From: Escherichia coli
Lineage (GTDB): Bacteria > Pseudomonadota > Gammaproteobacteria > Enterobacterales > Enterobacteriaceae
Reading direction: 5' to 3' (one strand)
Assembly: GCF_003018255.1 (NCBI RefSeq)
Contig: NZ_CP027440.1
DNA length: 64,000 bases
The position numbers were made by a program, and so were the translations under genes. The notes under the pieces are model-generated. The model searched no databases, was not told the origin of the DNA, and saw only the letters and a list, made by a program, of their open reading frames with translations. Below, in pieces: positions 1-64,000 of the stretch (positions within the stretch are counted from its first letter, which is position 1; every line of letters begins with the position of its first letter).

Positions 1-64
1 GCGTAAAACGCAGACTGCGTAGAAATCGTGGTGGCAGCCCCAATTTAACCAAATAAATGAGGAT

Positions 65-1114
65 GTGATGACACAACCAATGCCTGGGAAACCGGCCGAA
101 GACGCTGAAAATGAACTGGATATTCGTGGGTTGTTTCGTACCTTGTGGGCTGGGAAGCTGTGGATTATTGGCATGGGGCTGGCGTTTGCGTTAATCGCGC
201 TGGCGTATACTTTTTTTGCTCGCCAGGAGTGGAGCTCGACAGCGATTACCGATCGTCCAACGGTGAATATGCTGGGGGGATATTACTCACAGCAGCAATT
301 TTTGCGTAACCTGGATGTCCGTTCAAACATGGCTTCTGCCGACCAACCATCGGTCATGGACGAAGCTTATAAAGAGTTTGTTATGCAACTGGCCTCGTGG
401 GATACCCGCAGAGAGTTCTGGCTGCAAACCGACTATTACAAACAGCGGATGGTGGGCAACAGCAAAGCCGATGCGGCGTTGCTGGATGAAATGATCAACA
501 ACATCGTGTTTATTCCCGGTGACTTCACCCGCGCGGTCAATGACAGCGTGAAGCTGATTGCCGAAACTGCGCCTGACGCTAATAACCTGTTACGTCAGTA
601 TGTTGCTTTTGCCAGCCAGCGTGCAGCCAGCCATCTGAATGATGAGCTGAAAGGCGCATGGGCGGCACGCACCATCCAGATGAAAGCTCAGGTGAAGCGT
701 CAGGAAGAGGTGGCGAAAGCCATCTACGATCGCCGGATGAACAGTATTGAACAGGCGCTGAAAATTGCTGAGCAGCATAATATTTCGCGCAGTGCGACAG
801 ATGTGCCTGCCGAGGAATTACCTGATTCAGAAATGTTCCTGCTTGGGCGTCCAATGCTCCAGGCTCGACTGGAAAATTTACAGGCCGTCGGTCCGGCCTT
901 TGATCTCGACTATGATCAGAATCGGGCCATGTTAAACACCCTGAATGTTGGTCCAACCCTGGATCCGCGTTTTCAGACCTATCGCTATTTTCGTACGCCG
1001 GAAGAACCGGTAAAACGCGATAGCCCACGTCGTGCCTTCCTGATGATTATGTGGGGCATTGTCGGGGGACTGATCGGGGCTGGTGTCGCATTAACCCGCC
1101 GTTGCTCGAAATAG
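65..1114 (+). CDS. wzzE: ECA polysaccharide chain-length modulation protein
   Basis: 349 aa ORF; N-terminus [23 protein letters not shown] with TM segments at both ends typical of Wzz/PCP; first gene of the ECA cluster order. Confidence 0.9.
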
Positions 1115-1169
1115 CAACACTGCTGCGGTGAGCGCAAAGGCGCTCGCCGCTTATTCGAAGAGAATCGAT

Positions 1170-2300
1170 GTGAAAGTACTGACTGTATTTGGTACGCGCC
1201 CGGAAGCCATCAAGATGGCGCCGTTGGTGCATGCGTTGGCAAAAGATCCTTTTTTTGAGGCTAAAGTTTGCGTCACTGCGCAGCATCGGGAGATGCTCGA
1301 TCAGGTGCTGAAACTCTTTTCCATTGTACCTGACTACGATCTCAACATAATGCAGCCAGGACAGGGCCTTACAGAGATAACCTGTCGGATTCTGGAAGGG
1401 CTAAAACCTATTCTTGCCGAGTTCAAACCAGACGTCGTGCTGGTTCACGGCGATACTACGACGACGCTGGCAACCAGCCTGGCGGCGTTTTATCAGCGTA
1501 TTCCTGTTGGTCACGTTGAGGCTGGTCTGCGCACGGGCGATCTCTATTCGCCGTGGCCGGAAGAGGCTAACCGTACATTGACCGGGCATCTGGCGATGTA
1601 TCACTTCTCTCCAACCGAAACTTCCCGGCAAAACTTGCTGCGTGAAAACGTTGCGGATAGCCGAATCTTCATTACTGGTAATACAGTCATTGATGCACTG
1701 TTATGGGTGCGTGACCAGGTGATGAGCAGCGACACGCTGCGTTCAGAACTGGCGGCAAATTACCCGTTTATCGACCCCAATAAAAAAATGATTCTGGTGA
1801 CCGGTCACAGGCGTGAGAGCTTCGGTCGTGGCTTTGAAGAAATCTGCCATGCGCTGGCAGACATCGCCACCACGCACCAGGACATCCAGATTGTCTATCC
1901 GGTGCATCTCAACCCGAACGTCAGAGAGCCGGTCAATCGCATTCTGGGGCACGTGAAAAATGTCATTCTGATCGATCCCCAGGAGTATTTACCGTTTGTC
2001 TGGCTGATGAACCACGCCTGGCTGATTTTGACCGACTCAGGCGGCATTCAGGAAGAAGCGCCTTCGCTGGGGAAACCGGTGCTGGTAATGCGCGATACCA
2101 CTGAGCGTCCGGAAGCGGTGACGGCGGGTACGGTGCGTCTGGTAGGCACGGATAAGCAGCGAATTGTCGAGGAAGTGACGCGTCTTTTAAAAGACGAAAA
2201 CGAATATCAAGCTATGAGCCGCGCCCATAACCCGTATGGTGATGGTCAGGCATGCTCTCGCATTCTGGAAGCGTTAAAAAATAATCGGATATCACTATGA
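1170..2300 (+). CDS. wecB: UDP-N-acetylglucosamine 2-epimerase
   Basis: ORF track starts at 1128; in-frame GTG at 1170 ([18 protein letters not shown]) gives the expected 376 aa non-hydrolysing epimerase; stop overlaps next start (ATGA at 2297-2300). Confidence 0.9.
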
Positions 2301-3559
2301 GTTTTGCGACCATTTCTGTTATCGGACTGGGTTACATCGGGCTGCCTACAGCAGCTGCGTTTGCCTCTCGGCAAAAACAGGTGATTGGTGTCGATATCAA
2401 CCAACACGCAGTTGATACCATCAATCGTGGCGAAATCCATATCGTCGAACCTGATTTGGCGAGCGTAGTAAAAACTGCCGTAGAAGGCGGTTTTTTACGA
2501 GCGAGCACGACGCCAGTTGAAGCGGATGCCTGGCTGATTGCTGTACCCACGCCGTTTAAAGGCGATCATGAGCCAGATATGACCTACGTTGAATCGGCTG
2601 CTCGCTCCATTGCGCCAGTGCTGAAAAAAGGCGCGCTGGTGATCCTTGAATCCACCTCGCCGGTGGGGTCAACCGAGAAGATGGCAGAATGGTTAGCAGA
2701 GATGCGTCCAGATCTCACTTTCCCACAGCAGGTGGGTGAGTTGGCGGACGTCAACATTGCTTACTGCCCGGAACGCGTGTTACCGGGCCAGGTTATGGTC
2801 GAGCTGATTAAAAACGATCGCGTGATTGGTGGTATGACGCCGGTTTGTTCGGCCCGCGCCAGCGAACTGTACAAAATTTTCCTCGAAGGTGAGTGTGTCG
2901 TCACTAACTCGCGGACGGCGGAAATGTGTAAGCTCACCGAAAACAGCTTCCGCGATGTGAATATCGCTTTTGCTAACGAACTGTCGCTGATTTGTGCCGA
3001 TCAGGGAATTAACGTCTGGGAACTGATTCGCCTGGCGAATCGTCACCCTCGCGTTAATATTCTTCAGCCTGGTCCTGGCGTGGGCGGTCACTGCATTGCT
3101 GTTGATCCGTGGTTTATCGTGGCACAGAACCCGCAGCAGGCGCGGCTTATCCGTACCGCGCGCGAAGTGAACGATCACAAACCGTTCTGGGTTATCGATC
3201 AGGTGAAAGCGGCGGTTGCCGACTGCCTTGCTGCTACCGATAAACGCGCCAGTGAACTGAAAATCGCCTGCTTTGGTCTGGCGTTTAAACCGAATATTGA
3301 TGACCTGCGCGAAAGCCCGGCGATGGAAATCGCTGAACTGATCGCCCAGTGGCATAGCGGCGAAACTCTGGTTGTTGAGCCTAACATCCACCAGTTGCCG
3401 AAAAAACTGACCGGGCTTTGTACTCTGGCGCAGCTTGACGAGGCGCTGGCAACGGCAGACGTGCTGGTGATGCTGGTCGATCATAGTCAGTTCAAAGTTA
3501 TCAATGGCGACAATGTCCATCAGCAGTATGTCGTCGATGCCAAAGGAGTCTGGCGCTGA
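2297..3559 (+). CDS. wecC: UDP-N-acetyl-D-mannosamine dehydrogenase
   Basis: 420 aa; N-terminal Rossmann motif [15 protein letters not shown]; UDP-sugar dehydrogenase family; position in ECA cluster. Confidence 0.9.
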
Positions 3560-4626
3560 TGAGAAAAATTCTGATAACAGGTGGTGCCGGGTTTATTGGC
3601 TCGGCGCTGGTGCGTTATATCATCAACGAAACGAGCGACGCGGTGGTAGTGGTCGATAAGCTGACCTACGCCGGAAATCTGATGTCGCTGGCACCGGTCG
3701 CGCAAAGCGAGCGCTTTGCCTTTGAGAAAGTTGATATCTGCGATCGGGCAGAACTGGCGCGCGTATTCACTGAGCATCAGCCAGACTGTGTCATGCATCT
3801 GGCAGCCGAAAGCCATGTTGACCGTTCTATTGACGGCCCGGCAGCGTTTGTTGAAACCAACATTGTCGGGACTTATACATTGCTTGAAGCGGCGCGGGCT
3901 TACTGGAATGCGCTGACGGAAGATAAAAAATCAGCGTTCCGTTTTCATCATATCTCTACCGACGAAGTATATGGTGACCTGCACTCGACGGATGATTTCT
4001 TCACCGAAACCACGCCGTATGCGCCGAGCAGCCCTTATTCCGCGTCAAAAGCCAGCAGCGACCATCTGGTGCGCGCCTGGCTGCGGACCTATGGTCTGCC
4101 GACGCTTATCACCAACTGCTCGAATAACTACGGCCCTTACCACTTTCCGGAAAAACTGATCCCGCTGATGATCCTCAACGCGCTGGCGGGTAAACCGCTG
4201 CCGGTATATGGCAACGGGCAGCAAATCCGTGACTGGCTGTATGTTGATGATCACGCCCGCGCGCTGTATTGCGTGGCGACCACAGGGAAAGTCGGTGAAA
4301 CCTATAATATTGGTGGTCACAACGAGCGTAAGAATCTCGATGTTGTGGAAACCATTTGCGAGCTGCTGGAAGAACTGGCTCCGAATAAGCCGCACGGCGT
4401 GGCGCACTATCGTGACCTGATCACCTTTGTCGCTGACCGTCCGGGGCATGATCTGCGTTATGCCATTGATGCTTCGAAAATTGCCCGTGAACTTGGCTGG
4501 CTGCCGCAGGAAACCTTTGAAAGTGGAATGCGTAAAACGGTGCAGTGGTATCTGGCTAATGAAAGCTGGTGTAAGCAGGTGCAGGACGGCAGCTATCAGG
4601 GCGAGCGTTTAGGTCTGAAAGGCTAA
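3559..4626 (+). CDS. rffG: dTDP-glucose 4,6-dehydratase
   Basis: 355 aa; [12 protein letters not shown]-binding motif and YSASK catalytic motif of the SDR-type RmlB family. Confidence 0.9.
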
Positions 4627-4644
4627 TTTTCAGCGGAGGTAAAC

Positions 4645-5526
4645 ATGAAAGGTATTATCCTGGCGGGCGGTTCCGGCACCCGATTGCATCCGATTACGCG
4701 CGGCGTATCGAAGCAACTGTTGCCGATTTACGATAAGCCAATGATTTACTATCCGCTGTCGGTGCTGATGCTGGCCGGTATCCGCGAAATTCTCATCATC
4801 ACTACGCCGGAAGATAAAGGTTATTTCCAGCGCCTGCTGGGCGATGGTAGTGAGTTCGGTATCCAGCTGGAATATGCCGAGCAGCCCAGTCCGGACGGTC
4901 TGGCGCAGGCCTTTATCATCGGTGAAACCTTCCTCAACGGTGAACCTTCTTGTCTGGTGCTGGGCGATAACATCTTCTTCGGACAGGGCTTCAGTCCGAA
5001 GCTGCGTCATGTTGCGGCGCGCACGCAAGGCGCGACGGTATTTGGCTATCAGGTGATGGATCCGGAACGCTTTGGCGTCGTGGAGTTTGACGACAATTTC
5101 CGCGCTATCTCGCTGGAAGAAAAGCCAAAACAGCCGAAGTCAAACTGGGCGGTGACCGGGCTTTATTTCTACGACAGTAAAGTCGTGGAGTACGCAAAGC
5201 AGGTGAAGCCGTCGGAGCGTGGTGAACTGGAGATTACCTCCATCAACCAGATGTACCTCGAGGCGGGCAACCTGACCGTTGAACTGCTCGGGCGCGGATT
5301 TGCCTGGCTGGACACTGGCACTCACGACAGCCTGATTGAAGCCAGCACCTTTGTACAGACGGTGGAAAAACGCCAGGGCTTTAAGATTGCCTGCCTGGAA
5401 GAGATCGCCTGGCGTAACGGCTGGCTTGATGACGAAGGCGTGAAGCGCGCCGCCAGCTCGCTGGCGAAAACTGGCTACGGCCAATATCTGCTGGAGTTAC
5501 TTCGTGCCCGTCCGCGCCAGTATTGA
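4645..5526 (+). CDS. rffH: glucose-1-phosphate thymidylyltransferase
   Basis: 293 aa; [18 protein letters not shown] nucleotidyltransferase signature (RmlA family). Confidence 0.9.
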
Positions 5527-6178
5527 GCCACTAACCTGGGAAAACGCCTTCTTTGGTGTTAACAGCGCCATTGTGCGCATTAGTCCTGAAGCACCGCTCC
5601 TGACGCCAGACGCCTTAGCGCCGTGGTCACGGGTGCAGGCCAAAATTGCGGCATCAAATACGGATGAACTGGATGCCTTGCAACAGCTGGGATTCTCCCT
5701 GGTAGAAGGTGAAGTTGATTTGGCGCTACCCGTAAACAATGTCAGTGATAGTGGTGCTGTAGTGGCACAAGAGACCGATATTCCCGCATTACGTCAGTTA
5801 GCCAGCGCCGCATTTGCGCAAAGCCGTTTTCGTGCGCCGTGGTATGCGCCTGACGCCAGCGGTCGCTTTTATGCACAGTGGATTGAAAATGCCGTGCGCG
5901 GCACCTTTGATCATCAATGCCTCATTTTACGTTCGGCGTCCGGCGATATTCGTGGCTATGTCTCTTTACGGGAACTCAATGCGACAGATGCGCGAATTGG
6001 CCTGCTGGCTGGACGCGGTGCAGGTGCTGAGCTGATGCAAACAGCGCTAAACTGGGCGTATGCTCGCGGTAAAACAACTTTGCGGGTGGCGACCCAAATG
6101 GGCAACACCGCCGCGCTAAAACGATACATACAAAGTGGTGCGAATGTAGAAAGCACCGCGTACTGGTTATACAGGTGA
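5504..6178 (+). CDS. wecD: dTDP-fucosamine acetyltransferase
   Basis: 224 aa GTG-initiated ORF in the expected ECA position between rffH and wecE; GNAT-like C-terminal region. Confidence 0.8.
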
Positions 6179-6182
6179 TCAC

Positions 6183-7313
6183 ATGATTCCATTTAACGCA
6201 CCGCCGGTGGTGGGAACCGAACTCGACTATATGCAGTCGGCAATGGGTAGTGGCAAACTGTGTGGCGATGGCGGTTTTACCCGTCGCTGCCAGCAGTGGC
6301 TGGAGCAACGTTTTGGCAGCGCCAAAGTGTTACTGACGCCATCCTGCACCGCTTCGCTGGAGATGGCGGCGCTGCTGCTCGATATCCAGCCTGGCGATGA
6401 AGTGATCATGCCGAGCTACACCTTTGTCTCCACCGCCAATGCCTTTGTGCTGCGTGGCGCAAAAATCGTTTTTGTGGATGTTCGCCCGGACACCATGAAC
6501 ATCGACGAAACGCTGATTGAAGCGGCGATCACCGACAAAACGCGCGTTATCGTGCCGGTCCATTACGCGGGTGTGGCCTGCGAAATGGACACCATTATGG
6601 CGTTGGCGAAAAAGCATAATCTGTTTGTGGTGGAAGATGCTGCTCAGGGCGTGATGTCCACTTACAAAGGGCGTGCACTGGGAACCATTGGTCATATTGG
6701 CTGCTTTAGCTTCCATGAAACCAAAAACTACACGGCGGGCGGTGAAGGCGGCGCGACGCTGATTAACGATAAAGCGTTGATCGAACGAGCCGAGATCATC
6801 CGTGAAAAAGGCACAAACCGCAGCCAGTTCTTCCGTGGTCAGGTCGATAAATATACCTGGCGCGATATTGGCTCCAGCTATTTGATGTCCGATCTGCAAG
6901 CTGCGTACCTGTGGGCGCAACTGGAAGCAGCGGATCGTATCAATCAGCAACGTCTGGCGCTGTGGCAAAACTACTACGATGCGTTAGCACCTCTGGCGAA
7001 AGCCGGGCGTATCGAGCTGCCGTCGATTCCCGATGGCTGCGTGCAGAACGCGCATATGTTCTACATTAAACTGCGGGATATTGATGACCGGAGCGCGTTG
7101 ATTAACTTTCTGAAAGAAGCGGAAATCATGGCGGTGTTCCATTACATTCCGCTGCACGGTTGCCCTGCGGGGGAACGCTTTGGTGAGTTCCACGGTGAAG
7201 ATCGCTACACCACCAAAGAGAGCGAGCGCCTGCTGCGCCTGCCGCTGTTCTACAACCTGTCGCCCGTCAATCAGCGTACGGTAATTGCGACTTTGTTGAA
7301 CTACTTCTCCTGA
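6183..7313 (+). CDS. wecE: dTDP-4-amino-4,6-dideoxygalactose transaminase
   Basis: 376 aa; DegT/DnrJ/EryC1 PLP-dependent aminotransferase features (FSFHETKNYT lysine region). Confidence 0.9.
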   Translation: MIPFNAPPVVGTELDYMQSAMGSGKLCGDGGFTRRCQQWLEQRFGSAKVLLTPSCTASLEMAALLLDIQPGDEVIMPSYTFVSTANAFVLRGAKIVFVDVRPDTMNIDETLIEAAITDKTRVIVPVHYAGVACEMDTIMALAKKHNLFVVEDAAQGVMSTYKGRALGTIGHIGCFSFHETKNYTAGGEGGATLINDKALIERAEIIREKGTNRSQFFRGQVDKYTWRDIGSSYLMSDLQAAYLWAQLEAADRINQQRLALWQNYYDALAPLAKAGRIELPSIPDGCVQNAHMFYIKLRDIDDRSALINFLKEAEIMAVFHYIPLHGCPAGERFGEFHGEDRYTTKESERLLRLPLFYNLSPVNQRTVIATLLNYFS

Positions 7314-7314
7314 T

Positions 7315-8565
7315 ATGTCGTTGGCAAAAGCGTCCTTGTGGACGGCGGCCAGTACACTGGTCAAGATTGGTGCCGGGTTACTGGTCGGTAAGTTGCTGGC
7401 GGTGTCATTTGGTCCGGCGGGGCTTGGGCTGGCGGCAAATTTCCGCCAGTTGATTACCGTGCTCGGCGTGCTTGCCGGGGCGGGCATCTTTAATGGCGTA
7501 ACCAAATACGTTGCTCAGTACCATGATAATCCGCAGCAGCTGCGCCGCGTGGTCGGCACTTCATCAGCGATGGTACTTGGTTTCTCTACGCTGATGGCGC
7601 TGGTTTTTGTGCTGGCAGCTGCGCCAATCAGCCAGGGATTGTTTGGTAATACCGACTATCAGGGGCTGGTGCGTTTAGTGGCGCTGGTGCAAATGGGGAT
7701 CGCCTGGGGCAACCTGTTACTGGCGCTGATGAAAGGCTTTCGCGATGCCGCAGGTAATGCGTTATCCCTGATTGTCGGCAGCTTGATTGGCGTTCTCGCG
7801 TACTACGTCAGTTACCGTTTGGGCGGTTATGAAGGGGCGTTGCTGGGGCTGGCGTTGATTCCCGCGCTGGTGGTGATTCCTGCCGTCATCATGCTAATTA
7901 AGCGTGGTGCAATCCCGTTAAGCTATCTGAAACCCAGCTGGGATAACGGCCTGGCAGGGCAGTTGAGCAAATTTACGCTCATGGCGTTGATTACGTCGGT
8001 GACCTTGCCTGTTGCTTACATCATGATGCGTAAACTGCTGGCGGCGCAGTATAGCTGGGATGAGGTGGGGATCTGGCAAGGGGTGAGCAGTATTTCCGAT
8101 GCCTACCTGCAATTTATTACGGCATCGTTCAGCGTATATTTGCTGCCCACGTTGTCGCGGCTAACGGAAAAGCGCGATATCACCCGGGAAGTGGTTAAAT
8201 CGCTGAAATTCGTCTTACCGGCAGTGGCGGCGGCGAGTTTTACCGTCTGGTTGCTGCGTGATTTTGCTATCTGGCTGCTGTTGTCGAATAAATTTACCGC
8301 TATGCGCGATCTCTTTGCCTGGCAGTTAGTGGGTGATGTGTTAAAAGTGGGCGCTTATGTCTTTGGTTATCTGGTGATCGCCAAAGCGTCACTGCGGTTT
8401 TATATTCTGGCGGAAGTCAGCCAGTTCACTTTATTGATGGTATTTGCCCACTGGCTAATCCCTGCGCATGGTGCACTGGGCGCGGCGCAGGCCTATATGG
8501 CAACCTATATCGTCTATTTTTCTCTTTGTTGTGGCGTGTTTTTACTCTGGCGTAGGCGGGCATGA
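7315..8565 (+). CDS. wzxE: ECA lipid III flippase
   Basis: 416 aa polytopic membrane protein of the Wzx/MOP family, in ECA cluster order. Confidence 0.85.
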
Positions 8566-9641
8566 CTGTACTGATTCACGTACTGGGATCGGATATCCCT
8601 CACCATAACCGAACCGTTTTGCGGTTTTTCAATGACGCGCTGGCCGCGACGAGCGAGCACGCGCGCGAGTTTATGGTTGTTGGCAAGGACGACGGCTTAA
8701 GTGATAGCTGTCTGGCGCTTTCTGTGCAATTTTTCCCTGGGAAAAAATCGCTGGCGGAAGCGGTCATCGCGAAAGCAAAAGCTAACCGTCAGCAGCGTTT
8801 TTTCTTCCACGGTCAGTTCAATCCCACACTGTGGCTGGCTCTGCTGAGTGGTGGCATTAAGCCCAGCCAGTTTTACTGGCATATCTGGGGGGCAGACCTG
8901 TACGAACTTTCCAGTGGCTTGAGATATAAGCTTTTTTACCCACTACGTCGCCTGGCGCAAAAGCGAGTCGGCTGTGTATTTGCCACCCGCGGTGATTTGA
9001 GCTTTTTTGCCAAAACGCACCCAAAGGTGCGGGGCGAACTGCTGTACTTCCCGACGCGGATGGACTCTTCTCTTAATACGATGGTGAACGATCGGCAACG
9101 TGAAGTAAAAATGACCATTCTGGTGGGGAACTCCGGTGACCGCAGCAATGAGCATATTGCTGCCTTGCGCGCCGTTCATCAGCAATTTGGCGATACGGTA
9201 AAAGTGGTGGTGCCGATGGGATATCCGCCTAATAACGAAGCGTACATCGAGGAAGTTCGTCAGGCGGGACTGGAGTTATTCAGCGAAGAAAATCTGCAAG
9301 TTCTGAGCGAAAAACTGGAATTTGACGCCTATCTGACGCTACTTCGTCAGTGCGATCTCGGTTACTTTATTTTTGCCCGCCAGCAGGGCATTGGTACGCT
9401 TTGCTTACTGATTCAGGCGGGCATTCCTTGTGTGCTTAACCGGGAAAATCCGTTCTGGCAGGATATGACGGAACAGCATTTGCCAGTACTGTTTACTACC
9501 GATGATCTCAACGAGGATATTGTGCGTGAAGCGCAGCGCCAGTTGGCGTCGGTGGATAAAAACACCATTGCCTTCTTTAGCCCTAACTATCTACAAGGCT
9601 GGCAGCGGGCGTTGGCGATTGCCGCCGGGGAGGTCGCATGA
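8562..9641 (+). CDS. wecF: TDP-Fuc4NAc:lipid II Fuc4NAc transferase
   Basis: 359 aa; start overlaps wzxE stop (ATGA); synteny with ECA cluster. Confidence 0.85.
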
Positions 9642-10990
9642 GTCTGCTGCAATTCAGTGGCCTGTTTGTTGTCTGGCTGCTCTGCACGTTGTTTATTGCC
9701 ACGCTGACCTGGTTTGAGTTTCGCCGTGTGCGCTTTAACTTCAATGTCTTCTTTTCATTGCTGTTTTTGCTCACCTTTTTCTTCGGCTTTCCGCTGACCA
9801 GCGTGCTGGTATTTCGCTTTGATGTTGGTGTCGCGCCGCCAGAAATCTTGTTGCAGGCGTTGCTTTCTGCAGGCTGCTTCTACGCGGTTTACTATGTCAC
9901 CTACAAAACCCGTCTACGCAAACGCGTTGCTGATGCACCGCGCCGTCCGCTGTTTACCATGAACCGCGTGGAGACCAATCTCACGTGGGTGATCCTGATG
10001 GGCATCGCTCTGGTGAGCGTCGGCATCTTCTTCATGCACAACGGCTTTTTGCTGTTCCGGCTTAATTCTTACAGTCAGATCTTTTCCAGCGAAGTCTCCG
10101 GCGTGGCATTAAAACGCTTCTTTTACTTTTTCATCCCGGCGATGCTGGTGGTTTATTTTCTGCGCCAGGATAGCAAAGCGTGGCTGTTTTTCCTCGTCAG
10201 CACGGTTGCCTTTGGCTTGTTGACTTACATGATTGTCGGCGGCACTCGCGCCAATATCATCATCGCATTCGCTATCTTCCTGTTTATTGGCATTATTCGC
10301 GGCTGGATTTCGTTGTGGATGCTGGCGGCGGCGGGCGTGCTGGGGATTGTGGGCATGTTCTGGCTGGCGCTAAAACGTTATGGAATGAATGTGAGCGGCG
10401 ATGAAGCGTTCTATACGTTTCTCTATCTCACCCGCGATACCTTTTCGCCGTGGGAGAATCTGGCGTTGCTGTTGCAGAACTACGACAACATCGACTTCCA
10501 GGGCCTGGCTCCCATTGTCCGCGATTTCTATGTCTTTATCCCTTCCTGGCTGTGGCCGGGTCGCCCGAGTATGGTACTGAACTCCGCCAACTACTTTACC
10601 TGGGAAGTGCTGAATAACCACTCCGGGCTGGCGATCTCGCCTACGCTTATAGGCTCACTGGTGGTGATGGGCGGCGCGTTGTTCATCCCGCTCGGGGCGA
10701 TTGTGGTTGGTCTGATCATCAAATGGTTCGACTGGCTGTATGAGCTGGGCAACCGCGAGACTAATCGCTATAAGGCTGCGATATTGCACAGTTTCTGCTT
10801 CGGGGCGATCTTCAATATGATCGTGCTGGCACGTGAAGGGCTGGATTCGTTTGTCTCACGCGTAGTCTTTTTTATCGTGGTCTTCGGCGCATGTCTGATG
10901 ATCGCAAAACTGTTGTACTGGCTTTTTGAAAGCGCCGGACTCATTCATAAACGTACAAAATCATCGCTCCGGACGCAGGTTGAAGGATAA
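9638..10990 (+). CDS. wzyE: ECA polymerase
   Basis: 450 aa highly hydrophobic multi-TM protein; start overlaps wecF stop; ECA synteny. Confidence 0.85.
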
Positions 10991-10992
10991 CA

Positions 10993-11733
10993 ATGAATAA
11001 CAACACCACGGCACCGACCTATACGCTGCGTGGCTTACAGTTGATTGGTTGGCGTGATATGCAGCACGCCCTCGATTATCTGTTTGCTGACGGGCAGCTT
11101 AAGCAGGGAACGCTGGTTGCCATTAATGCCGAAAAAATGCTGACCATTGAAGATAATGCTGAGGTCAGGGAGCTAATTAACGCTGCCGAATTTAAATATG
11201 CGGATGGCATCAGCGTTGTACGTTCAGTACGTAAAAAGTACCCGCAGGCGCAGGTTTCCCGCGTTGCCGGTGCCGATCTCTGGGAAGAGCTGATGGCGCG
11301 CGCAGGCAAAGAAGGGACGCCGGTATTTCTTGTGGGCGGTAAACCTGAAGTGCTGGCGCAAACTGAAGCTAAACTGCGCAACCAGTGGAATGTGAATATC
11401 GTTGGCAGTCAGGATGGTTATTTTAAACCCGAGCAGCGTCAGGCGCTGTTTGAACGCATTCATGCCAGCGGAGCGCAAATCGTCACCGTTGCGATGGGAT
11501 CGCCAAAGCAGGAGATCTTCATGCGCGACTGCCGTCTGGTGCATCCGGATGCGCTGTATATGGGCGTTGGCGGGACTTACGATGTTTTCACCGGTCACGT
11601 AAAACGTGCACCGAAAATCTGGCAAACGCTGGGGCTGGAGTGGCTCTACCGCCTGCTTTCGCAGCCGAGCCGCATTAAGCGTCAGCTTCGTTTGCTGCGT
11701 TATTTACGCTGGCATTACACCGGCAACCTCTGA
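10993..11733 (+). CDS. wecG: UDP-N-acetyl-D-mannosaminuronic acid transferase
   Basis: 246 aa WecB/TagA/CpsF glycosyltransferase family; last gene of the ECA cluster. Confidence 0.85.
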
Positions 11734-11751
11734 TTTTCCTCTCTCTGTAAA

Positions 11752-11789
11752 GCGACGAAGTGGTCACTTCGTCGCCTTCCTGCTTTTTT
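11752..11789 (+). terminator. Rho-independent terminator after wecG
   Basis: GC-rich hairpin GCGACGAAGTG-GTC-ACTTCGTCGC followed by a T-run (CTGCTTTTTTATT) about 20 nt after the wecG stop. Confidence 0.7.
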
Positions 11790-11923
11790 ATTACACAAAG
11801 CATTCAAATTTTTAATGCTTTATTTGCCATTTCTCCTGAATTACGAAAACATTCGCAACACTCGATGTACCCATAACGATAACCGGTAACACCGGAAAGC
11901 ATGCAAACACAACACGAGGATTT

Positions 11924-13309
11924 ATGGCAGATAACAAACCAGAGCTACAGCGTGGGCTGGAAGCTCGACATATCGAACTCATCGCCCTGGGGGGCACCAT
12001 TGGCGTCGGCCTGTTTATGGGGGCCGCCAGTACCCTGAAATGGGCCGGGCCATCCGTATTGTTGGCCTATATCATCGCCGGGCTGTTCGTCTTTTTCATC
12101 ATGCGTTCAATGGGCGAAATGTTATTCCTCGAACCGGTTACCGGTTCGTTCGCCGTTTATGCGCATCGCTATATGAGCCCGTTCTTTGGCTATCTCACCG
12201 CCTGGTCTTACTGGTTTATGTGGATGGCGGTGGGGATCTCAGAAATCACCGCCATTGGCGTTTATGTCCAGTTCTGGTTCCCGGAGATGGCGCAGTGGAT
12301 ACCCGCATTGATCGCGGTGGCGCTGGTGGCGCTGGCGAATCTGGCGGCGGTGCGGTTGTACGGCGAAATCGAATTCTGGTTCGCGATGATCAAAGTCACT
12401 ACGATTATCGTGATGATTGTCATTGGCCTGGGCGTGATTTTCTTTGGTTTTGGCAATGGCGGGCAGTCGATTGGTTTTAGCAATCTCACAGAGCATGGCG
12501 GTTTCTTTGCGGGTGGCTGGAAAGGGTTCCTGACCGCATTGTGTATTGTGGTGGCGTCCTACCAGGGCGTGGAGCTGATTGGCATTACTGCCGGTGAAGC
12601 GAAGAATCCGCAGGTGACGCTGCGCAGTGCCGTAGGCAAAGTGTTGTGGCGTATCCTGATTTTCTACGTAGGCGCGATTTTCGTTATCGTCACCATCTTC
12701 CCGTGGAATGAAATAGGCAGTAACGGCAGCCCGTTCGTACTGACTTTCGCCAAAATCGGCATTACCGCAGCGGCGGGCATTATCAACTTTGTGGTGCTGA
12801 CGGCTGCGCTCTCTGGCTGTAACAGCGGCATGTACAGTTGCGGACGTATGCTCTACGCATTGGCGAAAAACCGTCAGTTACCGACGGCGATGGCGAAAGT
12901 TTCCCGTCACGGCGTACCGGTTGCGGGTGTGGCAGTATCTATTGCTATCCTGTTAATTGGCTCATGCCTGAACTACATCATTCCCAATCCGCAGCGTGTG
13001 TTTGTCTACGTCTACAGTGCCAGCGTGCTTCCGGGGATGGTGCCATGGTTTGTGATATTGATTAGCCAGCTGCGTTTTCGTCGTGCGCATAAAGCGGCAA
13101 TTGCCAGCCATCCGTTCCGCTCAATCCTGTTCCCGTGGGCCAACTACGTAACAATGGCATTCCTGATTTGCGTTTTGATCGGCATGTACTTTAATGAAGA
13201 TACGCGTATGTCGCTGTTTGTCGGCATCATCTTTATGCTGACGGTGACGGCGATTTATAAAGTTTTTGGGCTTAATCGCCACGGTAAAGCGCATAAACTG
13301 GAGAAATAA
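11924..13309 (+). CDS. yifK: APC-family amino acid permease (threonine/serine transporter)
   Basis: 461 aa with 12 predicted TM segments; amino acid permease N-terminus; K-12 synteny between ECA cluster and argX tRNA operon. Confidence 0.85.
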
Positions 13310-13361
13310 GCAGCAAAGCGCACAAACCGTAACCAAACGCGCAATTTATTTAAAAAGGGAC

Positions 13362-13390
13362 TAGACAGAGGGGTGGGAAGTCCGTATTAT
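13362..13390 (+). promoter_or_regulatory. sigma70 promoter of the argX-hisR-leuT-proM tRNA operon
   Basis: -35 TAGACA (13362-13367), 17-bp spacer, -10 TATTAT (13385-13390), GC-rich discriminator CCACCCCCGC, AT-rich UP-like tract upstream; about 20 nt upstream of tRNA-Arg. Confidence 0.6.
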
Positions 13391-13411
13391 CCACCCCCGC
13401 AACGGCGCTAA

Positions 13412-13488
<77 letters not shown>

Positions 13489-13545
13489 TTTAGTCCCGGC
13501 GCTTGAGCTGCGGTGGTAGTAATACCGCGTAACAAGATTTGTAGT

Positions 13546-13622
13546 GGTGGCTATAGCTCAGTTGGTAGAGCCCTGGATTGTGATTCCAGTTGTCGTGGGT
13601 TCGAATCCCATTAGCCACCCCA
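13546..13622 (+). tRNA. hisR: tRNA-His (anticodon GUG)
   Basis: GGUGGCUAUAGCUCAGUUGGUAGAGC with the extra 5' G typical of tRNA-His; anticodon loop AUUGUGAUU; GGUUCGAAUCC T-arm; CCA end. Confidence 0.9.
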
Positions 13623-13642
13623 TTATTAGAAGTTGTGACAAT

Positions 13643-13729
13643 GCGAAGGTGGCGGAATTGGTAGACGCGCTAGCTTCAGGTGTTAGTGTCCTTACGGACG
13701 TGGGGGTTCAAGTCCCCCCCCTCGCACCA
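13643..13729 (+). tRNA. leuT: tRNA-Leu (anticodon CAG), long variable arm
   Basis: GCGAAGGUGGCGGAAUUGGUAGACGC D-arm; anticodon loop CUUCAGGUG; long variable arm; GGUUCAAGUCC T-arm; CCA end. Confidence 0.9.
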
Positions 13730-13771
13730 CGACTTTAAAGAATTGAACTAAAAATTCAAAAAGCAGTATTT

Positions 13772-13848
13772 CGGCGAGTAGCGCAGCTTGGTAGCGCAAC
13801 TGGTTTGGGACCAGTGGGTCGGAGGTTCGAATCCTCTCTCGCCGACCA
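13772..13848 (+). tRNA. proM: tRNA-Pro (anticodon UGG)
   Basis: CGGCGAGUAGCGCAGCUUGGUAGCGC; anticodon loop UUUGGGA; GGUUCGAAUCC T-arm; CCA end. Confidence 0.9.
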
Positions 13849-13854
13849 ATTTTG

Positions 13855-13880
13855 AACCCCGCTTCGGCGGGGTTTTTTGT
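13855..13880 (+). terminator. Rho-independent terminator of tRNA operon
   Basis: Hairpin CCCCGCTTCGGCGGGG immediately followed by TTTTTTGTTTTC. Confidence 0.8.
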
Positions 13881-13994
13881 TTTCTGTGCATTTCGTCACT
13901 TTCCCTTCGCAATAAACGCCCGTAATAACGCATTGCGCCACGGTATGATTTCGCCCTTAACTTATTGAAGGATGACTTCAGGCAAGGAGCGACC

Positions 13995-15230
13995 ATGCTG
14001 CAACAGGTTCCAACGCGTGCTTTTCATGTGATGGCGAAACCGAGCGGTTCCGATTGTAATCTGAACTGTGACTACTGTTTTTATCTCGAAAAACAATCCC
14101 TTTACCGCGAAAAGCCAGTCACGCATATGGACGATGACACGCTGGAAGCGTATGTCCGTCACTATATCGCTGCCAGCGAAACCCAAAACGAAGTGGCTTT
14201 TACCTGGCAGGGCGGCGAACCAACGTTACTCGGGCTGGATTTTTACCGCCGTGCCGTGGCGCTACAGGCGAAATATGGTGCTGGCAGGAAGATAAGTAAC
14301 AGCTTCCAGACTAACGGCGTGCTGCTTGATGACGAATGGTGTGCATTTCTGGCAGAAAATCATTTTCTTGTAGGGTTATCGCTGGATGGTCCGGCTGAGA
14401 TCCACAATCAATATCGCGTGACCAAAGGTGGCAGACCAACGCATAAGCTGGTGATGCGTGCTCTGACGCTCCTGCAAAAACATCATGTCGACTATAACGT
14501 GCTGGTCTGCGTCAATCGCACCAGTGCGTTACAACCTTTGCAAGTCTATGATTTTCTGTGTGATGCAGGTGTTGAGTTCATCCAGTTTATTCCGGTGGTC
14601 GAGCGCCTGGCTGATGAAACGGCTGCTCATGCTGGACTTAAGCTACATGCTCCCGGCGATATTCAGGGCGAACTGACGGAATGGTCGGTGTGCCCGCAAG
14701 AGTTCGGTGAGTTTCTGGTGGCGATTTTCGACCACTGGATTAAGCGCGACGTCGGCAAGGTTTTCGTAATGAATATCGAATGGGCGTTCGCCAATTTTGT
14801 CGGCGCACCGGGCGCGGTTTGCCATCATCAGCCAACCTGTGGGCGCTCGGTGATTGTTGAACACAACGGCGATGTTTACGCCTGCGATCACTATGTTTAT
14901 CCGCAGTATCGACTAGGGAATATGCTTCAGCAGACGATTGCAGAAATGATTGATTCCCCGCAACAGCAGGCATTTGGTGAAGATAAATTCAAGCAGTTAC
15001 CGGCACAGTGTCGCAGTTGCAACGTGTTAAAAGCGTGCTGGGGAGGCTGCCCGAAACACCGCTTTATGCTCGATGCCAGCGGCAAACCCGGGCTGAATTA
15101 TTTGTGTGCCGGGTATCAGCGTTATTTCCGCCATCTACCGCCATATCTTAAAGCAATGGCTGATTTGCTGGCGCACGGTCGTCCGGCCAGCGACATTATG
15201 CAGGCGCATTTGATGGTGGTGAATAAGTAG
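13995..15230 (+). CDS. aslB: anaerobic sulfatase-maturating enzyme (radical SAM)
   Basis: ORF track starts at 13965; ATG at 13995 (MLQQVPTRAFHV) gives a ~411 aa product; CxxxCxxC radical-SAM cluster motif CNLNCDYCFY and C-terminal Cys-rich SPASM region. Confidence 0.85.
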   Translation: MLQQVPTRAFHVMAKPSGSDCNLNCDYCFYLEKQSLYREKPVTHMDDDTLEAYVRHYIAASETQNEVAFTWQGGEPTLLGLDFYRRAVALQAKYGAGRKISNSFQTNGVLLDDEWCAFLAENHFLVGLSLDGPAEIHNQYRVTKGGRPTHKLVMRALTLLQKHHVDYNVLVCVNRTSALQPLQVYDFLCDAGVEFIQFIPVVERLADETAAHAGLKLHAPGDIQGELTEWSVCPQEFGEFLVAIFDHWIKRDVGKVFVMNIEWAFANFVGAPGAVCHHQPTCGRSVIVEHNGDVYACDHYVYPQYRLGNMLQQTIAEMIDSPQQQAFGEDKFKQLPAQCRSCNVLKACWGGCPKHRFMLDASGKPGLNYLCAGYQRYFRHLPPYLKAMADLLAHGRPASDIMQAHLMVVNK

Positions 15231-15256
15231 AAATCGGCGGCCGCCTGCGGTTGATT

Positions 15257-15359
15257 GCCGGATGCGGCGTGAACGCCTTATCCGGCCTACAATCATTGCA
15301 AATTCAATAAATTGCAGCGTTCTGTAGGCTGGATAAGATGCGTCAGCATCGCATCCGGC
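15257..15359. repeat. REP/BIME palindromic units (pair in inverted orientation)
   Basis: GCCGGATGCGGCGTGAACGCCTTATCCGGCCTAC and inverted partner GTAGGCTGGATAAGATGCGTCAGCATCGCATCCGGC in the aslB-aslA intergenic space. Confidence 0.8.
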
Positions 15360-15387
15360 AAAGGCAGATCTCAGCGATAGCGCCGGC

Positions 15388-17043
15388 TTAGTCAGATTTA
15401 ATCTGCGCGCGTGGTGGATATTTTTTCAGGATCTCCATATACGCGTGCATTTCGGTCTGTAGCGGTACACCCATCGGAATATGGCGCACGCCGATAGAGT
15501 CGCTTTCCTGCGGATCGGTGTACAGGTTAAACACCGACGATCCCGCCGTTTGCATTACTGTGCCGGTGAATCCACCCTGATATCCGCTCTGGGTATAAGC
15601 GTAAGGTTGCTGAATCAGGACGTGATACTTGAACTCATCCATACGCACAGCAGAAAGTTTACCGTTGAGGAAGTAGTGCTCGGCCTTACGGTTAGACTGA
15701 CCATTTGTTCCCAGGAAGAAAGATGTCTGGTCCACACCATCGATAAAGGTGGTTTTCGGTACTAAATTCGCTACTTTCGCCCCAGGATGCCCCGCCAGAT
15801 CCAGCGCCGTAGGGAAGAGATCCGCCAGATCGACAATGCCGTCAGATTTACGCGGTTGGATCATGCCTTTCCAGTAAACGAAGGTTGGCACACGAACGCC
15901 GCCTTCCCATGTAGAACCTTTCGCACCGCGGAACGGCGTGCGACCGTGCGGCGGAACTTCGGCTTCCGGACCGTTATCAGAGGTGAACACAATCAGCGTG
16001 TTATCAAGCTGACCGTTTTTCTCCAGTGCTTTATACAGATTGGCGAAGATATCGTTCATCTCCACCATGCAGTCGCCGTAAGAGGTGCGCGCCGGAGAGC
16101 TACCCGCATATTTGGCGTTCGGGTAGTTATCGAAGTGACAGCCGCGAGTGCCGTAATAGAGGAAGAAAGGCTTATCACTCTTCGCCATCTTGTCGAGGAA
16201 CTTAACGCCATATTCCATCCAGCGTTGATCCAGGTCTTCCATATATTTCGGCGTAATGTCGGCAATGGCTTCCTGTTCACCGCCGCGCACGGCATGAACG
16301 TCATCTTTGCTAAACGGCAGTTTTTGGATGTATTCAGAACGAGCCGGGCTCAGGGCGACTTCCGGGTTGACATGAACATCACGCCATTCGGTATACATAT
16401 CGGACACCGAGTTAAAGCCGCGGAAATCATCAAAGCCAACGTTCTGCGGCTGCGACTCTTTGTTTTCCCCCATATGCCATTTCCCGATGGCCTGGGTGAC
16501 GTAGCCCTGATCATGCAGCAACTGCGGCAGCGTGGTTAACCCTTGCAGACCGCCCGGTTGCCCGTACATTGGCGGCATCAGAATGCCGTGGTGGATGGAG
16601 TATTGTCCGGTAAGAATCGTGGCGCGGGTTGGGGAAGAACTCGGTTGAGAATACGCCGAAGTTAAAATCAGCCCCTGGCTGGCAACGGCGTCGATATCTG
16701 GTGTAGGGTTACCCACCGCCACGCCGCCGCCGTTAAAGCCAACATCCATCCAGCCCACATCATCCAGCAAGAAAACAACCACGTTCGGTTTCTTACCGGT
16801 TTTTTTCTCAAGTTCTGCCAGCTTCTGCTGGGTTTCTTTGTCTTGTGCAGGATGCTGCATCACCGGCATCATGTTGTCGGCAATAGTGGTCGCCGGTTTA
16901 ACCAGATACTGGTTTGGGTGATCGTATCCGGCAAAGCCTTTGCGTGCGGTGGCGGTTGACGGGGTATCTGCTGCGCTGGCTATGAGAGGAAGAGCTGCGG
17001 CGACAGCAACAACAAGAAGTTTGGGTGAAAACGAAAATTCCAT
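15388..17043 (-). CDS. aslA: arylsulfatase
   Basis: 551 aa; signal peptide; sulfatase signature with the formylglycine target motif [15 protein letters not shown] (C/S-x-P-x-R) and downstream GKWH motif. Confidence 0.9.
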
Positions 17044-17455
17044 GCAAAATGCTCCGGTTTCATGTCGTCAAAATGATGACGTAATTAAGCATTGATAATT
17101 GAGATCCCTCTCCCTGACAGGATGATTGCATAAATAATAGTGATAAAAATAAATTATTTATTTATCCAGAAAATGAATTGAAAAATCAGGAGAGCATTTT
17201 CAATCCTACCTCTGGCGCAGGTGATATGTAAGGCGGTGATGTTATATCGCTTTGATTATTGATGCTGTTTTTAGTTTTAACGGCAATTAATATATATGTT
17301 ATTAATTGAATGACTTTTATTATTCATTATATATATGTGTAGAATTGTGCGCAGGAGAAATATTCACTCAGGAAGTTATTACTCAGGAAGCAAAGAGGAT
17401 TACAGAATTATCTCATAACAAGTGTTAAGGGATGTTATTTCCCGGTTCTCTGTGG

Positions 17456-17461
17456 CATAAT
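17456..17461 (+). promoter_or_regulatory. -10 element (extended TG-n-CATAAT) of glmZ promoter
   Basis: TGGCATAAT located 7 nt upstream of the proposed sRNA 5' end. Confidence 0.45.
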
Positions 17462-17467
17462 AAACGA

Positions 17468-17675
17468 GTAGATGCTCATTCCATCTCTTATGTTCGCCTT
17501 AGTGCCTCATAAACTCCGGAATGACGCAGAGCCGTTTACGGTGCTTATCGTCCACTGACAGATGTCGCTTATGCCTCATCAGACACCATGGACACAACGT
17601 TGAGTGAAGCACCCACTTGTTGTCATACAGACCTGTTTTAACGCCTGCTCCGTAATAAGAGCAGGCGTTTTTTTA
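17468..17675 (+). ncRNA. glmZ: GlmZ small RNA (glmS activator)
   Basis: Sequence beginning GTAGATGCTCATTCCATCTCTTATGTTCGCC and ending in terminator hairpin GCCTGCTC-CGTAATAA-GAGCAGGC plus T7, matching the remembered GlmZ sequence and its aslA-hemY intergenic location. Confidence 0.65.
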
Positions 17676-17721
17676 TGTATCAGAAAGGTCCCGGAGGAGC
17701 TTGCCTCCGGGTGAGAAAGAG

Positions 17722-18918
17722 CTACTGTGGCGGGTTGTTCTGCAACGTTAACATCAAACCGTCGCGACGCATCGCTGCGGCTTCTTCCGGCTTGTGCAGT
17801 CTGTCCAGCGCGTCGGCAAGCCATGCGTAATCGTAGGCGTCCGGACGTTGTTTCAGCGCTGCGCGGAAGGCGAGCGATGCTTCCTGCCATTCTCCGTGTT
17901 TCATCAGCGACTGACCCAGTGTGCTCCACAACAGCGGGCGATCGCCCACGTTTTTGATCTGTTGGCGCAGCACTTTTTCCAGCTGTTCCGGGTTATTGGT
18001 TTTCAGACGCGGGATCGGCAGCAGCAGGCGATCGTCATACTGGCGTTTCAGGCCATCGATGATAATTTGCTGGGCAGTATCATGATCGTCACACTCAATA
18101 AGATGTTCCGCCATTGCCACCTGCAAGGCCACCTGATGACGCGTTTTCCGGCTTTGGTTTTTCCACCAGTTACGCAAACCTTCACTACCGTTATCGGCAC
18201 GCGCCTGATCCATCAGGCCAATCCATGCCTGTTGTTCCAGCATTGCACGATGTTCTTCATCACCAACATGGGCTTTCGCCATTGATGGGATGATATCCAG
18301 CAGCGAACTCCATGCACCAGTGCGGATATACGCCTGTTCCGCCAGACGTAATACTTCCGGATGGCGTGGCGTAACTTCCAGCAGCTTATCCACGCCGTGA
18401 CGTGCTGCATGGTTTTCATTACGGGCCAGTTGCAGACGTACACGGGTGATTTCTACCGGAATGGTGTCATTGCCGGCCAGCTCCGCTGCGCGTTCCAGAT
18501 GTTGGTTGGCGCGTGCTTCATCACCACGTTGTTGCGCGGCTTCGGCTGCCAGTAGATAGTTCACCACCGGTTGTTCAGCGTGATCGGCATTTTTCGCCAT
18601 CAGCTTTTCAACTTGCTGATAATCGCCTTCCGCCAGTTTCAGCAGCGCCTGTTCGGTCTGCTTACGTGCACGGCGACGCTTACGTCCGACAAACCACCCA
18701 CGGGTGTGCGCGCCTGTGCGGAAGATTCGCCGCAGTAGCCACTCAATGGCAAACAGCACTACCATCGCCAGAATCAAAATAATCGCGAGGCCCGTGACGC
18801 TAGTTTCAATATTGTAGTTGTCGGTCTGGATCAGCACGTAACCCTGATGGCCGGCAATCATCGGGCCAACCACGATCCCCGCAATCAGCAACACAAAGAG
18901 CAATAACACTTTTAGCAT
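17722..18918 (-). CDS. hemY: protoheme IX biogenesis protein HemY (TPR membrane protein)
   Basis: 398 aa; two N-terminal TM helices followed by TPR-like repeats; hemCDXY operon synteny. Confidence 0.85.
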   Translation of the reverse strand: MLKVLLLFVLLIAGIVVGPMIAGHQGYVLIQTDNYNIETSVTGLAIILILAMVVLFAIEWLLRRIFRTGAHTRGWFVGRKRRRARKQTEQALLKLAEGDYQQVEKLMAKNADHAEQPVVNYLLAAEAAQQRGDEARANQHLERAAELAGNDTIPVEITRVRLQLARNENHAARHGVDKLLEVTPRHPEVLRLAEQAYIRTGAWSSLLDIIPSMAKAHVGDEEHRAMLEQQAWIGLMDQARADNGSEGLRNWWKNQSRKTRHQVALQVAMAEHLIECDDHDTAQQIIIDGLKRQYDDRLLLPIPRLKTNNPEQLEKVLRQQIKNVGDRPLLWSTLGQSLMKHGEWQEASLAFRAALKQRPDAYDYAWLADALDRLHKPEEAAAMRRDGLMLTLQNNPPQ

Positions 18919-18920
18919 GG

Positions 18921-20114
18921 TTATTCTCCTTGCGGCGCGGCTGCCGGAGCATCAGCTTGCGGTGTAGGTGCAGGTGCAGGTGCAGGTTTAGCTTCCGTTG
19001 TCCCTGCTGCCGGTTGTGCCAGCAGGTTACGCACGCGGGTCTGCATCAATTTTTCCAGCATCGCCTGGCTTTGCAGGGTTTCCGGAAGATCCATCGAGAT
19101 ATTTTGCTGGCTTAACTGGTCCACCTCGTCGAGGAACGCTTTGGTGGTGGCATCATCAGTATCGTAGTAAGCACGTACCCAGGTGGAGACGTTCTCCAGC
19201 GCCTGGCGATAAGTCTCTTCCTGGTGACGCGGTACAGCTTGTGCTGCGACCAGCAGGCGAGAGCGAATATTTTCGCGCAGATAGATATCCTGATTTGGCG
19301 CTAACAGCGGTACGGCGGTGTCATCACGACGGCGAATCGTAATGAAGTTGTCCATAAAGTTCTGCCAGCTTTTTTGCAGATTGATACGCCATTCGCTGAT
19401 GGAACTGGAAAGCTCTTCACCGTCGGAATCCATCGGCGAACCATCGCTGTCATTATCAGCCAGACGCAGATTATCTACCTGATTTGAAAGCTGATTAAGC
19501 TTAAGGATGATACCGTCATAATCCACCTGCGATACCGCAGAAAGGCTGGCGATATCATCGGTAATTGCCCGACGAACGGTAATCAGACTCGGGTCATTCA
19601 TATCCGCCAGGCTGGCATCTGCACTTTTCAGCAACGCTGCAGCGGTCGTGACGTCTTGATCGCTCCACAGCTTCCGTCCTGCGAGTTTCACCAGAAAATC
19701 GGCCTGAGCCAGCAGCCAGGTTTTAGCATCGCTGCCGGAAATGGTGGCGACCTTTTGTTGGACTTCATCCAACTGTTTTGCCAGCGTTTCTTGCTGACGA
19801 TTCGCCTGCTCAAGCTGTACAGCTTGTTGCTTGATAATGCCTTCCAGCTCGGCTTTTTGGCTCTCCTGGGCTTTTTGCAATGCCGTCAGTTGGTTAGCCA
19901 GGGCATCGCTGGTGGCGGTCTGATTGACGGCCTGTTGTTTACCCCAGCCATACAAACCGACGCCCGCCGCCAGAGCAATAGCGATAGCCACCGCGCTGAG
20001 AATCAATGCGGTATTGTTCTTACTCTTTTTTTCTGTTGCGACAGGTTGTGACGTGGTGTCCACGGCCTCCCTGGTCTCTTCAACCACGGCGGAGGTTTTT
20101 TCTTGTTCCGTCAT
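18921..20114 (-). CDS. hemX: HemX (uroporphyrinogen-III methyltransferase-like membrane protein)
   Basis: 397 aa; Ala/Pro-rich C-terminus ([19 protein letters not shown]); single TM anchor; operon position. Confidence 0.85.
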
Positions 20115-20135
20115 TATGGCTTCCTGTTATGAGAG

Positions 20136-20876
20136 TTATTGTAATGCCCGTAAAAGCGCATCGTTGTCAGCGTTATCGGCGACCTTAATGTCTTGCCAGC
20201 CCAGTTCCCGGGCGAGTTTCGCCAAACGCTCACTGACGACCAATAGTCGACAGCGTAGTAACCAGTGCTCACGATACCATTGTGGGATCAGCGACCAGAG
20301 TTGCTGCAACATTTCACCGCTGGTAACAACGACCGTCGTCACCTCGCGGGATTGCCAGCGCATCGCTTCTTCTGCACCATCGTAATGGATTGCGCATCGT
20401 TGATAACATTCACAAAAAGTGACCTCAGCACCGCGCGCCGTCAGGGAATCCCCAATTAGCTCACGACCGCCATTGCCACGTAATATCAGCGCACGTTTGC
20501 CCGCAATATTTTGTAATTCAGGTAATTGTAGCAAGACTTCGCTGATTTCCCGATCCTGCGGGTAGAGAATCTTCTGTCCGCTTACGGTATGTAGTGCCAG
20601 TGCGGTGGTGCGTCCAATGGCGAAATAATCAGGTAGTCGGGGCCATTTACGATCTTGCTGATGCAGCTGTGATTGGGCAAAAGCAACCGCGTGTTGCGAG
20701 AGGGCAAACAACAGATCGCTCTCTCCCAGCGCTGCCAGTTGATCAGCAAGTTGCGGTAATTGTCGACCCGGAGAAAACTCAATCAGCGGAAAATGCCAGG
20801 CCACCTGCCCCAGTGTGCGCAGACGGCTCACTAACTCTTCTCCTGCGGGAGACGGGCGGGTGACTAGGATACTCAT
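20136..20876 (-). CDS. hemD: uroporphyrinogen-III synthase
   Basis: 246 aa; start overlaps hemC stop; operon position. Confidence 0.85.
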
Positions 20877-21814
20877 GCCGGGGCGTCTCCGTTATAGACT
20901 TCAGCGAGGATCTCGCGCGCGCCGTTATTCAGTAGCTCTTCTGCCAGCGAAATCCCCATTTGTTCGGCATCTTGCGGCGCACCGCGGCGTTCACCGCGAA
21001 TAATCAGCGAACCGTCCGGCGCGCCGACCAACGCACGCAGCCAGATTTCGCCATCAATAAGCTCGGCGTAGCTACCAATTGGTACCTGACATCCGCCTTC
21101 GAGACGGGTATTCATGGCGCGTTCTGCGGTAACGCGCAGTGCAGTTTCGTGGTGATTCAGCGCGGCAAGCAGCTCGCGAGTGCGTGTATCATCAAGGCGG
21201 CATTCAATGCCCACCGCACCTTGTCCTACCGCCGGAAGAGAAATCTCGGGTGGCAACGCGGCGCGAATGCGTGACTCCAGACCTAAACGTTTTAGTCCGG
21301 CTACGGCAAGAATGATGGCATCGTATTCGCCGTTATCCAGTTTGCTCAGGCGAGTGCCGACGTTGCCGCGCAGGGAGCGGATAATCAGATCCGGGCGGCG
21401 TTCAGCCAGTTGGCACTGGCGACGTAAACTGGACGTCCCGACGATACTGCCTGCCGGTAACGCATCCAGACTGTCATAGTTATTGGACACAAAGGCATCG
21501 CGAGGATCTTCACGCTCACAAATAGTGACCAGTCCCAGACCTTGCGGGAATTCAACCGGCACATCTTTCATTGAATGTACGGCGATATCGGCGCGATTTT
21601 CGAGGAGCGCGACTTCCAGCTCTTTTACAAATAAGCCTTTTCCGCCTACTTTCGCCAGCGGCGTATCAAGAATCACATCGCCGCGCGTCACCATCGGTAC
21701 CAGTTCAACGACCAGGCCCGGATGGCTCGCCATCAACTTGTCTTTGACATAGTGTGCCTGCCAGAGTGCAAGTGGGCTTTGGCGTGTGGCAATTCTTAAA
21801 ACATTGTCTAACAT
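20873..21814 (-). CDS. hemC: porphobilinogen deaminase (hydroxymethylbilane synthase)
   Basis: ORF track starts at 21835; ATG at 21814 ([20 protein letters not shown]) gives the expected 313 aa enzyme. Confidence 0.9.
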
Positions 21815-22200
21815 GCTTGTTACCGTCATTATCATCCGTGGTCCATCCTAACATCCTTGCCAGAGCGATGTCAGTGTTGTGGTGAAACGTAGACGCCTGC
21901 GCAAACCGTAAAATGAGGTCTGGCAGTGGATCCTGACAGGCGTTTCACGCCGTCGTAATAAGGAATTTACAGAGAATAAACGGTGCTACACTTGTATGTA
22001 GCGCATCTTTCTTTACGGTCAATCAGCAAGGTGTTAAATTGATCACGTTTTAGACCATTTTTTCGTCGTGAAACTAAAAAAACCAGGCGCGAAAAGTGGT
22101 AACGGTTACCTTTGACATACGAAATATCCCGAATGCCGCGTGTTACCGTTGATGTTGGCGGAATCACAGTCATGACGGGTAGCAAATCAGGCGATACGTC

Positions 22201-24747
22201 TTGTACCTCTATATTGAGACTCTGAAACAGAGACTGGATGCCATAAATCAATTGCGTGTGGATCGCGCGCTTGCTGCTATGGGGCCTGCATTCCAACAGG
22301 TCTACAGTCTACTGCCGACATTGTTGCACTATCACCATCCGCTAATGCCGGGTTACCTTGATGGTAACGTTCCCAAAGGCATTTGCCTTTACACGCCTGA
22401 TGAAACTCAACGCCACTACCTGAACGAGCTTGAACTGTATCGTGGAATGTCAGTACAGGATCCGCCGAAAGGTGAGCTTCCAATTACTGGTGTATACACC
22501 ATGGGCAGCACCTCGTCCGTAGGGCAAAGTTGTTCCTCTGACCTGGATATCTGGGTCTGTCATCAATCCTGGCTCGATAGCGAAGAGCGCCAGTTACTAC
22601 AACGTAAATGCAGCCTGCTGGAAAGCTGGGCCGCCTCGCTGGGCGTGGAAGTTAGCTTCTTCCTGATTGATGAAAATCGCTTCCGTCATAATGAAAGCGG
22701 CAGCCTGGGGGGCGAAGATTGTGGCTCCACCCAGCATATACTGCTGCTTGACGAATTTTACCGTACCGCCGTGCGTCTCGCTGGTAAGCGTATTCTGTGG
22801 AATATGGTGCCGTGCGACGAAGAAGAGCATTACGACGACTATGTGATGACGCTTTACGCGCAGGGCGTGCTGACGCCAAATGAATGGCTGGATCTCGGTG
22901 GCTTAAGCTCGCTTTCTGCTGAAGAGTACTTTGGTGCCAGCCTTTGGCAGCTCTACAAGAGTATCGATTCCCCATACAAAGCGGTGCTGAAAACACTGCT
23001 GCTGGAAGCCTATTCCTGGGAATACCCGAACCCACGTCTGCTGGCGAAAGATATCAAACAGCGTTTGCACGACGGCGAGATTGTGTCGTTTGGCCTCGAT
23101 CCTTACTGCATGATGCTGGAGCGTGTTACTGAATACCTGACGGCGATTGAAGATTTCACTCGTCTGGATTTAGTACGCCGCTGCTTCTATTTAAAAGTGT
23201 GCGAAAAACTCAGCCGTGAACGCGCCTGCGTAGGCTGGCGTCGTGAAGTGCTAACCCAGTTAGTGAAAGAGTGGGAATGGGACGATGCTCGTCTGGCAAT
23301 GCTCGATAACCGCGCTAACTGGAAGATTGATCAGGTACGTGAGGCGCACAACGAGTTGCTCGACGCGATGATGCAGAGCTACCGTAATCTGATTCGCTTT
23401 GCGCGCCGCAATAACCTTAGCGTCTCCGCCAGCCCACAGGATATTGGCGTACTGACGCGTAAACTGTATGCCGCGTTTGAAGCGTTACCGGGTAAAGTGA
23501 CGCTGGTAAACCCGCAGATTTCGCCCGATCTCTCGGAACCGAATCTGACCTTTATTTATGTGCCGCCGGGCCGGGCTAACCGTTCAGGTTGGTATCTGTA
23601 TAACCGCGCGCCAAATATTGAGTCGATCATCAGCCATCAGCCGCTGGAATATAACCGTTACCTGAATAAACTGGTGGCGTGGGCATGGTTTAACGGCCTG
23701 CTGACCTCGCGTACCCGCTTGTATATTAAAGGCAACGGCATTGTCGATTTGCCTAAGTTGCAGGAGATGGTCGCCGATGTGTCACACCATTTCCCGCTGC
23801 GCCTGCCTGCACCGACGCCAAAAGCGCTCTACAGCCCGTGTGAAATTCGCCATCTGGCGATTATCGTTAACCTGGAATATGACCCGACAGCTGCGTTCCG
23901 CAATCAGGTGGTGCATTTTGATTTCCGTAAGCTGGACGTCTTCAGCTTTGGCGAGAATCAAAATTGCCTGGTAGGTAGCGTGGACCTGCTGTACCGCAAC
24001 TCGTGGAACGAAGTGCGTACGCTGCACTTCAACGGCGAGCAGTCGATGATCGAAGCCCTGAAAACCATTCTCGGTAAAATGCATCAGGACGCCGCACCGC
24101 CAGATAGCGTGGAAGTCTTCTGCTACAGCCAGCATCTGCGCGGATTAATCCGTACTCGCGTGCAGCAACTGGTTTCTGAGTGCATTGAACTGCGTCTTTC
24201 CAGCACCCGCCAGGAAACCGGGCGCTTCAAGGCGCTGCGCGTTTCTGGTCAAACCTGGGGCTTATTCTTCGAACGCCTGAATGTATCGGTACAGAAACTA
24301 GAAAATGCCATCGAGTTTTATGGCGCTATTTCGCATAACAAACTGCACGGCCTGTCAGTGCAGGTTGAAACCAATCACGTCAAATTACCGGCGGTGGTGG
24401 ACGGCTTTGCCAGCGAAGGGATCATCCAGTTCTTCTTCGAAGAAACGCAAGACGAGAATGGCTTTAATATCTACATTCTCGACGAAAGCAACCGGGTTGA
24501 GGTGTATCACCACTGCGAAGGCAGCAAAGAGGAGCTGGTGCGTGACGTCAGTCGCTTCTACTCGTCATCGCACGACCGTTTTACCTACGGCTCAAGCTTC
24601 ATCAACTTCAACCTGCCGCAGTTCTATCAGATTGTGAAGGTTGATGGTCGTGAACAGGTGATTCCGTTCCGCACCAAATCGATTGGCAACATGCCGCCTG
24701 CCAATCAGGATCACGACACGCCGCTATTACAGCAGTATTTTTCGTGA
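22201..24747 (+). CDS. cyaA: class I adenylate cyclase
   Basis: 848 aa; TTG start codon at 22201 ([18 protein letters not shown]), as remembered for E. coli cyaA. Confidence 0.9.
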
Positions 24748-24786
24748 TGAGCGTGCCGGAAAGCGAGGCTTATCCGGCATGCAATC

Positions 24787-25107
24787 TTAGCGGAAACTGA
24801 CTGTTTCACCCGCTTGCTGCGTTGCCGCCTGTTCCAGCAAATCCCAGAAGGTTTCGCCGCTACGATCGCAAATCCACTCATCGCCTTTCAGATCAAAATG
24901 GTAGCCGCCCTGTTTGGTTGCCAGCCATACCTGGTGCAGCGGTTCCTGGCGGTTGATAATGATTTTGCTCCCGTTTTCAAAGGTAATGGTCAGTACACCG
25001 CCGTTGATTTCGCAGTCGATATCGCTATCGCCATCCCAGTCGTCCAGACGCTCTTCAATGGTCAGCCACAGTTGATCAGCCAGGCGATGAAATTCACTGT
25101 CGTTCAT
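24787..25107 (-). CDS. cyaY: iron-sulfur cluster assembly protein CyaY (frataxin homolog)
   Basis: 106 aa [33 protein letters not shown] acidic-ridge frataxin fold; convergent with cyaA. Confidence 0.9.
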
Positions 25108-25154
25108 TGTTGTATCCTGTTTTTAAGTGATGGCGGCAGTATAGCGGCATGGGG

Positions 25155-27212
25155 TCAGAGCTTCAAAGTTTGCTCAATGTCTGGTGTTTTGTGGCACTCT
25201 TCCTCCGTCGTCAAGATGATGATGTCATCATTGGATGAAAACATGTTCTGATCCAGATTACGTGTCCTGGCCGGACAGGGCGATGCGGTTCGATAAAGTT
25301 GGCTACCGATCCAGGTATAAACATAGCGATTGTCATAAGCGAAACGTTCGGTGGTTTTCAATGGTCCATCAATAGCAAAAATTTGAATATCATCGCGTAA
25401 ACGGGAAGAGCGCATAAAGTAACCATGGCCTTTCCCGGCGTTAATCCGTTGTTTCAGGAAAGGTGCAGAAGAGTCGAGCGTTATTATTTCCAGGGTGTCT
25501 TCACCAAAAGGAGACAATTTCGCAATGTACAGATGATTTTTGTACTGCGCGACACGATCGGTGATGGGATGAAATGCTTTCGGGTCAATATCGGGGAGTT
25601 TCTCCCATTGACTCCATTGCTGGTCTGTAGAGCGAAGCTTACGCCAGCTAACATCGGTTTCGCCGACGAGAAAAGAGCCTTCGCCATCAGAATATTGAGC
25701 AATGTTAACGGATGAGTTATAGGGGATTCCCGTTGGAATAAACGCACCATCCTCAAGAAGTCTGCCGTCAAGCTCACCACTACGGTAGTTTGCCCAATAG
25801 CCATATCCTGAATCTTTGGTTTTCCATTTCACCCGCACGGCTTTGGTATTGGGAGTTGGGTAGCGCCAAAGCTGTGAGCCATCGAATGCGTAAACATAAC
25901 GATCGTCGTGTGCATACCATTTCTTGTAATGGGGGCTATCGCTAAGGTGAGCCTCATGCTCGTCAGGAACACGATAATCCATCAGGATAAGCGGCCCGGA
26001 AGAATCGAATACCTGGAGGCCATCTTCTTCTTCACCATCAGCTGGTAATTTGGTCAATAAATAGCCGTGAGTTCTTCCCGCGTTAAAGCGTTTATCTATC
26101 ACCAAACCAGGATTATCCAGTGTGACGATATTTAGCCTATTTTCGCCAAATCCCGTTTTTTTGATGGTGTACAGCTTGTCCTGATACTGAGCAACGGTAT
26201 TACTAAGAGGATGAAATTGTTCTGGATCGAGGCCGGGTAGGACTTCTTGCTGGCATTCTGGCCCTTTGCGCCATGAAACAGAGTGTTCCTGCAAAGTGAA
26301 CGCCGCGCAGCTATTTGCCCTATCTTTGTCCAGATTTCCCTGATTCAGCACCTTCCGGTGCAGGCCGCTTTTATCTCGCCAGGTTAATAACGAACCGGGC
26401 ATCCAGCGTACGACAGTAAATGTCTCTGGGTCGGCTTTAAGCTGTTCGCCATTGATTATGATTTTGGTCCGTGTACGGGCTAACGTATCCCAGGGGCCAA
26501 ATGGTACGGCAACGCAGGGGTTAAACGTGGTGGAAAACTTTCCTCGCTGATCCCAGGACTTCTGCGCCAGCACACGGAAACTCTCGGGGTCAGCGAGGCG
26601 ATGTCCATCGACATATAAGAAATTAGCGTCACGTAATATCAGCCCCAGAAAGTCAGGTTTCCAGGGGGAACGGAATTTCACCTGATGCAGCGTTTTAATA
26701 TCTAGACTATTTTCTCCGCCATTGTCATCGGTGCGCGTGCCTTCAAAATAGAGACTGTGTTTATCTGCGGCAAAATCACCCCATGCCTTGAACGAGGCGA
26801 CATCGACGGGAGGTTTGTCTGGCGGGTTTTGCACAACTTCACCCGCGTAGAGGATATAGCGACCATCGCTATGCCAGGAGTAATGAGGATACCAGGCCTG
26901 TGCGCCTTCATAGAGGTAGTCGGTTGTCAGATCAGTCAGAGGAGGTACTTTATCCCATTTGTCTAGTGTTGTCGGGTCTATTAATAAATTGGGTAAACGG
27001 CGCAAACTTTTGTAATTCACGTCAGGAAGAGAAAGATTTGTTTCTTTATAAGGGCGCAGGTATACCACGCCTTTTCCCTGTTTCTGGTAAATATTATGTT
27101 CAGGCGCGGAAAGCCGACATCCCCATGCCGACGATAAAAACAACGAACAAGACAACAAACAAACCACATTGCGAAAGTGCATAAAGCCATCCTGGCGCGA
27201 GGTGTTGATCAC
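25155..27212 (-). CDS. secreted DKNYY-repeat protein (accessory)
   Basis: 685 aa; ORF track start at 27212 is GTG, a more likely ATG with SD lies at 27182 (MHFRNVVCLLSCSLFLSSAWGC signal peptide); repeated motifs DxxYVY/DKxYY (DGRYILYAGE, DKHSLYFEG, DANFLYVDG, DDRYVYAFDG, YKNHLYIAK, YDNRYVYTWIG) characteristic of the DKNYY family; not part of the K-12 cyaY-yifL interval as I recall it. Confidence 0.6.
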   Translation of the reverse strand: MINTSRQDGFMHFRNVVCLLSCSLFLSSAWGCRLSAPEHNIYQKQGKGVVYLRPYKETNLSLPDVNYKSLRRLPNLLIDPTTLDKWDKVPPLTDLTTDYLYEGAQAWYPHYSWHSDGRYILYAGEVVQNPPDKPPVDVASFKAWGDFAADKHSLYFEGTRTDDNGGENSLDIKTLHQVKFRSPWKPDFLGLILRDANFLYVDGHRLADPESFRVLAQKSWDQRGKFSTTFNPCVAVPFGPWDTLARTRTKIIINGEQLKADPETFTVVRWMPGSLLTWRDKSGLHRKVLNQGNLDKDRANSCAAFTLQEHSVSWRKGPECQQEVLPGLDPEQFHPLSNTVAQYQDKLYTIKKTGFGENRLNIVTLDNPGLVIDKRFNAGRTHGYLLTKLPADGEEEDGLQVFDSSGPLILMDYRVPDEHEAHLSDSPHYKKWYAHDDRYVYAFDGSQLWRYPTPNTKAVRVKWKTKDSGYGYWANYRSGELDGRLLEDGAFIPTGIPYNSSVNIAQYSDGEGSFLVGETDVSWRKLRSTDQQWSQWEKLPDIDPKAFHPITDRVAQYKNHLYIAKLSPFGEDTLEIITLDSSAPFLKQRINAGKGHGYFMRSSRLRDDIQIFAIDGPLKTTERFAYDNRYVYTWIGSQLYRTASPCPARTRNLDQNMFSSNDDIIILTTEEECHKTPDIEQTLKL

Positions 27213-27291
27213 GAAACTGCTAGCAGAACATAAATCCTCACAAGTAAGCGTAACTCTCGCAGCAAATCGTCACTTTTCAGAATCCATAAAG
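27122..27291. repeat. direct repeat copy 1 (5' end and upstream region of DKNYY gene)
   Basis: About 170 bp that recur at 28208-28370 with high similarity (e.g. GAACAAGACAACAAACAAACCACATTGCGA...GCATAAAGCCATCCTGGCGCGAGGTG...CACGAAACT...ACTTTTCAGA). Confidence 0.85.
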
Positions 27292-27553
27292 GTCATCGCT
27301 ATTTTCTGATAGTTGCTGGAATAAACGTGATATTTTCATTCACGATATAAACACAATCCCGGAACTGCCCCATAGTACGGCTAATAGCATAAAAATATTC
27401 CGGATTGACCCCTGGAAGGGAGGCAATGTGGGATTCCGCCCCCCGTTGCCTTCTTTATTGTCTTTCACGAGTTGTACCCAGGTTCCACCACGGGTATCTA
27501 ACATTCGCCACATTATTACGCTTTCTGCCGAACGTGATTTTTATAGAAATCTA

Positions 27554-28108
27554 TCAATTCATTTTCCCTGTACCATAAAGTTTATCCTTCACATCCTGCC
27601 GAACGCGGGTCTTGTACCCCCCGTTGTGAAGATCTTCATACGGAGAAAAAGAATCTTTACTCCACCCCAGCAACACTTTATCGCCAGGCATAAAATGCAC
27701 GTGCAGGTAATTTTCTCCCCATTCTCTTTTTGGGAGAGGTAACGTCATATTGCGTTTCTCCAGACGCATTCCAGCATTATACTGTGTACGAGTAGTACTT
27801 AATGTCCATATAACCTCTGCCGTATCCCCACTGACATCACCGCAACAGGTGATTGAACCGCCACCATTCGCAAAAGCATTCGCGCCCGCCACGCCGTTAA
27901 CACTGAATCCCAGTATCGGACGGTCAATTTCACTGTGGATTTCCAGTATCACTCCACCTCTTGGTCCTCCCCATACTGCCTGTCCTATATTCCACAACAC
28001 GACCAGTACTGGAACGACAATTAACGTCCGCCATACCCAGCGCCCCCAGCGGGCATAACCGCGCGTAAGCTTTTGGTCAAATTTTTCCAGTTGGGTAAAT
28101 AGCCCCAT
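27554..28108 (-). CDS. DUF3304-like membrane-anchored protein (accessory)
   Basis: 184 aa; N-terminal TM helix (WRTLIVVPVLVVLWNIGQAVWG); Gly-rich core (GFSVNGVAGANAFANGGGSITCCGDVSG) resembling DUF3304 proteins; family assignment from memory. Confidence 0.5.
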   Translation of the reverse strand: MGLFTQLEKFDQKLTRGYARWGRWVWRTLIVVPVLVVLWNIGQAVWGGPRGGVILEIHSEIDRPILGFSVNGVAGANAFANGGGSITCCGDVSGDTAEVIWTLSTTRTQYNAGMRLEKRNMTLPLPKREWGENYLHVHFMPGDKVLLGWSKDSFSPYEDLHNGGYKTRVRQDVKDKLYGTGKMN

Positions 28109-28207
28109 CGATTTTATTCCCTCTTCTCACCTGGTTGGCAAAGTTGCACGTCACTGGCGACTAAGGTCAGACAACGAAATTTCGTGGTACGCCACTCTCT
28201 TAAAAGT

Positions 28208-28370
28208 CCCATGCAGGCGATAAGAACAAGACAACAAACAAACCACATTGCGATAGTGCATAAAGCCATCCTGGCGCGAGGTGCCGATCACGAAACTACC
28301 AGCAAAACATAAATCGCCACGTGTAAGCGTTATACTCGCAGCATTTCCTCACTTTTCAGACTTCATAAAG
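28208..28370. repeat. direct repeat copy 2 with frameshifted signal-peptide remnant
   Basis: Second copy of the 27122-27291 repeat; contains a 20-codon remnant ORF on the minus strand (MHYRNVVCLLSCSYRLHGTF-stop) created by a 7-bp deletion relative to copy 1. Confidence 0.8.
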
Positions 28371-28449
28371 AGTCGCTAAACGCTTGCTTTTACGCCTTCT
28401 CCTGCGATGATAGAAAGCAGAAAGCGATGAACTTTACAGGCAATCCATA

Positions 28450-28653
28450 ATGAAAAACGTGTTTAAGGCACTCACTGTATTACTTACTCTCTTCAGCCTG
28501 ACGGGCTGCGGTCTGAAAGGTCCGCTCTATTTCCCGCCTGCAGATAAAAACGCACCGCCGCCGACCAAACCGGTAGAGATGCAAACGCAATCCACGGTGC
28601 CGGATAAAAACGACCGCGCCACTGGCGATGGTCCATCCCAGGTGAATTACTAA
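28450..28653 (+). CDS. yifL: small lipoprotein YifL
   Basis: 67 aa; lipobox LTGC in the signal peptide (MKNVFKALTVLLTLFSLTGCG); immediately upstream of dapF. Confidence 0.85.
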   Translation: MKNVFKALTVLLTLFSLTGCGLKGPLYFPPADKNAPPPTKPVEMQTQSTVPDKNDRATGDGPSQVNY

Positions 28654-28689
28654 AAGTCAGTTTCTGTACCCGCGTGATTGGAGTAAATG

Positions 28690-29514
28690 ATGCAGTTCTC
28701 GAAAATGCATGGCCTTGGCAACGATTTTATGGTCGTCGACGCGGTAACGCAGAATGTCTTTTTTTCACCGGAGCTGATTCGTCGCCTGGCGGATCGGCAC
28801 CTGGGGGTAGGGTTTGACCAGCTGCTGGTGGTTGAGCCGCCGTATGATCCTGAACTGGATTTTCACTATCGCATTTTCAATGCTGATGGCAGTGAAGTGG
28901 CGCAGTGCGGCAACGGTGCGCGCTGCTTTGCCCGTTTTGTGCGCCTGAAAGGGCTGACTAATAAGCGCGATATCCGCGTCAGCACCGCCAACGGGCGGAT
29001 GGTTCTGACCGTCACCGATGATGATCTGGTCCGCGTAAATATGGGCGAACCCAACTTCGAACCTTCCGCCGTGCCGTTTCGCGCTAACAAAGCGGAAAAG
29101 ACCTATATTATGCGCGCCGCCGAGCAGACAATCTTATGCGGCGTGGTGTCGATGGGAAATCCGCATTGCGTGATTCAGGTCGATGATGTCGATACCGCGG
29201 CGGTAGAAACGCTTGGTCCTGTTCTGGAAAGCCACGAACGTTTCCCGGAGCGCGCCAATATCGGTTTTATGCAAGTGGTTAAGCGCGAGCATATTCGTTT
29301 ACGCGTTTATGAGCGTGGGGCAGGAGAAACCCAGGCCTGCGGCAGCGGCGCGTGTGCGGCGGTTGCAGTAGGGATTCAGCAAGGTTTGCTGGCCGAAGAA
29401 GTACGCGTGGAACTCCCCGGCGGTCGTCTTGATATCGCCTGGAAAGGTCCGGGTCACCCGTTATATATGACTGGCCCGGCGGTACATGTCTACGACGGAT
29501 TTATTCATCTATGA
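28690..29514 (+). CDS. dapF: diaminopimelate epimerase
   Basis: 274 aa from ATG 28690 ([17 protein letters not shown]); catalytic Cys motifs (GNGARC, ACGSGA). Confidence 0.9.
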
Positions 29515-30218
29515 AGCAACCAGGGGAAGAACTGCAGGAAACACTCACGGAGCTTGATGACCGGGCGGTTGTCGATTATCTGATTAAAAATCCTGAGTTT
29601 TTTATCCGCAATGCGCGCGCAGTAGAAGCGATACGTGTGCCGCATCCGGTACGCGGCACCGTTTCGTTGGTCGAGTGGCACATGGCCCGCGCACGTAATC
29701 ACATTCATGTTCTGGAAGAGAACATGGCGTTGTTGATGGAGCAGGCTATCGCCAACGAAGGCCTGTTTTATCGCTTACTCTACTTGCAGCGTAGTCTCAC
29801 CGCCGCCAGCAGTCTCGACGATATGCTGATGCGCTTTCACCGCTGGGCGCGCGATCTCGGCCTGGCGGGTGCGAGCCTGCGCCTGTTCCCGGATTGCTGG
29901 CGTTTAGGTGCGCCGTCGAACCACACTCATCTGGCATTAAGCCGTCAGTCTTTCGAACCGCTGCGTATTCAGCGTTTGGGGCAGGAACAGCACTATCTTG
30001 GGCCGCTTAACGGACCGGAGCTGCTGGTGGTGCTACCGGAAGCGAAAGCGGTGGGATCGGTGGCGATGTCGATGCTGGGAAGCGATGCTGATTTGGGTGT
30101 CGTGCTGTTTACCAGTCGCGATGCCAGTCACTATCAACAAGGGCAGGGAACGCAGTTACTTCATGAAATTGCGCTGATGTTGCCGGAGCTTCTGGAGCGT
30201 TGGATTGAACGCGTATGA
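29511..30218 (+). CDS. yigA: DUF484 protein YigA
   Basis: 235 aa; start overlaps dapF stop; conserved dapF-yigA-xerC-yigB operon order. Confidence 0.8.
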
Positions 30219-31111
30219 CCGATTTACACACCGATGTAGAACGCTACCTACGTTATCTGAGCGTGGAGCGTCAGCTTAGCCCGATAACCCTACTTAACTA
30301 TCAGCGTCAGCTTGAGGCGATCATCAATTTTGCCAGTGAAAACGGCCTGCAAAGCTGGCAGCAATGTGATGTGACGATGGTGCGCAATTTCGCTGTACGC
30401 AGCCGCCGTAAAGGGCTGGGAGCTGCAAGTCTGGCGTTACGGCTTTCTGCGCTACGTAGCTTTTTTGACTGGCTGGTCAGCCAGAACGAACTCAAAGCCA
30501 ACCCGGCGAAAGGTGTTTCGGCACCGAAAGCGCCGCGTCATCTGCCGAAAAACATCGACGTCGATGATATGAATCGGCTGCTGGATATTGATATCAACGA
30601 TCCCCTCGCCGTGCGCGATCGGGCAATGCTGGAAGTGATGTACGGCGCGGGTCTGCGTCTTTCCGAACTGGTGGGGCTCGATATCAAACACCTCGACCTG
30701 GAGTCCGGCGAAGTGTGGGTGATGGGAAAAGGCAGCAAAGAGCGCCGCCTGCCGATTGGTCGCAACGCTGTGGCGTGGATTGAGCACTGGCTTGATTTGC
30801 GCGACCTGTTTGGTAGCGAAGACGACGCGCTTTTTCTGTCGAAACTGGGCAAGCGTATCTCCGCGCGTAATGTGCAGAAACGCTTTGCCGAATGGGGCAT
30901 CAAACAAGGGCTGAATAATCACGTTCACCCGCATAAATTACGTCACTCGTTCGCTACGCATATGCTGGAGTCGAGCGGCGATCTTCGTGGTGTGCAGGAG
31001 CTGCTGGGTCATGCCAACCTCTCCACCACGCAAATCTATACTCATCTTGATTTTCAACACCTTGCCTCGGTGTACGATGCGGCGCATCCACGCGCCAAAC
31101 GGGGGAAATAA
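30215..31111 (+). CDS. xerC: tyrosine recombinase XerC
   Basis: 298 aa; C-terminal catalytic signature [15 protein letters not shown]...[15 protein letters not shown] (R-H-R-Y tyrosine recombinase). Confidence 0.9.
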
Positions 31112-31827
31112 TGCGTTTTTACCGGCCTTTGGGGCGCATCTCGGCGCTCACCTTTGACCTGGATGATACCCTTTACGATAACCGTCCGGTGATTTTGCGC
31201 ACCGAGCGAGAGGCGCTTACCTTTGTGCAAAATTATCATCCGGCGCTGCGCAGCTTCCAGAATGAAGATCTGCAACGCCTGCGCCAGGCGGTACGGGAAG
31301 CGGAACCCGAGATTTATCACGACGTGACGCGCTGGCGTTTTCGTTCGATTGAACAAGCCATGCTCGACGCCGGGCTGAGTGCCGAAGAAGCCAGTGCAGG
31401 CGCACACGCAGCAATGATCAACTTTGCCAAATGGCGCAGCCGAATCGATGTCCCGCAGCAAACCCACGACACCTTAAAACAGCTGGCGAAGAAATGGCCG
31501 CTGGTGGCGATCACCAACGGTAACGCCCAGCCGGAGCTGTTTGGTTTAGGGGATTATTTTGAGTTTGTGTTGCGCGCTGGCCCGCACGGGCGCTCAAAAC
31601 CGTTCAGCGATATGTACTTCCTGGCGGCGGAAAAACTCAACGTGCCGATCGGCGAGATCTTACATGTTGGGGACGATCTCACCACTGACGTGGGTGGGGC
31701 AATTCGCAGCGGAATGCAGGCCTGTTGGATCAGACCGGAAAATGGCGATCTGATGCAAACCTGGGACAGCCGTTTACTGCCGCATCTGGAAATTTCCCGG
31801 TTGGCATCTCTGACCTCGCTGATATAA
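31111..31827 (+). CDS. yigB: HAD-family phosphatase YigB
   Basis: 238 aa; HAD motif [10 protein letters not shown] near N-terminus; operon position after xerC. Confidence 0.85.
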
Positions 31828-31836
31828 TCAGCAAAT

Positions 31837-31852
31837 CTGTATATATACCCAG
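31837..31852 (+). promoter_or_regulatory. LexA (SOS) box of uvrD
   Basis: CTGTATATATACCCAG fits the CTGT-N8-ACAG consensus and lies about 60 bp upstream of the uvrD ATG. Confidence 0.8.
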
Positions 31853-31910
31853 CTTTTTGGCGGAGGGCGTTGCGCTTCTCCGCCCAACCTATTTTTACGC
31901 GGCGGTGCCA

Positions 31911-34073
31911 ATGGACGTTTCTTACCTGCTCGACAGCCTTAATGACAAACAGCGCGAAGCGGTGGCCGCGCCACGCAGCAACCTTCTGGTGCTGGCGGGC
32001 GCGGGCAGTGGTAAGACGCGCGTACTGGTGCATCGTATCGCCTGGCTGATGAGCGTGGAAAACTGCTCGCCATACTCGATTATGGCGGTGACGTTTACCA
32101 ACAAAGCGGCGGCGGAGATGCGTCATCGTATCGGGCAACTGATGGGCACCAGCCAGGGCGGCATGTGGGTCGGCACCTTCCACGGGCTGGCGCACCGTCT
32201 GCTGCGTGCGCACCATATGGACGCCAATCTGCCGCAGGATTTTCAGATCCTCGACAGCGAGGACCAGCTACGCCTGCTCAAACGCCTAATCAAGGCGATG
32301 AACCTCGACGAGAAGCAGTGGCCGCCGCGCCAGGCAATGTGGTACATCAACAGCCAGAAAGATGAAGGCCTGCGTCCACATCATATTCAAAGCTACGGTA
32401 ATCCGGTGGAGCAGACCTGGCAGAAGGTGTATCAGGCGTATCAGGAAGCGTGTGACCGCGCGGGCCTGGTGGACTTCGCCGAGCTGCTGCTACGTGCTCA
32501 CGAGTTGTGGCTTAACAAGCCGCATATCCTTCAGCACTATCGCGAACGGTTTACCAATATCCTGGTGGATGAATTCCAGGATACCAACAACATTCAGTAT
32601 GCGTGGATCCGCCTGCTGGCGGGCGATACCGGCAAAGTGATGATCGTTGGCGATGACGACCAGTCAATCTACGGCTGGCGTGGGGCGCAGGTCGAGAATA
32701 TTCAGCGTTTCCTCAATGATTTCCCCGGTGCTGAAACTATCCGTCTGGAGCAGAACTACCGCTCTACCAGCAATATTCTGAGCGCCGCTAACGCCCTGAT
32801 TGAAAACAATAACGGGCGTCTGGGTAAAAAACTGTGGACCGATGGCGCGGACGGTGAGCCTATTTCCCTCTATTGCGCTTTTAACGAACTCGACGAAGCG
32901 CGTTTTGTGGTTAACCGTATCAAGACCTGGCAGGACAATGGCGGGGCGCTTGCCGAGTGCGCCATTCTCTACCGCAGCAACGCCCAGTCGCGTGTACTGG
33001 AAGAAGCACTGTTGCAGGCGAGTATGCCGTACCGTATTTACGGCGGGATGCGCTTCTTCGAACGCCAGGAAATCAAAGATGCGCTCTCGTATCTGCGCCT
33101 GATTGCCAACCGTAATGACGACGCGGCGTTTGAGCGCGTGGTGAATACACCAACGCGGGGTATTGGTGACCGGACGCTGGACGTGGTACGTCAGACATCG
33201 CGCGATCGCCAGTTAACACTCTGGCAGGCATGTCGTGAACTGTTGCAGGAAAAAGCCCTCGCCGGACGTGCTGCCAGTGCCTTACAGCGGTTTATGGAAC
33301 TGATCGACGCCTTAGCGCAGGAAACTGCCGATATGCCGCTGCATGTACAGACTGACCGGGTAATTAAAGACTCCGGCCTGCGCACAATGTACGAGCAGGA
33401 GAAAGGCGAAAAAGGCCAGACGCGTATCGAAAACTTAGAGGAACTGGTAACGGCGACGCGCCAGTTCAGCTACAACGAAGAAGACGAAGATTTAATGCCG
33501 CTGCAGGCGTTCCTCTCCCATGCGGCACTGGAAGCGGGCGAGGGGCAGGCGGATACCTGGCAGGATGCGGTGCAGTTGATGACGCTACACTCGGCGAAAG
33601 GTCTGGAATTCCCGCAGGTGTTTATCGTTGGTATGGAAGAGGGCATGTTCCCAAGCCAGATGTCGCTGGATGAAGGCGGGCGTCTGGAAGAAGAACGCCG
33701 TCTGGCCTACGTTGGCGTAACCCGCGCGATGCAGAAACTGACGCTGACCTACGCGGAAACCCGCCGTCTATATGGCAAAGAGGTTTACCATCGCCCGTCG
33801 CGCTTTATCGGTGAGTTGCCGGAAGAGTGTGTGGAAGAGGTGCGCCTGCGCGCCACGGTAAGCCGCCCGGTCAGCCATCAACGGATGGGGACGCCGATGG
33901 TCGAGAACGACAGCGGCTACAAGCTCGGCCAGCGCGTACGCCACGCTAAGTTTGGTGAAGGCACCATCGTCAATATGGAAGGCAGCGGTGAGCATAGCCG
34001 TTTGCAGGTGGCGTTCCAGGGCCAGGGTATTAAATGGCTGGTGGCGGCTTACGCCCGGTTGGAGACGGTGTGA
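31911..34073 (+). CDS. uvrD: DNA helicase II
   Basis: ORF track extends to 31725, but ATG at 31911 (MDVSYLLDSLNDKQREAV) gives the expected 720 aa; Walker A GAGSGKTRV; UvrD/Rep helicase motifs. Confidence 0.9.
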   Translation: MDVSYLLDSLNDKQREAVAAPRSNLLVLAGAGSGKTRVLVHRIAWLMSVENCSPYSIMAVTFTNKAAAEMRHRIGQLMGTSQGGMWVGTFHGLAHRLLRAHHMDANLPQDFQILDSEDQLRLLKRLIKAMNLDEKQWPPRQAMWYINSQKDEGLRPHHIQSYGNPVEQTWQKVYQAYQEACDRAGLVDFAELLLRAHELWLNKPHILQHYRERFTNILVDEFQDTNNIQYAWIRLLAGDTGKVMIVGDDDQSIYGWRGAQVENIQRFLNDFPGAETIRLEQNYRSTSNILSAANALIENNNGRLGKKLWTDGADGEPISLYCAFNELDEARFVVNRIKTWQDNGGALAECAILYRSNAQSRVLEEALLQASMPYRIYGGMRFFERQEIKDALSYLRLIANRNDDAAFERVVNTPTRGIGDRTLDVVRQTSRDRQLTLWQACRELLQEKALAGRAASALQRFMELIDALAQETADMPLHVQTDRVIKDSGLRTMYEQEKGEKGQTRIENLEELVTATRQFSYNEEDEDLMPLQAFLSHAALEAGEGQADTWQDAVQLMTLHSAKGLEFPQVFIVGMEEGMFPSQMSLDEGGRLEEERRLAYVGVTRAMQKLTLTYAETRRLYGKEVYHRPSRFIGELPEECVEEVRLRATVSRPVSHQRMGTPMVENDSGYKLGQRVRHAKFGEGTIVNMEGSGEHSRLQVAFQGQGIKWLVAAYARLETV

Positions 34074-34117
34074 CGTTGCGGGATGCGGTGCGCCACACCG
34101 CATTCCGCATCAGCACC

Positions 34118-35020
34118 TTACTTAGCGCACTTCTTCACATCAATATTCCAGTCAGCACCAGACGCAACCTGATGTTTCTGCGCAAAATTATCCATATTCA
34201 GCGCCACGGAAACATTCAATAAGCTGTTCAGATACACCATCGGCTGGCCTTCCGGCACATCGCCGAAGCTTGCGACATACGGCATTTTCCCTGCGTATTT
34301 TTGCTGGGAACCTTCGGAAATGGTCACACACAACGTGTCGTTGAGTTTGATTCCTGCCTGTTTCAGCAACTCGTCGCTGATATTGCTCCAGACGTTGCCG
34401 TACTGAATATCGAGAATCGGGATATTGCCCTTCACTTCACCTTTTGTTGCTTTTGCTTTCTGATAAGAAAGTTCGACAACTTTTGCAGGAAGCTCTGGCC
34501 CCACCTGTTCGAACGTAATCGCTCCGGAAGCCAGACGCGCACCAGTGTAGGCATATACATCGCGACCATGGAAGGTATATGACTTTTCAGAACCTTTCAG
34601 GCGGTTAGCTTTTTCGTCGATTTCCCGGACGCTATCAATACCCAGAGTTTGTGCCACCAAAGTGAGCGTACCGTTATCTGGTGAAACGAAGTATTGACCG
34701 TTTTTGGTTTTCAGCACTACCGATTTACGGTCAGTGCCTACGCCCGGATCGACCACGCTAACAAACACCGAACCTTGCGGCCAGTAACTGGCAGTCTGAT
34801 ACAGGCGATAAGCGCCTTCCCAGATGTTATACGGTGGAATTTCGTGTGTTAAATCAAAGATTTTAAGATTATGGTCAACGCCGAATGCGACCCCTTTCAT
34901 CGCCGAGACGGCACCATCTTTCAGGCTAAAATCCGTTTGTAAAATCAAAGCGTTATCCGCATAAGCGGATGATGACCCCAGACAGGTTAATAAAAATAAT
35001 GTTGCGAGCGTTTTTTTCAT
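34118..35020 (-). CDS. secreted SAM hydroxide adenosyltransferase-like protein (DUF62 family, accessory)
   Basis: 300 aa; signal peptide MKKTLATLFLLTCLGSSSAYA; N-terminal LQTDFSLKDGAVSAMKGV and C-terminal ILDIQYGNVWSNI motifs resembling the DUF62 fold (fluorinase/chlorinase-related); I do not recall a gene between uvrD and yigE in K-12. Confidence 0.55.
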   Translation of the reverse strand: MKKTLATLFLLTCLGSSSAYADNALILQTDFSLKDGAVSAMKGVAFGVDHNLKIFDLTHEIPPYNIWEGAYRLYQTASYWPQGSVFVSVVDPGVGTDRKSVVLKTKNGQYFVSPDNGTLTLVAQTLGIDSVREIDEKANRLKGSEKSYTFHGRDVYAYTGARLASGAITFEQVGPELPAKVVELSYQKAKATKGEVKGNIPILDIQYGNVWSNISDELLKQAGIKLNDTLCVTISEGSQQKYAGKMPYVASFGDVPEGQPMVYLNSLLNVSVALNMDNFAQKHQVASGADWNIDVKKCAK

Positions 35021-35102
35021 TTTTGTTTCCCTTCATTTATCTGATGATTTTCCAGCTGTGTAGCCAGCCCCAGTTTGTCTGGCCTCCTCGAGTGTACAAT
35101 GT

Positions 35103-35867
35103 TTAACCTTTCTGCTCGACGGAAATCATGGTGACAAAAGGATAGCGTTGCCACGGGATTGCCTCGCCTTTCATATACATATGTGAAATTGTGCCATCAA
35201 GATAAAGCAGCTGCCCAACGTTCAGTTTCGCTTTGGCATAACAGGCAAAATCATAAAAATTTGTCGCCTGCTGGCTCAACAAAAACACGGCGTTCCCATG
35301 TTTATTAATCCCAACACCGTTACGAATTTTACGTGAGGCGACGTTGGGATGAATACGCGGATTAATTACACCGTTTTCCATCAACAATGGCCCTGACTGC
35401 ACCGCAAACTGAATCTCTTTACTGGTTTTAAAGGCATCCAGACGAACGATGCCGACTTTATCTCCCGCGACATAAAACACTCCGCCAGGACGAATAAAGA
35501 AATTCCCTTCACCTGAAGCGAGATTTAACGCCACCTTCTGCTGACCGTTTTCGATGTACAAACCGAGCGGCGCATAGCTTTCATCATAGATGCCGCCGTT
35601 CATCGCCATCTGCACCTGACCCTGACTATTAATATCCGCCAGCAGAGCATGTAACGTTCCCCACGCTTCGCCATTGGCTTTTTGCCAGTACATTTTCACC
35701 CGCTCTGTTTGAGGATTAACGGTATACGCCTGTACGGTCAGCGTCGGATCTGAGGGTGCGCAATCATCAGCGGCAACAGCAAACAAGGGAAGTAAGGTGA
35801 GGGTGAGAAAAATCCGTTTGAGATTCAAGGTGATCATTCCTTTACCAATGAATAGCCGATGCGCCAT
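35103..35867 (-). CDS. yigE: DUF2233 protein YigE
   Basis: 254 aa with signal peptide; synteny upstream of corA. Confidence 0.75.
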   Translation of the reverse strand: MAHRLFIGKGMITLNLKRIFLTLTLLPLFAVAADDCAPSDPTLTVQAYTVNPQTERVKMYWQKANGEAWGTLHALLADINSQGQVQMAMNGGIYDESYAPLGLYIENGQQKVALNLASGEGNFFIRPGGVFYVAGDKVGIVRLDAFKTSKEIQFAVQSGPLLMENGVINPRIHPNVASRKIRNGVGINKHGNAVFLLSQQATNFYDFACYAKAKLNVGQLLYLDGTISHMYMKGEAIPWQRYPFVTMISVEQKG

Positions 35868-36236
35868 TATAGGCCCTGGATGTGGGATTTTTTTATCCTG
35901 TTAGCGACCTTGACGAGTACCAAAAAGCGCGAAGTTCAACTATTGTTCTGTGGTGTTCTGTTGCGTGTTGACGGCAAAATTTTGCTGGCGTAACATGCGC
36001 GCACGATCACTCTAAGAGGACATTCGCCTTGGACACACCCAGTAGATACTGGCTCACTATCCTGTCATCCAGGATCAACTCCTAAGGCTATCCCTTTTTG
36101 CTGATAGCCTTAGCGGTTGTCAGCGACCTCAATTTTTCCCGTCGCGCTGAGTCAGGCTGTTTAATGGTCTGAAACCCAATTTGTTTCTGTGTGCCCACCG
36201 AACTGTCCGATATTTTAAGCATTGGGAGTCCCGGTC

Positions 36237-37187
36237 ATGCTGAGCGCATTTCAACTGGAAAATAACCGACTGACCCGGCTGGAAGTCGAAGAGTCACAAC
36301 CCCTTGTAAATGCAGTATGGATTGATCTTGTCGAACCGGACGACGACGAGCGACTGCGCGTACAATCTGAACTTGGTCAGAGCCTGGCAACCCGCCCGGA
36401 ACTGGAAGACATCGAAGCATCGGCACGTTTCTTTGAAGACGATGACGGCCTGCATATTCACTCCTTCTTCTTCTTTGAAGATGCGGAAGATCACGCCGGT
36501 AACTCTACTGTGGCATTTACCATCCGTGATGGTCGTCTGTTTACTCTGCGTGAGCGTGAACTGCCTGCATTCCGTCTGTATCGTATGCGCGCCCGTAGCC
36601 AGTCAATGGTGGACGGTAACGCCTACGAGCTGCTGTTGGATCTGTTCGAAACCAAAATCGAACAGTTGGCGGATGAAATTGAAAACATCTACAGCGATCT
36701 GGAGCAGTTGAGCCGGGTGATTATGGAAGGGCATCAGGGCGATGAGTACGACGAGGCGCTCTCCACGCTGGCGGAACTGGAAGATATCGGCTGGAAAGTT
36801 CGCCTGTGTCTGATGGATACCCAGCGTGCGCTCAACTTCCTGGTACGTAAAGCACGCTTACCGGGTGGGCAACTGGAGCAGGCGCGTGAAATCCTGCGAG
36901 ATATCGAATCCCTGCTGCCGCATAACGAATCCCTGTTCCAGAAGGTGAACTTCCTGATGCAGGCGGCGATGGGCTTTATCAATATCGAGCAGAACCGCAT
37001 CATCAAAATCTTCTCGGTGGTATCCGTGGTGTTCCTGCCACCGACGCTGGTCGCTTCCAGCTACGGGATGAACTTTGAGTTTATGCCGGAACTGAAGTGG
37101 AGCTTCGGCTACCCAGGCGCGATTATCTTTATGATCCTCGCGGGCCTGGCACCGTATCTGTACTTTAAGCGGAAGAACTGGTTGTAA
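36237..37187 (+). CDS. corA: magnesium/cobalt transporter CorA
   Basis: 316 aa from ATG 36237 ([12 protein letters not shown]); C-terminal [11 protein letters not shown] with the GMN signature and two TM helices; long 5' leader upstream. Confidence 0.9.
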
Positions 37188-37222
37188 TATAAATGCCGGG
37201 TAAAGATTGTTCTTTATCCGGC

Positions 37223-37720
37223 TTATTGCTGAAAATTGTCTTTTTCAAAGTCATGCGGGTTGAACACTCGCTCTATCTTATTTTCCTGGGTTAGTTGATA
37301 CTCATTGTTATCAGCAATAAAAAAATGAGTATTACGGTAAGGATATTCATTAATAACCATTAAATAGTTTTTTACGATGCAATTATCATTGCTCTTAATC
37401 GTCGGGAAACAGTAGAGATCTTCATACGGCCCTTCGATATATTTTTTATAGTCAGTGAAGCCATTACCGATATCAATAACATACCAGGTATGCCAACTAC
37501 CTTCTGGTAGGGGATGTTGATTTTTAATTTCATTCTGACGCTTCAGATACCAATTTATTTTATCGCTGTCAGTCCATGGCAGATGATCAACGACCAGAAA
37601 GACTGAATTGCCAGCATCAGAGTATGTATACAAAATCTGTACAGGACGCAATGTCCATAAATTATAGATGCAGCATAGAAGAAATAAACATAATATAATT
37701 TTCTGGAGTTTGCTTTTCAT
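37223..37720 (-). CDS. DUF943-like small membrane protein (accessory, possible immunity-like partner)
   Basis: 165 aa, AT-rich codon usage; N-terminal TM helix (IILCLFLLCCIYNLW); start overlaps upstream gene stop (ATGA-type coupling at 37717-37720). Confidence 0.45.
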   Translation of the reverse strand: MKSKLQKIILCLFLLCCIYNLWTLRPVQILYTYSDAGNSVFLVVDHLPWTDSDKINWYLKRQNEIKNQHPLPEGSWHTWYVIDIGNGFTDYKKYIEGPYEDLYCFPTIKSNDNCIVKNYLMVINEYPYRNTHFFIADNNEYQLTQENKIERVFNPHDFEKDNFQQ

Positions 37721-38565
37721 AGATAATTTTCGATTCTTTCTATAGTGTTAAAATTGGTGAAAAAAGGTTTGAAAGCAAAGTCTTTATGCCGTTGTAAAAA
37801 GAACCATATGCGAAAAAATCTATATTTGCTATAAGTCTTGTTTTTGATATCAGTTACATCAAGACCGAAGTGGTCCTGTGCTACAAAATGAATTGTTGCA
37901 CTCCATCCTATAGCGTATTTTTGAAAACTTAAAAGAGATATTTTTTGAGCTGAAATATCATGAACACTGATTCCTAAGCCATTAAAACTGTCCTCGAAGT
38001 CATTAAATTTATTTAGTCTTGATGAAAGTAATTCGGTCTTAATCTTTTGTAGGAGAAGAGGCCGGTATCCTATCGTAGGTGTTGAAGAAATATCATTTTC
38101 GATACATTCTTTGATTACACGTATTGGGCTATTATAATCATATTTGTTTATTCGTTCATGAAAAGATAAGTTCAATTCCTGGCTATGGAAACTGTTGCCA
38201 TTTCCATATCTAAAATGATCAATCAGATCCTGGATGAGTGTTTTGTATTGTCCAAAAAAGGAAAACATTTTTGCCAGATCTTTCATTTCTGCAAATAAAA
38301 TATCAATACATTCACTTTGTGATATTTTTGTTCCAGAAGTTGGAACACTAAAAGCACCATAAGTAGAATTCGGCCCAGGAAAATGGTATTTAATGAGGCG
38401 GTAAGGATCAACTTTTGCAGAGATGTCGCTCAAGCCGAGTGAGAGAAAATCTTGTTCTTCCATATCCCCATATTGCATATCATCAGCAGAAAAATCATCG
38501 AATAAAGTAATAGTTTCGAAAAGTGTACAGGGCATATTAATTGATGAGCCTAATATGTTGTTCAT
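37717..38565 (-). CDS. DUF3289-like protein (accessory, function unknown)
   Basis: 282 aa, AT-rich; no signal peptide; sizes and sequence do not fit the K-12 yigF/yigG pair (~126 aa each, from memory) that occupies this corA-rarD slot; family assignment tentative. Confidence 0.45.
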   Translation of the reverse strand: MNNILGSSINMPCTLFETITLFDDFSADDMQYGDMEEQDFLSLGLSDISAKVDPYRLIKYHFPGPNSTYGAFSVPTSGTKISQSECIDILFAEMKDLAKMFSFFGQYKTLIQDLIDHFRYGNGNSFHSQELNLSFHERINKYDYNSPIRVIKECIENDISSTPTIGYRPLLLQKIKTELLSSRLNKFNDFEDSFNGLGISVHDISAQKISLLSFQKYAIGWSATIHFVAQDHFGLDVTDIKNKTYSKYRFFRIWFFLQRHKDFAFKPFFTNFNTIERIENYL

Positions 38566-38875
38566 TTATATTCTCCTTTCTTATAATTAAGGGCAATGTT
38601 AATTTGATAAGAAATAATAGGCTAAAAAAATTTTAAAAAAGAAATGCACTTCACATTTTTCATTACATTCTGAAGAGAACTTGGTTAATGATTGGTCTTG
38701 CTCATCGCTAATAACATAATGCTGAATTTACCAAAAATGAAATTTATTAAAGCAAATGAAAATATACAACGACGTCTGGAAATTCTGCCTTTCCTTATGT
38801 GAGTCTCCTGTCAGCATGGCAATATGCCCACTCTCATGCAAGAGTCGGCATATTTTTTCAGAATATATTTATTTT

Positions 38876-39766
38876 TTATTTGGCCGTTCTACGCTGCGTA
38901 TAAATCGCATCCATCACAAAAATTGCCAGCGCCACCCAAATAAAGGTGAAAGTCACCATCTTATCGGCACCCGGTTTTTCACCATAAAACGTCACTGCCA
39001 ACAGGAACATTAGCGTCGGCCCAATGTACTGGAAAAAGCCTAATGTTGAGAGTCGTAAGCGTGTAGCTGCTGCGGTAAAACATAACAGTGGCACGGTGGT
39101 GACAATACCGGCGGCGATCAGCAGTAAATTCAGCGACATCGGGTTTTGCCCCATATGGCTGGTTGAGCTGTCGGCAATAGCAAACAGGTAAATCGCCGCC
39201 ACGGGCAGCAGCCACATGGTTTCGATTAACATGCCGGTTTGCGCTTCAACGGCAATTTTCTTGCGTACCAGGCCGTAGAAGGCAAAACTAAACGCCAGCC
39301 CCAGCGCGATGATTGGCAGCGAACCAAAAGTCCAGAGCTGGACCAATACACCACATATCGCCAGAATCACCGCCAGCCATTGCATCCGGCGGAATCGCTC
39401 GCCGAGGAAAATCATCCCCAGCACAATGTTCACCAGCGGGTTAATAAAGTAACCAAGGCTCGCTTCCAGCATATGGTGATTGTTCACCGCCCAGATAAAC
39501 AGTAGCCAGTTGCCACCAATCAGCACGGCAGAGACTGCCAGCATGAAGATTTTCTTTGGTGTCTGAATCAGCGTTTTTAAATAGGACCACTGGCGGCAAA
39601 TGCTCATCAGCACCACCATAAAGAAAAACGACCAGATCACGCGATGCGTCAGGATCTCATCGGCGGGCACGTAGTAAATCAGCTTGAAGTACGCTGGCGC
39701 AATACCCCAAATAAAATAAGCGGCAAGAGCGAGTAATACGCCCTGCCGCGTTTGTTTGGTGTCCAT
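38876..39766 (-). CDS. rarD: EamA/DMT-family transporter RarD
   Basis: 296 aa from ATG at 39766 (MDTKQTRQGVLLALAAYFIWG); 10-TM DMT transporter. Confidence 0.85.
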   Translation of the reverse strand: MDTKQTRQGVLLALAAYFIWGIAPAYFKLIYYVPADEILTHRVIWSFFFMVVLMSICRQWSYLKTLIQTPKKIFMLAVSAVLIGGNWLLFIWAVNNHHMLEASLGYFINPLVNIVLGMIFLGERFRRMQWLAVILAICGVLVQLWTFGSLPIIALGLAFSFAFYGLVRKKIAVEAQTGMLIETMWLLPVAAIYLFAIADSSTSHMGQNPMSLNLLLIAAGIVTTVPLLCFTAAATRLRLSTLGFFQYIGPTLMFLLAVTFYGEKPGADKMVTFTFIWVALAIFVMDAIYTQRRTAK

Positions 39767-39817
39767 TGGCAAAACTCATTTTTTATTGGTAAAAGCAGTT
39801 TACCTGCTTTTACGTTA

Positions 39818-40285
39818 TCAACCTACCATATAGGTGGCGGTGGCACTGGCTATATAAAGCTGTTCTTCATTGTGTAATTCAACGCGGGCAACGGCGACTT
39901 TATTGCCTGCACGCAACAGACTACTGGTAGCAGTAAAACGCTCGCCCCTGCCTGGGCGCAGATAATCGACGCGAAGATCAATGGTCCCCATCCGCGATAG
40001 CCGCTGGCGTAGTTCATCTTCACTGATGGTTTCGTGGCGGGTTAAGGTACTTCCCACGCACACCAGACCTGCGGCGACATCCAGCGCCGACGCAATGACC
40101 CCGCCGTGCAAAATGCTTTGCGCCCAGTTACCCACCATCATTGGCTGATTTTTAAAGGCCAGCTGTGCGAACTCTTTTTCGTAACGCTCCAGTTCCATCC
40201 CCAATGCGCGGTTAAATGGCATGTGATAAACAAACATCTCACCCACTAATTTCAGGGCTTGTTCAGCGGTCAGTACGGCAGACAT
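39818..40285 (-). CDS. yigI: hotdog-fold acyl-CoA thioesterase YigI
   Basis: 155 aa from ATG at 40285 ([18 protein letters not shown]); PaaI/4HBT-like thioesterase fold. Confidence 0.8.
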
Positions 40286-40449
40286 ATCATCCTTACACCT
40301 CATTGGTTAATGAAATGTTGATTTTATGCTTCTTAATTGTGGTTTTCTACTTTAGGAAGGGATAACTAACGGCAAAGGAGTTAAGTATGTAAAATAGCCC
40401 GCAGAAAAATATTCATCTAATCAATAATTCGTTACGGAGAACACGACCG

Positions 40450-41319
40450 ATGCGGACTCTGCAGGGCTGGTTGTTGCCGGTGTTTATGTTGCCAATGGCA
40501 GTGTATGCGCAAGAGGCAACGGTAAAAGAGGTGCATGACGCGCCTGCGGTGCGTGGCAGTATTATTGCGAATATGCTGCAGGAGCATGACAATCCTTTCA
40601 CGCTCTATCCTTATGACACCAACTACCTCATCTACACCCAAACCAGCGATCTGAACAAAGAAGCGATCGCCAGTTATGACTGGGCGGAAAACGCGCGTAA
40701 GGATGAAGTGAAATTCCAGTTGAGCCTGGCATTTCCGCTGTGGCGCGGAATATTGGGGCCAAACTCGGTGTTGGGGGCTTCTTACACGCAAAAATCCTGG
40801 TGGCAACTGTCCAATAGCGAAGAGTCTTCACCGTTTCGTGAAACCAACTACGAACCGCAATTGTTCCTTGGTTTTGCCACCGATTACCGCTTTGCTGGCT
40901 GGACGCTGCGCGATGTGGAGATGGGTTATAACCACGACTCTAACGGGCGTTCAGACCCGACTTCCCGCAGCTGGAACCGCCTTTATACCCGTCTGATGGC
41001 AGAAAACGGTAACTGGCTGGTAGAGGTGAAGCCGTGGTATGTGGTGGGGAATACTGACGATAACCCAGATATCACCAAATATATGGGTTACTACCAGCTT
41101 AAAATCGGCTATCACCTGGGTGATGCGGTGCTGAGTGCGAAAGGACAGTACAACTGGAACACCGGTTACGGTGGTGCGGAGTTAGGCTTAAGTTACCCGA
41201 TCACCAGGCATGTGCGCCTTTATACCCAGGTTTACAGCGGTTATGGCGAATCGCTCATCGACTATAACTTTAACCAGACCCGTGTGGGTGTGGGGGTTAT
41301 GCTGAACGACTTGTTCTAA
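40450..41319 (+). CDS. pldA: outer membrane phospholipase A
   Basis: 289 aa; signal peptide; OMPLA catalytic region YNHDSNGRSD (His-Ser-Asn triad context); C-terminal beta-barrel ending in F. Confidence 0.9.
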   Translation: MRTLQGWLLPVFMLPMAVYAQEATVKEVHDAPAVRGSIIANMLQEHDNPFTLYPYDTNYLIYTQTSDLNKEAIASYDWAENARKDEVKFQLSLAFPLWRGILGPNSVLGASYTQKSWWQLSNSEESSPFRETNYEPQLFLGFATDYRFAGWTLRDVEMGYNHDSNGRSDPTSRSWNRLYTRLMAENGNWLVEVKPWYVVGNTDDNPDITKYMGYYQLKIGYHLGDAVLSAKGQYNWNTGYGGAELGLSYPITRHVRLYTQVYSGYGESLIDYNFNQTRVGVGVMLNDLF

Positions 41320-41450
41320 TGTGAGTTGATTGAAAGGCAAAACTGGAATCCAGTATCCAGGATTACCCTCTCAGAGACTAAAAGCATTGCAGTTTCTCGC
41401 GCAGGCGCTGAAAATAGCGCCTGTTTTTATTTCAGGCAATCGGGGTTAAT

Positions 41451-43280
41451 GTGGCGCAGGCGGAAGTGTTGAATCTGGAGTCCGGAGCTAAACAGGTTTT
41501 ACAAGAAACCTTTGGCTACCAACAGTTTCGCCCCGGCCAGGAAGAGATTATCGACACCGTACTTTCCGGTCGCGATTGCCTGGTCGTCATGCCCACTGGT
41601 GGCGGAAAATCCCTTTGCTATCAAATTCCTGCCTTACTGCTAAACGGTCTTACCGTGGTTGTTTCACCACTGATTTCGTTGATGAAAGATCAGGTGGATC
41701 AGCTACAGGCCAACGGTGTGGCGGCGGCGTGCCTTAACTCGACGCAAACCCGCGAGCAGCAGCTTGAAGTGATGACAGGCTGTCGCACCGGGCAAATTCG
41801 TCTGCTTTATATCGCCCCGGAACGCCTGATGCTGGATAACTTTCTTGAGCATCTGGCGCACTGGAATCCGGTGTTATTAGCCGTTGATGAAGCGCACTGT
41901 ATCTCCCAATGGGGCCACGATTTCCGCCCGGAATATGCCGCGCTCGGTCAGTTGCGCCAGCGGTTCCCGACGCTGCCGTTTATGGCGCTAACCGCCACCG
42001 CCGACGACACCACGCGGCAGGATATCGTGCGCCTGCTGGGGCTGAACGATCCGCTGATTCAAATTAGCAGTTTTGACCGTCCGAATATTCGCTACATGCT
42101 GATGGAGAAATTCAAACCGCTCGATCAGTTGATGCGTTATGTACAGGAACAACGCGGTAAGTCGGGGATTATTTACTGTAATAGTCGTGCGAAAGTAGAA
42201 GACACCGCCGCGCGTCTGCAAAGCAAGGGTATCAGCGCAGCGGCTTATCACGCCGGGCTTGAAAACGATGTCCGTGCGGACGTGCAGGAAAAATTCCAGC
42301 GTGATGACCTGCAAATTGTGGTGGCGACGGTAGCGTTCGGCATGGGCATCAACAAGCCTAACGTCCGCTTCGTGGTTCACTTTGATATTCCACGCAATAT
42401 CGAATCCTATTATCAGGAAACCGGTCGCGCCGGGCGTGATGGCCTGCCCGCGGAAGCGATGCTGTTTTACGATCCGGCTGATATGGCGTGGCTGCGCCGT
42501 TGTCTGGAAGAGAAGCCGCAGGGGCAGTTGCAGGATATCGAGCGCCATAAACTCAATGCGATGGGCGCTTTTGCCGAAGCGCAAACTTGCCGTCGTCTGG
42601 TGCTGCTGAACTACTTTGGCGAAGGGCGGCAGGAGCCGTGCGGGAACTGCGATATCTGCCTCGATCCGCCGAAACAATACGATGGTTCAACCGATGCGCA
42701 GATTGCGCTTTCCACCATTGGTCGTGTGAATCAGCGTTTTGGGATGGGCTATGTAGTGGAAGTGATTCGCGGCGCCAATAACCAGCGAATCCGCGACTAT
42801 GGTCATGACAAACTGAAAGTCTACGGCATGGGCCGCGATAAAAGTCATGAGCACTGGGTGAGCGTAATCCGCCAGTTGATTCATCTCGGTCTGGTGACGC
42901 AAAACATCGCCCAGCATTCGGCATTACAACTGACAGAAGCCGCACGCCCGGTGTTGCGCGGCGAATCCTCTTTACAACTTGCCGTGCCGCGTATTGTGGC
43001 GCTCAAACCGAAAGCAATGCAGAAATCTTTCGGTGGCAATTACGATCGCAAACTGTTCGCCAAATTACGCAAACTGCGTAAATCGATTGCCGATGAAAGT
43101 AATGTCCCGCCGTATGTGGTGTTTAACGATGCGACCTTGATTGAGATGGCGGAACAGATGCCGATCTCCGCCAGCGAAATGCTCAGCGTTAACGGCGTTG
43201 GGATGCGCAAGCTGGAACGCTTTGGCAAACCGTTTATGGCGCTAATTCGTGCGCATGTCGATGGCGATGACGAAGAGTAG
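41451..43280 (+). CDS. recQ: ATP-dependent DNA helicase RecQ
   Basis: 609 aa; Walker [17 protein letters not shown] box ([15 protein letters not shown]), zinc-binding Cys cluster (CGNCDIC), C-terminal HRDC domain. Confidence 0.9.
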
Positions 43281-43343
43281 TCAGCAGCATAAAAAAGTGC
43301 CAGGATGAAGACTCCGTAAACGATTTCTCCGCGAGTCAATTGA

Positions 43344-43964
43344 ATGTTGATGTTATTCCTCACCGTTGCCATGGTGCACATTGTGGCGCTTATGAGCCCC
43401 GGTCCCGATTTCTTCTTTGTTTCTCAGACCGCTGTCAGTCGTTCCCGTAAAGAGGCGATGATGGGCGTGCTGGGCATTACCTGCGGCGTAATGGTCTGGG
43501 CAGGGATCGCGTTGCTTGGCCTGCATTTGATTATCGAAAAAATGGCCTGGCTGCATACGCTGATTATGGTGGGCGGTGGCCTGTATCTCTGCTGGATGGG
43601 TTATCAGATGCTGCGTAGCGCACTGAAAAAAGAGGTCGTTTCTGCGCCTGCGCCACAGGTAGAACTGGCAAAAAGCGGGCGCAGTTTCCTGAAAGGCTTA
43701 CTGACCAATCTCGCCAATCCGAAAGCAATTATCTACTTTGGTTCGGTATTCTCGCTGTTTGTCGGCGATAACGTCGGCACCACTGAGCGCTGGGGCATTT
43801 TCGCGTTGATTATTATCGAAACACTGGCATGGTTTACGGTGGTTGCCAGCCTGTTTGCTCTACCGCAAATGCGCCGTGGTTATCAACGTCTGGCGAAGTG
43901 GATTGATGGTTTTGCCGGGGCGTTATTTGCCGGATTTGGCATTCATTTGATTATTTCTCGTTGA
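43344..43964 (+). CDS. rhtC: threonine efflux protein (LysE/RhtB family)
   Basis: 206 aa 6-TM LysE-family exporter; convergent with rhtB as in K-12. Confidence 0.85.
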   Translation: MLMLFLTVAMVHIVALMSPGPDFFFVSQTAVSRSRKEAMMGVLGITCGVMVWAGIALLGLHLIIEKMAWLHTLIMVGGGLYLCWMGYQMLRSALKKEVVSAPAPQVELAKSGRSFLKGLLTNLANPKAIIYFGSVFSLFVGDNVGTTERWGIFALIIIETLAWFTVVASLFALPQMRRGYQRLAKWIDGFAGALFAGFGIHLIISR

Positions 43965-43987
43965 TGCCAAACGCTTCATCAGAGTAA

Positions 43988-44017
43988 GTCGGATAAGGCG
44001 TTTATGCCGCATCCGAC
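43988..44017. repeat. REP palindromic unit
   Basis: GTCGGATAAGGCGTTTATGCCGCATCCGAC between the convergent rhtC and rhtB genes. Confidence 0.7.
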
Positions 44018-44025
44018 ATTATTTT

Positions 44026-44646
44026 TCACGCATGCCTCGCCGATGCCAACAACGCTCCTACCAGCATAAACAGCGAGCCAAAAATCTTATTCAATGCCTT
44101 CATCTGTTTCGGCCCTTTTATCCATAACGCAATCCGTTGAGCAAGTGTGGCGTAACCGATCATCACAATAATATCGACCACAATAGTGGTGACGCCGAGC
44201 ACGATATACTGCATCAGTTGTGGCTGCTGCGGCATGATGAATTGCGGAAATAGCGCCGCCAGAAACACAATACTTTTGGGATTGGTGAGATTGACAAAAA
44301 CTGCGCGCTGGAACAAATGTCGACGCGATTGAGTAGAGGCCAGCGGTTTAAGATCAATTGCGCCAGCGGCGCGCCACTGCTGGATCCCAAGCCAAATCAA
44401 GTAAGCTGCGCCTGCCCACTTCAACACTTCAAACGCAATCACTGAGCGGGAAAATAGCGTCCCCAACCCCACGCCAACCAGCACAATATGAATCGCCAGT
44501 CCGGTCTGAAGCCCAGCAATAGACGCCACCGCGCCGCGATAACCGTGGTTGAGCGAGGTGGTCATGGTGTTGATTGCACCAGAGCCTGGCGACAGGCTTA
44601 AAATGATCGATGTCAGCAGGTAGGCAAACCACCATTCTAAGGTCAT
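44026..44646 (-). CDS. rhtB: homoserine/homoserine lactone efflux protein (LysE/RhtB family)
   Basis: 206 aa LysE-family exporter ([27 protein letters not shown]). Confidence 0.85.
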
Positions 44647-44756
44647 GATGAACTCCCGGTGTGTCTATTTTTGTGCCACAATACGCTACTGTCGAAGCGT
44701 TGTGTCAGGCACGCTTAAAAAAACGATTTTACGTGGTTTAAGAGGCAGATTACCCG

Positions 44757-45779
44757 ATGTTTCAGCAGCAAAAAGACTGGGAAACAAGAGAAAACGCGTT
44801 TGCTGCTTTTACCATGGGACCGCTGACTGATTTCTGGCGTCAGCGTGATGAAGCAGAGTTTACTGGTGTAGATGACATTCCGGTGCGCTTTGTCCGTTTT
44901 CGCGCACAGCACCATGACCGGGTGATAGTCATCTGCCCGGGGCGTATTGAGAGCTACGTAAAATATGCGGAACTGGCCTACGACCTGTTCCATTTGGGGT
45001 TTGATGTCTTAATCATCGACCATCGCGGGCAGGGACGTTCCGGTCGCCTGTTAGCCGATCCGCATCTTGGGCATGTTAATCGCTTTAATGATTATGTCGA
45101 TGACCTGGCGGCATTCTGGCAACAGGAGGTCCAGCCTGGTCCGTGGCGTAAGCGCTATATACTGGCACATTCGATGGGCGGTGCGATCTCCACGTTATTT
45201 CTGCAACGCCATCCAGGTGTATGTGACGCCATTGCGCTAACTGCGCCAATGTTTGGGATCGTGATTCGTATGCCGTCATTTATGGCGCGGCAGATCCTTA
45301 ACTGGGCCGAAGCGCATCCACGTTTCCGTGATGGCTATGCAATAGGCACCGGGCGCTGGCGCGCGTTGCCGTTTGCTATCAACGTACTGACCCACAGCAG
45401 ACAGCGATATCGACGTAACTTACGCTTTTATGCTGATGACCCAACGATTCGCGTCGGTGGGCCGACCTACCATTGGGTACGCGAAAGTATTCTGGCTGGT
45501 GAACAGGTGTTAGCCGGTGCGGGTGATGACGCCACGCCAACGCTTCTCTTGCAGGCTGAAGAGGAACGCGTGGTGGATAACCGCATGCACGACCGTTTTT
45601 GTGAACTCCGCACCGCTGCGGGCCATCCTGTCGAAGGGGGACGACCGCTGGTAATTAAAGGTGCGTACCATGAGATCCTTTTTGAAAAGGACGCAATGCG
45701 CTCAGTCGCGCTCCACGCCATTGTTGATTTTTTCAACAGGCATAACTCACCCAGCGGAAACCGCTCTACAGAGGTTTAA
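44757..45779 (+). CDS. pldB: lysophospholipase L2
   Basis: 340 aa alpha/beta hydrolase with GHSMGG nucleophile elbow; divergent from rhtB. Confidence 0.85.
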   Translation: MFQQQKDWETRENAFAAFTMGPLTDFWRQRDEAEFTGVDDIPVRFVRFRAQHHDRVIVICPGRIESYVKYAELAYDLFHLGFDVLIIDHRGQGRSGRLLADPHLGHVNRFNDYVDDLAAFWQQEVQPGPWRKRYILAHSMGGAISTLFLQRHPGVCDAIALTAPMFGIVIRMPSFMARQILNWAEAHPRFRDGYAIGTGRWRALPFAINVLTHSRQRYRRNLRFYADDPTIRVGGPTYHWVRESILAGEQVLAGAGDDATPTLLLQAEEERVVDNRMHDRFCELRTAAGHPVEGGRPLVIKGAYHEILFEKDAMRSVALHAIVDFFNRHNSPSGNRSTEV

Positions 45780-45786
45780 ATTTCTT

Positions 45787-46587
45787 ATGTACCAGGTTGT
45801 TGCGTCTGATTTAGATGGCACGTTACTTTCTCCCGACCATACGTTATCCCCTTACGCCAAAGAAACTCTGAAGCTGCTCACCGCGCGCGGCATTAACTTT
45901 GTGTTTGCGACCGGTCGCCACCACGTTGATGTAGGGCAAATTCGCGATAATCTGGAGATTAAGTCTTACATGATTACCTCCAATGGCGCGCGTGTTCACG
46001 ATCTGGATGGCAATCTGATTTTTGCTCATAACCTGGATCGCGACATTGCCAGCGATCTGTTTGGCGTGGTCAACGACAACCCGGACATCATTACTAACGT
46101 TTATCGCGACGACGAATGGTTTATGAATCGCCACCGCCCGGAAGAGATGCGCTTTTTTAAAGAAGCAGTGTTCAAATATGCGCTGTATGAGCCAGGATTA
46201 CTGGAGCCGGAAGGCGTCAGCAAAGTGTTCTTCACCTGCGATTCTCATGAGCAACTGCTGCCGCTGGAGCAGGCAATCAACGCTCGTTGGGGCGATCGCG
46301 TCAACGTCAGCTTCTCTACCCTAACTTGTCTGGAAGTGATGGCGGGCGGCGTTTCAAAAGGCCATGCCCTGGAAGCGGTGGCGAAGAAACTGGGCTACAG
46401 TCTGAAAGATTGTATTGCCTTTGGTGACGGGATGAACGACGCCGAAATGCTGTCGATGGCAGGTAAAGGCTGCATTATGGGCAGTGCGCACCAGCGTCTG
46501 AAAGATCTGCATCCGGAGCTGGAAGTGATTGGTACTAATGCCGAAGACGCGGTGCCGCATTATCTGCGTAAACTCTATTTATCGTAA
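45787..46587 (+). CDS. yigL: HAD-family sugar phosphatase (pyridoxal phosphate phosphatase) YigL
   Basis: ORF track extends to 45661 inside pldB; ATG at 45787 (MYQVVASDLDGTLL, HAD motif I) gives the expected 266 aa Cof-type phosphatase. Confidence 0.85.
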   Translation: MYQVVASDLDGTLLSPDHTLSPYAKETLKLLTARGINFVFATGRHHVDVGQIRDNLEIKSYMITSNGARVHDLDGNLIFAHNLDRDIASDLFGVVNDNPDIITNVYRDDEWFMNRHRPEEMRFFKEAVFKYALYEPGLLEPEGVSKVFFTCDSHEQLLPLEQAINARWGDRVNVSFSTLTCLEVMAGGVSKGHALEAVAKKLGYSLKDCIAFGDGMNDAEMLSMAGKGCIMGSAHQRLKDLHPELEVIGTNAEDAVPHYLRKLYLS

Positions 46588-46662
46588 TCGTTCTTTATTT
46601 GGTCAGTTGTCAACCTGATACTTCGCTACAATGGATACTCGTTAATCAAAGAGTTTTCCATT

Positions 46663-47562
46663 GTGGCGCTACTTATCATCACCACGATTCTGTGGGCCTT
46701 CTCCTTTAGCTTTTATGGCGAGTACCTTGCGGGGCACGTCGATAGCTATTTTGCAGTGCTGGTGCGCGTTGGCCTGGCGGCACTCGTGTTTCTGCCGTTT
46801 CTGCGTACCCGTGGCAATAGCCTGAAAACGGTTGGCCTGTATATGCTGGTGGGCGCGATGCAGCTCGGTGTGATGTATATGCTGAGTTTTCGCGCCTATC
46901 TCTACCTGACGGTCTCCGAACTGTTGCTGTTCACCGTACTGACTCCGCTCTACATCACGCTGATTTATGACATCATGAGTAAGCGCCGTCTGCGCTGGGG
47001 CTATGCTTTTAGCGCCTTGTTGGCGGTGATTGGTGCCGGAATTATTCGCTATGATCAGGTCACCGACCACTTCTGGACTGGCCTGCTGCTGGTGCAACTC
47101 TCCAATATCACTTTTGCCATCGGCATGGTGGGTTACAAACGCCTGATGGAAACTCGTCCGATGCCACAGCATAACGCCTTTGCGTGGTTCTATCTTGGTG
47201 CGTTCCTGGTGGCGGTGATTGCATGGTTTTTGCTGGGAAATGCGCAGAAAATGCCGCAAACCACGCTGCAATGGGGCATTCTGGTGTTTCTTGGCGTGGT
47301 GGCTTCCGGTATTGGCTACTTTATGTGGAACTACGGCGCGACTCAGGTGGACGCCGGAACGCTGGGCATTATGAATAATATGCACGTTCCGGCAGGGCTG
47401 TTGGTTAACCTGGCTATCTGGCACCAACAGCCGCACTGGCCAACGTTTATTACAGGCGCGCTGGTGATCCTGGCCTCACTGTGGGTGCATCGTAAGTGGG
47501 TCGCTCCGCGCTCTTCACAAACGGCAGATGATCGCAGGCGTGATTGCGCGCTGAACGAATAA
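46663..47562 (+). CDS. yigM: EamA/DMT-family transporter (biotin uptake YigM/BioP)
   Basis: 299 aa GTG-initiated 10-TM DMT protein; position between yigL and metR. Confidence 0.75.
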
Positions 47563-48403
47563 ACGCTTCTGTAATCGGCTGACGCTGCTCGCCATCGCGC
47601 ACGGCGGCGTACAGTCGGCTCCACAAGCCTTCGCCCAGGGTTTTGGTGACCACCAGACCCTGGCGTTCAAAACTCTCCACCACCCAATGCGGTAGCGCAG
47701 CGATGCCCATCCGCGCGGCAACCATCTGAATCAACAACAAGGTGTTATCGACGCTTTTCAGTGACGGGCTAACGCCTGCGGGCTGAAGAAAATGCCGCCA
47801 GACATCCAGTCGGCTACGCTGCACCGGATAAATCAACAGCGTTTCGCTGGCGAGGTCTTCCGGCGTGATTCGCGTTTTCGCCGCCAGTGGATGGTCAGGT
47901 GCCAACACCAGACGCACTTCATAATCGAACATCGGCGAATAATGCAGGCCACTGCGCGGCAGAATATCGGAGGTCATCACCAGATCCAGCTCACCCTGCT
48001 GCAACGCGGGCTGCGGGTCAAACGTCACGCCCGATTTAAAATCCATCTCCACCTGCGGCCAGTTCTTATGGAAATTTTCTAACGCGGGCGTCAGCCACTG
48101 AATACAGCTATGGCACTCAATGGCAATGCGCAGGCGCGTCTGCTGCGGTTCATTGCAGGCTTGCAGTGCCTGGCTGATTTGAGGCAGCACCTGATTCGCC
48201 AGTTGCAACAGGATTTCTCCCTGCGGTGTAAACCGAAGCGGCTGGCTTTTACGCACAAATAGCCGGAAGCCAAGGCGTTGTTCCAGATCGCTAAACTGGT
48301 GAGACAGGGCGGATTGCGTTTGATGCAACGTCGCCGCAGCGGCTGCGAGTGAGCCGCAGTTCCGCAACGCTTGTAGCGTTTTCAGGTGTTTTACTTCGAT
48401 CAT
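47450..48403 (-). CDS. metR: LysR-family transcriptional activator MetR
   Basis: 317 aa; N-terminal HTH ([45 protein letters not shown]); divergent from metE. Confidence 0.9.
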
Positions 48404-48520
48404 GAAAGTCCTTCACTTCGGCATGAATAATTTGCGCTTGAGGAATATACAGTAACCGCCAATTATGGATGTGTAAACATCTGGACGGCTAAATACTAAA
48501 AATTCCATAAGGGGCATATA
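48404..48520. promoter_or_regulatory. metR-metE divergent control region (expected MetJ and MetR sites)
   Basis: 117-bp divergent intergenic region; contains ACATCTGGACGGCT resembling tandem degenerate met-boxes (AGACGTCT-like); site boundaries not resolved. Confidence 0.4.
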
Positions 48521-50782
48521 ATGACAATTCTTAATCACACCCTCGGTTTCCCTCGCGTTGGCCTGCGTCGCGAGCTGAAAAAAGCGCAAGAGAGTTATTG
48601 GGCGGGGAACTCCACGCGTGAAGAACTGCTGGCTGTTGGGCGTGAATTACGTGCCCGTCACTGGGATCAACAAAAGCAGGCGGGTATCGACCTGCTGCCG
48701 GTGGGCGATTTTGCCTGGTACGATCATGTACTGACCACCAGTCTGCTGCTGGGTAACGTTCCGCCACGTCATCAGAACAAAGATGGTTCGGTAGATATCG
48801 ACACCCTGTTCCGTATTGGTCGTGGACGTGCACCGACTGGCGAACCTGCGGCGGCAGCGGAAATGACCAAATGGTTTAACACCAACTATCACTACATGGT
48901 GCCGGAGTTCGTTAAAGGCCAACAGTTCAAACTGACCTGGACGCAGCTGCTGGAGGAAGTGGACGAGGCGCTGGCGCTGGGCCACAAGGTCAAGCCCGTG
49001 CTGCTGGGGCCGGTTACCTACCTGTGGCTGGGTAAAGTGAAAGGTGAACAGTTTGATCGCCTGAGCCTGCTGAACGACATTCTGCCGGTTTATCAGCAAG
49101 TGTTGGCAGAACTGGCAAAACGCGGCATTGAGTGGGTACAGATCGACGAACCAGCGCTGGTACTGGAACTACCGCAGGCGTGGCTGGACGCATACAAACC
49201 CGCTTACGACGCGCTCCAGGGCCAGGTGAAACTGCTGCTGACTACCTATTTTGAAGGCGTAACGCCAAATCTCGACACGATTACTGCGCTGCCTGTTCAG
49301 GGGCTGCATGTGGACCTTGTACATGGTAAAGATGACGTTGCTGAACTGCACAAGCGTCTGCCTTCTGACTGGCTACTGTCTGCGGGTCTGATCAATGGTC
49401 GTAACGTCTGGCGCGCCGATCTTACCGAGAAATATGCGCAAATTAAGGACATTGTCGGCAAACGCGATTTGTGGGTGGCATCTTCCTGCTCGTTGCTGCA
49501 CAGCCCCATCGACCTGAGCGTGGAAACGCGTCTTGATGCAGAAGTGAAAAGCTGGTTTGCCTTCGCCCTACAAAAATGCCATGAACTGGCACTGCTGCGC
49601 GATGCGCTGAACAGTGGTGATACGGCGGCTCTGGCAGAATGGAGCGCTCCGATTCAGGCGCGTCGTCACTCTACCCGTGTCCATAATCCGGCGGTAGAAA
49701 AGCGTCTTGCAGCCATTACCGCCCAGGACAGTCAGCGTGCGAATGTCTATGAAGTGCGTGCTGAAGCCCAGCGTGCGCGTTTTAAACTGCCCGCGTGGCC
49801 GACTACCACGATTGGTTCCTTCCCGCAAACCACGGAAATTCGTACACTGCGTCTGGATTTCAAAAAGGGTAATCTCGACGCCAACAACTACCGCACGGGC
49901 ATTGCGGAACATATCAAGCAGGCCATTGTCGAGCAGGAACGTTTGGGACTGGATGTGCTGGTACATGGCGAGGCCGAGCGTAATGACATGGTGGAATACT
50001 TTGGCGAGCATCTGGATGGCTTTGTCTTTACGCAAAACGGTTGGGTACAGAGCTACGGTTCCCGCTGCGTGAAGCCACCGATTGTCATTGGTGACGTTAG
50101 CCGCCCGGCACCAATTACCGTGGAGTGGGCGAAATATGCACAATCGCTGACCGACAAACCGGTGAAAGGGATGCTGACGGGGCCGGTAACCATACTCTGC
50201 TGGTCATTCCCGCGTGAAGATGTCAGCCGTGAAACCATCGCCAAACAAATTGCGCTGGCGCTGCGTGATGAAGTGGCGGACCTGGAAGCCGCTGGAATTG
50301 GCATCATCCAGATTGATGAACCGGCACTGCGCGAAGGTTTACCGCTGCGTCGCAGCGACTGGGATGCCTATCTCCAGTGGGGCGTGGAGGCTTTCCGTAT
50401 CAACGCCGCCGTGGCGAAAGATGACACACAAATCCACACTCACATGTGTTACTGCGAGTTCAACGACATCATGGATTCGATTGCGGCGCTGGACGCAGAC
50501 GTCATCACCATCGAAACCTCGCGTTCCGACATGGAGTTGCTGGAGTCGTTTGAAGAGTTTGATTATCCAAATGAAATTGGTCCAGGCGTCTATGACATTC
50601 ACTCGCCAAACGTACCGAGCGTGGAATGGATTGAAGCCCTGCTGAAGAAAGCGGCAAAACGCATTCCGGCAGAGCGTCTGTGGGTAAACCCGGACTGTGG
50701 CCTGAAAACGCGCGGCTGGCCAGAAACCCGCGCGGCACTGGCGAACATGGTGCAGGCGGCGCAGAATTTGCGTCGGGGATGA
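48521..50782 (+). CDS. metE: cobalamin-independent methionine synthase
   Basis: 753 aa; [23 protein letters not shown]-terminus; C-terminal zinc-binding motifs ([16 protein letters not shown]). Confidence 0.95.
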
Positions 50783-50818
50783 TGAGTATTAACGAGTCAT
50801 TGTAAATTGCAGTACGAT

Positions 50819-50846
50819 AATGGCTTCCAGTACTGGAAGCCATTTT
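50819..50846 (+). terminator. Rho-independent terminator after metE
   Basis: Hairpin AATGGCTTCCAG-TACT-GGAAGCCATT followed by TTTG. Confidence 0.7.
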
Positions 50847-50950
50847 GCATGAGTGCCAGATTGAAGCAGATCTTCAGGAGTAGAAATAACCGAATCGTTT
50901 TTTTCGCAAAACACAGTTTTGAGTGATTCCGTTCAGTAATCAACGCTACG

Positions 50951-51211
50951 TTATTTATTCTCACGTTGCACGAGATTGTATCCCTTTTCACTAACGTGGT
51001 AGTGAGGCATAGACTTATGCCCGCTATCCTCAATAATAACCAAACCTTCGTTAGCTAATTTGTTAACAATATTAACAATATTACCGAATCCTGGTATTTG
51101 CCTTATGGATAGTGTGCGATCGAGATTCATCCAGTTCCAGTTTATATCTTTCTCAGTCATAACGTTCAGCACGTTAAGTTCATTTTTAGTGATCACGATA
51201 TTCTGTACCAA
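50951..51211 (-). CDS. second paralog of putative immunity protein (possible orphan immunity)
   Basis: 86 aa; clearly paralogous to the 51271-51528 product (shared IVxxNxLxVMxEKDIxWxWMxLDRTLxIRxIPGFGNxxNIVxKLxNxGLVxI pattern); AT-rich. Confidence 0.55.
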   Translation of the reverse strand: MVQNIVITKNELNVLNVMTEKDINWNWMNLDRTLSIRQIPGFGNIVNIVNKLANEGLVIIEDSGHKSMPHYHVSEKGYNLVQRENK

Positions 51212-51270
51212 AATTGATGAGTATCTTATTGAAAGATCACAATGTAAATCATGCTCCTGTAATGGCTGGA

Positions 51271-51528
51271 TCAGAAGAGGTTGTCTTGTTGTTCTTTGAT
51301 AAGATTCAATCCATATTGAGAAACTCTGTAGCGTGGTTTAGAGTTGCCCTCACCATTTACGATATCAACCAACCCATGATTAACCAGCTTTGTTACGATA
51401 TTCGCTACGTTGCCAAATCCTGGAATATTTCGTATAGCTAAAGTACGATCCAGCACCATCCAGCTCCAGTCAATATCTTTCTCAGCCATAACTTTCAGCA
51501 CGTTAAATTCAACTATCGTAATCGTCAT
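51271..51528 (-). CDS. putative cognate immunity protein of the Hcp-fusion effector
   Basis: 85 aa; start codon overlaps the stop of the upstream Hcp-fusion gene (ATGA at 51525-51528), the arrangement typical of effector-immunity pairs. Confidence 0.55.
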   Translation of the reverse strand: MTITIVEFNVLKVMAEKDIDWSWMVLDRTLAIRNIPGFGNVANIVTKLVNHGLVDIVNGEGNSKPRYRVSQYGLNLIKEQQDNLF

Positions 51529-52658
51529 TTTTTTGCATCCGGATGAAATAAGTCAGTATCTTTAATTTTAAAGTCTTCTAGAGTTGCAGTATGTACATTA
51601 TTCCATAATTCATATCCATCTAAACCTTTCGGTTCACCTGTTTCCCATCCTAAATTACAATAACGCTGATACTCGCGACATTCATGAGTATAGTAGTTCA
51701 GATCGTATTTTTCAGGAAGCAATTCTTTATTTGCTATTTTCTTTAGCCTTGAAATCATTACATCATTAGCTGGATCATGATCAAATCTGGAGATATGCTT
51801 TTCAACAATAGCGATACCTTCCCTGTTGATTGTTACGCCATCTATCGTCAGGTTTTCAATTGGACCACCGGCAAGGTCGGGATTAAATGGTCTTCCTGAT
51901 ACTGCTCCTCTGGCTCCGAAATGCTCAAGTGATTCCAAATCAGGGAATCTCATTCTTCCCAGAACAACTCCAGCAACTATTGAAGCACCAGCGATGAGTA
52001 ACCCTTTGTTATCCATAACTTGATCGTAACCAGCAGGTGCATCTCCTCCCAACTTGTTTGCTGTTTCCCTGAATCCTTCGATATTCCCATTGTATATGCC
52101 GCCAGCAGCAAGCAGTCTGCCAACCGCTTTACTATTGAGTGTTTTGAGGCCATTATCATCTTTAGTTTTTGGCCGTGGTATAAACAGACGGTTGTAGTTA
52201 TCGGGAAATGCCAAATAACTAAATTCAGTATTAGCAATCAGATGCCTGGAGAGTATATATTCATAACTGGCAGTGATGGTTTCTGTATCCAGATTGTTCT
52301 CAGTAAACAGGTGATTGATTGCTGATAAGAGCGCGCCGCGGAGTTGAATGTTGTAATATTTCTCCCATCGACCAAATCTATTGATCCGATAGAAGTCAAA
52401 CTCCATGAACAACTGCTCGTTATTGTTAATAGCGTTAATAAGTAACGGGGAGCTTTTGTCAATCAACTTACAGAAACTAAGGCCATGTAATTGTGACCCT
52501 TTGCCTGTATTCGTAATACTATTAGATAGCGAGAACGCGAAGATTTCATCTTCATGGCCAATCTGCCAGCGATTACCTATTGATGCGCTCGTTCCGCAAC
52601 GAGAGGAAATACATCCTTGTTGTTCTCCGGTTATGGTCAGGTAAATAATATCACTCAT
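51525..52658 (-). CDS. Hcp-domain protein with C-terminal extension (candidate T6SS Hcp-effector fusion, Hcp-ET-like)
   Basis: 377 aa; N-terminal ~165 aa match the Hcp tube-protein signature (YLTITGEQQG...DEIFAFSLSNSITNTGKGS...LSFCKLIDKSSPLLINA; compare Hcp FIKIGDVKGES...IDVLAWSWG...LSFTKYIDKSTPNL); ~210 aa C-terminal extension of unrecognised fold; AT-rich. Confidence 0.7.
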   Translation of the reverse strand: MSDIIYLTITGEQQGCISSRCGTSASIGNRWQIGHEDEIFAFSLSNSITNTGKGSQLHGLSFCKLIDKSSPLLINAINNNEQLFMEFDFYRINRFGRWEKYYNIQLRGALLSAINHLFTENNLDTETITASYEYILSRHLIANTEFSYLAFPDNYNRLFIPRPKTKDDNGLKTLNSKAVGRLLAAGGIYNGNIEGFRETANKLGGDAPAGYDQVMDNKGLLIAGASIVAGVVLGRMRFPDLESLEHFGARGAVSGRPFNPDLAGGPIENLTIDGVTINREGIAIVEKHISRFDHDPANDVMISRLKKIANKELLPEKYDLNYYTHECREYQRYCNLGWETGEPKGLDGYELWNNVHTATLEDFKIKDTDLFHPDAKK

Positions 52659-53049
52659 CCTTGAAAAACCTTTTGTTAATTCTTTTGTGAAAGAAAAATA
52701 GTATTGTTATTTTTTACCTTTATTTACGCCCAAAAGGGATGAACTAAAATGTGAAAAACAAAATGTTTCACTTTAATATCTTTTTATCAGGAAGGTCTGA
52801 GATAATTTATAATTAATGTGAATGTGTTGATAATAATTAATGTTTGTTTGAGAATGGGAGTTGATGGTAAATCTCTAAGGTGTCTGCCAGTGAAGAGACT
52901 CATTTATGACTATGACTTGCCGACTTTCTTAAGGTCAAATAGCGGAGTCGTGCTCTCCAATCAATTCATACTGATTATTTTTTGGGGGACAGAGATGGCA
53001 GCAAAATGCACTCGTTCACTCACCATCTCAAATATAGACTAAGAGGAAA

Positions 53050-53865
53050 CTAATTCCGCTTCCCACCATACTGCTTAAACCACTCCAGCATACGCTGCCA
53101 GCCATCTTTCGCAGATTCGGCATGATAGCTCGGGCGATAATCGGCGTTGAATGCATGCCCGGCATCCGGGTAGACGATAATCTCTGCTTTCGCATTAGCA
53201 GCCCGCAGCGCCTGGCGCATGGTTTCAACGCTCTCCTGCGGAATGCTGTTATCCTGACCACCATATAAGCCGAGAACCGGCGCGTTAAGATCGGTTGCGA
53301 TATCAACAGGTTGTTTCGGTGAATTCAGCGACTTGTCGCCCGTCAGTTTGCCGTACCACGCCACTGCGGCTTTTAGCTGTGGATTATGCGCGGCATACAG
53401 CCAGGTGATACGTCCACCCCAGCAGAATCCGGTGATCATTAAACGATGAACATCGCCGCCGTTGCGGGAAGCCCAACTGGCGACATGATCGAGATCGGCC
53501 AGCACCTGCGAGTCAGGCACTTTTGCTACCAGACCGCTAAGCAACGTGGGGATATCGGCAAAATCATTCGGATCGCCTTCGCGGAAGTAAAGTTCAGGTG
53601 CAATAGCCAGATACCCCTCCAGCGCCAGACGGCGACAAATGTCGCGGATATGTTCATGCACGCCAAAAATTTCCTGCACTACAATGACCACTGGCAGTGG
53701 GCCATCGCTTTGCTTTGGTCTGGCATGGTAAGCAGGCATGTTATCCCCTTGTGAAGGGATAGAGGTGAAGCCCGCCACAATCGCGTCGTCCGGAGTCTGA
53801 ACGATGGTCGAAGCGAGAGGCGATGCCGCAGGTGCAAATCCAGATTGTTGTGTTGTTGCCATGGT
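53050..53865 (-). CDS. ysgA: dienelactone hydrolase-family protein YsgA
   Basis: ORF track starts at 53928; ATG at 53865 (MATTQQSGFAPAASPL) gives ~271 aa; alpha/beta hydrolase with GFCWGG nucleophile motif. Confidence 0.8.
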   Translation of the reverse strand, partial: TMATTQQSGFAPAASPLASTIVQTPDDAIVAGFTSIPSQGDNMPAYHARPKQSDGPLPVVIVVQEIFGVHEHIRDICRRLALEGYLAIAPELYFREGDPNDFADIPTLLSGLVAKVPDSQVLADLDHVASWASRNGGDVHRLMITGFCWGGRITWLYAAHNPQLKAAVAWYGKLTGDKSLNSPKQPVDIATDLNAPVLGLYGGQDNSIPQESVETMRQALRAANAKAEIIVYPDAGHAFNADYRPSYHAESAKDGWQRMLEWFKQYGGKRN

Positions 53866-53981
53866 ATTCTCCGTACCCTTATAAAAATGTTGCGCAATGT
53901 TAACTATAGTCAGCATGCAACAAATCACATTGCCTGAATCGGCTCATCTTTTATGCAGTCCTGCAGAATGAAGAGTGATTT

Positions 53982-53997
53982 ATGTGATTTGCATCAC
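53982..53997 (+). promoter_or_regulatory. CRP-binding site in udp promoter region
   Basis: TGTGATTTGCATCACT fits TGTGA-N6-TCACA about 125 bp upstream of udp; a second imperfect palindrome TGCAACGCATTTGCGTCA follows. Confidence 0.55.
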
Positions 53998-54123
53998 TTT
54001 TGATGGGTAAATTTATGCAACGCATTTGCGTCATGGTGATGAGTATCACGAAAAAATGTTAAACCCTTCGGTAAAGTGTCTTTTTGCTTCTTCTGACTAA
54101 ACCGATTCACAGAGGAGTTGTAT

Positions 54124-54888
54124 ATGTCCAAGTCTGATGTTTTTCATCTCGGCCTCACTAAAAACGATTTACAAGGGGCTACGCTTGCCATCGTCCCTGG
54201 CGACCCGGATCGTGTGGAAAAGATCGCCGCGCTGATGGATAAGCCGGTTAAGCTGGCATCTCACCGCGAATTCACCACCTGGCGTGCAGAGCTGGATGGT
54301 AAACCTGTTATCGTCTGCTCTACCGGTATCGGCGGCCCGTCTACCTCTATTGCTGTTGAAGAGCTGGCACAGCTGGGCATTCGCACCTTCCTGCGTATCG
54401 GTACAACGGGCGCTATTCAGCCGCATATTAATGTGGGTGATGTCCTGGTTACCACGGCGTCTGTTCGTCTGGACGGCGCGAGCCTGCACTTCGCACCGCT
54501 GGAATTCCCGGCTGTCGCTGATTTCGAATGTACGACTGCGCTGGTTGAAGCGGCGAAGTCAATTGGTGCCACCACTCACGTTGGTGTGACGGCTTCTTCT
54601 GATACCTTCTACCCGGGTCAGGAACGTTACGATACTTACTCTGGTCGCGTAGTTCGTCACTTTAAAGGTTCTATGGAAGAGTGGCAGGCGATGGGCGTAA
54701 TGAACTATGAAATGGAATCTGCAACCCTGCTGACCATGTGTGCAAGTCAGGGCCTGCGTGCCGGTATGGTAGCGGGGGTTATCGTTAACCGCACCCAGCA
54801 AGAGATCCCGAATGCTGAGACGATGAAACAAACCGAGAGCCATGCGGTGAAAATCGTGGTGGAAGCGGCGCGTCGTCTGCTGAAATAA
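54124..54888 (+). CDS. udp: uridine phosphorylase
   Basis: 253 aa from ATG 54124 ([35 protein letters not shown]); PNP/UDP family. Confidence 0.9.
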
Positions 54889-54913
54889 AAAACGCTCCCC
54901 AACTTCGGGGAGC
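54889..54913. terminator. hairpin terminator shared by udp and the convergent tct operon
   Basis: GCTCCCC-AACTTC-GGGGAGC hairpin; the T-run lies on the minus-strand side (complement of AAAAAACG), so it is best placed to terminate the minus-strand tct operon. Confidence 0.6.
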
Positions 54914-54921
54914 GATATCAG

Positions 54922-56412
54922 TTACTGACGCCGTAAACGCATTATTTTGCGGATTATTGGCGTCAGTAGCGTAAAGGCTGCCAGAGTTAGCAATGCCAGA
55001 GTGATCGGTCGGGTATACAGAAAGTCCAGTGAACCCCCTGAAAGCGACAGCGCACGGCGAAAATTACTTTCTGCCATCGGGCCCATAATCAATGCCAGCA
55101 CTACGGGTGATGCCGGATATCCTCCTTTCTGCATGAAATAGCCCACCACGCCTGCAATCAGCATAATGCCAACATCAAACAGGCTATTGTTCAACGCATA
55201 AGTCCCGACCACACAAAGTGCGAGGATCATCGGTGTGAGAATATTGCCGGGGATCTTCACCACGTTACCGATGACTTTCAAAGAGAGCAGTCCAAGAACT
55301 AGCAGCATGAAGTAACAAAAGATCATGCCGACAAACAGTGTATAAACCATATCGCCGTGGTCGGTAAACATCAGCGGGCCTGGTTGCATTCCCTGTAACG
55401 TTAACGCGCCCAGCATGATGGCGGTTACCGCATCGCCAGGGATCCCCAGCGTCAGCATAGGTAACAATGCGCCACCGGTGCAGCCATTCGCGCCTGCCTC
55501 ACAGGAGGCCACAGCTTTAATTTCACCCTTACCAAAGTTTTCTGGTGTCTTACTGAAACGACGAGTTTCGTTATAGGCAACAAAAGCTGCAATATCCGCC
55601 CCCGCACCGGGGATCATGCCGATAAAAACCCCTAATCCTGATGAGCGCAAAATGGTTAATGCAATGCGGCGTAGTGTTTGCCAGGGCAGTAACAGACTGC
55701 CGATAGCCACCTTCGCCCCCTGACGAATTTGCTGGTTTTGCTCCATAGAGCGGAATGCTTCTGAAGCAGCAAATAAACCAATCATCACCGGGATAAATGG
55801 CACATTCATCAGCTCCACAAATCCACCTGTAAACCGTGGAAAACCGCCCATTGGATCAAGGCCTATCGTTGCGATCAGCAATCCGCCAACCCCGGCAATC
55901 AGCCCTTTAATCAGCGACTCACCGGAAATACTGGCAATAATACTCAGTCCGAAGGTTGCCAGGGCGAAGGACTCCGAGGCACTAAATTTCAGCGCCCAAC
56001 TGGCAAGTACCGGAGAGAGAAACATCAGCACGATAATGCTGAGCGTTCCGCCACTAAAGGAAGAGAACGTGGCGGCACTCAATGCCAGCCCTGCTTTTCC
56101 CTGTTTCGTCAGCTCATAACCATCAATAGCGGTGGCTGCGGCGGCAGGCGTTCCGGGAATTTTGAGCAAAATTGCGGTGATAGAACCACCGTAGACGCCA
56201 CCAAAAAAGACGCCGCAAATCATCAACAAGCCAGAAACAGGCTCCATGCCGTAGGTGAAAGGCAGCAAAATCGCCACACCCATGGTCGCTGTCAGACCAG
56301 GCAAAGCGCCAATCACAATACCCAGCATCACCCCAAAAGTGGCAAACAGCAGCGCCTGAGGATTATTGAGTAATGTCGAAAAACCCTGAGTTAAAAGTTC
56401 ACTTTCAAACAT
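54922..56412 (-). CDS. tctA: tripartite tricarboxylate transporter large permease
   Basis: 496 aa, many TM helices; TctA-family features (GAITAILLKIPGTPAAAAT, GMIPGAGADIAAFVAYNE). Confidence 0.75.
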   Translation of the reverse strand: MFESELLTQGFSTLLNNPQALLFATFGVMLGIVIGALPGLTATMGVAILLPFTYGMEPVSGLLMICGVFFGGVYGGSITAILLKIPGTPAAAATAIDGYELTKQGKAGLALSAATFSSFSGGTLSIIVLMFLSPVLASWALKFSASESFALATFGLSIIASISGESLIKGLIAGVGGLLIATIGLDPMGGFPRFTGGFVELMNVPFIPVMIGLFAASEAFRSMEQNQQIRQGAKVAIGSLLLPWQTLRRIALTILRSSGLGVFIGMIPGAGADIAAFVAYNETRRFSKTPENFGKGEIKAVASCEAGANGCTGGALLPMLTLGIPGDAVTAIMLGALTLQGMQPGPLMFTDHGDMVYTLFVGMIFCYFMLLVLGLLSLKVIGNVVKIPGNILTPMILALCVVGTYALNNSLFDVGIMLIAGVVGYFMQKGGYPASPVVLALIMGPMAESNFRRALSLSGGSLDFLYTRPITLALLTLAAFTLLTPIIRKIMRLRRQ

Positions 56413-56424
56413 TGCTGGCCCCTG

Positions 56425-56934
56425 TTATTCGAAAAATGTGCCGACAGGCAATGGCACCTGTAACGCTTCGACAAACAGCAACCAGAGGATTGCCGTTAAC
56501 AGCAGCGCAATACCCGGTGTGAGTACCCATCGCCTGTAGCCCATCAACGTCATAATGACGATGAGGAAAACAGGAGTAGTAATGAGATAACCGCAGTAGC
56601 TCATCGCCACAATATAAAACGCGGTTGCCGCAATTCCTGTTGCTGTTTTCCTGAATGCCGGTTTTTCCTGTGCGTTGGCGCAAGAGGCTGGTTTTGCCTG
56701 CAAAAGATCGCGTATCACCAGCAAGACAGCGAGCACAATCAGGGCACAGGCATAGAAGGTAGGGAAGGCACTTGCACCGGGATCCGTTTCAATGGCAGTT
56801 GCTGGAAAATCAGCGGCATTAATCATCACCGCGCCAGCAACCACACAAAGTAACAGCGCCACCACCATCGTTGATGAAAGGCGCTTGCGGTGCGGTACGG
56901 CGAGTTGAGCAACAGACTGTTTTGTGTTCATCAA
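56425..56934 (-). CDS. tctB: tripartite tricarboxylate transporter small membrane subunit
   Basis: 169 aa with 4 TM helices, between tctC-like and tctA-like genes. Confidence 0.65.
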   Translation of the reverse strand: MMNTKQSVAQLAVPHRKRLSSTMVVALLLCVVAGAVMINAADFPATAIETDPGASAFPTFYACALIVLAVLLVIRDLLQAKPASCANAQEKPAFRKTATGIAATAFYIVAMSYCGYLITTPVFLIVIMTLMGYRRWVLTPGIALLLTAILWLLFVEALQVPLPVGTFFE

Positions 56935-56947
56935 CCGTACCTCAGGT

Positions 56948-57922
56948 TTATTTTTTCAGGCCCAGGCGAGTCAGCAACTCGTCAAAGTACTTTTCCTGTT
57001 CGCTGATTTGGGTCTGGAAGCTGGCAGCGTCAAGCCATGCATAGTTGAGATTCAACTTTTGCAGTGCATCCTGGAATGCAGGCTCTTCAGCCGTCTCTTT
57101 TGCTGCCTTTGCCAGAACATCCACCACATCCTGCGGCGTTTTTTGCGACACAATCAGGCCGCGCCAGGTGCCGATGGAGAGATCAACGCCTTTCTCTTTT
57201 AACGTCGGGACGTCAGGCATGGTTTTCATTCGCTCATCCGCCATCACTACCAGTGTCTTCAGCTTGCCGCCATTCACATGGTTGATAACTTCTCCTGGGC
57301 TTACGGAAACCGCTTCAATATGCCCGCCTAACAGGCCTGTAATGGCAGGGGCTGCGCCGTCATACGGGACATGAGAAAACTTTGTGCCCGTTTTGTCTTC
57401 CAGTGCAGCTGCCGCCAGATGCCAGATAGCTCCGGTGCCTGAGTTACCAATGCGTACTTTTCCGGGATTCGCTTTGGAGTAAGCCATAAATTCTTCATAG
57501 CTATTCCACGGCGCATCGGCACGGACTGTGATAGCAGCCGGATCCGCATTCAGACGGGCAATGGGTTTAAAGTCGCTGGTTTTAAAACGCACCATTCCGA
57601 GGCTGGGAAGGGTGGTCAGTTCAACCGTGCCTAAACCAATTTTGTAACCGTTAGGGCGGGCAGCGGCGATTTCACTCAGGCCGATAGCACCGCCTCCGCC
57701 AGGTTTATTGATAACCCCGATGCTGACGGGTAAATGGTTTTTGGCGGCATCAGCAAAGGCACGGGCAACCAGATCCGTACCGCCTCCGGCAGCGTAGGGA
57801 ACGACTAACTCGATCTGTTTGGTTGGGTAGGAGGCAGCCTGTACAGGCGCAATGCTGAGGGCAGCGCCTGCAAGAAGTACCATTGCAGCCATTTTTTTCG
57901 GTAAGGTAAGATGTTTTATCAT
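56948..57922 (-). CDS. tctC: tripartite tricarboxylate transporter periplasmic substrate-binding protein (Bug/TctC family)
   Basis: 324 aa; signal peptide; Bug-family architecture (IELVVPYAAGGGTDLVAR, GNSGTGAIWHLAA). Confidence 0.75.
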   Translation of the reverse strand: MIKHLTLPKKMAAMVLLAGAALSIAPVQAASYPTKQIELVVPYAAGGGTDLVARAFADAAKNHLPVSIGVINKPGGGGAIGLSEIAAARPNGYKIGLGTVELTTLPSLGMVRFKTSDFKPIARLNADPAAITVRADAPWNSYEEFMAYSKANPGKVRIGNSGTGAIWHLAAAALEDKTGTKFSHVPYDGAAPAITGLLGGHIEAVSVSPGEVINHVNGGKLKTLVVMADERMKTMPDVPTLKEKGVDLSIGTWRGLIVSQKTPQDVVDVLAKAAKETAEEPAFQDALQKLNLNYAWLDAASFQTQISEQEKYFDELLTRLGLKK

Positions 57923-57946
57923 TGCTTTTATATCCTTATTTATCAG

Positions 57947-58576
57947 TTAGTTGCTATTTAAATTGTTCCATGCGTTCATAAACAGTACTGCATTTTCATA
58001 GACTTGCTCTGGCGTCATGCCGGGGCGATATAGCGCAGAACCGAGGCCAAAGCCGTTTGCGCCGTGGCTCAGATAACGCGCCATGGTTTCCGGTGTGATA
58101 CCGCCAACCGGTAACATCGGAACGGATTGTGGAATAACCGCACGCCAGGCTTTGGTAACTTCTGGCGTAATTTGTTCAGCCGGGAACAGCTTGATGGCAT
58201 TAGCACCATGTTCAATGGCAGCAAAGGCTTCGGTGGGCGTGGCGACGCCAGGCGCACAATACATACCCAGCGCACGGGCGCGACGGATCACCGCAGTATC
58301 GCAATGCGGCATCACGATAATCTGGCCCCCAGCCTCTTTAACCGCAACCACCTGCTCTACCGAAAGCACAGTTCCGGCTCCGACCAGGCAGTCCTTAGGC
58401 AGGGCGTCGCGCAGTAAACTGATACTTTGCAACGCCTCCGGCGAGTTCATAGGAATCTCAATCAGGCGGAATCCGGCGGCGTACAGTTTTTCACCGATGG
58501 CGACAATCTCATCCGGTTTCACGCCGCGTAAAATGGCGACTAACCCGGTTTTTTGCAAAAGTGTATTAAATGGCAT
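57947..58576 (-). CDS. 2-dehydro-3-deoxy-6-phosphogalactonate (KDPGal) aldolase-like
   Basis: ORF track starts at 58651; ATG at 58576 with SD (MPFNTLLQKTGLVAILRGVKPDE) aligns along its length with remembered E. coli DgoA (KLPLIAILRGITPDE...EIPLNSP...GAGTVL...VGGVTPEN). Confidence 0.75.
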   Translation of the reverse strand: MPFNTLLQKTGLVAILRGVKPDEIVAIGEKLYAAGFRLIEIPMNSPEALQSISLLRDALPKDCLVGAGTVLSVEQVVAVKEAGGQIIVMPHCDTAVIRRARALGMYCAPGVATPTEAFAAIEHGANAIKLFPAEQITPEVTKAWRAVIPQSVPMLPVGGITPETMARYLSHGANGFGLGSALYRPGMTPEQVYENAVLFMNAWNNLNSN

Positions 58577-59570
58577 GGGTACATTCCCTGGCGTTGGTGG
58601 ACAGTAACCCGGCAGCGTGGGCGATTCGCCATAATCCATGTTCAGTGGCATTAGGAATGGCGTGTATCTGTCTGTCGGGAAAAACGTGGCTGAATGCTTG
58701 TGAATAGCGGCTGTTCAGATTTGCGCTACCGATTAAGGCGATCGGTGTTGTGGCGGGTAAATCACGTAGCAAACTGGATGCCAGACCACATAATTCATGG
58801 CCTATCAGTAATCCGGAAAGGTAATCCCCCTGCGAGGACGACGTAAGATTACTGGTCAGCAGGCGCGAACGGGTCGAAAACAGCGTCGATAATAATCCGG
58901 TCTGATGATGCTCTTGTGCTGCTGTCAGCCCGTGGGTGAAGGCATCCCAGTGCGGTTCATCTCCAGGATGCATGGTGGCACCGAGAATCGAATGGCGGGA
59001 TAAAACATCAAATAACTCGCCCGTCATAAAGGTTCGGAAATCGGTAATGGTGTTGTTTTCAACTACTGCCCATTTCGCATGTGTGCCGGGTAAGCCTATC
59101 AGCACTGGCATACCCTGATGGATCGCGTTTTGCAGGGCCGGTTCCATCGAGATAGCACCGAAGATTTGTGTCTCTTCGCCACGCATCACTTCGGGCATTT
59201 CACCTTCTTTAATCACGCCAGGAATGATGTGCAGCATTGTCTGCTGCTGGTGGATAACAGGCGTCAACTGCTTCGCCAGACCCTCGAGAGTGACCGGGCA
59301 AGGTAAATAAGCTGCTGATTGCCACCCTTGCGCACTGCCGAGCATGCCGCAAGCCAGTACCGGGCATGGGGTTTGTGCCAGCCAGTCGCCGCAGACACGT
59401 AAAAACGTATCGTGGAAAGCGTCCTCACGTGTTGCTGCCTGGGAGGGTAATTTCATGATCCCCCAGGGGAATTCACGTTTTTCTTGTGGATTTGGTGATT
59501 CGCCAAAACGCCATGCCCGAAGCGATGACGTTCCCCAGTCCAGGGCAATAAATGAGGGTGCTCCCGGCAT
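58566..59570 (-). CDS. 2-dehydro-3-deoxygalactonokinase-like
   Basis: 334 aa; IALDWGTSSLRAW and VMRGEETQIFGA motifs match DgoK (IAIDWGSTNLRAW, VMRGEETQLIGA); 3' end overlaps the aldolase start. Confidence 0.75.
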   Translation of the reverse strand: MPGAPSFIALDWGTSSLRAWRFGESPNPQEKREFPWGIMKLPSQAATREDAFHDTFLRVCGDWLAQTPCPVLACGMLGSAQGWQSAAYLPCPVTLEGLAKQLTPVIHQQQTMLHIIPGVIKEGEMPEVMRGEETQIFGAISMEPALQNAIHQGMPVLIGLPGTHAKWAVVENNTITDFRTFMTGELFDVLSRHSILGATMHPGDEPHWDAFTHGLTAAQEHHQTGLLSTLFSTRSRLLTSNLTSSSQGDYLSGLLIGHELCGLASSLLRDLPATTPIALIGSANLNSRYSQAFSHVFPDRQIHAIPNATEHGLWRIAHAAGLLSTNARECTHAI

Positions 59571-59593
59571 TAGTCGTTTCCTTTAATCATGGT

Positions 59594-60361
59594 TTATTTA
59601 TCTTTGCGGACGTGCTTACCCCAGCCCAGTTCAGCGGATATCTCTTCTGCACAGGATTTGACGTAAGGTGCCAGTTCTTCCAGACGCGCCAGCGACATAT
59701 ACGTGGTGGTACTGGCGACAGAAATAGCCGCCACAATTTCATCCCGGGCGTTGTAAACCGGCGCTGCAACGCAACGGATAGTCGGCTCGTTCTCTTCCAG
59801 ATCAAAAGCAAAACCACTGGCGGCATAACGACGCATGTTCTGAATAAATGCGCCCAGTTTTGTTTCATCACCACAGGTCTTAAACAGCGTGCGCCACTCT
59901 TCTTCTGTTCGGTTGAGGATCAATGCCTTGCCGATGCCGGTGATTGCCAGTGGCATGCGATGGCCTGGGCGTGAGCGCATTTCCAGCCCGCGCTGACTGT
60001 TGATCTTCTCCAGATACAGCACTTCGTCGCCTTCAACGATCCCCAGATGCACGGTGTCCAGGGTGTAACGGGCAAGGCGTTGCAAAACGGGCTGGGCAAT
60101 TTCGTACAGTGAGGTGCTTTCCAGTGCTCTGGCACCGAATTCGATCAGTTTGGCACCCAGTTGGTAGCCCTGCGTTGGGACATGGCGCAGGTAGCGTTGT
60201 TCCACCAGAACGGTGACTAAACGATGGGTTGTGCTCCGGGTCGTGCCGGTGAACTCGCCGATACTTTTTAGGTCATGGCAGCCGTTATAAACAGCATTAA
60301 GAACCGCCAGTCCACGTAATAACGTTTGTGCGCCTGCGGTGGTTGAAGAGGTTTCTGCCAT
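59594..60361 (-). CDS. IclR/KdgR-family transcriptional regulator
   Basis: ORF track starts at 60535; ATG at 60361 with AGGAG SD (MAETSSTTAGAQTLLRGLAVLNAV) gives ~255 aa; N-terminal winged HTH and C-terminal effector domain laid out as in KdgR. Confidence 0.7.
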   Translation of the reverse strand: MAETSSTTAGAQTLLRGLAVLNAVYNGCHDLKSIGEFTGTTRSTTHRLVTVLVEQRYLRHVPTQGYQLGAKLIEFGARALESTSLYEIAQPVLQRLARYTLDTVHLGIVEGDEVLYLEKINSQRGLEMRSRPGHRMPLAITGIGKALILNRTEEEWRTLFKTCGDETKLGAFIQNMRRYAASGFAFDLEENEPTIRCVAAPVYNARDEIVAAISVASTTTYMSLARLEELAPYVKSCAEEISAELGWGKHVRKDK

Positions 60362-60422
60362 ACGTTTCTCCTGATGATATTGCTGAAGTGTTCCACATAA
60401 TGACGTGGGGAAAAGGTGATAT

Positions 60423-60458
60423 ATCCCACAATATAAACTCCATCTCATATTGTGGGAT
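60423..60458. promoter_or_regulatory. perfect inverted repeat, candidate operator of the IclR-family regulator
   Basis: ATCCCACAATAT-N12-ATATTGTGGGAT, 12-bp perfect arms, 60-100 bp upstream of the regulator start and about 120 bp upstream of rmuC. Confidence 0.4.
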
Positions 60459-60577
60459 AAAATAATGAAAATTAACGATCGTTTTGCGTAGCGCCTCGCA
60501 GGAAATGCCTTTCCAACTGGACGTTTGTACAGCACAATTCTATTTTGTGCGGGTAAGTTGTTGCGTCAGGAGGCGTT

Positions 60578-62005
60578 GTGGATTTCTCAATCATGGTTTA
60601 CGCAGTTATTGCATTGGTGGGTGTGGCAATTGGCTGGCTGTTTGCCAGTTATCAACATGCGCAGCAAAAAGCCGAGCAATTAGCTGAACGTGAAGAGATG
60701 GTCGCGGAGTTAAGCGCGGCAAAACAACAAATTACTCAAAGCGAGCACTGGCGCGCTGAGTGCGAGTTACTCAATAACGAAGTGCGCAGCCTGCAAAGTA
60801 TTAACACCTCTCTGGAGGCCGATCTGCGTGAAGTAACCACGCGGATGGAAGCCGCACAGCAACATGCTGACGATAAAATTCGCCAGATGATCAACAGCGA
60901 GCAGCGCCTCAGTGAGCAGTTTGAAAACCTCGCCAACCGTATTTTTGAGCACAGCAATCGCCGGGTTGATGAGCAAAACCGTCAGAGTCTGAACAGCCTG
61001 TTGTCGCCGCTACGTGAACAACTGGACGGTTTCCGCCGTCAGGTTCAGGACAGCTTCGGTAAAGAAGCACAGGAACGTCATACCCTGACCCACGAAATTC
61101 GCAATCTCCAGCAGCTCAACGCGCAAATGGCTCAGGAGGCGATCAACCTGACGCGCGCGCTGAAAGGCGACAATAAAACCCAGGGCAACTGGGGCGAGGT
61201 GGTATTGACGCGGGTGCTGGAGGCTTCCGGTCTGCGTGAAGGGTATGAATATGAAACTCAGGTCAGCATCGAAAATGACGCCCGCTCGCGGATGCAGCCG
61301 GATGTCATCGTGCGGTTGCCGCAGGGAAAAGATGTGGTGATCGACGCCAAAATGACGCTGGTCGCCTATGAACGCTATTTCAACGCCGAAGATGACTACA
61401 CCCGCGAAAGCGCGCTACAGGAACATATCGCGTCGGTGCGTAACCATATCCGTTTGCTGGGACGCAAAGATTATCAACAGCTGCCGGGGCTGCGAACCCT
61501 GGATTACGTGCTGATGTTTATTCCCGTTGAACCCGCTTTTTTACTGGCGCTTGACCGCCAGCCGGAGCTGATCACCGAAGCGTTGAAAAACAATATCATG
61601 CTGGTTAGCCCGACTACGCTGCTGGTGGCGCTGCGCACTATCGCCAACCTGTGGCGTTATGAGCATCAAAGCCGCAACGCCCAGCAAATCGCCGATCGTG
61701 CCAGCAAGCTGTACGACAAGATGCGTTTGTTCGTCGATGACATGTCAGCGATTGGTCAAAGTCTCGACAAAGCGCAGGATAACTACCGCCAGGCAATGAA
61801 AAAACTCTCTTCAGGTCGCGGAAATGTGCTGGCGCAGGCAGAAGCGTTTCGCGGTTTAGGGGTAGAAATTAAACGCGAGATTAATCCTGATTTGGCTGAA
61901 CAGGCGGTGAGCCAGGATGAAGAGTATCGACTGCGGTCGGTTCCGGAGCAGCCGAATGATGAAGCTTATCAACGCGATGATGAATATAATCAGCAGTCGC
62001 GCTAG
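60578..62005 (+). CDS. rmuC: DNA recombination protein RmuC
   Basis: 475 aa; N-terminal TM then long coiled-coil and RmuC domain; synteny upstream of ubiE. Confidence 0.85.
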   Translation: MDFSIMVYAVIALVGVAIGWLFASYQHAQQKAEQLAEREEMVAELSAAKQQITQSEHWRAECELLNNEVRSLQSINTSLEADLREVTTRMEAAQQHADDKIRQMINSEQRLSEQFENLANRIFEHSNRRVDEQNRQSLNSLLSPLREQLDGFRRQVQDSFGKEAQERHTLTHEIRNLQQLNAQMAQEAINLTRALKGDNKTQGNWGEVVLTRVLEASGLREGYEYETQVSIENDARSRMQPDVIVRLPQGKDVVIDAKMTLVAYERYFNAEDDYTRESALQEHIASVRNHIRLLGRKDYQQLPGLRTLDYVLMFIPVEPAFLLALDRQPELITEALKNNIMLVSPTTLLVALRTIANLWRYEHQSRNAQQIADRASKLYDKMRLFVDDMSAIGQSLDKAQDNYRQAMKKLSSGRGNVLAQAEAFRGLGVEIKREINPDLAEQAVSQDEEYRLRSVPEQPNDEAYQRDDEYNQQSR

Positions 62006-62099
62006 CCCATTGGGGGTAGTTAAGCCGGGTAGAAATCTAGGGCATCGACGCCCAATCTGTTACACTTCTGGAACAATTTTTTGATGAGCAGGCATTGAG

Positions 62100-62855
62100 A
62101 TGGTGGATAAGTCACAAGAAACGACGCACTTTGGTTTTCAGACCGTCGCGAAGGAACAAAAAGCGGATATGGTCGCTCACGTTTTCCATTCCGTGGCATC
62201 AAAATACGATGTCATGAATGATTTGATGTCATTCGGTATTCATCGTTTGTGGAAGCGATTCACGATTGATTGCAGCGGCGTACGCCGTGGGCAGACCGTG
62301 CTGGATCTGGCTGGTGGCACCGGCGACCTGACAGCGAAATTCTCTCGCCTGGTCGGAGAAACTGGCAAAGTGGTCCTTGCTGATATCAATGAATCCATGC
62401 TCAAAATGGGCCGCGAGAAGCTGCGTAATATCGGTGTGATTGGCAACGTTGAGTATGTTCAGGCGAACGCTGAGGCGCTGCCGTTCCCGGATAACACCTT
62501 TGATTGCATCACCATTTCGTTTGGTCTGCGTAACGTCACCGACAAAGATAAAGCACTGCGTTCAATGTATCGCGTGCTGAAACCCGGCGGCCGCCTGCTG
62601 GTGCTTGAGTTCTCGAAGCCAATTATCGAGCCGCTGAGCAAAGCCTATGATGCATACTCCTTCCATGTGCTGCCGCGTATTGGCTCACTGGTCGCGAACG
62701 ACGCCGACAGCTACCGTTATCTGGCAGAATCCATCCGTATGCATCCCGATCAGGATACCCTGAAAACCATGATGCAGGATGCCGGATTCGAAAGTGTCGA
62801 CTACTACAATCTGACGGCAGGGGTTGTGGCGCTGCATCGTGGTTATAAGTTCTGA
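62100..62855 (+). CDS. ubiE: ubiquinone/menaquinone C-methyltransferase
   Basis: 251 aa; SAM-binding motif [11 protein letters not shown]. Confidence 0.9.
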
Positions 62856-62868
62856 CAGGAGACCGGAA

Positions 62869-64000
<1,132 letters not shown>

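Follow-up and report, generated by a model that had tools for sequence, protein, structure and literature searches.

The window analysed here is a stretch of 64,000 nt of Escherichia coli DNA, and its positions 1-11733 hold the wec/rff operon for the enterobacterial common antigen (ECA), with the RefSeq and K-12 annotations mapping onto it one-to-one. Downstream of rho and wecA the order wzzE-wecB-wecC-rffG-rffH-wecD-wecE-wzxE-wecF-wzyE-wecG gives the gene content and order of the ECA operon, and the RefSeq product names are those of an epimerase, a dehydrogenase, a dehydratase, a thymidylyltransferase, an acyltransferase, a transaminase, a flippase, glycosyltransferases and a polymerase. The 11 genes of the preliminary description are those from wzzE to wecG; the operon itself has 12, since it includes wecA, which is clipped by the window edge and present only as its last 56 nt. 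Among 5,426 complete E. coli genomes, 5,424 match the query at 95-99.6% identity, and the RefSeq annotation was taken from a strain 99.6% identical to the window (the best database identity). With 250 substitutions over 13 kb, the window belongs to an E. coli lineage other than K-12. The K-12 operon (window coordinate = K-12 coordinate minus 3,968,963) has the same 11 genes, lengths and junction geometry at every position; three flanking SNPs near junctions (4640, 7307 and 9627) leave starts, stops and spacing unaltered, and the junctions are otherwise identical. Within the operon, sigma-70-like promoter sites are fewer than in shuffled sequence (4 vs 9.0 +/- 2.4). The junctions are as follows (negative spacing denotes overlap).

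54-70, + strand: wecA/wzzE, wecA TAA at 54-56, 11-nt spacer with GAGGA, wzzE ATG at 68-70
1115-1169, + strand: wzzE/wecB spacer (+55), the sole long spacer of the operon; wecB GTG start at 1170
2297-2300, + strand: wecB/wecC, ATGA, wecC start overlapping the wecB stop (-4); weak Shine-Dalgarno site, A-rich open initiation region
3543-3561, + strand: wecC/rffG, AAGGAG Shine-Dalgarno site at 3543-3548 in the wecC 3' end, TGATG at 3557-3561; rffG start and wecC stop have base 3559 in common (-1)
4624-4647, + strand: rffG/rffH, rffG stop, 18-nt spacer with GGAGG at 4635-4639, rffH ATG at 4645
5504-5526, + strand: rffH/wecD, 23-nt overlap, wecD GTG start (5504) within the rffH 3' end, rffH TGA at 5524-5526
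6173-6185, + strand: wecD/wecE, Shine-Dalgarno site AGGTGATC at 6173-6180 across the wecD TGA (6176-6178), 4-nt spacer, wecE ATG at 6183
7311-7317, + strand: wecE/wzxE, TGA-T-ATG with a 1-nt spacer (+1); TTCTCC upstream, without a Shine-Dalgarno site
8562-8565, + strand: wzxE/wecF, ATGA, wecF start overlapping the wzxE stop (-4), without a conserved Shine-Dalgarno site
9627-9641, + strand: wecF/wzyE, GGGGAGG Shine-Dalgarno site at 9627-9633 in the wecF 3' end, ATGA at 9638-9641 (-4)
10988-10995, + strand: wzyE/wecG, wzyE TAA, 2-nt spacer (+2), wecG ATG; AAGGA upstream

The five overlaps listed in the preliminary description are borne out by the open reading frame list, RefSeq, the K-12 annotation and direct reading of the junctions, but the near-abutting junctions wecD/wecE (+4), wecE/wzxE (+1) and wzyE/wecG (+2) were left out, and these matter equally for coupling. 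Seven of the 11 junctions lie between -4 and +4 (-4, -1, +4, +1, -4, -4 and +2), inside the range of about -8 to +10 taken here as compatible with coupling, and rffH/wecD (-23), wzzE/wecB (+55), rffG/rffH (+18) and wecA/wzzE (+11) fall outside it. Overlaps are not more frequent in the ECA operon than in operons nearby: they occur at five of ten junctions here, at 5/19 among the remaining co-directional pairs of the window (Fisher p=0.24) and at 5/15 when only pairs at most 100 nt apart are counted (p=0.44). Genome-wide, unidirectional E. coli gene pairs have comparably tight spacing in about one third of cases (820 at -8 to +10 vs 1,630 at >+20; PMC10666635).

Unlike overlap frequency, junction geometry goes beyond chance as a conserved trait and is strongly conserved. 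The -4 spacing is kept at wecB/wecC in 73/74 loci, at wzxE/wecF in 72/74 and at wecF/wzyE in 73/74, and the -23 overlap of rffH/wecD in 40/40. The +1 spacing of wecE/wzxE is kept in 73/74 loci with TGA, TAG or TAA as the stop, always at +1 or -1, and wecC/rffG always overlaps (-1 in 19 loci, -4 in 23) with ATG, GTG or TTG as the start. The geometry is thus conserved while the underlying sequence changes. True spacers vary between genera: wecA/wzzE from 11 to 30 nt depending on genus, rffG/rffH from 6 to 33 nt (153 nt once, in locus L026) and wzyE/wecG from -8 to +58. The wzzE-wecB spacer holds a conserved stem-loop (~1126-1152), followed by the invariant AAGAGAATCGAT and the wecB GTG; all eight pairs of the stem show compensatory changes, with a covariation score of 0.608 vs 0.282 in shuffles (0/500).

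The junctions differ in the means by which ribosomes could start. Median Shine-Dalgarno duplex energies over 41-77 loci are weak for wzxE (-1.6 kcal/mol), wecF (-2.5), wecB (-3.6) and wecC (-4.0), and stronger for wzyE (-7.4), rffG (-8.2), wecE (-8.2) and rffH (-10.0); against the extended 16S tail, the wecE site reaches -13.3 kcal/mol. In every genus examined (77 loci scored), wzxE and wecF were found to have no Shine-Dalgarno site, as would be expected of obligately coupled genes, the wecC site is weak, and rffG, wzyE and wecE have clear conserved ones, those of rffG and wzyE lying within the upstream coding sequence. Opening energies of the initiation regions are 6.4-10.7 except at wzyE (13.9) and wecD (14.2), which do not exceed ordinary coding sequence in openness (background 14.3); the local fold at wzyE is unexceptional (z=0).

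Published K-12 ribosome densities, compared here for the first eight genes, are 95.6 for wecA, 80.6 for wzzE, 138.3 for wecB, 166.9 for wecC, 110.8 for rffG, 62.8 for rffH, 24.5 for wecD and 130.0 for wecE (PMC5318159). The span is therefore 6.8-fold, from wecD to wecC, and translation efficiency in the same data runs from 0.21 to 1.10, with wecD the lowest of the eight measured genes (0.208; PMC5318159). If a gene were translated by re-initiation alone, its density should not exceed that of its upstream neighbour. The wecC/rffG pair conforms (167 to 111, 0.66-fold) and wecB/wecC is borderline (138 to 167, 1.2-fold), the excess at wecC being beyond pure re-initiation, whereas across the +4 junction density rises 5.3-fold from wecD to wecE, which re-initiation alone cannot give (PMC5318159). 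The A-rich open region of wecC could let ribosomes initiate de novo independently of a Shine-Dalgarno site. Resistance to kasugamycin (effect value >2), a property associated with coupling without defining it, was reported for 137 of 2,801 K-12 transcripts, including wecC and wzxE, and in that dataset wecE is sensitive (effect value 0.54; p=0.235, n=3) (PMC5230787). Two of 11-12 genes in a set comprising 4.9% of transcripts have a chance probability of ~0.10, so that these published values lend weak support.

Together, these observations are probably best explained if the overlaps are normal annotated junctions of a compact operon, of several kinds and not a single stoichiometry device, with expression co-regulated but unequal. 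On this explanation, wzxE (+1), wecF (-4) and probably wecC (-4) would be translated mostly through termination-reinitiation from the upstream gene, and their synthesis would thus be capped at or below the upstream rate. At rffG (-1) and wzyE (-4), re-initiation would probably be assisted by the intragenic site and by unfolding through the upstream ribosome. In contrast, wecE (+4), rffH (+18), wecB (+55) and wzzE (+11), each with a site of its own and an open initiation region, would be largely self-initiating, as the 5.3-fold rise in density shows for wecE; for rffH, independent Shine-Dalgarno-driven initiation is likely. The 23-nt rffH/wecD overlap, with a GTG and a weak site in structured sequence, would act as a weak start and not as a coupling device, in agreement with wecD having the lowest measured translation efficiency. 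Indeed, coupling in reporter studies is most efficient at -4 to +4 and is absent at -25 (PMC12548453), so the geometry of this overlap is not one competent for coupling.

The closest parallels are the E. coli -4 pairs hyfHI, astDB and ydbH/ynbE as well as menDH (Huber et al. 2019, PMC6728339), which have the same ATGA/TGATG geometry and in which, as in wec, some downstream genes have an intragenic Shine-Dalgarno site and some do not. Coupling of those pairs was shown by premature-stop reporters with mRNA controls; in the literature examined, we found no experimental coupling test (premature upstream stop at constant mRNA) at any wec junction. Coupling throughout the operon, as first proposed, has tight spacing and kasugamycin-resistant wecC and wzxE in its favour, but the published K-12 data fit partial coupling only. 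The "known feature" of the preliminary description holds for the annotation alone, no test of coupling in the ECA operon having been found in the literature examined.

A bolder reading, which we hold only tentatively, is that the mixed programme is itself conserved in the sampled Enterobacterales, with wzxE and wecF as obligate re-initiation clients of wecE, wecD throttled, and a ribosome relay under selection. Synthesis of the flippase and the transferase would then be held at or below the WecE rate, and wecD would be deliberately throttled through its 23-nt overlap. Of the 32 loci lacking rffG-rffH, 15 show a renewed overlap of wecD with the wecC stop (4 nt in ten loci, 1 nt in four, 17 nt in one), and seven other such loci carry an in-frame relic mini-ORF across the gap. 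If the relay is selected, the former lineages would have rebuilt a wecC/wecD GTGA or TTGA overlap under that selection, and the latter would have kept the fast-evolving, always open rffG'-'rffH relic of 19-36 codons as a bridge.

That the overlaps are instead neutral by-products of compaction, each gene initiating on its own without functional coupling, we consider unlikely. NTGA evolves easily, as the start codon already supplies three of its four bases, and a review explains by this ease why -4 spacing is so abundant (PMC12548453). Such neutrality would accord with the ordinary overlap frequency and with the openness of most wec initiation regions, and part of the conservation of -4 and -23 spacing is unavoidable, since the shared bases belong to two genes at once. 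In the same window, dapF-yigA-xerC-yigB has consecutive -4, -4 and -1 overlaps (29511, 30215 and 31111), like wec, between products annotated as an epimerase, a DUF484 protein, a recombinase and a phosphatase that look unrelated, which suggests that such overlaps alone do not imply stoichiometric need. However, no Shine-Dalgarno site precedes wzxE or wecF in any of the 77 loci scored, and yet both genes keep their +1 or -4 spacing despite a changing stop codon, tight junctions formed anew after loss of rffGH, and wecC and wzxE are among the published kasugamycin-resistant transcripts (PMC5230787). Among five tested E. coli -4 pairs, furthermore, bioBF is uncoupled but the other four are coupled (PMC6728339).

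Tight, roughly equimolar co-expression of all ECA proteins, which the preliminary description read from the overlaps, is highly improbable. Tight junctions are numerous in the operon, the -4 and -1 pairs with published densities differ only 1.2-fold and 0.66-fold (PMC5318159), and subunits of heteromeric complexes are enriched in short-distance E. coli pairs (30.4% vs 6.8%; PMC10666635). Against this, 69.6% of tight pairs do not encode complexes (PMC10666635), and the K-12 ribosome profiling proposed as a check contradicts near-equal synthesis from wecA to wecE, both in the overall span of densities and efficiencies and in the wecD/wecE jump. WzzE:WzyE, the single ECA complex that the literature examined defines, has a ratio of 8:1 and is encoded by genes nine apart (PMC12212991). 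The reported partners WzzE, WzxE and WzyE are encoded non-adjacently, and adjacent overlapping pairs are by RefSeq names enzymes, flippase and polymerase, not reported as partner subunits in the literature examined. Furthermore, the chain of coupling is broken by the +18 and +55 spacers and the -23 overlap. trpE-trpD and trpB-trpA are classical coupled pairs. rplK-rplA is also cited as one (PMC12548453). In the classical pairs, stop and start overlap or abut as in wec and translation of the second gene requires that of the first, but they encode subunits of a single enzyme or co-regulated ribosomal proteins, which adjacent wec pairs, by product names, do not.

That the overlaps are annotation artefacts, with real starts further downstream and no overlap of genes, is barely credible: wecD does start with GTG and its protein was re-versioned in K-12 (YP_026256.2), and some loci hold in-frame alternative starts downstream, but none of these is conserved among the loci compared (the best, wzyE codon 4, occurs in 49/75), and N-termini are conserved from residue 2. 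Across about 75 Enterobacterales loci, a start codon is present at the equivalent position in 74/75 for wecC, 43/43 for rffG, 41/41 for wecD, 74/75 for wecF and 75/75 for wzyE (at least 98% per overlapping start), and the starts are thus robust. The crystal construct of WecD covers residues 2-224 (PDB 2FS5/2FT0), its N-terminus is preserved even in loci without rffH, and Citrobacter sp. MGH106 (L012) offers no wecD start candidate besides the homologous GTG. In WecC and RffG, a glycine-rich stretch, read as a putative nucleotide-binding motif, begins within the first 10 residues.

The overlaps themselves are already known from annotation and of low novelty, and the analysis has little importance beyond practical points. 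It provides a worked example in which a stop/start overlap does not imply equimolar expression. Insertions in ECA genetics are known to be polar (PMC6083912), and translational polarity can confound such genetics. From the junction map, truncation or deletion of the upstream gene is likely to have translational polar effects on wzxE, wecF and probably wecC, while wecE, rffH and wecB should be insulated.

The window opens with the wec/rff operon of E. coli, for the enterobacterial common antigen (ECA), which fills its first 11.7 kb. A 14-kb query aligned over 80% or more of its length, at 95–99.6% identity, with 5,424 of the 5,426 complete E. coli genomes. Gene models agree between RefSeq, for a 99.6%-identical strain, and the K-12 MG1655 annotation. 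The window comes from a strain other than K-12, with 250 ungapped mismatches in 13 kb and 1.9% divergence over the operon; its junction sequences are the same as those of K-12 except for three nearby SNPs. The operon has 12 genes rather than the 11 of the preliminary description, because wecA also belongs to it, with only its final 56 nt in the window. Strain 20Ec-P-124 is collinear with the window only to metE (~50.8 kb); the content differs at 50778–64000, where 20Ec-P-124 carries an hxlB-ptsG-tkt island.

Genes and overlaps of the operon in the window
68–1114, wzzE
1170–2300, wecB, GTG start
2297–2300, wecB/wecC overlap, ATGA (−4)
2297–3559, wecC
3557–3561, TGATG at wecC/rffG, base 3559 common to both (−1)
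3559–4626, rffG
4645–5526, rffH
5504–5526, rffH/wecD overlap, 23 nt
5504–6178, wecD, GTG start
6183–7313, wecE
7315–8565, wzxE
8562–8565, wzxE/wecF overlap, ATGA (−4)
8562–9641, wecF
9638–9641, wecF/wzyE overlap, ATGA (−4)
9638–10990, wzyE
10993–11733, wecG

The ORF list, which also has candidate antisense ORFs, and direct reading of the junctions place the five overlaps exactly where the preliminary description had them. From wecA to wecG, the stop-to-start distances (negative for overlaps) are +11, +55, −4, −1, +18, −23, +4, +1, −4, −4 and +2, so the earlier junction list was right in its overlaps and incomplete in leaving out wecD/wecE (+4), wecE/wzxE (+1) and wzyE/wecG (+2). Reporter studies rank these three junctions as equal to overlaps, because coupling is most efficient at −4 to +3 (PMC12548453). 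The overlaps are already in public annotation and are an ordinary case of a very common arrangement. Genome-wide, 820 unidirectional E. coli pairs lie at −8 to +10 and 1,630 have spacings above +20 (PMC10666635), and −4 is the commonest spacing across prokaryotes, partly through ease of evolution (PMC12548453). Outside the operon, 5 of the 19 co-directional CDS pairs in the window overlap: hemD/hemC (20873), dapF/yigA (29511–29514), yigA/xerC (30215–30218) and DUF943/YPO3983 (37717) by −4, and xerC/yigB (31111) by −1. Enrichment in the ECA operon is not significant against these neighbours (5/10 versus 5/19, p = 0.24) or against the 15 neighbour pairs at most 100 nt apart (p = 0.44). The number of overlaps is thus no more than chance; it is the conserved geometry that goes beyond chance.

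We gathered 78 loci via WecF (95% down to 48% identity), with genes modelled by tblastn, from Escherichia, Citrobacter, Salmonella, Enterobacter, Raoultella/Klebsiella, Kluyvera, Buttiauxella, Atlantibacter, Morganella, Erwinia, Pantoea and Phaseolibacter. Several public assemblies (loci L051, L068 and L069) have aberrant distances at many wec genes, look frameshifted and were left out of the tallies; single junctions are aberrant in L064, L075, L050 and L070. Such distances most likely reflect frameshifts in the assemblies, or pseudogenes, and not biology. The −4 distance is kept at wecB/wecC in 73/74 loci, at wzxE/wecF in 72/74 and at wecF/wzyE in 73/74, the +1 at wecE/wzxE in 73/74, and the −23 at rffH/wecD in 40/40; wecC/rffG overlaps in every locus, by −1 in 19 and −4 in 23. 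The drifting junctions are wecA/wzzE (11–30), wzzE/wecB (23–115), rffG/rffH (6–33, once 153) and wzyE/wecG (−8 to +58). Bases shared by two genes force part of this conservation. In some cases geometry is held despite sequence change, the stop before wzxE being TGA, TAG or TAA and the rffG start ATG, GTG or TTG.

The preliminary description allowed that re-annotated starts might remove the overlaps, which is unlikely, since homologous start codons, N-termini and WecD structures all support the annotated starts. In Enterobacterales loci a start codon stands at the homologous position in 74/75 (wecC), 43/43 (rffG), 41/41 (wecD), 74/75 (wecF) and 75/75 (wzyE); the N-termini of all five products are conserved from residue 2, and none of these genes has a conserved downstream in-frame start among the loci compared. 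A glycine-rich motif begins inside the first ten residues in wecC and rffG, and reading it as a candidate nucleotide-binding motif would leave little room to shift either start. Crystal structures of WecD (2FS5, 2FT0) hold residues 2–224 of the GTG-start form. Furthermore, genomes without rffH still encode the WecD N-terminus V-x-x-R-A-S-I-E-P-L at the homologous start, which is therefore no accident of the rffH reading frame.

The rffG-rffH pair is missing from roughly 32 of the 78 ECA loci. Among these, 15 have wecD overlapping the wecC stop once more, by −4 in 10 (L012, L019, L032, L065, L023, L028, L035, L025, L027 and L080), −1 in 4 and −17 in 1, the 4-nt overlaps being GTGA or TTGA (wecD start GTG or TTG). 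Seven others (L031, L043, L033, L036, L076, L034 and L045) have an in-frame relic ORF reaching from the stop of wecC to the former rffH stop within wecD, in which the RffG N-terminus is fused to the RffH C-terminus (19–36 codons, depending on the start); it ends 23 nt inside wecD (17 nt in L045). The relic stays open at fixed length despite diverging faster than flanking wecC (57–73% versus 83–87% nucleotide identity). Together, the re-formed overlaps and the open relic fit selection for an unbroken ribosome relay, with weak statistics. In Buttiauxella, a short upstream ORF before wecD was ruled out by reading frame, and no bridging ORF turned up in a scan.

Duplex energies with the 16S 3′ tail reveal a conserved split of the wec starts across 41–77 loci. 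Little or no Shine-Dalgarno pairing (median, kcal/mol) is found at wzxE (−1.6), wecF (−2.5), wecB (−3.6) and wecC (−4.0), and clear sites at rffG (−8.2, AAGGAG), rffH (−10.0, GGAGG), wecE (−8.2; E. coli site AGGTGATC, −13.3) and wzyE (−7.4; GGGGAGG in E. coli). Indeed, no genus examined has a Shine-Dalgarno site before wzxE or wecF (window 7285–7317 and 8532–8565; 77 loci); TTCTCC ahead of wzxE resembles the anti-Shine-Dalgarno strand, not its complement. The wecB start (1170) is GTG in 12 of 13 representative genera shown, with a conserved purine tract, AAGAGA(A/G), ahead of it in place of a canonical site; Phaseolibacter wecB has an ATG start with a strong GGGAGG. The energy needed to open −18 to +12 around the start is 6.4–10.7 kcal/mol for most genes versus 14.3 for coding background, and equals background at wzyE (13.9) and wecD (14.2). 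The idea of a special hairpin that hides the wzyE start was rejected, the local fold being as stable as shuffles (z = 0); our claim is limited to the absence of structure depletion here, in contrast with other starts.

Published K-12 data (Burkhardt et al. 2017, supplementary file 1; PMC5318159) cover wecA to wecE after a coverage filter.

Translation efficiency, ribosome density and mRNA in K-12 (PMC5318159)
wecA: 0.387, 95.6, 247
wzzE: 0.307, 80.6, 263
wecB: 0.586, 138.3, 236
wecC: 0.769, 166.9, 217
rffG: 0.549, 110.8, 202
rffH: 0.349, 62.8, 180
wecD: 0.208, 24.5, 118
wecE: 1.101, 130.0, 118

Ribosome density changes 1.2-fold at the −4 pair wecB to wecC, 0.66-fold at the −1 pair wecC to rffG and 0.39-fold at the −23 pair rffH to wecD, and rises 5.3-fold at the +4 pair wecD to wecE (PMC5318159), a rise that requires wecE to initiate independently at its strong site. 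Independent transcription as the cause of these differences is without support, given few internal promoter matches (4 weak sigma-70-like consensus matches in the operon versus 9.0 ± 2.4 in shuffles) and an mRNA level that declines smoothly and two-fold 5′ to 3′ (263 to 118; PMC5318159); both fit transcription from promoters upstream of wecA. For kasugamycin, resistance to which Lange et al. (2017) associate with translational coupling, the resistant set (137 of 2,801 transcripts, translation at least two-fold above average resistance) includes wecC (rffD) and wzxE, and wecE is on the sensitive side (effect value 0.54, p = 0.235) (PMC5230787). These results match the Shine-Dalgarno classes and are weak evidence, given that p value and a two-match chance of ~0.10. 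The Mori 2021 supplements name none of wzxE, wecF, wzyE, wecG, wecD and wecE, and a literature search found no paper joining wzxE, wzyE and ribosome profiling.

Among the spacers only wzzE-wecB (1115–1169) is long, and it holds a conserved stem-loop at ~1126–1152, with an invariant AAGAGAATCGAT and then the GTG start of wecB downstream. Over an alignment of 25 loci its sequence differs between genera with compensatory changes in 8/8 pairs; 83% of cells are paired versus 66% in shuffles, and covariation scores 0.608 versus 0.282 in shuffles (0/500) and 0.08–0.36 in slid controls. Its possible roles include stabiliser, processing site and partial terminator; mRNA is only ~10% lower across it (PMC5318159). 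Buttiauxella adds a T6 tail, and in Morganella there are two or three hairpins. An Rfam search of window 1–12000 found no family (single match, E = 0.8). Downstream of wecG, ~11734–11923 contains a GC-rich hairpin (GCGACGAAGTGGTCACTTCGTCGC), then CTTCCTGC and a T6 run, probably the operon terminator; it escaped a simple terminator scan, as its T run begins more than 2 nt beyond the stem. A tRNA cluster (Arg-His-Leu-Pro) lies at ~13400–13900 between thrP and aslB in the annotation of a related strain.

The best reading of the wec junctions is a mixed architecture of several kinds. WzxE and WecF would likely be translated via re-initiation, as probably would WecC; rffG and wzyE likely use Shine-Dalgarno-assisted re-initiation, unfolding, or both; wecE, rffH, wecB and wzzE likely initiate independently; and wecD has a weak start within rffH, whether deliberate or incidental, coupling being absent at −25 in systematic constructs (PMC12548453). 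We infer these mechanisms, because our literature search found no test of coupling at any wec junction and, of five E. coli −4 pairs that have been tested, one is uncoupled (PMC6728339); the single paper matched on coupling for this operon applies the word to a cat-fusion method, and a 2025 ECA review leaves translation unmentioned (PMC12212991). Translational coupling, proposed earlier for the whole operon, is plausible only at some of its junctions. The "tight stoichiometric co-expression" with which the overlaps were said to be consistent is contradicted by ribosome densities spanning 6.8-fold from wecA to wecE (PMC5318159). Judged by RefSeq product names, adjacent overlapping wec genes do not encode partner subunits; the one defined ECA complex found in the literature, WzzE:WzyE at 8:1 (PMC12212991), is encoded by genes far apart, and 69.6% of tight E. 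coli pairs encode no complex (PMC10666635). In the same window, dapF-yigA-xerC-yigB overlaps at three successive junctions (−4, −4, −1), and the annotated products of these genes look unrelated; the cluster is a useful counter-example to the view that overlap implies stoichiometry.

Follow-up and report, generated by a model that had tools for sequence, protein, structure and literature searches.

The small RNA GlmZ acts on cell-envelope precursor synthesis via glmS, and the gene aslA has been associated with invasion by Escherichia coli K1. The glmZ promoter of E. coli K-12 has been dissected: a fragment from -40 to +32 is fully active, a truncation to -20 is inactive, and point mutations of the -35 and -10 elements abolish promoter activity (Gopel et al., 2011; PMC3045617). 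Expression of K-12 glmZ is independent of glrR and rpoN, GlrR does not bind a fragment from -424 to +32 (negative EMSA), and the IHF-like sites found upstream of other glmY/glmZ genes are missing in Escherichia glmZ (Gopel et al., 2011; PMC3045617). The K-12 spacer between aslA and glmZ has been assigned to those divergent spacers that bind the RpoD holoenzyme alone, and it is listed with an H-NS site from genomic SELEX (Table 1, row 'aslA < HNS > glmZ', in Shimada et al., 2014; PMC3946193). In published work the spacer also serves as a neutral integration site for reporter constructs.

Spacer, glmZ promoter and in vitro H-NS binding have thus been published already, and the feature is an ordinary one. 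Here we describe the spacer of a further E. coli strain (GCF_003018255.1, NZ_CP027440.1) within a stretch of 64,000 nucleotides, referred to as the window, and compare the locus with the glmZ loci of other Enterobacterales.

Results

The aslA-glmZ spacer and its surroundings

The spacer comprises positions 17044-17467 of the window (424 bp), precisely as delimited in the initial annotation. Features of the locus are collected in Table 1. The start codon of aslA is 17043-17041 on the minus strand; the amino terminus of AslA resembles a signal peptide, and the gene is 98% identical to its PGAP-annotated counterpart in K-12. For aslB, the mechanical open reading frame begins with the TTG at 13965; judged by the 411-residue RefSeq protein, translation would start about 30 nt further downstream. 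REP-like palindromic elements occupy the convergent aslB/aslA gap (15199-15387), which also gives sub-threshold Rfam matches to naRNA4 (41 bits; gathering score 59.5) and ES036.

Table 1. Features of the aslB-aslA-glmZ locus, in coordinates of the window.
Feature	Position	Strand	Evidence or remark
argX-hisR-leuT-proM tRNA operon	13412-13848		tRNA calls (ARAGORN)
tRNA-Pro (proM), final gene of the operon	13772-13848	+	ARAGORN
Left end of the Escherichia-specific segment	13886-13910 (approx.)		Pairwise and MAFFT alignments
aslB, anaerobic sulfatase maturase (radical SAM + SPASM)	13965-15230	+	Pfam, RefSeq annotation
aslA, arylsulfatase family	15388-17043	-	ORF list; Pfam PF00884 at 4e-71; PGAP
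Invariant block	17038-17064		Ribosome-binding region
GGAG Shine-Dalgarno sequence of aslA	17052-17055	-	8 nt before ATG; read from sequence
Dyad GTCGTCA-AAA-TGATGAC	17064-17080		21-37 nt upstream of aslA ATG
Invariant blocks	17146-17167 (palindrome), 17197-17215, 17252-17266
Imperfect inverted repeat	17166-17215		19-nt arms, 74% complementary, 12-nt loop
Conserved block TTATATCGC.TTGATTATTGATGCTGTTTTTAGTTT	17243-17280		Includes 17252-17266
Two TATATATG runs	17291-17298, 17330-17337		Inside an imperfect direct and inverted repeat (17291-17337)
15-bp tandem duplication ACTCAGGAAGTTATT / ACTCAGGAAGCAAAG	17366-17395		73-102 nt upstream of glmZ
Predicted aslA promoter TTAACA-18-TGTAAT	17428-17399	-	Computational (Shimada et al., 2014; PMC3946193); located by eye
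glmZ sigma70 promoter	17432-17461	+	Alignment to the dissected K-12 promoter
Right homology breakpoint	17449-17450		Homology to glmZ promoters of other genera from ~-18 (CTGTGGCATAATAAACGA) onward
glmZ small RNA including intrinsic terminator	17468-17674	+	Rfam RF00083, 218 bits, full length; terminator scan
hemY	17722-18918	-

The arrangement is nearly universal in the species. An 801-bp query across the spacer (16900-17700) found a match in 5425 of 5426 complete E. coli genomes; the spacer alone was matched in 5423 of them, with at least 80% of its length in 5407. The allele of the window is 99.8% identical to those of the type strain ATCC 11775 and of Nissle 1917, which identifies it as a phylogroup-B2 type; its identity to K-12 is 93.9%.

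Three strains carry disruptions. In NT1F10 an IS1 element lies within the matched region, PSS-16 keeps glmZ and, of the spacer, just the final ~50 bp, and in AR_0019 aslA is a truncated pseudogene. These cases indicate that E. coli can do without aslA and the greater part of the spacer, and that the promoter-proximal part of glmZ is kept. On the other side of the small RNA, strain U13A has an extra 591-bp open reading frame ('hypothetical protein') directly after the glmZ terminator and before hemY (2274-2864 of the U13A locus). It is present in some E. coli strains only and is missing in the window strain and in K-12.

Base composition and nucleoid-protein sites

The claim that the ~420 bp upstream of aslA are strongly AT-rich holds. 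The GC content of the spacer is 0.328 (32.8%) compared with 0.514 for the whole window; only 1.2% of all 424-bp segments are that low. Of 20 non-coding gaps measuring 100 bp or more, it shares the second-lowest rank. The density of TpA steps is 2.2-fold that of the window. An A+T content well above average over at least 100 bp, as expected of an H-NS-bound region, is thus present. The TATATATG runs are present as well, at 17291 and 17330, and both are polymorphic between phylogroups, reading TATATGTG and TAAGTATG in K-12-type strains.

The region had further been proposed as a target of H-NS, Fis and IHF. For H-NS this agrees with the published in vitro SELEX data from K-12, whereas motifs for Fis and IHF are not enriched. 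The high-affinity H-NS motif is reportedly TCGATAAATT-like, as derived by Lang and co-workers in 2007. One 8/10 match to it lies at 17159-17168 and abuts the palindrome described below. The loose form of the motif gave seven matches in the spacer versus 4.1 expected (P = 0.12) and is not enriched. For the IHF consensus WATCAANNNNTTR the spacer contains no perfect match and four with one mismatch versus 1.6 expected (P = 0.09); two near-matches within the palindrome lack the core C. For the Fis consensus GNNNAWWWWWTNNNC there were no perfect matches and eight with one mismatch versus 7.4 expected, and no CRP site was found in the spacer beyond the compositional expectation.

DNA curvature, suggested in the initial annotation as a check, lent no support: in a wedge model, which is a weak test, the spacer averaged 11.1 degrees versus a mean of 10.5 for the window, and 30% of 424-bp segments were at least as curved. 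As consensus motifs are not enriched and TpA steps are 2.2-fold overrepresented, H-NS binding is best attributed to bulk AT-richness. A text search of the literature returned no report of in vivo H-NS occupancy or of aslA expression in an hns mutant.

Two other AT-rich stretches of the window may be recorded here. A pair of genes for DUF943 (165 aa) and DUF3289 (282 aa) proteins is located at 37223-38565 on the minus strand, between corA and a gene for an EamA-family transporter. This islet (~30% GC) has the lowest GC content in the window, and near-matches to the H-NS consensus cluster in it. At 51525-52658, also on the minus strand, a 377-residue protein is encoded with an Hcp (type VI secretion) domain at its amino terminus and a carboxy-terminal extension; its reading frame lies within a stretch of 33-38% GC (50783-53049), downstream of a 753-aa open reading frame.

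Conserved and variable parts of the spacer

The palindrome AAATAAAT-T-ATTTATTT is located exactly where the initial annotation had placed it (17147-17154 / 17155 / 17156-17163). Its 8-nt arms are perfect and extend no further. Of dinucleotide-preserving shuffles of the spacer, 5.2% contained a palindrome whose arms reached 8 nt or more; in DNA this rich in A+T the palindrome alone thus exceeds chance only marginally. When 10 diverse E. coli and E. albertii are aligned (11 sequences), it sits in a 22-nt invariant block, around which 13 of 40 flanking columns are variable; spacer-wide, 27% of the columns vary. At this divergence chance alone would give about 0.1 invariant runs of 22 nt or longer, and several shorter runs were also seen. 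The palindrome is not present in the aslA leaders of Pseudocitrobacter and Kluyvera.

The conserved block at 17243-17280 is still recognisable in the aslA-glmZ spacer of Pseudocitrobacter, which is otherwise unalignable, and this makes it a candidate control element of aslA. In the imperfect inverted repeat it is the right arm (17197-17215) that is invariant in Escherichia. The dyad close to the aslA start varies among E. coli strains at three symmetric arm positions (17067, 17068 and 17076). In E. albertii both of its arms carry a compensatory change, and the dyad is perfectly palindromic (GACATCAA-A-TTGATGTC). The dyad folds as a small hairpin in the aslA-sense strand and might represent an operator, a hairpin of the mRNA or the outcome of quasi-palindrome template-switch mutation.

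Substitutions relative to K-12 cluster in two variable patches (17235-17241 and 17328-17357) and spare the promoter hexamers and the palindrome. Length variation occurs too: strains of the HKUOPY1 and BL21 types have a 7-bp duplication in the spacer, and one copy of the 15-bp tandem duplication is precisely missing in strain E22, this repeat not being kept in E. albertii. Overall, the spacer is 81% identical to that of E. albertii, and the 5' part of glmZ is variable at just 3-5% of the columns.

Promoters of glmZ and aslA

The initial annotation had placed the glmZ promoter within the AT-rich region. It does lie there, confined to the last ~40 bp. By our own reading its hexamers are ATGTTA (-35, 17432-17437) and CATAAT (-10, 17456-17461), with a TG at 17453-17454. 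The -10 element, 7 nt before the G start, and the weak -35 are those of an Escherichia-type sigma70 promoter. Alignment with K-12 shows a single difference in the promoter, at 17445 between the hexamers, and this is also the one position that differs in the last 107 bp before glmZ. The promoter needs no sequence upstream of -40, and the AT-rich DNA has no bearing on glmZ.

A computed 'glmZ promoter', TTGAGA-17-GATGAT (Shimada et al., 2014; PMC3946193), corresponds to 17099-17126 of the window; we reject it as a functional glmZ promoter since it lies ~340 bp upstream of the mapped start. A consensus scan for sigma70 promoters in the spacer gave two plus-strand matches, no more than in shuffles, and missed the real glmZ promoter.

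The predicted aslA promoter (Table 1) has a degenerate -10 element in E. albertii, TGCAAC. With an aslA probe on naked DNA, the sigma70 holoenzyme transcribes 2.5-fold better than the sigmaS holoenzyme, as read from the position of aslA in Table 2 of the study (Maciag et al., 2011). In a K1 strain aslA mRNA is, according to published data, detectable and changes ~3-fold with RpoE and LL-37, an indirect effect; a detectable and responsive mRNA means that aslA is not fully silent. The papers found do not mention a regulator of aslA by name.

Comparison of glmZ loci among Enterobacterales

A pattern scan of species-representative genomes, in a sample that leaves out Klebsiella, Salmonella and other Escherichia species, yielded at least 41 Enterobacterales glmZ loci. 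Forty of these had usable upstream sequence, which together with K-12 gave 41 genomes. Klebsiella glmZ, too, reportedly has a sigma70 promoter only. Among the matches listed, 37 loci have no aslA linkage, and the following counts refer to these. TGGCA(C/T) is kept at -24 in all but two (the Yersinia element, one of the 37, was read from a partial view), and 35 of the 37 show the promoter form TGGCA(C/T)-N5-(G/A)TGCAATAAT. Most have perfect GlrR sites, and their upstream GC content is mostly 0.4-0.5. In 26 of the 37, a tRNA-Pro gene ends 145-816 bp upstream of glmZ (1.2 kb examined).

AslA is encoded upstream of glmZ in four genomes among the matches listed: E. coli, E. albertii, Kluyvera genomosp. 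1 and Pseudocitrobacter faecalis. Their spacers are ~400-425 bp long, with a GC content of 0.26-0.34 from -19 to -300, and none of the four has a -24 element or a perfect GlrR site upstream of glmZ. A sigma54/GlrR-dependent glmZ promoter of the ancestral type would show TGGCAC at -24, TGC at -12 and GlrR sites 100-250 bp upstream. In the window the -24 position reads CCCGGT, not TGGCAC, and a search of the spacer for the GlrR site TGTCN10GACA with up to two mismatches gave no match versus 2.3 expected. Remnants of GlrR, sigma54 or IHF sites were considered for the spacer and discarded: none were found, and the published EMSA with GlrR and K-12 DNA was negative.

At -24, Citrobacter youngae has CCGCAT and Pluralibacter gergoviae TGGCGT instead of TGGCAC, with proM still adjoining glmZ. 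Degeneration of the -24 element in these two species, with no insertion, indicates that the sigma54 promoter also decays by point mutation.

The genes aslB and aslA stand between proM and glmZ in E. coli and E. albertii; in 26 other genomes among the matches listed these flanks adjoin. On the left, homology to the proM-glmZ spacers of other genera (Citrobacter, Enterobacter and others) fades ~40-60 nt after proM, just past the terminator. On the right, there is no detectable homology to the glmZ promoters of other genera upstream of -18. The left flank (aslB, proM) was compared in Escherichia, as the Kluyvera and Pseudocitrobacter sequences end at aslA. In a crude test of segment identity, a junction shared with Kluyvera was supported at P = 0.02, and the result for Pseudocitrobacter was not significant. 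The Pseudocitrobacter spacer is alignable only at a short GGGATG.T.TTT patch and at the central block.

The only open reading frames of at least 100 residues in the 3.55-kb segment are aslB and aslA, and hence it contains no integrase or transposase. No flanking direct repeats were found at the ends of the cassette; the sole shared 8-mer, AATAAACG, was judged a chance match and not a target-site duplication. The coding GC content of aslA and aslB is ordinary (~0.52), which makes the cassette unlike recently acquired foreign DNA.

Discussion

With a probability of about 0.6, we consider the spacer to be an AT-rich leader of aslA that arrived together with aslB and aslA and acts as an H-NS platform lowering aslA expression, its last ~40 bp being the glmZ promoter. 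Positions ~17044-17449 would form the regulatory leader, which may have entered the locus with aslB-aslA in the ~3.55-kb segment inserted between proM and glmZ. The A+T content of 67% and the TpA-richness point to the spacer as a binding platform for H-NS. Most likely H-NS spreads over the spacer and, we infer, silences aslA by keeping its sigma70 promoter(s) low, promoters which would be usable on naked DNA. The conserved A/T palindrome is possibly a preferred H-NS patch within the AT-rich spacer; most plausibly it would be one site of contact or nucleation.

The last ~40 bp would constitute the constitutive sigma70 promoter of glmZ. Its -10 element may be the surviving -12/-10 part of an ancestral sigma54/sigma70 promoter, and its -35 element would lie within inserted DNA. 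With the aslA cassette in place of the proM-adjacent sigma54 promoter, E. coli glmZ is left with only the sigma70 promoter. That one structural event made this promoter seems to us more probable than gradual decay. The cassette would have cut the ancestral promoter between -24 and -12, stripped it of its upstream activating sites for GlrR and IHF, and brought in a new -35 element; the junction would then have spread to, or been inherited by, the Kluyvera and Pseudocitrobacter lineages.

Other readings of the spacer have to be weighed against this. The palindrome, maybe together with 17197-17215 and 17243-17280, could be the operator of a specific transcription factor activating aslA rather than a generic nucleoid-protein site, a LysR-type regulator of sulfur scavenging being one possibility. 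Perfect dyad symmetry would suit such an operator, as would a 22-nt block that stays invariant amid variable positions in 11 Escherichia sequences; the conservation of the spacer is patchy, as discrete sites would give, and one block is common to Pseudocitrobacter. We nevertheless regard the idea as unlikely, since the aslA leaders of Pseudocitrobacter and Kluyvera are devoid of the palindrome and arms of 8 nt turn up in 5% of AT-rich shuffles. The invariance itself has to be read against a chance expectation of ~0.1 runs of at least 22 nt and the existence of several shorter ones. Moreover, the consensus sequences for CRP, IHF, Fis and GlrR fit poorly, and the literature found names no aslA regulator.

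A lack of any dedicated function appears rather improbable. The spacer would then be weakly constrained DNA drifting towards A+T, with the palindrome and the TATATATG runs as low-complexity by-products. Binding of H-NS and RNA polymerase holoenzyme in vitro (published) is at odds with drift, and so are several invariant blocks of 15-27 nt within a variable spacer that is similarly long and AT-rich in all three genera with aslA at this place. What drift would explain is the fast evolution of the spacer (93.9% identity to K-12 and 81% to E. albertii, with 3-5% variation in 5' glmZ), the slippage indels (the 7-bp duplication and the 15-bp repeat deletion) and the polymorphic TATATATG runs; it would also fit the lack of motif enrichment, of exceptional curvature and of an RNA structure signal (z = -0.99). 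Very improbable, finally, is a product encoded by the spacer itself, be it a structured 5' UTR or riboswitch of aslA, a small RNA, or a small protein or leader peptide. The MFE and centroid structures both show the inverted repeat at 17166-17215 folded, and the aslA leader would be ~350 nt long if the predicted promoter is real. We rejected a structured RNA or riboswitch because no Rfam family matches the spacer at E <= 1 and the aslA-sense folding energy cannot be told apart from that of shuffles, with the z-score just given. Two small open reading frames are at hand, one of 23 residues (17131-17060, minus strand) that ends next to the aslA ribosome-binding region and one of 40 residues (17306-17428, plus strand). 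These too were dismissed, as natural indels break them or they lie within hypervariable DNA: the 7-bp duplication of HKUOPY1- and BL21-type strains would shift the frame of the former, and the latter runs through the segment with the most polymorphism and across the 15-bp indel.

A few short invariant blocks, including the palindrome, are the places to look for regulation of aslA. The comparison of loci would give a structural reason for the loss of sigma54/GlrR control of GlmZ in Escherichia, and the locus would be an example of a gene insertion that rewires the promoter of a neighbouring small RNA. The proposed insertion and rewiring make a small, plausible addition to published knowledge.

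Among known systems, tRNA-adjacent genomic islets resemble the aslB-aslA segment in that it, too, lies directly downstream of a tRNA operon, is missing there in most related genera sampled and has an AT-rich, H-NS-binding control region. Unlike such islets it has no integrase or transposase, no direct repeats and an ordinary coding GC content, and it is near-universal in E. coli. The H-NS-bound 'type-A' divergent spacers of E. coli (stpA/alaE, fepA/fes and csgD/csgB; PMC3946193) likewise bind the RpoD holoenzyme alone and contain an H-NS SELEX site, and like them the aslA-glmZ spacer is strongly AT-rich and TpA-rich. It differs from them in that it lacks a strong match to the high-affinity motif of H-NS and is not predicted to be markedly curved, in that we infer the silencing of aslA, and in that one flanking promoter, that of glmZ, is constitutive despite the adjacent AT-rich DNA.

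In contrast to the sigma54/GlrR/IHF-dependent glmY/glmZ promoters, E. coli glmZ is devoid of the TGGCAC element at -24, of TGTCN10GACA and of IHF sites. Yet its -18 to -1 region (CTGTGGCATAATAAACGA) and the -12/-10 part of these promoters, GTGCAATAAT, share homology, and transcription begins at the same G. A further close system is the aslA-glmZ region of K-12 (Gopel et al., 2011; PMC3045617), with the same locus, length, architecture, transcription start, -10 element and -35 region; the window represents a B2-type allele of it, with a spacer 93.9% identical.

Follow-up and report, generated by a model that had tools for sequence, protein, structure and literature searches.

Genomic context and identity of glmZ

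The window, a stretch of 64,000 nucleotides from the Escherichia coli chromosome, carries on its plus strand at 17468-17674 a small RNA (sRNA) gene that we identify as glmZ. The gene is flanked by aslA (15388-17043) and hemY (17722-18918), both on the minus strand, and it occupies the same position in K-12 MG1655. An earlier sequence-only reading of this DNA had placed a GlmZ-like sRNA in the aslA-hemY intergenic region, a placement borne out by both the flanking genes and the K-12 annotation. NCBIfam models confirm the neighbours as HemY (830 bits), HemX, a sulfatase (AslA) and the anaerobic sulfatase maturase AslB. On its downstream side glmZ adjoins the hemCDXY cluster and is convergent with it, hemX and hemD following hemY; synteny of glmZ with hemCDXY has been described previously (PMC3045617).

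With respect to identity, a whole-window Rfam scan returned a match to GlmZ_SraJ (RF00083) at 17468-17674 on the plus strand, with a score of 218.4 bits against a gathering score of 60 and an E value of 3.4e-56. The match extends over model positions 1-214 of 214, is not truncated, and outscores one overlapping match from the same clan (the lower-scoring one was left out). Pairwise alignment further revealed that the transcript is 100% identical to K-12 MG1655 glmZ across 17468-17675, and the 5′ end of the K-12 ncRNA feature is the equivalent of 17468. In K-12 this gene is b4456, and it was formerly named sraJ/ryiA (SraJ/RyiA). The sequence-only reading had named a covariance-model search for GlmZ_SraJ and an alignment to K-12 glmZ as the means of checking its proposal, and the full-length match and complete identity uphold it on both counts. 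It had also held that a missing Rfam hit, or a lack of conservation in the predicted stem-loops, would speak against GlmZ; the hit is present, and the stem-loops covary in the 120 homologues described below. Gene identity and the anatomy of the locus are thus results of the present analysis itself. Overall, we consider it practically certain that 17468-17674 is E. coli glmZ, having a sigma-70 promoter and its own terminator and specifying a three-stem-loop, glmS-activating sRNA under RapZ/GlmY control.

The boundaries of the gene are equally well defined. At the 5′ end, GTAGATGCTCATTCC occupies 17468-17482 and begins with G17468, exactly as previously read. In that reading the unit had been given as about 208 nt (17468-17675); its plus-strand orientation and its start at 17468 stand, and the end is corrected to 17674, for a length of 207 nt. 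Specifically, base 17675 is an A after the U-run, and both the Rfam match and the published length stop at 17674 (PMC4152352). The primary transcript of GlmZ has been reported as 207 nt and its processed form as approximately 151 nt (PMC4152352).

The window is E. coli chromosome. A 341-bp query around the locus gave a match in 5424 of 5426 complete E. coli genomes, and for the 207-nt transcript itself identity is 99% or higher in all of these 5424. The two remaining genomes are without any glmZ match. A few records carry a second copy, the matches falling at 5427 places in the 5424 records, and one of these places is on a record labelled as a plasmid.

Annotation of glmZ across public records is uneven. 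The K-12 RefSeq feature is drawn with 172 nt, to the equivalent of 17639, just short of the terminator stem, and so leaves out the terminator that belongs to the functional RNA, for which the literature and Rfam both give 207 nt. Among the matches listed, none of the 24 PGAP-annotated E. coli records had a feature under the glmZ match.

Promoter architecture

The glmZ promoter can be read directly from the sequence as an extended −10 element, TGgCATAAT, at 17453-17461 on the plus strand, identical in K-12 and in agreement with the extended −10 promoter claimed earlier. The TG occupies −15/−14 and the CATAAT hexamer −12 to −7, which leaves six bases before G17468. Upstream of this element, we infer a weak candidate −35 in ATGTTA (17432-17437, plus strand), which has three of six matches to TTGACA and is separated from the −10 by an 18-bp spacer. 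The weakness of the −35 kept the glmZ promoter out of a generic sigma-70 scan, whose two sites in the region (17099-17126 and 17114-17141) were disregarded, as 2.1 would be expected by chance.

These features correspond closely to published work on E. coli glmZ, which is driven by a single constitutive sigma-70 promoter that lies within −40 to +32 (a segment sufficient for expression) and is not bound by GlrR (PMC3045617). Its −35 has three consensus matches, and mutating it strongly lowers expression, while a −10 mutation abolishes glmZ expression in K-12 (PMC3045617).

In terms of promoter class, the sigma-54 motif TGGCA-N7-TGC[AT] is absent from positions −32 to −1 in the window. We compared this region with the 45 nt upstream of glmZ in the 118 homologues (among loci L004-L123) that had enough upstream sequence, and the motif was found in 101 of them, with its end 12-13 nt ahead of +1. 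Of these 101, about half have in addition an overlapping sigma-70-like −10 with an upstream TG. The 17 homologues that lack the motif include Escherichia loci (L006 from E. albertii, L057 and L071 from E. coli), some from Citrobacter, some from Pluralibacter, Superficieibacter and several others. The TGGCA within TGgCATAAT was considered as a relic of a sigma-54 −24 box and rejected, as it aligns with the −12/−10 region (TGTGCAATAAT) of the sigma-54-type promoters; where a −24 box would be expected, the window reads CCCGGT, and the box is absent. The distribution of promoter types among the homologues matches the three promoter groups defined in PMC3045617 and extends their sampling. Judged by its sequence, the promoter in the window belongs to the E. 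coli type (group III), that is, a sigma-70 extended −10 promoter without a sigma-54 −24/−12 element. Compared with glmZ of Salmonella, Yersinia and most other Enterobacterales, the window therefore presents the same RNA family, the same hemCDXY synteny and the same pairing motif, UGUUGUC ... GACCUG, whereas those genes have sigma-54 promoters with GlrR sites (PMC3045617) and the window, like other Escherichia, has the sigma-70 extended −10 only.

A further observation in the aslA-glmZ intergenic sequence is a 10-nt direct repeat, ACTCAGGAAG, at 17366-17375 and 17381-17390 on the plus strand, with the two copies 15 nt apart at roughly −102 to −78 relative to glmZ. In a published deletion analysis the sequence upstream of −40 was dispensable for glmZ expression (PMC3045617), and any function of the repeat would therefore concern aslA; the repeat may also be due to chance.

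RNA structure and covariation

The GlmZ transcript folds with a free energy of −60.8 kcal/mol (z −3.4), a stability reached by 0 of 200 shuffled sequences. Three stem-loops and one unpaired region make up its anatomy. Stem-loop 1 (SL1) spans nt 6-61 (17473-17528, plus strand) in both the minimum free energy fold and the RNAalifold consensus. The central stem-loop 2 (SL2) spans nt 73-146 (17540-17613) and comprises helices 6-8. It is followed by a 26-nt single-stranded region at nt 147-172 (17614-17639), which holds the glmS pairing site, the Hfq contact and the RNase E cleavage sites. Stem-loop 3 is the Rho-independent terminator (17640-17674), found by the terminator scan and corresponding to helix 10, with an 11-bp stem over 17640-17669 and a U-tail at 17670-17674.

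To place this fold in an evolutionary setting, we used 120 distinct homologues obtained in one scan of a genome collection with a pattern drawn from two conserved blocks. The homologues come from Enterobacteriaceae, Yersiniaceae, Morganellaceae, Pectobacteriaceae, Hafniaceae and Budviciaceae; each was trimmed at the T-run after its most stable hairpin, and all were aligned with MAFFT, which is blind to structure. The search pattern fixed nt 1-12 and 129-140, and the corresponding alignment columns are uninformative. Projection of the Rfam consensus, itself independent of the alignment, gave 88% of cells paired, versus 34-42% when the partners were slid by 1-3 columns. Compensatory changes on both sides were present in 18 pairs, a number reached in 0 of 500 shuffles; most of these pairs belong to helices 6-8 of SL2 or to terminator helix 10. 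From the same alignment, RNAalifold independently returned the same three stem-loops with 42 pairs, 19 of them with compensatory changes.

The individual stem-loops differ in how much they contribute. Helices 6-8 of SL2 are 92-100% paired and have compensatory changes in 10 of their 16 pairs, the same helices being obtained from RNAalifold, and in terminator helix 10 such changes affect 8 of 11 pairs. In SL1, compensatory changes occur at alignment columns 13/69 (UA in 98 sequences, CG in 23) and 14/68 (CG in 118, UA in 3), whereas most pairs do not vary and so offer little evidence either way. At the SL1 apex, where helix 3 was only 26% paired, the projected Rfam register was rejected and that of RNAalifold was used instead. 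These results establish that the three stem-loops of glmZ are conserved with compensatory changes in the 120 homologues. The central SL2 has been described as the main RapZ-binding element and as the element that decides RNase E cleavage (PMC4737144, PMC9841335).

The same pattern bears on whether the functional unit could be a protein gene on the minus strand, with the plus-strand RNA features incidental to it. An antisense open reading frame does exist at 17579-17929; it encodes 116 aa from a GTG start and matches SPATA3 weakly in Pfam (E 0.013, 16.7 bits), but that score falls under the 27-bit cut-off and the family is eukaryotic. The 5′ 208 nt of the frame overlap the end of hemY out of frame (18918 − 17929 = 989, which is 2 modulo 3), and the remainder crosses the hairpin assigned to the hemY terminator as well as the glmZ terminator in antisense. 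It is annotated neither in K-12 nor by PGAP, and conservation over this stretch follows paired RNA stems rather than codons. We therefore regard a protein gene here as highly improbable; the sequence-only reading had called the frame spurious, which was reasonable given its frame relative to hemY, its below-threshold Pfam match and its absence from the K-12 and PGAP annotations.

The glmZ terminator and a probable convergent hemCDXY terminator

The 3′ end of glmZ is marked by a terminator at 17640-17669 whose stem comprises 11 pairs, 7 of which are G-C, around an 8-nt loop, and which is followed by TTTTT at 17670-17674, so that the strong intrinsic terminator noted from sequence is confirmed. 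The region holds two terminator-like sites, compared with 0.5 ± 0.7 expected from shuffles.

On the minus strand, an 8-bp G+C-rich hairpin (CCCGGAGG/CCUCCGGG, with a 6-nt loop) lies at 17690-17711, 11 nt past the hemY stop codon. Transcription of hemCDXY probably ends at this hairpin, which is 20 nt from the glmZ terminator and convergent with it.

The presence of these two elements raises the question of whether the hairpins are nothing but convergent terminators or 3′-UTR structure of hemCDXY, with no independent sRNA gene between aslA and hemY. In addition to the strong minus-strand hairpin after the hemY stop, the glmZ terminator stem does fold in reverse (−37.9 kcal/mol, z −5.6); on that strand, however, it is followed by UUAAAACAGG and not by a U-tract. 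Such an account covers just 17640-17711 and leaves unexplained the 170 nt upstream, which have a conserved, covarying structure, a defined 5′ end and a promoter of their own. It is refuted by the full-length Rfam match and by the covariation in stem-loops 1 and 2, and we give it next to no probability compared with a genuine glmZ gene.

Predicted base pairing with the glmS leader

We evaluated pairing of GlmZ against the K-12 glmU-glmS intergenic region; the K-12 glmS leader was used because the strain's own glmS lies outside the window. When RNAduplex was given the whole GlmZ sequence and the 196-nt glmU-glmS region, the two paired from end to end around very large loops, an outcome without meaning; pairing was instead tested locally, between the 26-nt single-stranded region and glmS positions −60 to +21, with dinucleotide shuffles. 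In this test, nt 163-169 of GlmZ (GACCUGU, 17630-17636) pair with glmS −40 to −34 (7 pairs), and nt 150-157 (UUGUUGUC, 17617-17624) pair with glmS −29 to −22 (8 pairs). The complementarity to the glmS leader is thereby evident in the window's own RNA. The duplex has a ΔG of −19.2 kcal/mol, which was reached in 39 of 2000 dinucleotide shuffles (z −2.5), a modest result when taken alone.

When the K-12 glmS leader is folded by itself, positions −35 to −28 pair with −15 to −6 and cover the ribosome-binding site. Cofolding of the leader with the 3′ part of GlmZ is predicted in silico to release this Shine-Dalgarno-sequestering arm. The modelled pairing and arm release reproduce the published anti-antisense mechanism (PMC4152352). 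The proposal that this sRNA activates glmS translation fits the predicted freeing of the K-12 ribosome-binding site, activation itself being documented in PMC4152352.

The pairing site also bears on whether 17468-17674 might instead encode GlmY (SroF/Tke1; RF00128), the paralogous decoy sRNA that sequesters RapZ without pairing to glmS. The two RNAs belong to one Rfam clan (CL00011) and have common sequence and fold, and it is from this clan that the single overlapping match arose; the GlmZ model nonetheless wins the clan competition with its 218.4 bits, and the sequence is identical to K-12 b4456 glmZ. The published neighbourhood of glmY is glmY-qseE-qseG-qseF with purL upstream. In contrast, the locus here lies beside hemCDXY, the synteny known for glmZ (PMC3045617). 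GlmY resembles GlmZ in its homologous three-stem-loop fold, and both are bound by RapZ, but GlmY is 184 nt long and its single-stranded region is 12 nt without glmS complementarity, whereas the region here is 26 nt and complementary to glmS (PMC4737144). With aslA and hemY as neighbours and this 26-nt region, the locus has the features of GlmZ and does not fit GlmY_tke1 (RF00128). Identity with b4456 together with the glmS pairing site refutes an assignment to GlmY, the probability of which we consider vanishingly small.

Regulatory model

Since the sequence is identical to K-12, promoter type, Hfq dependence, cleavage by RapZ/RNase E and the GlmY decoy can be carried over from published K-12 experiments, with the expectation that they would hold for the RNA in the window. 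According to the model that results, glmZ would be transcribed from a single constitutive extended −10 sigma-70 promoter and would stop at its own terminator, giving a 207-nt RNA with three stem-loops. With the help of Hfq, the 26-nt single-stranded stretch would pair with the glmS leader approximately 22 to 40 nt upstream of the start codon. This pairing would open the hairpin that hides the glmS ribosome-binding site, and more GlmS (glucosamine-6-phosphate synthase) would be made. The product of GlmS is the first cell-envelope building block.

With glucosamine-6-phosphate in ample supply, the adaptor RapZ would bind stem-loops 1 and 2 and present GlmZ to RNase E. The nuclease would then cut within the pairing site, at nt 153/154 and 155/156, leaving an inactive fragment of about 151-155 nt. 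When glucosamine-6-phosphate is scarce, the look-alike sRNA GlmY would accumulate and sequester RapZ, such that full-length GlmZ survives.

Each of these steps has a counterpart in the literature. Hfq-aided glmS activation and RapZ-dependent RNase E cleavage have been shown for K-12 GlmZ (PMC4737144, PMC9841335, PMC4152352), and from the identity with K-12 GlmZ both are likely to operate in this strain as well. The cleavage positions 153/154 and 155/156, the 26-nt length of the single-stranded region and Hfq binding are taken from PMC4737144; in window coordinates these RNase E sites fall within the pairing site, at 17620/17621 and 17622/17623. Pairing is promoted by Hfq, which contacts the single-stranded region and the oligo(U) tail of GlmZ, and RNase E is recruited by RapZ, which binds mainly SL2 (PMC4737144). 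Sequestration of RapZ by GlmY at low GlcN6P has likewise been reported (PMC7073468, PMC4152352).

Comparison with K-12 and strain-specific SNPs

GlmZ is among the best-characterised enterobacterial sRNAs: its complex with RapZ and RNase E has been solved by cryo-EM, and both its target and its feedback circuit are defined. The glmZ gene at 17468-17674 is an already known, well-studied gene and is nothing new, and finding it changes nothing that is known about GlmZ; it was correctly recognised from the raw sequence in the initial reading. Relative to K-12 GlmZ (b4456), the window agrees in the transcript, its 5′ end, the promoter −10, the terminator, the aslA-hemY position, the three stem-loops and the glmS pairing site. 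There are zero differences inside the transcript, and the only ones observed are flanking SNPs outside it.

One of these SNPs falls in the promoter spacer at 17445 (position −23), which is G here and A in K-12. The 341-bp query, which includes the promoter, has matches of at least 99% identity in approximately one-third of complete E. coli genomes. It seems very unlikely that this spacer SNP measurably alters the constitutive GlmZ level in lineages having it, and with that level the GlmS feedback set-point. Five more SNPs relative to K-12 lie downstream of the glmZ terminator, at 17684, 17689, 17698, 17718 and 17721. As a side observation, none of the five within 17684-17721 affects the stem of the minus-strand hairpin at 17690-17711, and the one at 17698 is in its loop.

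Other features of the window

Rfam tRNA hits mark a four-tRNA cluster at 13412-13845 on the plus strand (13412-13485, 13547-13619, 13643-13726 and 13772-13845), which corresponds to K-12 argX-hisR-leuT-proM, upstream of aslB. Near the far end of the window, at 63223-63474 on the plus strand, there is a full-length match to Rfam RF02757, 'Erse small RNA', with 316.6 bits against a gathering score of 138 and an E value of 1e-95. The match is wholly contained in the ubiJ (yigP) coding sequence, in its 3′ part, and runs up to the ubiJ stop codon; the high score may simply reflect coding-sequence conservation. RF02757 at this position is a reported sRNA embedded in a protein-coding gene, the open reading frame at 62824-63474 being NCBIfam UbiJ (333 bits), with ubiE just upstream at 62100-62855.

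Follow-up and report, generated by a model that had tools for sequence, protein, structure and literature searches.

A putative orphan Tli1-family immunity gene captured beside an old DKNYY-like gene array between cyaY and lptM in Escherichia coli

The interval between cyaY and lptM in the E. coli DNA analysed here, a stretch of 64,000 nucleotides which we call the window, is a composite of two unrelated things: an old resident array of DKNYY-like genes and a captured T6SS fragment, which we are fairly confident has left behind a working orphan immunity gene, tli1. The array appears to be old, vertically inherited and variable, occurring at the lptM-cyaY site in Escherichia, Salmonella and some Klebsiella, and its products would be exported all-beta repeat proteins, probably outer-membrane lipoproteins. 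One intact array gene, encoding 675 aa, is kept in the window strain. In a further DKNYY-like paralogue, ~775 bp of a VgrG-adaptor(DUF4123)-Tli1(DUF3304)-Tle1 module has replaced the middle of the gene, leaving an intact tli1 between adaptor and tle1 relics, with the paralogue's upstream region now preceding it.

The gap (25108-28449) lies between two core genes identified by ORF and RefSeq annotation, cyaY (24787..25107, minus strand) and lptM (yifL; 28450..28653, plus strand), the latter followed by the dapF ORF (28687-29514, plus strand). At 3,342 bp it is, as the preliminary description had stated, larger than in K-12 MG1655, where it measures 462 bp. The nearby xerC is a core gene. Two intact ORFs occupy the gap, both on the minus strand. 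E. coli DETEC-S792 is 100% identical to the window, and RefSeq names its two ORFs 'hypothetical protein' and 'DUF3304 domain-containing protein'. ORFs and annotation reveal no mobility genes in the interval, in agreement with the preliminary description, and no tRNA target site or flanking insertion repeats; the sole direct repeat is a duplicated 5' end of a resident gene. An Rfam scan of the interval found no RNA family, and a consensus promoter/terminator scan found neither at the relevant places.

The large ORF spans 25155-27212 (minus strand) and has 685 aa when read from GTG 27212, the RefSeq start. A start at ATG 27182 (25155..27182, minus strand; 675 aa) is more likely, because AGGA lies 7 nt upstream of it and the resulting length is that of the database cluster, 675 aa. 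The N-terminal signal peptide of the 675-aa protein contains a lipobox-like AWGC (AWGC-R), and the protein is probably a lipoprotein. The preliminary description had proposed a 685-aa signal-peptide protein built from DKNYY-type repeats: the exported repeat protein with DKNYY-matching relatives stood, at a likelier length of 675 aa, and the Pfam search went formally against the family assignment, since neither the 685-aa nor the 675-aa version matched PF13644 (DKNYY) or any other model, even at E<=10. Searches of NCBIfam, PADLOC and PHROGs with the large protein also gave no match. PF13644 is matched by 10 of the 36 aligned homologues at E<=1e-3 and by 19 at E<=0.1 (best 4.5e-22), one relative (P0084) has an unmarked match, and 'DKNYY family protein' is the RefSeq name for the paralogues in E. 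coli. Homology to these HMM-matching proteins, not a match of its own, is what suggests DKNYY membership for the window protein, and its homologues indicate that it belongs to a small enterobacterial family.

Like the DKNYY family, whose HMM its relatives match, the 675-aa protein is predicted to be exported or lipoprotein-like; unlike that family, it lacks its own PF13644 match and consists of one complete ~495-aa unit plus a second paralogue's C-terminal domain. D-x-x-x-[LVF]-Y-x-x-G motifs occur at residues 150, 195, 436 and 627. Structure prediction, which had been suggested as a check on the repeat protein, gave a confident all-beta AF2 model (pLDDT 84.9), and no solved structure resembled that model on comparison. 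None of the papers searched dealt with DKNYY function or PF13644 or connected cyaY to T6SS immunity. We also rejected a general linkage of DKNYY-like genes to T6SS, as Leminorella and two metagenomic contigs show housekeeping contexts. Our best guess is that the protein is a periplasm-facing or surface binding scaffold with no functional link to tli1.

The interval had been taken for an inserted accessory island, and this idea did not survive comparison with related species. In E. albertii (86-87% identity) and Salmonella (67-68%) the lptM-cyaY gap holds homologues of the 675-aa gene, K. spallanzanii has four tandem paralogues at the same site, and dS against E. albertii (0.386, with dN/dS 0.20) equals that of cyaY (0.39). 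On the strength of these same-site orthologues and matching dS values, we take the 675-aa gene to be ancestral at this site, not acquired. Since E. albertii and Salmonella have the fused architecture too, we rejected a recent origin of the 685-aa ORF by strain-specific fusion of the 502-aa and 437-aa genes that other E. coli carry. The window arrangement is that of E. albertii plus one 1,079-nt unit, and the K-12 interval corresponds to the window minus an internal deletion, 25227-27027. K-12 is the derived deletion state: it and most E. coli have only a deleted stump of the 675-aa gene, and the K-12 cyaY-lptM spacer is the scar of that deleted gene. The DKNYY-like genes show presence/absence polymorphism and frequent pseudogenisation, fused and two-gene architectures are both found in E. 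coli and in E. albertii, and dN is 0.075 for the DKNYY-like protein versus 0.004 for the flanking genes.

The second component of the interval is recognisable by alignment. Positions 27436-28183 align without rearrangement to the adaptor-tli1-tle1 part of E. coli T6SS clusters (91% nucleotide identity to strain 4848, 93.7% to strain N50), and this match comprises the final 75 nt of the adaptor gene (DUF4123), all of the immunity gene and the first 26 tle1 codons. The tle1 relic (27436..27513, minus strand), which derives from a T6SS phospholipase effector gene, encodes MWRMLDTRGGTWVQLVKDNKEGNGG where Tle1 has MWGMLDTGGGIRAQLAEDNKVGNCG, within a continuous 91-94% nucleotide match; tblastn with both Tle1 types found nothing else of tle1 in the interval. 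At the other end the match extends 75 nt upstream of the ATG of tli1 (27554..28108, minus strand), into a segment (28109..28209, minus strand) that holds the Shine-Dalgarno sequence of tli1 and two relics of the DUF4123 (Tla1-type) adaptor: a C-terminal one, HEISLSDLSRQ*, at ~28151-28186, and an internal one, LLREWRTTK, at 28180-28209, where there is a second match of 27 nt (28180-28206). In strains N50 and 4848 the corresponding tli1 genes (97% and 94% aa identity) are flanked by the DUF4123 and Tle1 genes of T6SS clusters, and ST131 and Salmonella share the gene order vgrG-DUF4123-DUF3304-Tle1-vgrG. By these alignments, tli1 is demonstrably a captured fragment of a VgrG-adaptor-Tli1-Tle1 module.

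The recipient of the fragment can also be read from relics. By tblastn against family members (E down to 2e-8, family residues ~307-342), 27335..27442 (minus strand; SLPGVNPEYFYAISRTMGQFRDCVYIV) is a relic from the interior of a third DKNYY-like paralogue, X, its closest relative being the 4th paralogue of K. spallanzanii. The direct repeat is 147 nt long and 88% identical between its copies: copy 1 (27145..27291, minus strand) is the region upstream of the 675-aa gene together with its first codons, which encode the signal peptide, and copy 2 (28224..28370, minus strand) is the upstream region and first ~23 codons of paralogue X, matching family N-termini by tblastn at 28291-28223 (up to 96% over 23 aa). 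The repeat is there because the T6SS fragment replaced the middle of paralogue X. Copy 2 is a candidate promoter now upstream of tli1. The preliminary description had missed both the repeat and the gene relics, which explain the origin of the locus.

For the 184-aa product of tli1, the preliminary description of a DUF3304 single-pass membrane protein, from a family linked to T6SS effectors, agrees with our results. The Pfam DUF3304 match (PF11745) is marginal (E 5.8e-4, 20.7 bits, residues 63-145, model positions 6-95 of 97), and PF11745 is present in most homologues at 56-69% identity. Against NCBIfam Tli1a_fam (NF053804) the protein scores 19.4 bits (E 8.5e-4), below the cut-off of 110, and the T6SS-cluster copy scores likewise low (23.1 bits); the protein is a distant relative of P. 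aeruginosa Tli1a, outside that equivalog. The family assignment rests mainly on the near-identical T6SS-cluster copy, i.e., that of N50, with 178/184 aa identical; the copy in 4848 has 173/184. The ST131-type tli1 (67% aa identity) was dropped as the orphan's source, as the 4848 and N50 modules are much closer. A genome search reported a second DUF3304 copy in the window strain, its position not located. The DUF3304 protein had been described as having no assigned function, but the literature supplies one: DUF3304 is the domain of Tli1 proteins, which have experimental support as immunities to Tle1 lipases and whose genes precede that of the effector (PMC13133936, PMC6691524, PMC5649205). The 184-aa protein is, on this evidence, a putative orphan Tli1-family T6SS immunity gene product.

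A TM helix is predicted at ~residues 24-46 with six Lys/Arg on its N-terminal side, and AF2 gives a helix at residues 3-46 followed by a beta domain of 8 strands, so the predicted topology is an N-in TM anchor with the beta domain in the periplasm. A dimorphic loop at residues 104-112, with the alternatives STTRTQYNAG and DMTHEQYLKG, is a candidate specificity determinant. In having a DUF3304 domain that is predicted to be all-beta and periplasm-facing, the protein resembles P. aeruginosa Tli1a, K. pneumoniae Tli1KP, V. cholerae TliV1a and B. thailandensis Tli1. Unlike those proteins, it uses a TM anchor instead of a lipoprotein signal, as does the whole enterobacterial subfamily of DUF3304 proteins, across which the N-terminal anchor is kept. 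The near-identical putative parent of tli1 lies upstream of DUF2235/Tle1 and beside a DUF4123 adaptor and vgrG, an order also described for K. pneumoniae and V. cholerae Aux5 clusters (PMC5649205, PMC6691524), whereas the window tli1 stands by itself among housekeeping genes, and all that is left beside it of the adaptor and effector genes is relics. The Sci-1 Tle1/Tli1 pair of EAEC (EC042_4534/4535) has the species and the effector class (Tle1 phospholipase) in common with the window gene, and its immunity is in the periplasm, where that of the window is predicted to be. However, EAEC Tli1 belongs to DUF2931, is a lipoprotein of the outer membrane and has its gene downstream of tle1, whose product binds VgrG directly (bioRxiv 10.1101/2024.03.05.583533; PMC6730261); it is not homologous to the DUF3304 protein.

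Whether tli1 still works is the point on which the best-surviving alternative turns: it could be a decaying, functionless leftover of a degraded T6SS module, intact only by chance. Truncated relics of both neighbours do flank it, the promoter scan recognised none, and the matching tle1 is rare, occurring in 67 of 5,426 complete E. coli genomes and often frameshifted, split or carrying an IS insertion. We nevertheless consider this alternative unlikely, since both flanking relics have decayed and tli1 has not. Of those 5,426 genomes, 1,079 have the 555-nt ORF intact at this junction (at least 80% coverage of junction query 27300-27620), and the Shine-Dalgarno sequence of the gene is still strong. 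Among the orphan copies of E. coli there are more synonymous than non-synonymous changes (11:2 and 8:1; dN/dS 0.04-0.08), so the orphan is under strong purifying selection. The window strain is absent from the 60 listed of the 67 carriers of matching tle1. Orphan and effector have a near-exclusive distribution, one that is confounded by phylogeny. The present-day benefit of the orphan is uncertain, because few E. coli carry the cognate effector gene and it is often a pseudogene where they do.

A broader alternative makes the whole site a dedicated defence locus: DKNYY-like proteins would themselves be conflict proteins (periplasmic or surface decoys or immunities, or variable phage/colicin receptors), and lptM-cyaY would recruit them. 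Much of the behaviour of the array fits, i.e., divergent paralogues in tandem, presence/absence polymorphism with frequent pseudogenisation, both architectures in both E. coli and E. albertii, evolution faster than that of the flanks (dN 0.075 vs 0.004), and a T6SS immunity gene captured at the same site. However, no other context examined showed an association with toxin, T6SS or defence genes, PADLOC gave no match, 430-675 aa is large for immunity proteins, and a dN/dS of 0.2 gives no overall sign of diversifying selection, so we judge the idea improbable. It is similarly doubtful that lptM-cyaY is a dedicated interbacterial-conflict locus whose DKNYY-like lipoproteins are an unrecognised class of large protective proteins of the periplasm or surface, or variable receptors; if it were, divergent tandem paralogues would be maintained with trans-species structural polymorphism, and the capture of tli1 would reflect shared regulation or selection, not accident.

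That the two genes are a functional pair acquired together as an island, a reading close to the island of the preliminary description, is very improbable; the DKNYY protein might then be a secreted effector or lie at the surface, and the DUF3304 protein would be its partner or immunity. The genes do share a strand, the consensus scan showed no terminator-like site in the 341 nt that separate them, and both encode predicted envelope-targeted products. But E. albertii and Salmonella have the 670-675-aa gene at the site without DUF3304, and T6SS clusters have the DUF3304 gene without any DKNYY gene. The spacer is made up of relics of genes and a second copy of a 5' region, mobility genes are absent, dS is the same as in the flanks, and distant DKNYY-like homologues sit in housekeeping contexts.

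We therefore favour a resident array with a captured fragment whose tli1 is still at work. Its product would be anchored in the inner membrane by the N-terminal helix, with the beta domain in the periplasm, where we infer that it binds, and thereby neutralises, the Tle1-family phospholipases that rival enterobacteria inject with their T6SS. An orphan immunity of this kind would protect a cell that lacks the weapon. Orphan T6SS immunities of V. cholerae, of Bacteroidales acquired interbacterial defence arrays and of E. coli (PMC6730261) are likewise kept without an effector, and tli1 is also like them in being near-identical to a paired immunity elsewhere and far commoner than the effector. Unlike them, it lies outside a T6SS cluster and belongs to no mobile or recombinase-associated array. 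It is one gene, fixed at a single junction in the chromosome within an unrelated gene that has been disrupted, and it apparently makes use of the upstream region of that gene.

Roughly a fifth of complete E. coli genomes carry a constrained, stand-alone, putative antidote to a Tle1-type T6SS lipase, and the orphan is found in ~16x as many genomes as the matching toxin. The locus is a clean natural example of an immunity that has outlived and outspread its weapon, with an origin that can still be read in the relics. The analysis also draws attention to a small family of exported enterobacterial proteins whose fold is predicted with confidence and has no solved relative. For E. coli itself, tli1 is a simple candidate determinant of resistance to Tle1-armed lineages, and ST131 carries a related Tle1.

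The interval between cyaY (24787-25107, minus strand) and lptM (yifL; 28450-28653, plus strand) occupies window positions 25108-28449, exactly as the preliminary description placed it. It is indeed larger than in K-12 MG1655 (3,342 bp vs 462 bp), and it holds two intact minus-strand ORFs: a large one, 685 aa when read from a GTG (25155-27212), and a small one of 184 aa (27554-28108). For the large gene, the ATG at 27182 is more probably the start, giving 675 aa, because an AGGA lies 7 nt upstream and the database cluster has that length. E. coli DETEC-S792 is identical to the window, and RefSeq labels the two genes there 'hypothetical protein' and 'DUF3304 domain-containing protein'. Rather than a mobile accessory island with a two-gene system, the interval is a DKNYY-like gene array, ancestral and now eroding, into which an orphan T6SS immunity gene of the Tli1 family (tli1) was captured. 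No account of this was found in the literature searched.

Searches of NCBIfam, PADLOC, PHROGs and Pfam (the last even at E ≤ 10) gave no match for the large protein. Across 1.84 billion representatives, searched exhaustively, just 88 relatives reached E ≤ 1e-3, most of them from Enterobacterales. PF13644 is matched by 10 of 36 aligned family members at E ≤ 1e-3 (best 4.5e-22), which identifies the large protein as a divergent DKNYY branch, via homology to matching proteins and not by a direct HMM match. Many family members carry a lipobox-like A-x-[AG]-C (AWGC followed by R in the large protein), and others have SPase-I-type signals. In E. coli alleles with two genes, the 502-aa product is the counterpart of residues 1-494 (78% identity), and the second paralogue (437 aa) has a C-terminal domain corresponding to residues 509-685 (49%). 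The fused form is common to E. albertii (86-87%) and Salmonella (67-68%) at the same site, so this architecture is old. Against E. albertii, the large gene has a dS of 0.386, equal to cyaY's 0.39, and a dN/dS of 0.20. The neighbours of more distant homologues are housekeeping genes and not T6SS genes. Our only proposal for the large protein is an exported envelope binding scaffold, functionally unconnected with tli1.

Other genomes show further forms of this site. Both fused (~675 aa) and two-gene (~500 aa plus ~437 aa) architectures occur in E. coli and E. albertii, which suggests long-lived or recombining structural alleles. Klebsiella spallanzanii (locus L008, 3911-9392) has four tandem DKNYY-like paralogues (495, 425, 439 and 463 aa) adjoining lptM. 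Between these and cyaY lie GntR/aminotransferase, amidohydrolase and two MFS transporter genes, making this a far larger version of the variable lptM-cyaY site. In Salmonella enterica (locus L006, 7992-8381), a 129-aa ORF ahead of cyaY overlaps the end of a 670-aa DKNYY-like gene. This ORF has only a weak DUF3021 match, none in NCBIfam, and no counterpart in the window.

Profile searches place the 184-aa protein only loosely: the Pfam DUF3304 match is marginal (E 5.8e-4), and NCBIfam Tli1a_fam scores 19.4 bits, far under its cut-off of 110 bits. Tli1 immunity proteins carry a DUF3304 domain and neutralise Tle1 T6SS phospholipases, and their genes typically lie upstream of the effector gene (PMC13133936, PMC5649205, PMC6691524). 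Decisive for the gene's family and origin is the genomic evidence, i.e., alignment to T6SS clusters. E. coli strains 4848 and N50 have the order tssH-vgrG-DUF4123-DUF3304-Tle1-x-vgrG, with a 184-aa DUF3304 product, and window 27436-28183 aligns to these clusters in one continuous block (91% identity to 4848, 93.7% to N50). On the minus strand, this block opens with the 3'-terminal 75 nt of the DUF4123 adaptor gene; the complete immunity gene follows (aa identity 173/184 with 4848, 178/184 with N50), then a 40-nt spacer and the initial 26 codons of tle1. Relics of the neighbours are legible: the DUF4123 C-terminus (HEISLSDLSRQ* in the window vs NEISLSDLSRQ*), an internal DUF4123 segment (LLREWRTTK vs LLREWRTMK) and the Tle1 N-terminus (MWRMLDTRGGTWVQLVKDNKEGNGG vs MWGMLDTGGGIRAQLAEDNKVGNCG). 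The order recurs in a more distant module of ST131 (67% aa identity) and on a Salmonella contig, there with two tandem immunities.

The flanks of the captured block show how it arrived. Upstream, 28224-28370 is a second copy of 27145-27291 (88% identity), a stretch that holds the large gene's upstream region and first codons. Downstream, 27335-27442 encodes what is left of an internal DKNYY-family motif (SLPGVNPEYFYAISRTMGQFRDCVYIV), closer to the fourth K. spallanzanii paralogue than to any E. coli copy. The T6SS fragment therefore took the place of approximately codons 23-306 in a third paralogue of the DKNYY-like type, and this paralogue's 5' region now precedes tli1. E. albertii lacks tli1 and has a 674-aa gene between lptM and cyaY; adding one 1,079-nt unit to this layout gives the window. 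That unit is absent from the K-12-type allele, in which a segment equivalent to 25227-27027 is deleted internally as well. K-12 MG1655 'yzcX' (b3808; locus L019, 851-1336) lies on the opposite strand to cyaY, overlaps it and extends into what remains of the deleted DKNYY-like gene; in window coordinates it corresponds to about 24900-25230 together with the deletion scar. It appears to be an annotation artefact caused by the scar, not a real gene.

In the 184-aa protein, six Lys/Arg residues come before a hydrophobic helix (approximately residues 24-46), and its AF2 model (pLDDT 71) has a helix at 3-46 followed by eight beta strands. This N-terminal anchor is kept across the enterobacterial DUF3304 subfamily. 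We infer an N-in topology that would put the beta domain in the periplasm, the site of Tle1 action. Amino-acid changes relative to the 4848 cluster copy (dN/dS 0.15) concentrate at residues 104-112 (window 27773-27799, minus strand), a loop which the subfamily alignment shows to be dimorphic across Enterobacterales genera (STTRAQYNAG-like vs DITHEQYLKG-like). The orphan's loop is exactly that of the N50 type, and the loop is a candidate Tle1-specificity determinant. The tandem immunities of the Salmonella module are also unlike each other here.

All distribution counts refer to 5,426 complete E. coli genomes. A tli1 of at least 90% nucleotide identity occurs in 1,163 and the junction-spanning sequence 27300-27620 (at least 80% coverage) in 1,079, and 141 have the window's exact 3.3-kb structure. 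At most 73 carry more than one copy of the orphan's DUF3304 subfamily. The ST131-type tle1-tli1 module is found in 512 genomes and any related tle1 in 620. NZ_CP116067.1 (the window's strain) scored a second DUF3304-gene match and three whole-interval matches, apparently outside the window. Just downstream of uvrD lies a 300-aa gene (34118-35020, minus strand; RefSeq 'SAM hydrolase/SAM-dependent halogenase family protein'). Only 2,413/5,426 genomes have it, which makes it a second accessory gene of an otherwise core region.

In many genomes, the tle1 allele of strain N50 (locus L020, 1510-3460), partner of the tli1 most similar to the orphan, is split between two ORFs; strains 61 and 64 have an N50-type allele interrupted by IS2. 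Matching tle1 was found in just 67/5,426 genomes, with many copies annotated as two fragments and two bearing an IS2 insertion. Most differences among orphan tli1 copies are synonymous (11:2 and 8:1; dN/dS 0.04-0.08). The N50-type tle1 weapon is decaying, while the orphan antidote is conserved.

Follow-up and report, generated by a model that had tools for sequence, protein, structure and literature searches.

Five blocks without a K-12 match in the cyaA–ubiB region

The stretch of DNA analyzed here (the window; 64,000 nucleotides) corresponds to the cyaA–ubiB region of E. coli and matches E. coli JNE23-011 with 100% identity, a strain in which the flanking and cargo genes are all intact according to the PGAP annotation. 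Comparison of the window with K-12 MG1655 by BLAST identified five blocks without a match, whose limits were taken as segment borders. These blocks, all on the minus strand, are: S1 (25227–28224) in the cyaY/lptM (yifL) interval, unmatched except for a stub with 82% identity; S2 (34100–35101) in the uvrD/yigE interval; S3 (37188–38731) in the corA/rarD interval; S4 (50779–53058) in the metE/ysgA interval; and S5 (54887–60481) in the udp/rmuC interval. S1, S3 and S4 are predicted to be interbacterial competition cassettes, and S2 and S5 metabolic modules.

The five accessory segments that a first-pass annotation of this DNA had proposed are therefore real, and its description of them as insertions lying exactly between intact core genes holds in part. 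The flanking genes are indeed annotated as intact, but S3 replaces resident genes and abuts the remnant of one of them, K-12 retains an S1 stub, S1 contains internal repeats, and yigE is not a core gene beyond Escherichia, as detailed below. The clustering of five sites in 35 kb is unremarkable because it is close to the density usual for strain-specific islands when E. coli strains are compared, as reportedly shown by Perna et al. (2001). The neighbors of these sites include uvrD, recQ, rmuC and xerC.

Predicted competition cassettes in S1, S3 and S4

First, S1 (GC 45–50%) includes a gene (25155–27212, minus strand) encoding a predicted secreted repeat protein of 685 amino acids, with a signal-peptide-like N-terminus and internal repeats, which is related to proteins named "DKNYY family" by NCBI and had no match in Pfam, NCBIfam or the PDB. 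This gene seems to have arisen by fusion of two paralogs, which exist as separate genes in other strains; ST95-32 and 7_14_47A, for example, carry two-gene alleles. S1 also includes a DUF3304 cassette (27292–28223, minus strand), composed of a DUF3304 gene annotated by PGAP (27554–28108) and approximately 75 bp of the 3' end of a DUF4123 adaptor gene. At the DNA level, the gene is 75–78% identical to its DUF3304 counterpart in a VgrG-DUF4123-DUF3304-Tle1 cluster, and compared with the homolog in the cluster of this type in Eco889 the identity is 67% at the amino acid level and 75% at the DNA level; the Tli1a family model matched it with 19 bits, below the cut-off of 110. This gene is predicted to be an orphan Tli1-like immunity gene.

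The DUF3304 gene is flanked on either side by direct repeats of 147 bp that are 88% identical. Copy 1 (27145–27291) comprises the 5' end and upstream region of the 685-amino-acid gene, and copy 2 (28224–28370) is K-12-like and lies beside lptM, where K-12 locus coordinates 3798–3943 align. The cassette is missing, and a single repeat copy is present, in 509 genomes with a window-like neighboring gene and likewise in ST95-32. The K-12 site itself is not empty, as it harbors a 264-bp stub (82% identical) corresponding to the 5' end of the S1 gene, a stub also kept in O157 and HS-02. Four states of the site were distinguished (stub; two-gene; two-gene plus DUF3304; fused plus DUF3304). Of the 5,426 genomes over which carriage was counted, 128 have the full block and 5,049 have parts of it. 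The K-12 state is better read as a loss in K-12-like lineages.

A second competition cassette is S3 (GC 34%; 2,623/5,426 genomes), in which a DUF943 gene named by PGAP (37223–37720) overlaps by 4 bp a DUF3289/YPO3983 gene (37717–38565) whose product matches DUF3289 over its full length (Pfam E = 7e-83; TIGR03034, 406 bits). Based on these matches, S3 is predicted to encode a colicin M-like DUF3289/DUF943 toxin-immunity pair. Such a pair has been validated experimentally, the periplasmic toxicity of a family member being neutralized by its partner (PMC11148199). S3 resembles that pair in having a full-length DUF3289 protein with an overlapping DUF943 gene and differs from it in that the toxin stands alone at a fixed chromosomal site, between corA and rarD; no PIX, WHIX, VgrG or Rhs delivery domain was recognized in it.

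S3 takes the place of yigF and most of yigG, both of which are intact in approximately 2,400 genomes (2,396). What is left of yigG in the window is a truncated 5' remnant that abuts S3 (38732–38819, minus strand; 88 bp, the first 29 codons) and aligns to K-12 locus coordinates 12607–12694, the yigG start. Since E. albertii, Pseudescherichia and Kosakonia carry yigG homologs at this position, yigFG represents an older state than S3. In 1,431 other genomes, the corA 3' end is duplicated over 147 bp (corA') so that the two copies bracket S3, in the order S3, corA' and a segment that we call X, and in 25 genomes corA is joined straight to segment X; the site therefore exists as yigFG, S3 plus yigG remnant, S3 plus corA' plus X, or corA-X direct. 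One O157:H7 strain, Z1835, has lost S3 precisely through a crossover between the corA repeats: its flanks show 0 mismatches over 4,304 bp relative to Z1832, and its corA 3' end combines corA with corA' sequence. The pattern of S3 identity among strains is mosaic, and S. arizonae carries DUF943 and YPO3983 genes with 62–63% identity to S3, also between corA and rarD.

Finally, S4 (GC 35–41%; full block in 841/5,426 genomes) encodes a 377-amino-acid protein (51525–52658) with an Hcp domain at residues 1–147 and a C-terminal extension of approximately 230 amino acids. Directly downstream lie two small ORFs (51271–51528 and 50951–51196) encoding paralogous proteins of 85 and 81 amino acids (59% identical), which are likely duplicated immunity genes, and S4 as a whole is predicted to encode a toxin fused to Hcp together with its immunity genes in duplicate. 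The C-terminal extension had no match in Pfam, the named Hcp-ET toxin domains included, or in the PDB. In Pantoea, Cronobacter and Atlantibacter, relatives of this domain follow either Hcp or an N-terminal domain of another family, and some sources call fragments of it "HNH endonuclease" or "colicin". Hcp-ET proteins form a specialized group of T6SS effectors (Ma et al. 2017; review, PMC6730261). S4 resembles them in its N-terminal Hcp domain, its extension of about 230 amino acids, the small tandem-duplicate genes downstream, and its location away from a T6SS cluster, no T6SS genes being found within the window; it differs from them in that its C-terminal domain lies outside their named toxin domains.

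The metE-ysgA site is found empty, with the Hcp module, with an 8.4-kb island (1,555 genomes), or with both. This interval does not exceed 131 bp in 18 of the 28 outgroup loci, and homologs of the Hcp-toxin in Salmonella and Citrobacter are located at another site, yhhX-ggt.

Predicted metabolic modules in S2 and S5

S2 carries a gene of the SAM hydrolase/SAM-dependent halogenase family (34118–35020); its NCBIfam matches fall below the curated cut-offs, and the name given by PGAP agrees with them. S2 is present in 2,412/5,426 genomes with 94–100% identity, and its site also exists in absent and decayed (77–78% identical) forms. K-12 has a REP-containing filler of 119 bp instead. The adjacent yigE (35103–35867, minus strand; GC 45–49%) forms one low-GC block with S2 and, among the species sampled, was found in E. 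coli only; most outgroup loci have a uvrD-corA interval of approximately 300–470 bp with neither yigE nor S2. An S2 homolog is encoded at a different site, the recQ/rhtC interval, in Edwardsiella.

S5 has a core-like GC content (50–58%) and is predicted, from PGAP names and NCBIfam matches, to be a sugar-acid catabolic operon. All of its genes are on the minus strand and encode a TctABC transporter (TctA, 54922–56412; TctB, 56425–56931; Bug/TctC, 56948–57922), a KDPGal-aldolase-like protein (57947–58576), a DgoK-like keto-deoxy-sugar-acid kinase (58566–59570) and an IclR regulator (59594–60361). The operon is present in 1,452/5,426 genomes, with at least 99% identity in 1,420, and its site has present, absent and decayed (77–78% identical) alleles. 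In 12 outgroup loci, E. albertii among them, rmuC directly follows udp, and Buttiauxella carries an S5-type operon at the same rmuC/udp site, with a kinase that is 59% identical.

Search for mobility features

The first-pass annotation had reported no integrase, transposase, tRNA-associated site or inverted terminal repeats, and our searches agree with this. Neither PGAP nor NCBIfam identified an integrase or transposase in the window, the Rfam search of the window gave no match, and repeat searches revealed neither terminal inverted repeats nor target-site duplications around any of S1–S5 in the window. The tRNA genes of the window are located only at 13412–13848, more than 11 kb from the segments, and insertion at a tRNA gene was found for none of the five. 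In addition, the annotations of the alleles inspected at these sites show no gene, whole or fragmentary, for an integrase or transposase (window, K-12, HS-02, UTI89, O157, E. coli B, ST95-32, 7_14_47A, S. arizonae and Buttiauxella), and no IS or integrase remnants were found at the borders in these alleles. In almost all genomes the cargo of each segment occurs once (median of 1 place per genome), which excludes IS or MITE fragments as cargo. S1–S5 encode no mobility of their own. Direct repeats of the target are absent from the ends of S1–S5 in the window and present around the DUF3304 cassette inside S1 and around S3 in the 1,431 genomes mentioned above.

These last repeats raise the question of whether the segments are remnants of integrase-bearing islands that targeted gene 3' ends, such as that of corA, and later lost the integrase and most of their genes. 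Insertion of prophage e14 in icd brings a new gene 3' end, and the old end stays as a duplicate. The O157-type S3 allele is laid out alike, with corA, the cassette and then the last part of corA repeated over 147 bp, and recombination between the copies leads to loss of the insert. The low GC content of S3 and S4 also fits an origin of this kind, as does the reported frequent location of PIX-type orphan T6SS effectors beside transposases, integrases and prophages. However, S3 is a 1.6-kb insert without integrase, excisionase or phage gene, and the S3 allele of the window departs from the e14 layout in having lost the duplicate corA 3' copy. Given that no integrase or transposase trace is annotated in the inspected alleles, that the cargo is single-copy, that the cassettes measure merely 0.9–1.6 kb, and that recombination between repeats by the host accounts for the observed excision of S3, we regard a decayed integrative element as very improbable.

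Variation among genomes and spread of the five modules

Carriage of S1–S5 ranges from 2% to 48% of the 5,426 genomes, so presence is far from uniform, and within E. coli each of the five sites occurs in several allelic forms (three to five states). The flanks occur in 5,425 of the 5,426 genomes and are syntenic in outgroups. Several of the five intervals vary in other genera too; the cyaY-lptM interval measures 128–139 bp in 15 of 17 outgroup loci.

Divergence differs between cargo and flanks. Between the window and the B2 strain UTI89, S4 and S5 have 99.15 and 99.07% identity, compared with 96.55% for metE, 96.43% for rmuC and 94.46% for rarD-rhtB, and comparison with E. coli B gave the same picture. 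With S4 and S5 at approximately 99.1% and the adjacent metE and rmuC at approximately 96.5%, this cargo must have moved between lineages after their divergence, and transfer by recombination in the flanks would explain it most simply. No such incongruence was observed for S2, whose divergence is core-like (96.0–96.5% identity vs. 95.9–97.9% for uvrD). The flanking core DNA is itself heavily mosaic: across 24.7 kb, four-gamete tests on 4–6 genomes give an Rm of 129 or more (an absolute value), and identity between strains varies in a mosaic manner as well.

The core-like divergence of S2 would also be expected if all five blocks had been present in the E. coli ancestor and deleted in K-12-like strains, with no need for horizontal transfer. 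This explanation gains from the S1-gene stub retained by K-12, O157 and HS-02, from the decayed pseudogene alleles of S2 and S5 in HS-02, and from the precise loss of S3 seen in O157:H7. Nevertheless, between phylogroups S4 and S5 show three- to fourfold less divergence than their flanks, which vertical descent does not predict; S5 is absent from E. albertii and 11 other outgroup loci and S4 from most outgroups; S3 truncates yigG, a resident of the same site in other species; and the low GC content of S3 and S4 (34–38%) marks them as foreign. As a general account of the five blocks, differential loss thus seems unlikely, although the absence of S2 from K-12-like lineages is probably better read as a loss there.

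We therefore favor, as the probable explanation, that S1–S5 are accessory modules, variable among strains, which occupy five intergenic loci with several alleles each and spread by homologous recombination in the flanks. Each module was first installed in the Escherichia lineage, as relatives have short empty intervals at these sites. Installation would have used recombination with little or one-sided homology, possibly a Campbell-type single crossover or homology-facilitated illegitimate recombination. Scars of this step are the truncated yigG, the corA 3'-end duplication of approximately 150 bp in the S3 sister allele, and the 147-bp repeats around the DUF3304 cassette; scars in sister alleles are invisible from the window sequence alone. 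Homologs of S5 in Buttiauxella and of S3 in S. arizonae at the same sites indicate that donor DNA with matching flanks exists, and flank homology may have served transfer in these two cases. Same-site donors are not general, since the Hcp-toxin homologs and the Edwardsiella S2 homolog are at other sites. Later spread, exchange and loss among E. coli lineages would have proceeded by RecA-type homologous recombination of the host in the conserved flanks, as suggested by cargo that is less diverged than its flanks and by the multi-allelic sites. Loss also occurs by recombination between flanking direct repeats, as in the precise S3 loss in O157:H7, and S2, like the S1-gene stubs of K-12-like strains, may reflect old presence followed by loss. 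The first-pass proposal of acquisition by recombination of flanking core DNA is accordingly supported in part: for spread, by the multi-allelic sites, the high identity of S4 and S5 between lineages, the mosaic flanks and the same-site homologs; it needs amendment for first installation, which was not in every case a clean double recombination (S3 and DUF3304 scars), and for K-12-like lineages, which more plausibly lost S1 and probably also S2.

The concept behind the five islands is already published and the pattern is known, since hotspots of horizontal gene transfer free of mobile genetic elements (MGE-free HGT hotspots, or replacement islands) were described in 2017 (PMC5635113) and proposed earlier for E. 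coli. The five sites, which the first-pass annotation took for recombination hotspots and which are candidates for this, resemble such hotspots in lying between conserved core genes with several alternative contents per site, in the absence of integrases and transposases, in their mosaic flanks, and in cargo shared across lineages at an identity above that of the flanks. Such hotspots tend to adjoin recombination and repair genes (PMC5635113), a preference that the neighboring uvrD, recQ, rmuC and xerC fit. Unlike them, two sites bear first-step scars (target duplications of approximately 150 bp and a truncated resident gene), and one cassette was lost by repeat-repeat crossover instead of flank replacement.

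Five Variable Segments Without Mobility Features in the cyaA-ubiB Region

The window runs from cyaA to ubiB on the E. coli chromosome. Comparison with K-12 MG1655 by BLAST left five blocks without a match, and these are the same five intervals that the first-pass annotation had named: S1 (25227-28224, between cyaY and lptM), S2 (34100-35101, between uvrD and yigE), S3 (37188-38731, between corA and rarD), S4 (50779-53058, between metE and ysgA), and S5 (54887-60481, between udp and rmuC). Strain JNE23-011 is 100% identical to the window over 24 kb, and in this genome all cargo genes (those inside S1-S5) and flanking core genes are annotated as intact; only 3 of the 5,426 complete genomes in our population survey reach at least 99% identity over the same 24 kb. 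The GC content of the segments ranges from 34% (S3) and 35-41% (S4), through 45-50% (S1, and S2 with yigE), to a core-like 50-58% (S5).

Each of the five sites occurs in several states among strains. Across the survey, the full S1 block was present in 128 genomes and any part of it in 5,049, S2 was present in 2,412, and S3, in two identity classes, in 2,623, with a yigFG alternative at the S3 site in 2,396. The full S4 block was found in 841 genomes and any part of it in 1,211, while S5 was present in 1,452 genomes, 1,420 of them at 99% identity or higher.

The five segments had been described as insertions between intact core genes that lack any mobility feature. Within the window, the second part of this description was confirmed: PGAP names and NCBIfam scans gave no integrase or transposase at S1-S5, ARAGORN placed tRNAs at 13412-13848 only, no inverted or direct repeats bracketing any of the segments were found, base-level comparison with K-12 detected no target-site duplications at their junctions, and an Rfam search of 24000-61500 returned no match. 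In addition, the cargo of each segment is single-copy in nearly every carrier genome, which argues against IS or MITE debris, as this would be multi-copy. As for the insertions, the intervals and the intact annotation stand, but S3 replaces yigF-yigG, and K-12 is a deletion derivative at S1. Comparison with K-12 alone therefore misreads the history of the region, since what look like insertions are in some cases replacements or sequence lost from K-12. K-12 also has filler of its own in the "empty" sites, with a 119-bp stretch containing REP sequence at S2 and terminator hairpins at both S4 and S5, and the S4 and S5 junctions lie in or beside the stop codons of metE, ysgA, and udp.

One more small variable site, the sixth of the region, was noted in the metR-metE spacer (48494-48519 in the window; 22408-22552 in locus L002), where an ERIC/IRU-type element of about 120 bp is present in K-12, O157, and E. 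coli B and missing from the window, UTI89, and HS-02.

Probable Exchange of S4 and S5 Cargo Through the Flanking Core Genes

S4 and S5 are 99.15 and 99.07% identical to their counterparts in the B2 strain UTI89, compared with 96.55% for metE, 96.43% for rmuC, 97.0% for pldB-metR, and 94.46% for rarD-rhtB, and comparison with E. coli B gave the same picture. Divergence of the flanks is thus three to four times that of the cargo, indicating that the cargo crossed between lineages after their split; for cargo without mobility genes, the simplest route is recombination in the flanks. The core flanks are heavily recombined: over 24.7 kb, a comparison of 4-6 genomes gave at least 129 four-gamete events, an absolute value that is not relative to the genome average. 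The first-pass annotation, which had proposed acquisition by homologous recombination of flanking core DNA, was largely right in what it observed; its recombination reading was partly right, agreeing with the divergence of S4 and S5 cargo and flanks and needing change for the repeat scars, the S3 replacement, and the S1 loss described below.

A general model of such hotspots without mobility genes has already been published (PMC5635113), and these results do not overturn current understanding. Such hotspots tend to adjoin recombination and repair genes (PMC5635113), and the window is alike in having uvrD, recQ, rmuC, and xerC nearby. The new elements are local: S3 and part of S1 are reassigned as replacement and loss, three of the five blocks are recognized as putative competition cassettes, and a repeat-flanked cassette architecture is described, with one excision documented. 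The region offers a site-by-site example of how E. coli accessory genes are gained, exchanged, and lost without mobile-element machinery, and these genes include weapons and shields of bacterial competition.

S4 encodes an Hcp domain (residues 1-147) followed by a 230 amino acid extension. In Salmonella and Citrobacter this extension again follows Hcp, and in Pantoea, Cronobacter, and Atlantibacter it stands behind a different N-terminal family (PF26362), a pattern characteristic of polymorphic toxin domains. Two small ORFs downstream of the Hcp fusion are paralogs (59% identical), as expected of duplicated, putative immunity genes. Effectors of this type (Hcp-ET) have been reviewed (PMC6730261). 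S5 encodes a TctABC-type transporter, a KDPGal-aldolase-like enzyme, a DgoK-like kinase, and an IclR regulator.

K-12, O157, and HS-02 have an empty metE-ysgA site. In the window this site has only the Hcp module, in E. coli B it has an unrelated island of 8.4 kb, and in UTI89 it has the Hcp module together with the 8.4-kb island and hxlB, ptsG, and tkt genes. The 8.4-kb island (9740-18100 in E. coli B locus L089; 20551-33978 in UTI89 locus L004) encodes a LysR regulator, a cytosine permease, a carbamate kinase, and fdrA, among others. It lies between metE and ysgA in 1,555 genomes and, unlike the cargo of S1-S5, also in 129 places on plasmids. The UTI89 Hcp-toxin gene (L004 18933-20066) is a pseudogene with an internal stop, and both downstream small genes are intact, which is consistent with immunity being kept after toxin loss.

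S3 Replaces yigF-yigG and Is Excised in an O157:H7 Genome

S3 carries a gene for a DUF3289 protein (Pfam E = 7e-83) that overlaps a DUF943 gene. Experiments on a member of this family have established that such a pair consists of a periplasmic toxin resembling colicin M and the matching immunity protein (PMC11148199). The left end of S3 lies at the corA stop codon and its right end inside yigG, of which the first 88 nt are left at 38732-38819. S3 is hence a replacement of yigF-yigG and not an insertion into an empty spacer. Homologs of yigF and yigG lie between corA and rarD in E. albertii, Pseudescherichia, and Kosakonia, making yigFG the older occupant of the site.

In 1,431 genomes, including O157:H7, a second, 147-bp copy of the corA 3' end (corA') comes after S3, and beyond it lies an unrelated segment of 975 bp, X. 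In 25 genomes corA is joined straight to X. One of the latter is O157:H7 Z1835, whose flanks show no mismatch to those of the S3-bearing Z1832 in 4,304 bp, and whose corA 3' end is a hybrid, of corA type in its left part and of corA' type in its right part. In Z1835, S3 was deleted precisely by a crossover between the two corA repeats. Such precise loss of a colicin M-like toxin-immunity cassette inside the O157:H7 clone offers a concrete, testable example of excision free of mobility genes. Comparison of the 3' ends did not tell which corA copy is native and which is cassette-borne. A deletion at a microhomology of 17 bp, by which the O157 type would have given rise to the window-type S3, found no support, as base-level alignment shows only about 1 bp shared at the junction.

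Segment X (26272-27251 in O157:H7 Z1832 locus L005; 18756-19730 when oriented) is AT-rich, lies between corA' and rarD, and carries two small membrane-like ORFs. Searches by blastn, tblastx, and tblastn detected no homolog of it in K-12, the window, or 80 outgroup loci, and the idea that X is a diverged yigFG was dropped for this reason.

S3 itself is a mosaic at a 500-bp scale. When the best match was taken per 500-bp bin (window 37501-38500), the toxin C-terminus and the immunity N-terminus were O157-like (99.2%) and the toxin N-terminus UTI89-like (99.0%), which suggests that recombination inside S3 may keep the toxin end with its immunity gene. The neighboring rarD-rhtB core block (38876-44646) is only 92-95% identical to K-12, HS-02, UTI89, and O157 alike, a divergence far above that of its neighbors, suggesting that this haplotype may have been imported from a distant Escherichia lineage. 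Import of the block along with S3 was discarded, since S3 is 97-99.8% identical to that of UTI89, compared with about 94.5% for the adjacent block.

S1 Contains a Second Repeat-Flanked Cassette

The main S1 gene encodes a 685 amino acid protein without Pfam, NCBIfam, or PDB match in sequence searches. Its signal-peptide-like start and repeated motifs make it a putative secreted repeat protein. Its relatives in other strains are encoded by a pair of neighboring paralogs (NCBI name "DKNYY family"), and the window gene looks like a fusion of the two. Of the 5' end of this gene, K-12 keeps a stub of 264 bp (82% identical), which makes K-12 a deletion derivative at S1.

S1 also contains a DUF3304 gene flanked by a 147-bp direct repeat (27145-27291 and 28224-28370, 88% identical). 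This gene has 75% DNA identity to the DUF3304 gene of a VgrG-DUF4123-DUF3304-Tle1 T6SS cluster, and its cassette includes about 75 bp of the DUF4123 gene 3' end; judging by these similarities, it is a putative orphan immunity gene cut from a cluster of this type. A cassette-free allele with one repeat copy and a window-like neighboring gene (97% identical) is present in 509 genomes.

Two independent cassettes, S3 and DUF3304, thus share a repeat-flanked architecture and clean single-copy "empty" alleles, with the one documented excision in O157:H7. These structures fit insertion either by a single crossover of the Campbell type or by homology-facilitated illegitimate recombination, with later loss through the repeats, and the 147-bp repeats are not evidence of an integrase. 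It is conceivable, although we consider it improbable, that small toxin/immunity cassettes move as repeat-flanked units without a dedicated recombinase: about 150 bp of target homology (to the 3' end of corA or to the start of the gene between cyaY and lptM) would allow a single host crossover that duplicates the target, and the reverse crossover would remove the cassette, possibly as a circle that re-enters the chromosome of another cell.

Older States of the Sites in Enterobacterales

A RecQ-anchored scan covered 80 loci across Enterobacterales, with gene order mapped by tblastn; E. fergusonii, E. marmotae, and E. ruysiae are not among these loci, and the E. albertii contig stops in yigG. 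Outside Escherichia, the cyaY-lptM interval measures 128-139 bp in 15 of 17 loci. The metE-ysgA interval does not exceed 131 bp in 18 of 28 loci, rmuC directly follows udp in 12 loci including E. albertii, and the uvrD-corA interval spans about 300-470 bp in most outgroup loci, without S2 and yigE. These short intervals indicate that the cargo is derived and group yigE with S2; the two therefore form one island, unseen outside Escherichia. In other genera, assorted unrelated genes occupy the corA-rarD, metE-ysgA, and uvrD-corA intervals, and the variability of these sites thus extends far past E. coli. At the cyaY-lptM site, a 108 amino acid stretch adjoining lptM in Citrobacter sp. FP75 (L015 3-326) is 75% identical to the N-terminus of the 685 amino acid protein, placing a relative there in at least one Citrobacter.

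S2 encodes a protein of the SAM hydrolase/halogenase family. It diverges as core DNA does (96.0-96.5% identity), which fits old presence with later loss. HS-02 carries decayed S2 and S5 alleles only 77-78% identical to the common ones; the frameshifted or decayed S2 and right part of S5 (L003 12684-13541 and 30433-31843) occur in HS-02 alone among the 5,426 genomes. Their divergence implies a probable second island lineage, much older or foreign, at the same sites.

Homologs at matching sites were found in two further genera. Between corA and rarD of S. enterica subsp. arizonae lies a DUF943/DUF3289 pair (62-63% identical), and Buttiauxella warmboldiae, whose kinase is the nearest relative of the S5 kinase outside E. 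coli (59% identical), carries the entire six-gene S5 operon between rmuC and udp in unchanged orientation. Donors with matching flanks thus exist. They are not general, as Hcp-toxin homologs lie at yhhX-ggt and the Edwardsiella S2 homolog at recQ-rhtC. The former, in Citrobacter europaeus and Salmonella salamae (L091-L094), have no mobility genes at their loci, and in Citrobacter they are arrayed with another Hcp fusion and a number of small ORFs, one of which is an Imm35 gene. The latter, in Edwardsiella piscicida (L081 11843-12682), is 72% identical to the S2 gene and occupies a different spacer in the same chromosomal neighborhood.

Follow-up and report, generated by a model that had tools for sequence, protein, structure and literature searches.

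The LexA operator of uvrD in an Escherichia coli chromosome segment: sequence, promoter geometry and conservation across species

The 20-mer ATCTGTATATATACCCAGCT at 31835-31854, with its 16-bp core at 31837-31852, is almost certainly the LexA operator (SOS box) of Escherichia coli uvrD. This assignment, which carries no strand, is supported by the sequence of the site, its position, its identity with K-12, its motif score, the match to a promoter and its conservation across species. LexA control, damage inducibility and attenuation of uvrD are taken from the literature, and the presumed binding of LexA at the box likewise rests on published work, namely on inclusion in SOS-regulon lists (PMC6590174, PMC3009722).

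The window, as the whole 64-kb stretch of DNA that was analysed is called here, is an ordinary segment of the E. coli chromosome, and the SOS operator of uvrD is already known, indeed a textbook case. The finding itself is not new and touches no open question. The analysis serves as an annotation check, which identifies the window as E. coli chromosome and places the uvrD start at 31911 and an SOS operator in the yigB-uvrD gap. A small general point did emerge from the survey of species: the operator keeps its place with respect to the promoter, and the leader is evolutionarily fluid. Because the operator is fixed to the promoter and not to the ATG, operators are poorly validated by their distance to the ATG.

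The yigB-uvrD gap, the promoter and the start codon

The sequence, the list of open reading frames and a comparison with K-12 identified the window as E. coli chromosome and placed the SOS box in the 83-nt gap between two genes on the + strand. The upstream gene is yigB (31111-31827), as given by the sequence, the open reading frame list and the annotations of K-12 and strain E2865. The downstream gene is uvrD (31911-34073), encoding the 720-residue DNA helicase II, as given by the K-12 annotation, alignment to PDB 2IS1 and the open reading frame list. In K-12 MG1655 the genes run in the order dapF-yigA-xerC-yigB-uvrD. The last base of yigB is 3997899 and the first of uvrD is 3997983, an offset of 84 nt that is the same as that from 31827 to 31911 in the window. 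When the interval 31780-31930 was compared with MG1655, all 151 bp, comprising the promoter, the box, the leader and the start codon, were 100% identical, base for base. The comparison with K-12 proposed along with the original prediction thus found both the sequence and the spacing to the annotated uvrD start unchanged. One among the most divergent E. coli matches was also the same at every base of this interval, and strain E2865 was 100% identical to the window across 31650-32050. Of 5426 complete E. coli genomes, 5425 matched a 401-nt query around the site, in every case between yigB and a gene annotated as "uvrD: DNA helicase II", and in 5405 of these 5425 the 65-mer containing promoter and box was at least 99% identical.

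A consensus scan predicted a sigma-70 promoter for uvrD on the + strand, with the -35 hexamer TTGGCA at 31801-31806, which is conserved in Enterobacteriaceae, and the likewise conserved extended -10 element TGaTATAAT at 31820-31828 (hexamer 31823-31828). The arrangement TTGGCA-16-TGaTATAAT matches the consensus at 11 of 12 positions and carries a TG before the -10, making it a near-consensus extended -10 promoter, and the pair is the only sigma-70-like match of the scan in 31500-32100. Among the matches listed, 102 of 119 species have GATATAAT upstream of the box. The -10 hexamer includes the TAA stop of yigB (31825-31827) and the -35 falls within the last yigB codons, so that conservation of the promoter and conservation of the coding sequence are inseparable. 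The CTG of the box begins 8 nt past the TATAAT hexamer. Transcription would start near 31834-31836, at the edge of the 20-mer, a position predicted from the promoter; with the CTG 8 nt after the -10, the stretch under LexA would be about +1 to +20 of the transcript.

The box had also been taken to confirm that uvrD starts at 31911 and not at the beginning of a longer six-frame open reading frame. The start proved to be right on the strength of the K-12 annotation, the UvrD structures and upstream stop codons, but the box alone does not establish it. The longer frame begins with a TTG at 31725 and overlaps yigB (31111-31827) in another frame, and a transcript starting near 31835 cannot contain this codon. 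The in-frame TTG at 31857 and GTG at 31905 lie downstream of the predicted transcription start, so the box and promoter exclude only 31725. The annotated K-12 start maps to 31911. Residues 1-680 of the 720-residue frame that begins there align to residues 1-680 of chain A of PDB 2IS1, "DNA helicase II", and in the crystallised UvrD chains of 2IS1 and 3LFU residue 1 is residue 1 of this frame. A Shine-Dalgarno-like GGCGGT (31901-31906, + strand), seen in the sequence and in orthologues, is placed 4 nt upstream of the ATG; among the matches listed, ggcggtgcca directly precedes the ATG in most enterobacterial orthologues, and 32 of 119 other species have an in-frame stop in the 30 nt that precede the conserved ATG. 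The correct uvrD start is the ATG at 31911, although the sequence by itself would also allow the in-frame GTG at 31905.

Motif score and conservation of the operator

The core CTGTATATATACCCAG was found at 31837-31852 on the + strand and occurs only once in the window, even when three mismatches are allowed. It agrees with the 16-bp CTG-(TA)5-CAG at 14 of 16 positions, and the original prediction of an SOS box that fits the LexA consensus at this very site is borne out. The 20-mer agrees with the longer LexA consensus TACTG(TA)5CAGTA, quoted in PMC6590174, at 14 of 20 positions and departs from it at 6; uvrD is included in the E. coli SOS regulon listed in the same paper. The site had further been said to match a remembered uvrD operator, and the same sequence is indeed in print: the LexA motif upstream of UV-induced uvrD is given as AAATCTGTATATATACCCAGCTTTT in a study using UV-response tiling arrays (PMC3009722, Tables 4 and 7), and this 25-mer is identical to 31833-31857 of the window.

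The LexA sites in Table 4 of PMC3009722 other than uvrD, 17 in number, were used to build a symmetrised position weight matrix. On this leave-one-out matrix the uvrD box scored 16.1 bits and was the best site of the 64 kb, the outcome of a matrix scan that had been suggested as a check on the prediction. The other tabulated operators scored 13.3-29.0 bits on the same matrix, a range that includes the uvrD box. An HI-like index, calculated with an 18-site matrix from PMC3009722 that includes uvrD and not comparable with published HI values, was 5.66 for the uvrD box, rank 11 of 18.

The possibility was considered that the site is a chance match, an A/T-rich near-palindrome close to a promoter that resembles the LexA consensus and is not used by LexA. 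The six mismatches to the 20-bp consensus are in keeping with this, as is the finding that 5.5% of random Markov sequences of 64 kb contain a site of 16.1 bits or more. The frame CTG-N10-CAG is also common, with 23 occurrences in the window against an expectation of 13.9 +/- 3.8, a number reached in 2 of 100 shuffles; the bare frame was for this reason dropped as evidence for an operator. The excess probably arises because the common codons CTG (Leu) and CAG (Gln) occur in phase, which dinucleotide shuffles do not preserve. The uvrD site is the sole occurrence in the window with an all-A/T-rich spacer. Taken alone, a score of 16.1 bits is only moderately significant window-wide, and it is decisive only together with position and conservation. 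As to position, the top-scoring site of the window sits in the 83-nt gap directly before the SOS-listed gene uvrD; by arithmetic from the Markov simulation, the chance of a 16.1-bit site is about 9e-7 per position and roughly 6e-5 for this gap.

Conservation was evaluated in a species scan with one genome per species, anchored on the uvrD N-terminus MDVSYLLDxLNDKQ. The scan covered at least 120 loci, mostly from Enterobacteriaceae together with Rheinheimera, Alishewanella and one vibrio relative. Among the matches listed, 119 loci had 200 nt of upstream sequence, and a box was called at a matrix score of at least 9 bits. Such a LexA-like box was present within 200 nt upstream of uvrD at 116 of these 119 loci (97.5%), compared with 0.6% of control 200-nt windows from the same loci (n=4864), and an exact CTG-N10-CAG was found at 102 of the 119. 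When 99 distinct enterobacterial sequences, also among the matches listed, were aligned on the box, positions 4-7 (TGTA), 9 and 11 (A, A) and 16-18 (CAG) were invariant (2.0 bits), and the core pattern TGTA.A.A....CAG was unchanged throughout. The neighbouring sequence has drifted, the 30 nt downstream of the box having a mean of 0.19 bits per column, that is, being unconserved. As judged from these alignments, the uvrD box is a clean phylogenetic footprint with a LexA-specific pattern. A chance resemblance is exceedingly improbable in the face of the position of the site, the invariance of the LexA-specific positions and the recurrence of the box across species.

The same conservation might be attributed to some other function, such that the element would be mainly part of the promoter or of the initial transcribed region, or the site of another regulator, with LexA playing a minor role; TATATA, for example, could act as a second -10-like hexamer. 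The TATATATA core does resemble -10 hexamers and is located at the predicted transcription start, and basal heterogeneity of uvrD expression in Salmonella has been reported to be independent of LexA and RecA (PMC8072944). However, the invariant bases are the outer TG...CAG triplets at the spacing of LexA half-sites, whereas the inner A/T positions on which a -10 element would depend are variable, those at 10 and 12-15 being mainly A/T in the centre and A/C near the right half-site in the 99 sequences among the matches listed. The sole promoter-like match in 31500-32100 is moreover the upstream TTGGCA/TATAAT pair, and uvrD is damage-inducible (PMC8072944, PMC3009722, PMC5999292), which makes a primarily promoter-related role very unlikely and leaves the LexA operator as the preferred reading of the site.

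The spacing of the LexA operator was also compared across the 99 enterobacterial sequences among the matches listed. TATAAT and CTG were 8-13 nt apart in 94 of the 99, with a spacing of 11 nt in 69 and of 8 nt in E. coli. Between box and ATG the distance was anywhere from 12 to 158 nt, with 42 distinct values. The combination of a fixed promoter spacing and a variable distance to the ATG indicates that it is the promoter, and not the start codon, to which the operator is tied. From the sequences compared, the distance to the start codon appears not to be the relevant invariant, whereas that to the -10 is nearly fixed across genera. A broader scheme can be sketched tentatively, and with more doubt than confidence, for the Enterobacteriaceae. 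The promoter and operator would form a module locked to the 3' end of yigB, with the stop codon in the -10 and the box 8-13 nt on, and the leader would turn over rapidly (12-158 nt, with unrelated hairpins or REP-like inserts by genus), making the attenuation layer lineage-specific and the LexA layer fixed.

Variant boxes and other LexA-like sites

Several variants of the uvrD box were encountered in the species scan. The left half-site is TTG instead of CTG (TATTGTATAAAT...) in 14 of the 99 distinct enterobacterial sequences among the matches listed, and the right CAG is invariant; the loci with a TTG left half-site include L012, L017, L031, L049, L056, L059 and L066. In Rheinheimera and Alishewanella the best box upstream of uvrD is AACTGGTTAT(A/T)TATCCACTA, a candidate identified from sequence in which CAC replaces CAG (loci L004, L013, L026, L033-L035, L041, L051, L083, L085, L090, L100, L105 and L118). 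It is located upstream of a TTGGCG...TATAAT promoter-like pair and not downstream of the -10, so that the geometry of operator and promoter differs in these genera and the use of the box by LexA is putative. A contig labelled "Chryseobacterium sp. 18061" (L103) contains a yigB-promoter-box-uvrD region of the Enterobacteriaceae type and is probably from a mislabelled or contaminated assembly.

The matrix scan returned two further LexA-like sites in the window. The second-best match, AACTGGACGTTTGTACAGCA at 60515-60534, scored 14.55 bits and ends 43 nt upstream of the GTG at 60578 that starts rmuC (yigN). We take this sequence upstream of rmuC to be the published yigN box. A full-text literature search for the sequence of the rmuC box found none that prints it among the papers covered. 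The gene rmuC is listed as an SOS gene (PMC6590174), and the Salmonella yigN box has been placed 44 bp from the ATG (PMC8072944). In this part of the window an IclR-family regulator and a 2-dehydro-3-deoxygalactonokinase gene are found upstream of rmuC in place of udp. The region 60300-60900 was covered to at least 80% in only 1456 of 5425 E. coli genomes and is for that reason regarded as a strain-variable insertion. Away from uvrD, the window and strain E2865 are not collinear at about 59594-60535 and 52740-52930. The third-best match, AACTGGAGAAATAAGCAGCA at 13296-13315, scored 13.8 bits and overlaps the stop of thrP (open reading frame 11924-13309), with a tRNA cluster following closely. 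Since chance alone would give scores of this size in 64 kb, the site is probably not an operator.

The leader, the damage response and comparison with known operators

Downstream of the box, the uvrD leader contains a G+C-rich hairpin, GGCGGAGGGCGTTGCGCTTCTCCGCC (31859-31884, + strand), which is a candidate attenuator stem with a predicted RNA folding energy of -17.1 kcal/mol for the hairpin alone. A T run, TTTTT (31892-31896, + strand), follows 7 nt past the hairpin. Judged by sequence, the two would make up a non-canonical intrinsic-terminator-like site, possibly one that also terminates transcription of the upstream dapF-yigA-xerC-yigB genes. A terminator scan made no call at 31859-31896, because the T run begins 7 nt, that is, more than 2 nt, after the stem, and an Rfam scan of 31600-32100 (E <= 1) gave no match. 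Apart from the local hairpin the folding of the leader is unremarkable, with z = 0.38 for 31835-31915 and z = -1.8 for 31855-31910. Control of uvrD by attenuation is stated in the title of Easton & Kushner 1983, and a leader attenuator is a plausible candidate reported in the literature.

Among the matches listed were 97 distinct leaders 30 nt or more in length, and 84 of them had a hairpin of -8 kcal/mol or lower, often with unrelated sequence, a raw count made without a null distribution. Other genera have unrelated hairpins or REP-like sequences at the leader position. In an alignment of 11 leaders from Escherichia, Citrobacter and Trabulsiella, 85% of cells were paired and one pair differed at both of its bases (G-C to U-A). 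In this alignment, where the 3' arm of Trabulsiella is one base out of register, the covariation measures do not exceed those of shuffles.

It is well established for the SOS system that LexA occludes initiation and that RecA-stimulated autocleavage relieves this block. A steric mechanism of this kind may be proposed for the uvrD promoter. A LexA dimer, each monomer of which would occupy one CTG/CAG half-site, would sit over about +1 to +20 and lower initiation by RNA polymerase in undamaged cells; upon DNA damage, RecA would stimulate self-cleavage of LexA, the promoter would be freed and uvrD transcription would rise. Repression would be only partial, because a strong promoter is paired with a box in which 6 of 20 positions are off consensus, leaving a housekeeping basal level of uvrD and making it an early, modestly induced SOS gene. 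Transcripts would next cross the G+C-rich hairpin and the T run in the 76-nt leader, which could act as a second, LexA-independent control before the ATG at 31911. In published experiments with a uvrD promoter-GFP fusion, expression was UV-inducible, peaked 35-38 min after UV and was classed among the "early" SOS promoters (PMC5999292). Salmonella uvrD has one LexA box and was induced 13.9-fold by nalidixic acid, and the LexA- and RecA-independent heterogeneity of its basal expression (PMC8072944) fits a weak operator rather than tight repression.

The window shows no difference from the K-12 uvrD operator, having the same 151 bp, the same printed 25-mer and the same 84-nt yigB-uvrD offset. 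The LexA operator of E. coli K-12 uvrD was reportedly described by Easton and Kushner in 1983, and it is tabulated in later SOS-regulon surveys. In Salmonella enterica, uvrD likewise is a damage-induced gene with a single upstream box, but the box is 105 bp from the ATG (HI 11.48; PMC8072944) compared with 56-58 nt in E. coli. This greater distance fits the variable leader length of 12-158 nt, and it is in keeping with the TTCTGTATAAAATTCCAGGG-type boxes of Citrobacter and Pseudocitrobacter relatives, for which d = 107-119.

Among other E. coli operators, the dinG box has a TTG left half-site, as do the 14 of 99 enterobacterial uvrD boxes described above. The boxes of sulA, umuD, sbmC, recN and dinD are, like that of uvrD, palindromes of the CTGT-N8-ACAG type that overlie or adjoin the promoter. 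However, these boxes score 23-29 bits, whereas the uvrD box scores 16.1 bits, and the right half-site of uvrD is CCCAGCT where theirs is TACAGTA. The lower score and the CCCAGCT half-site fit a weaker operator and the "early", dose-insensitive timing of uvrD (PMC5999292).
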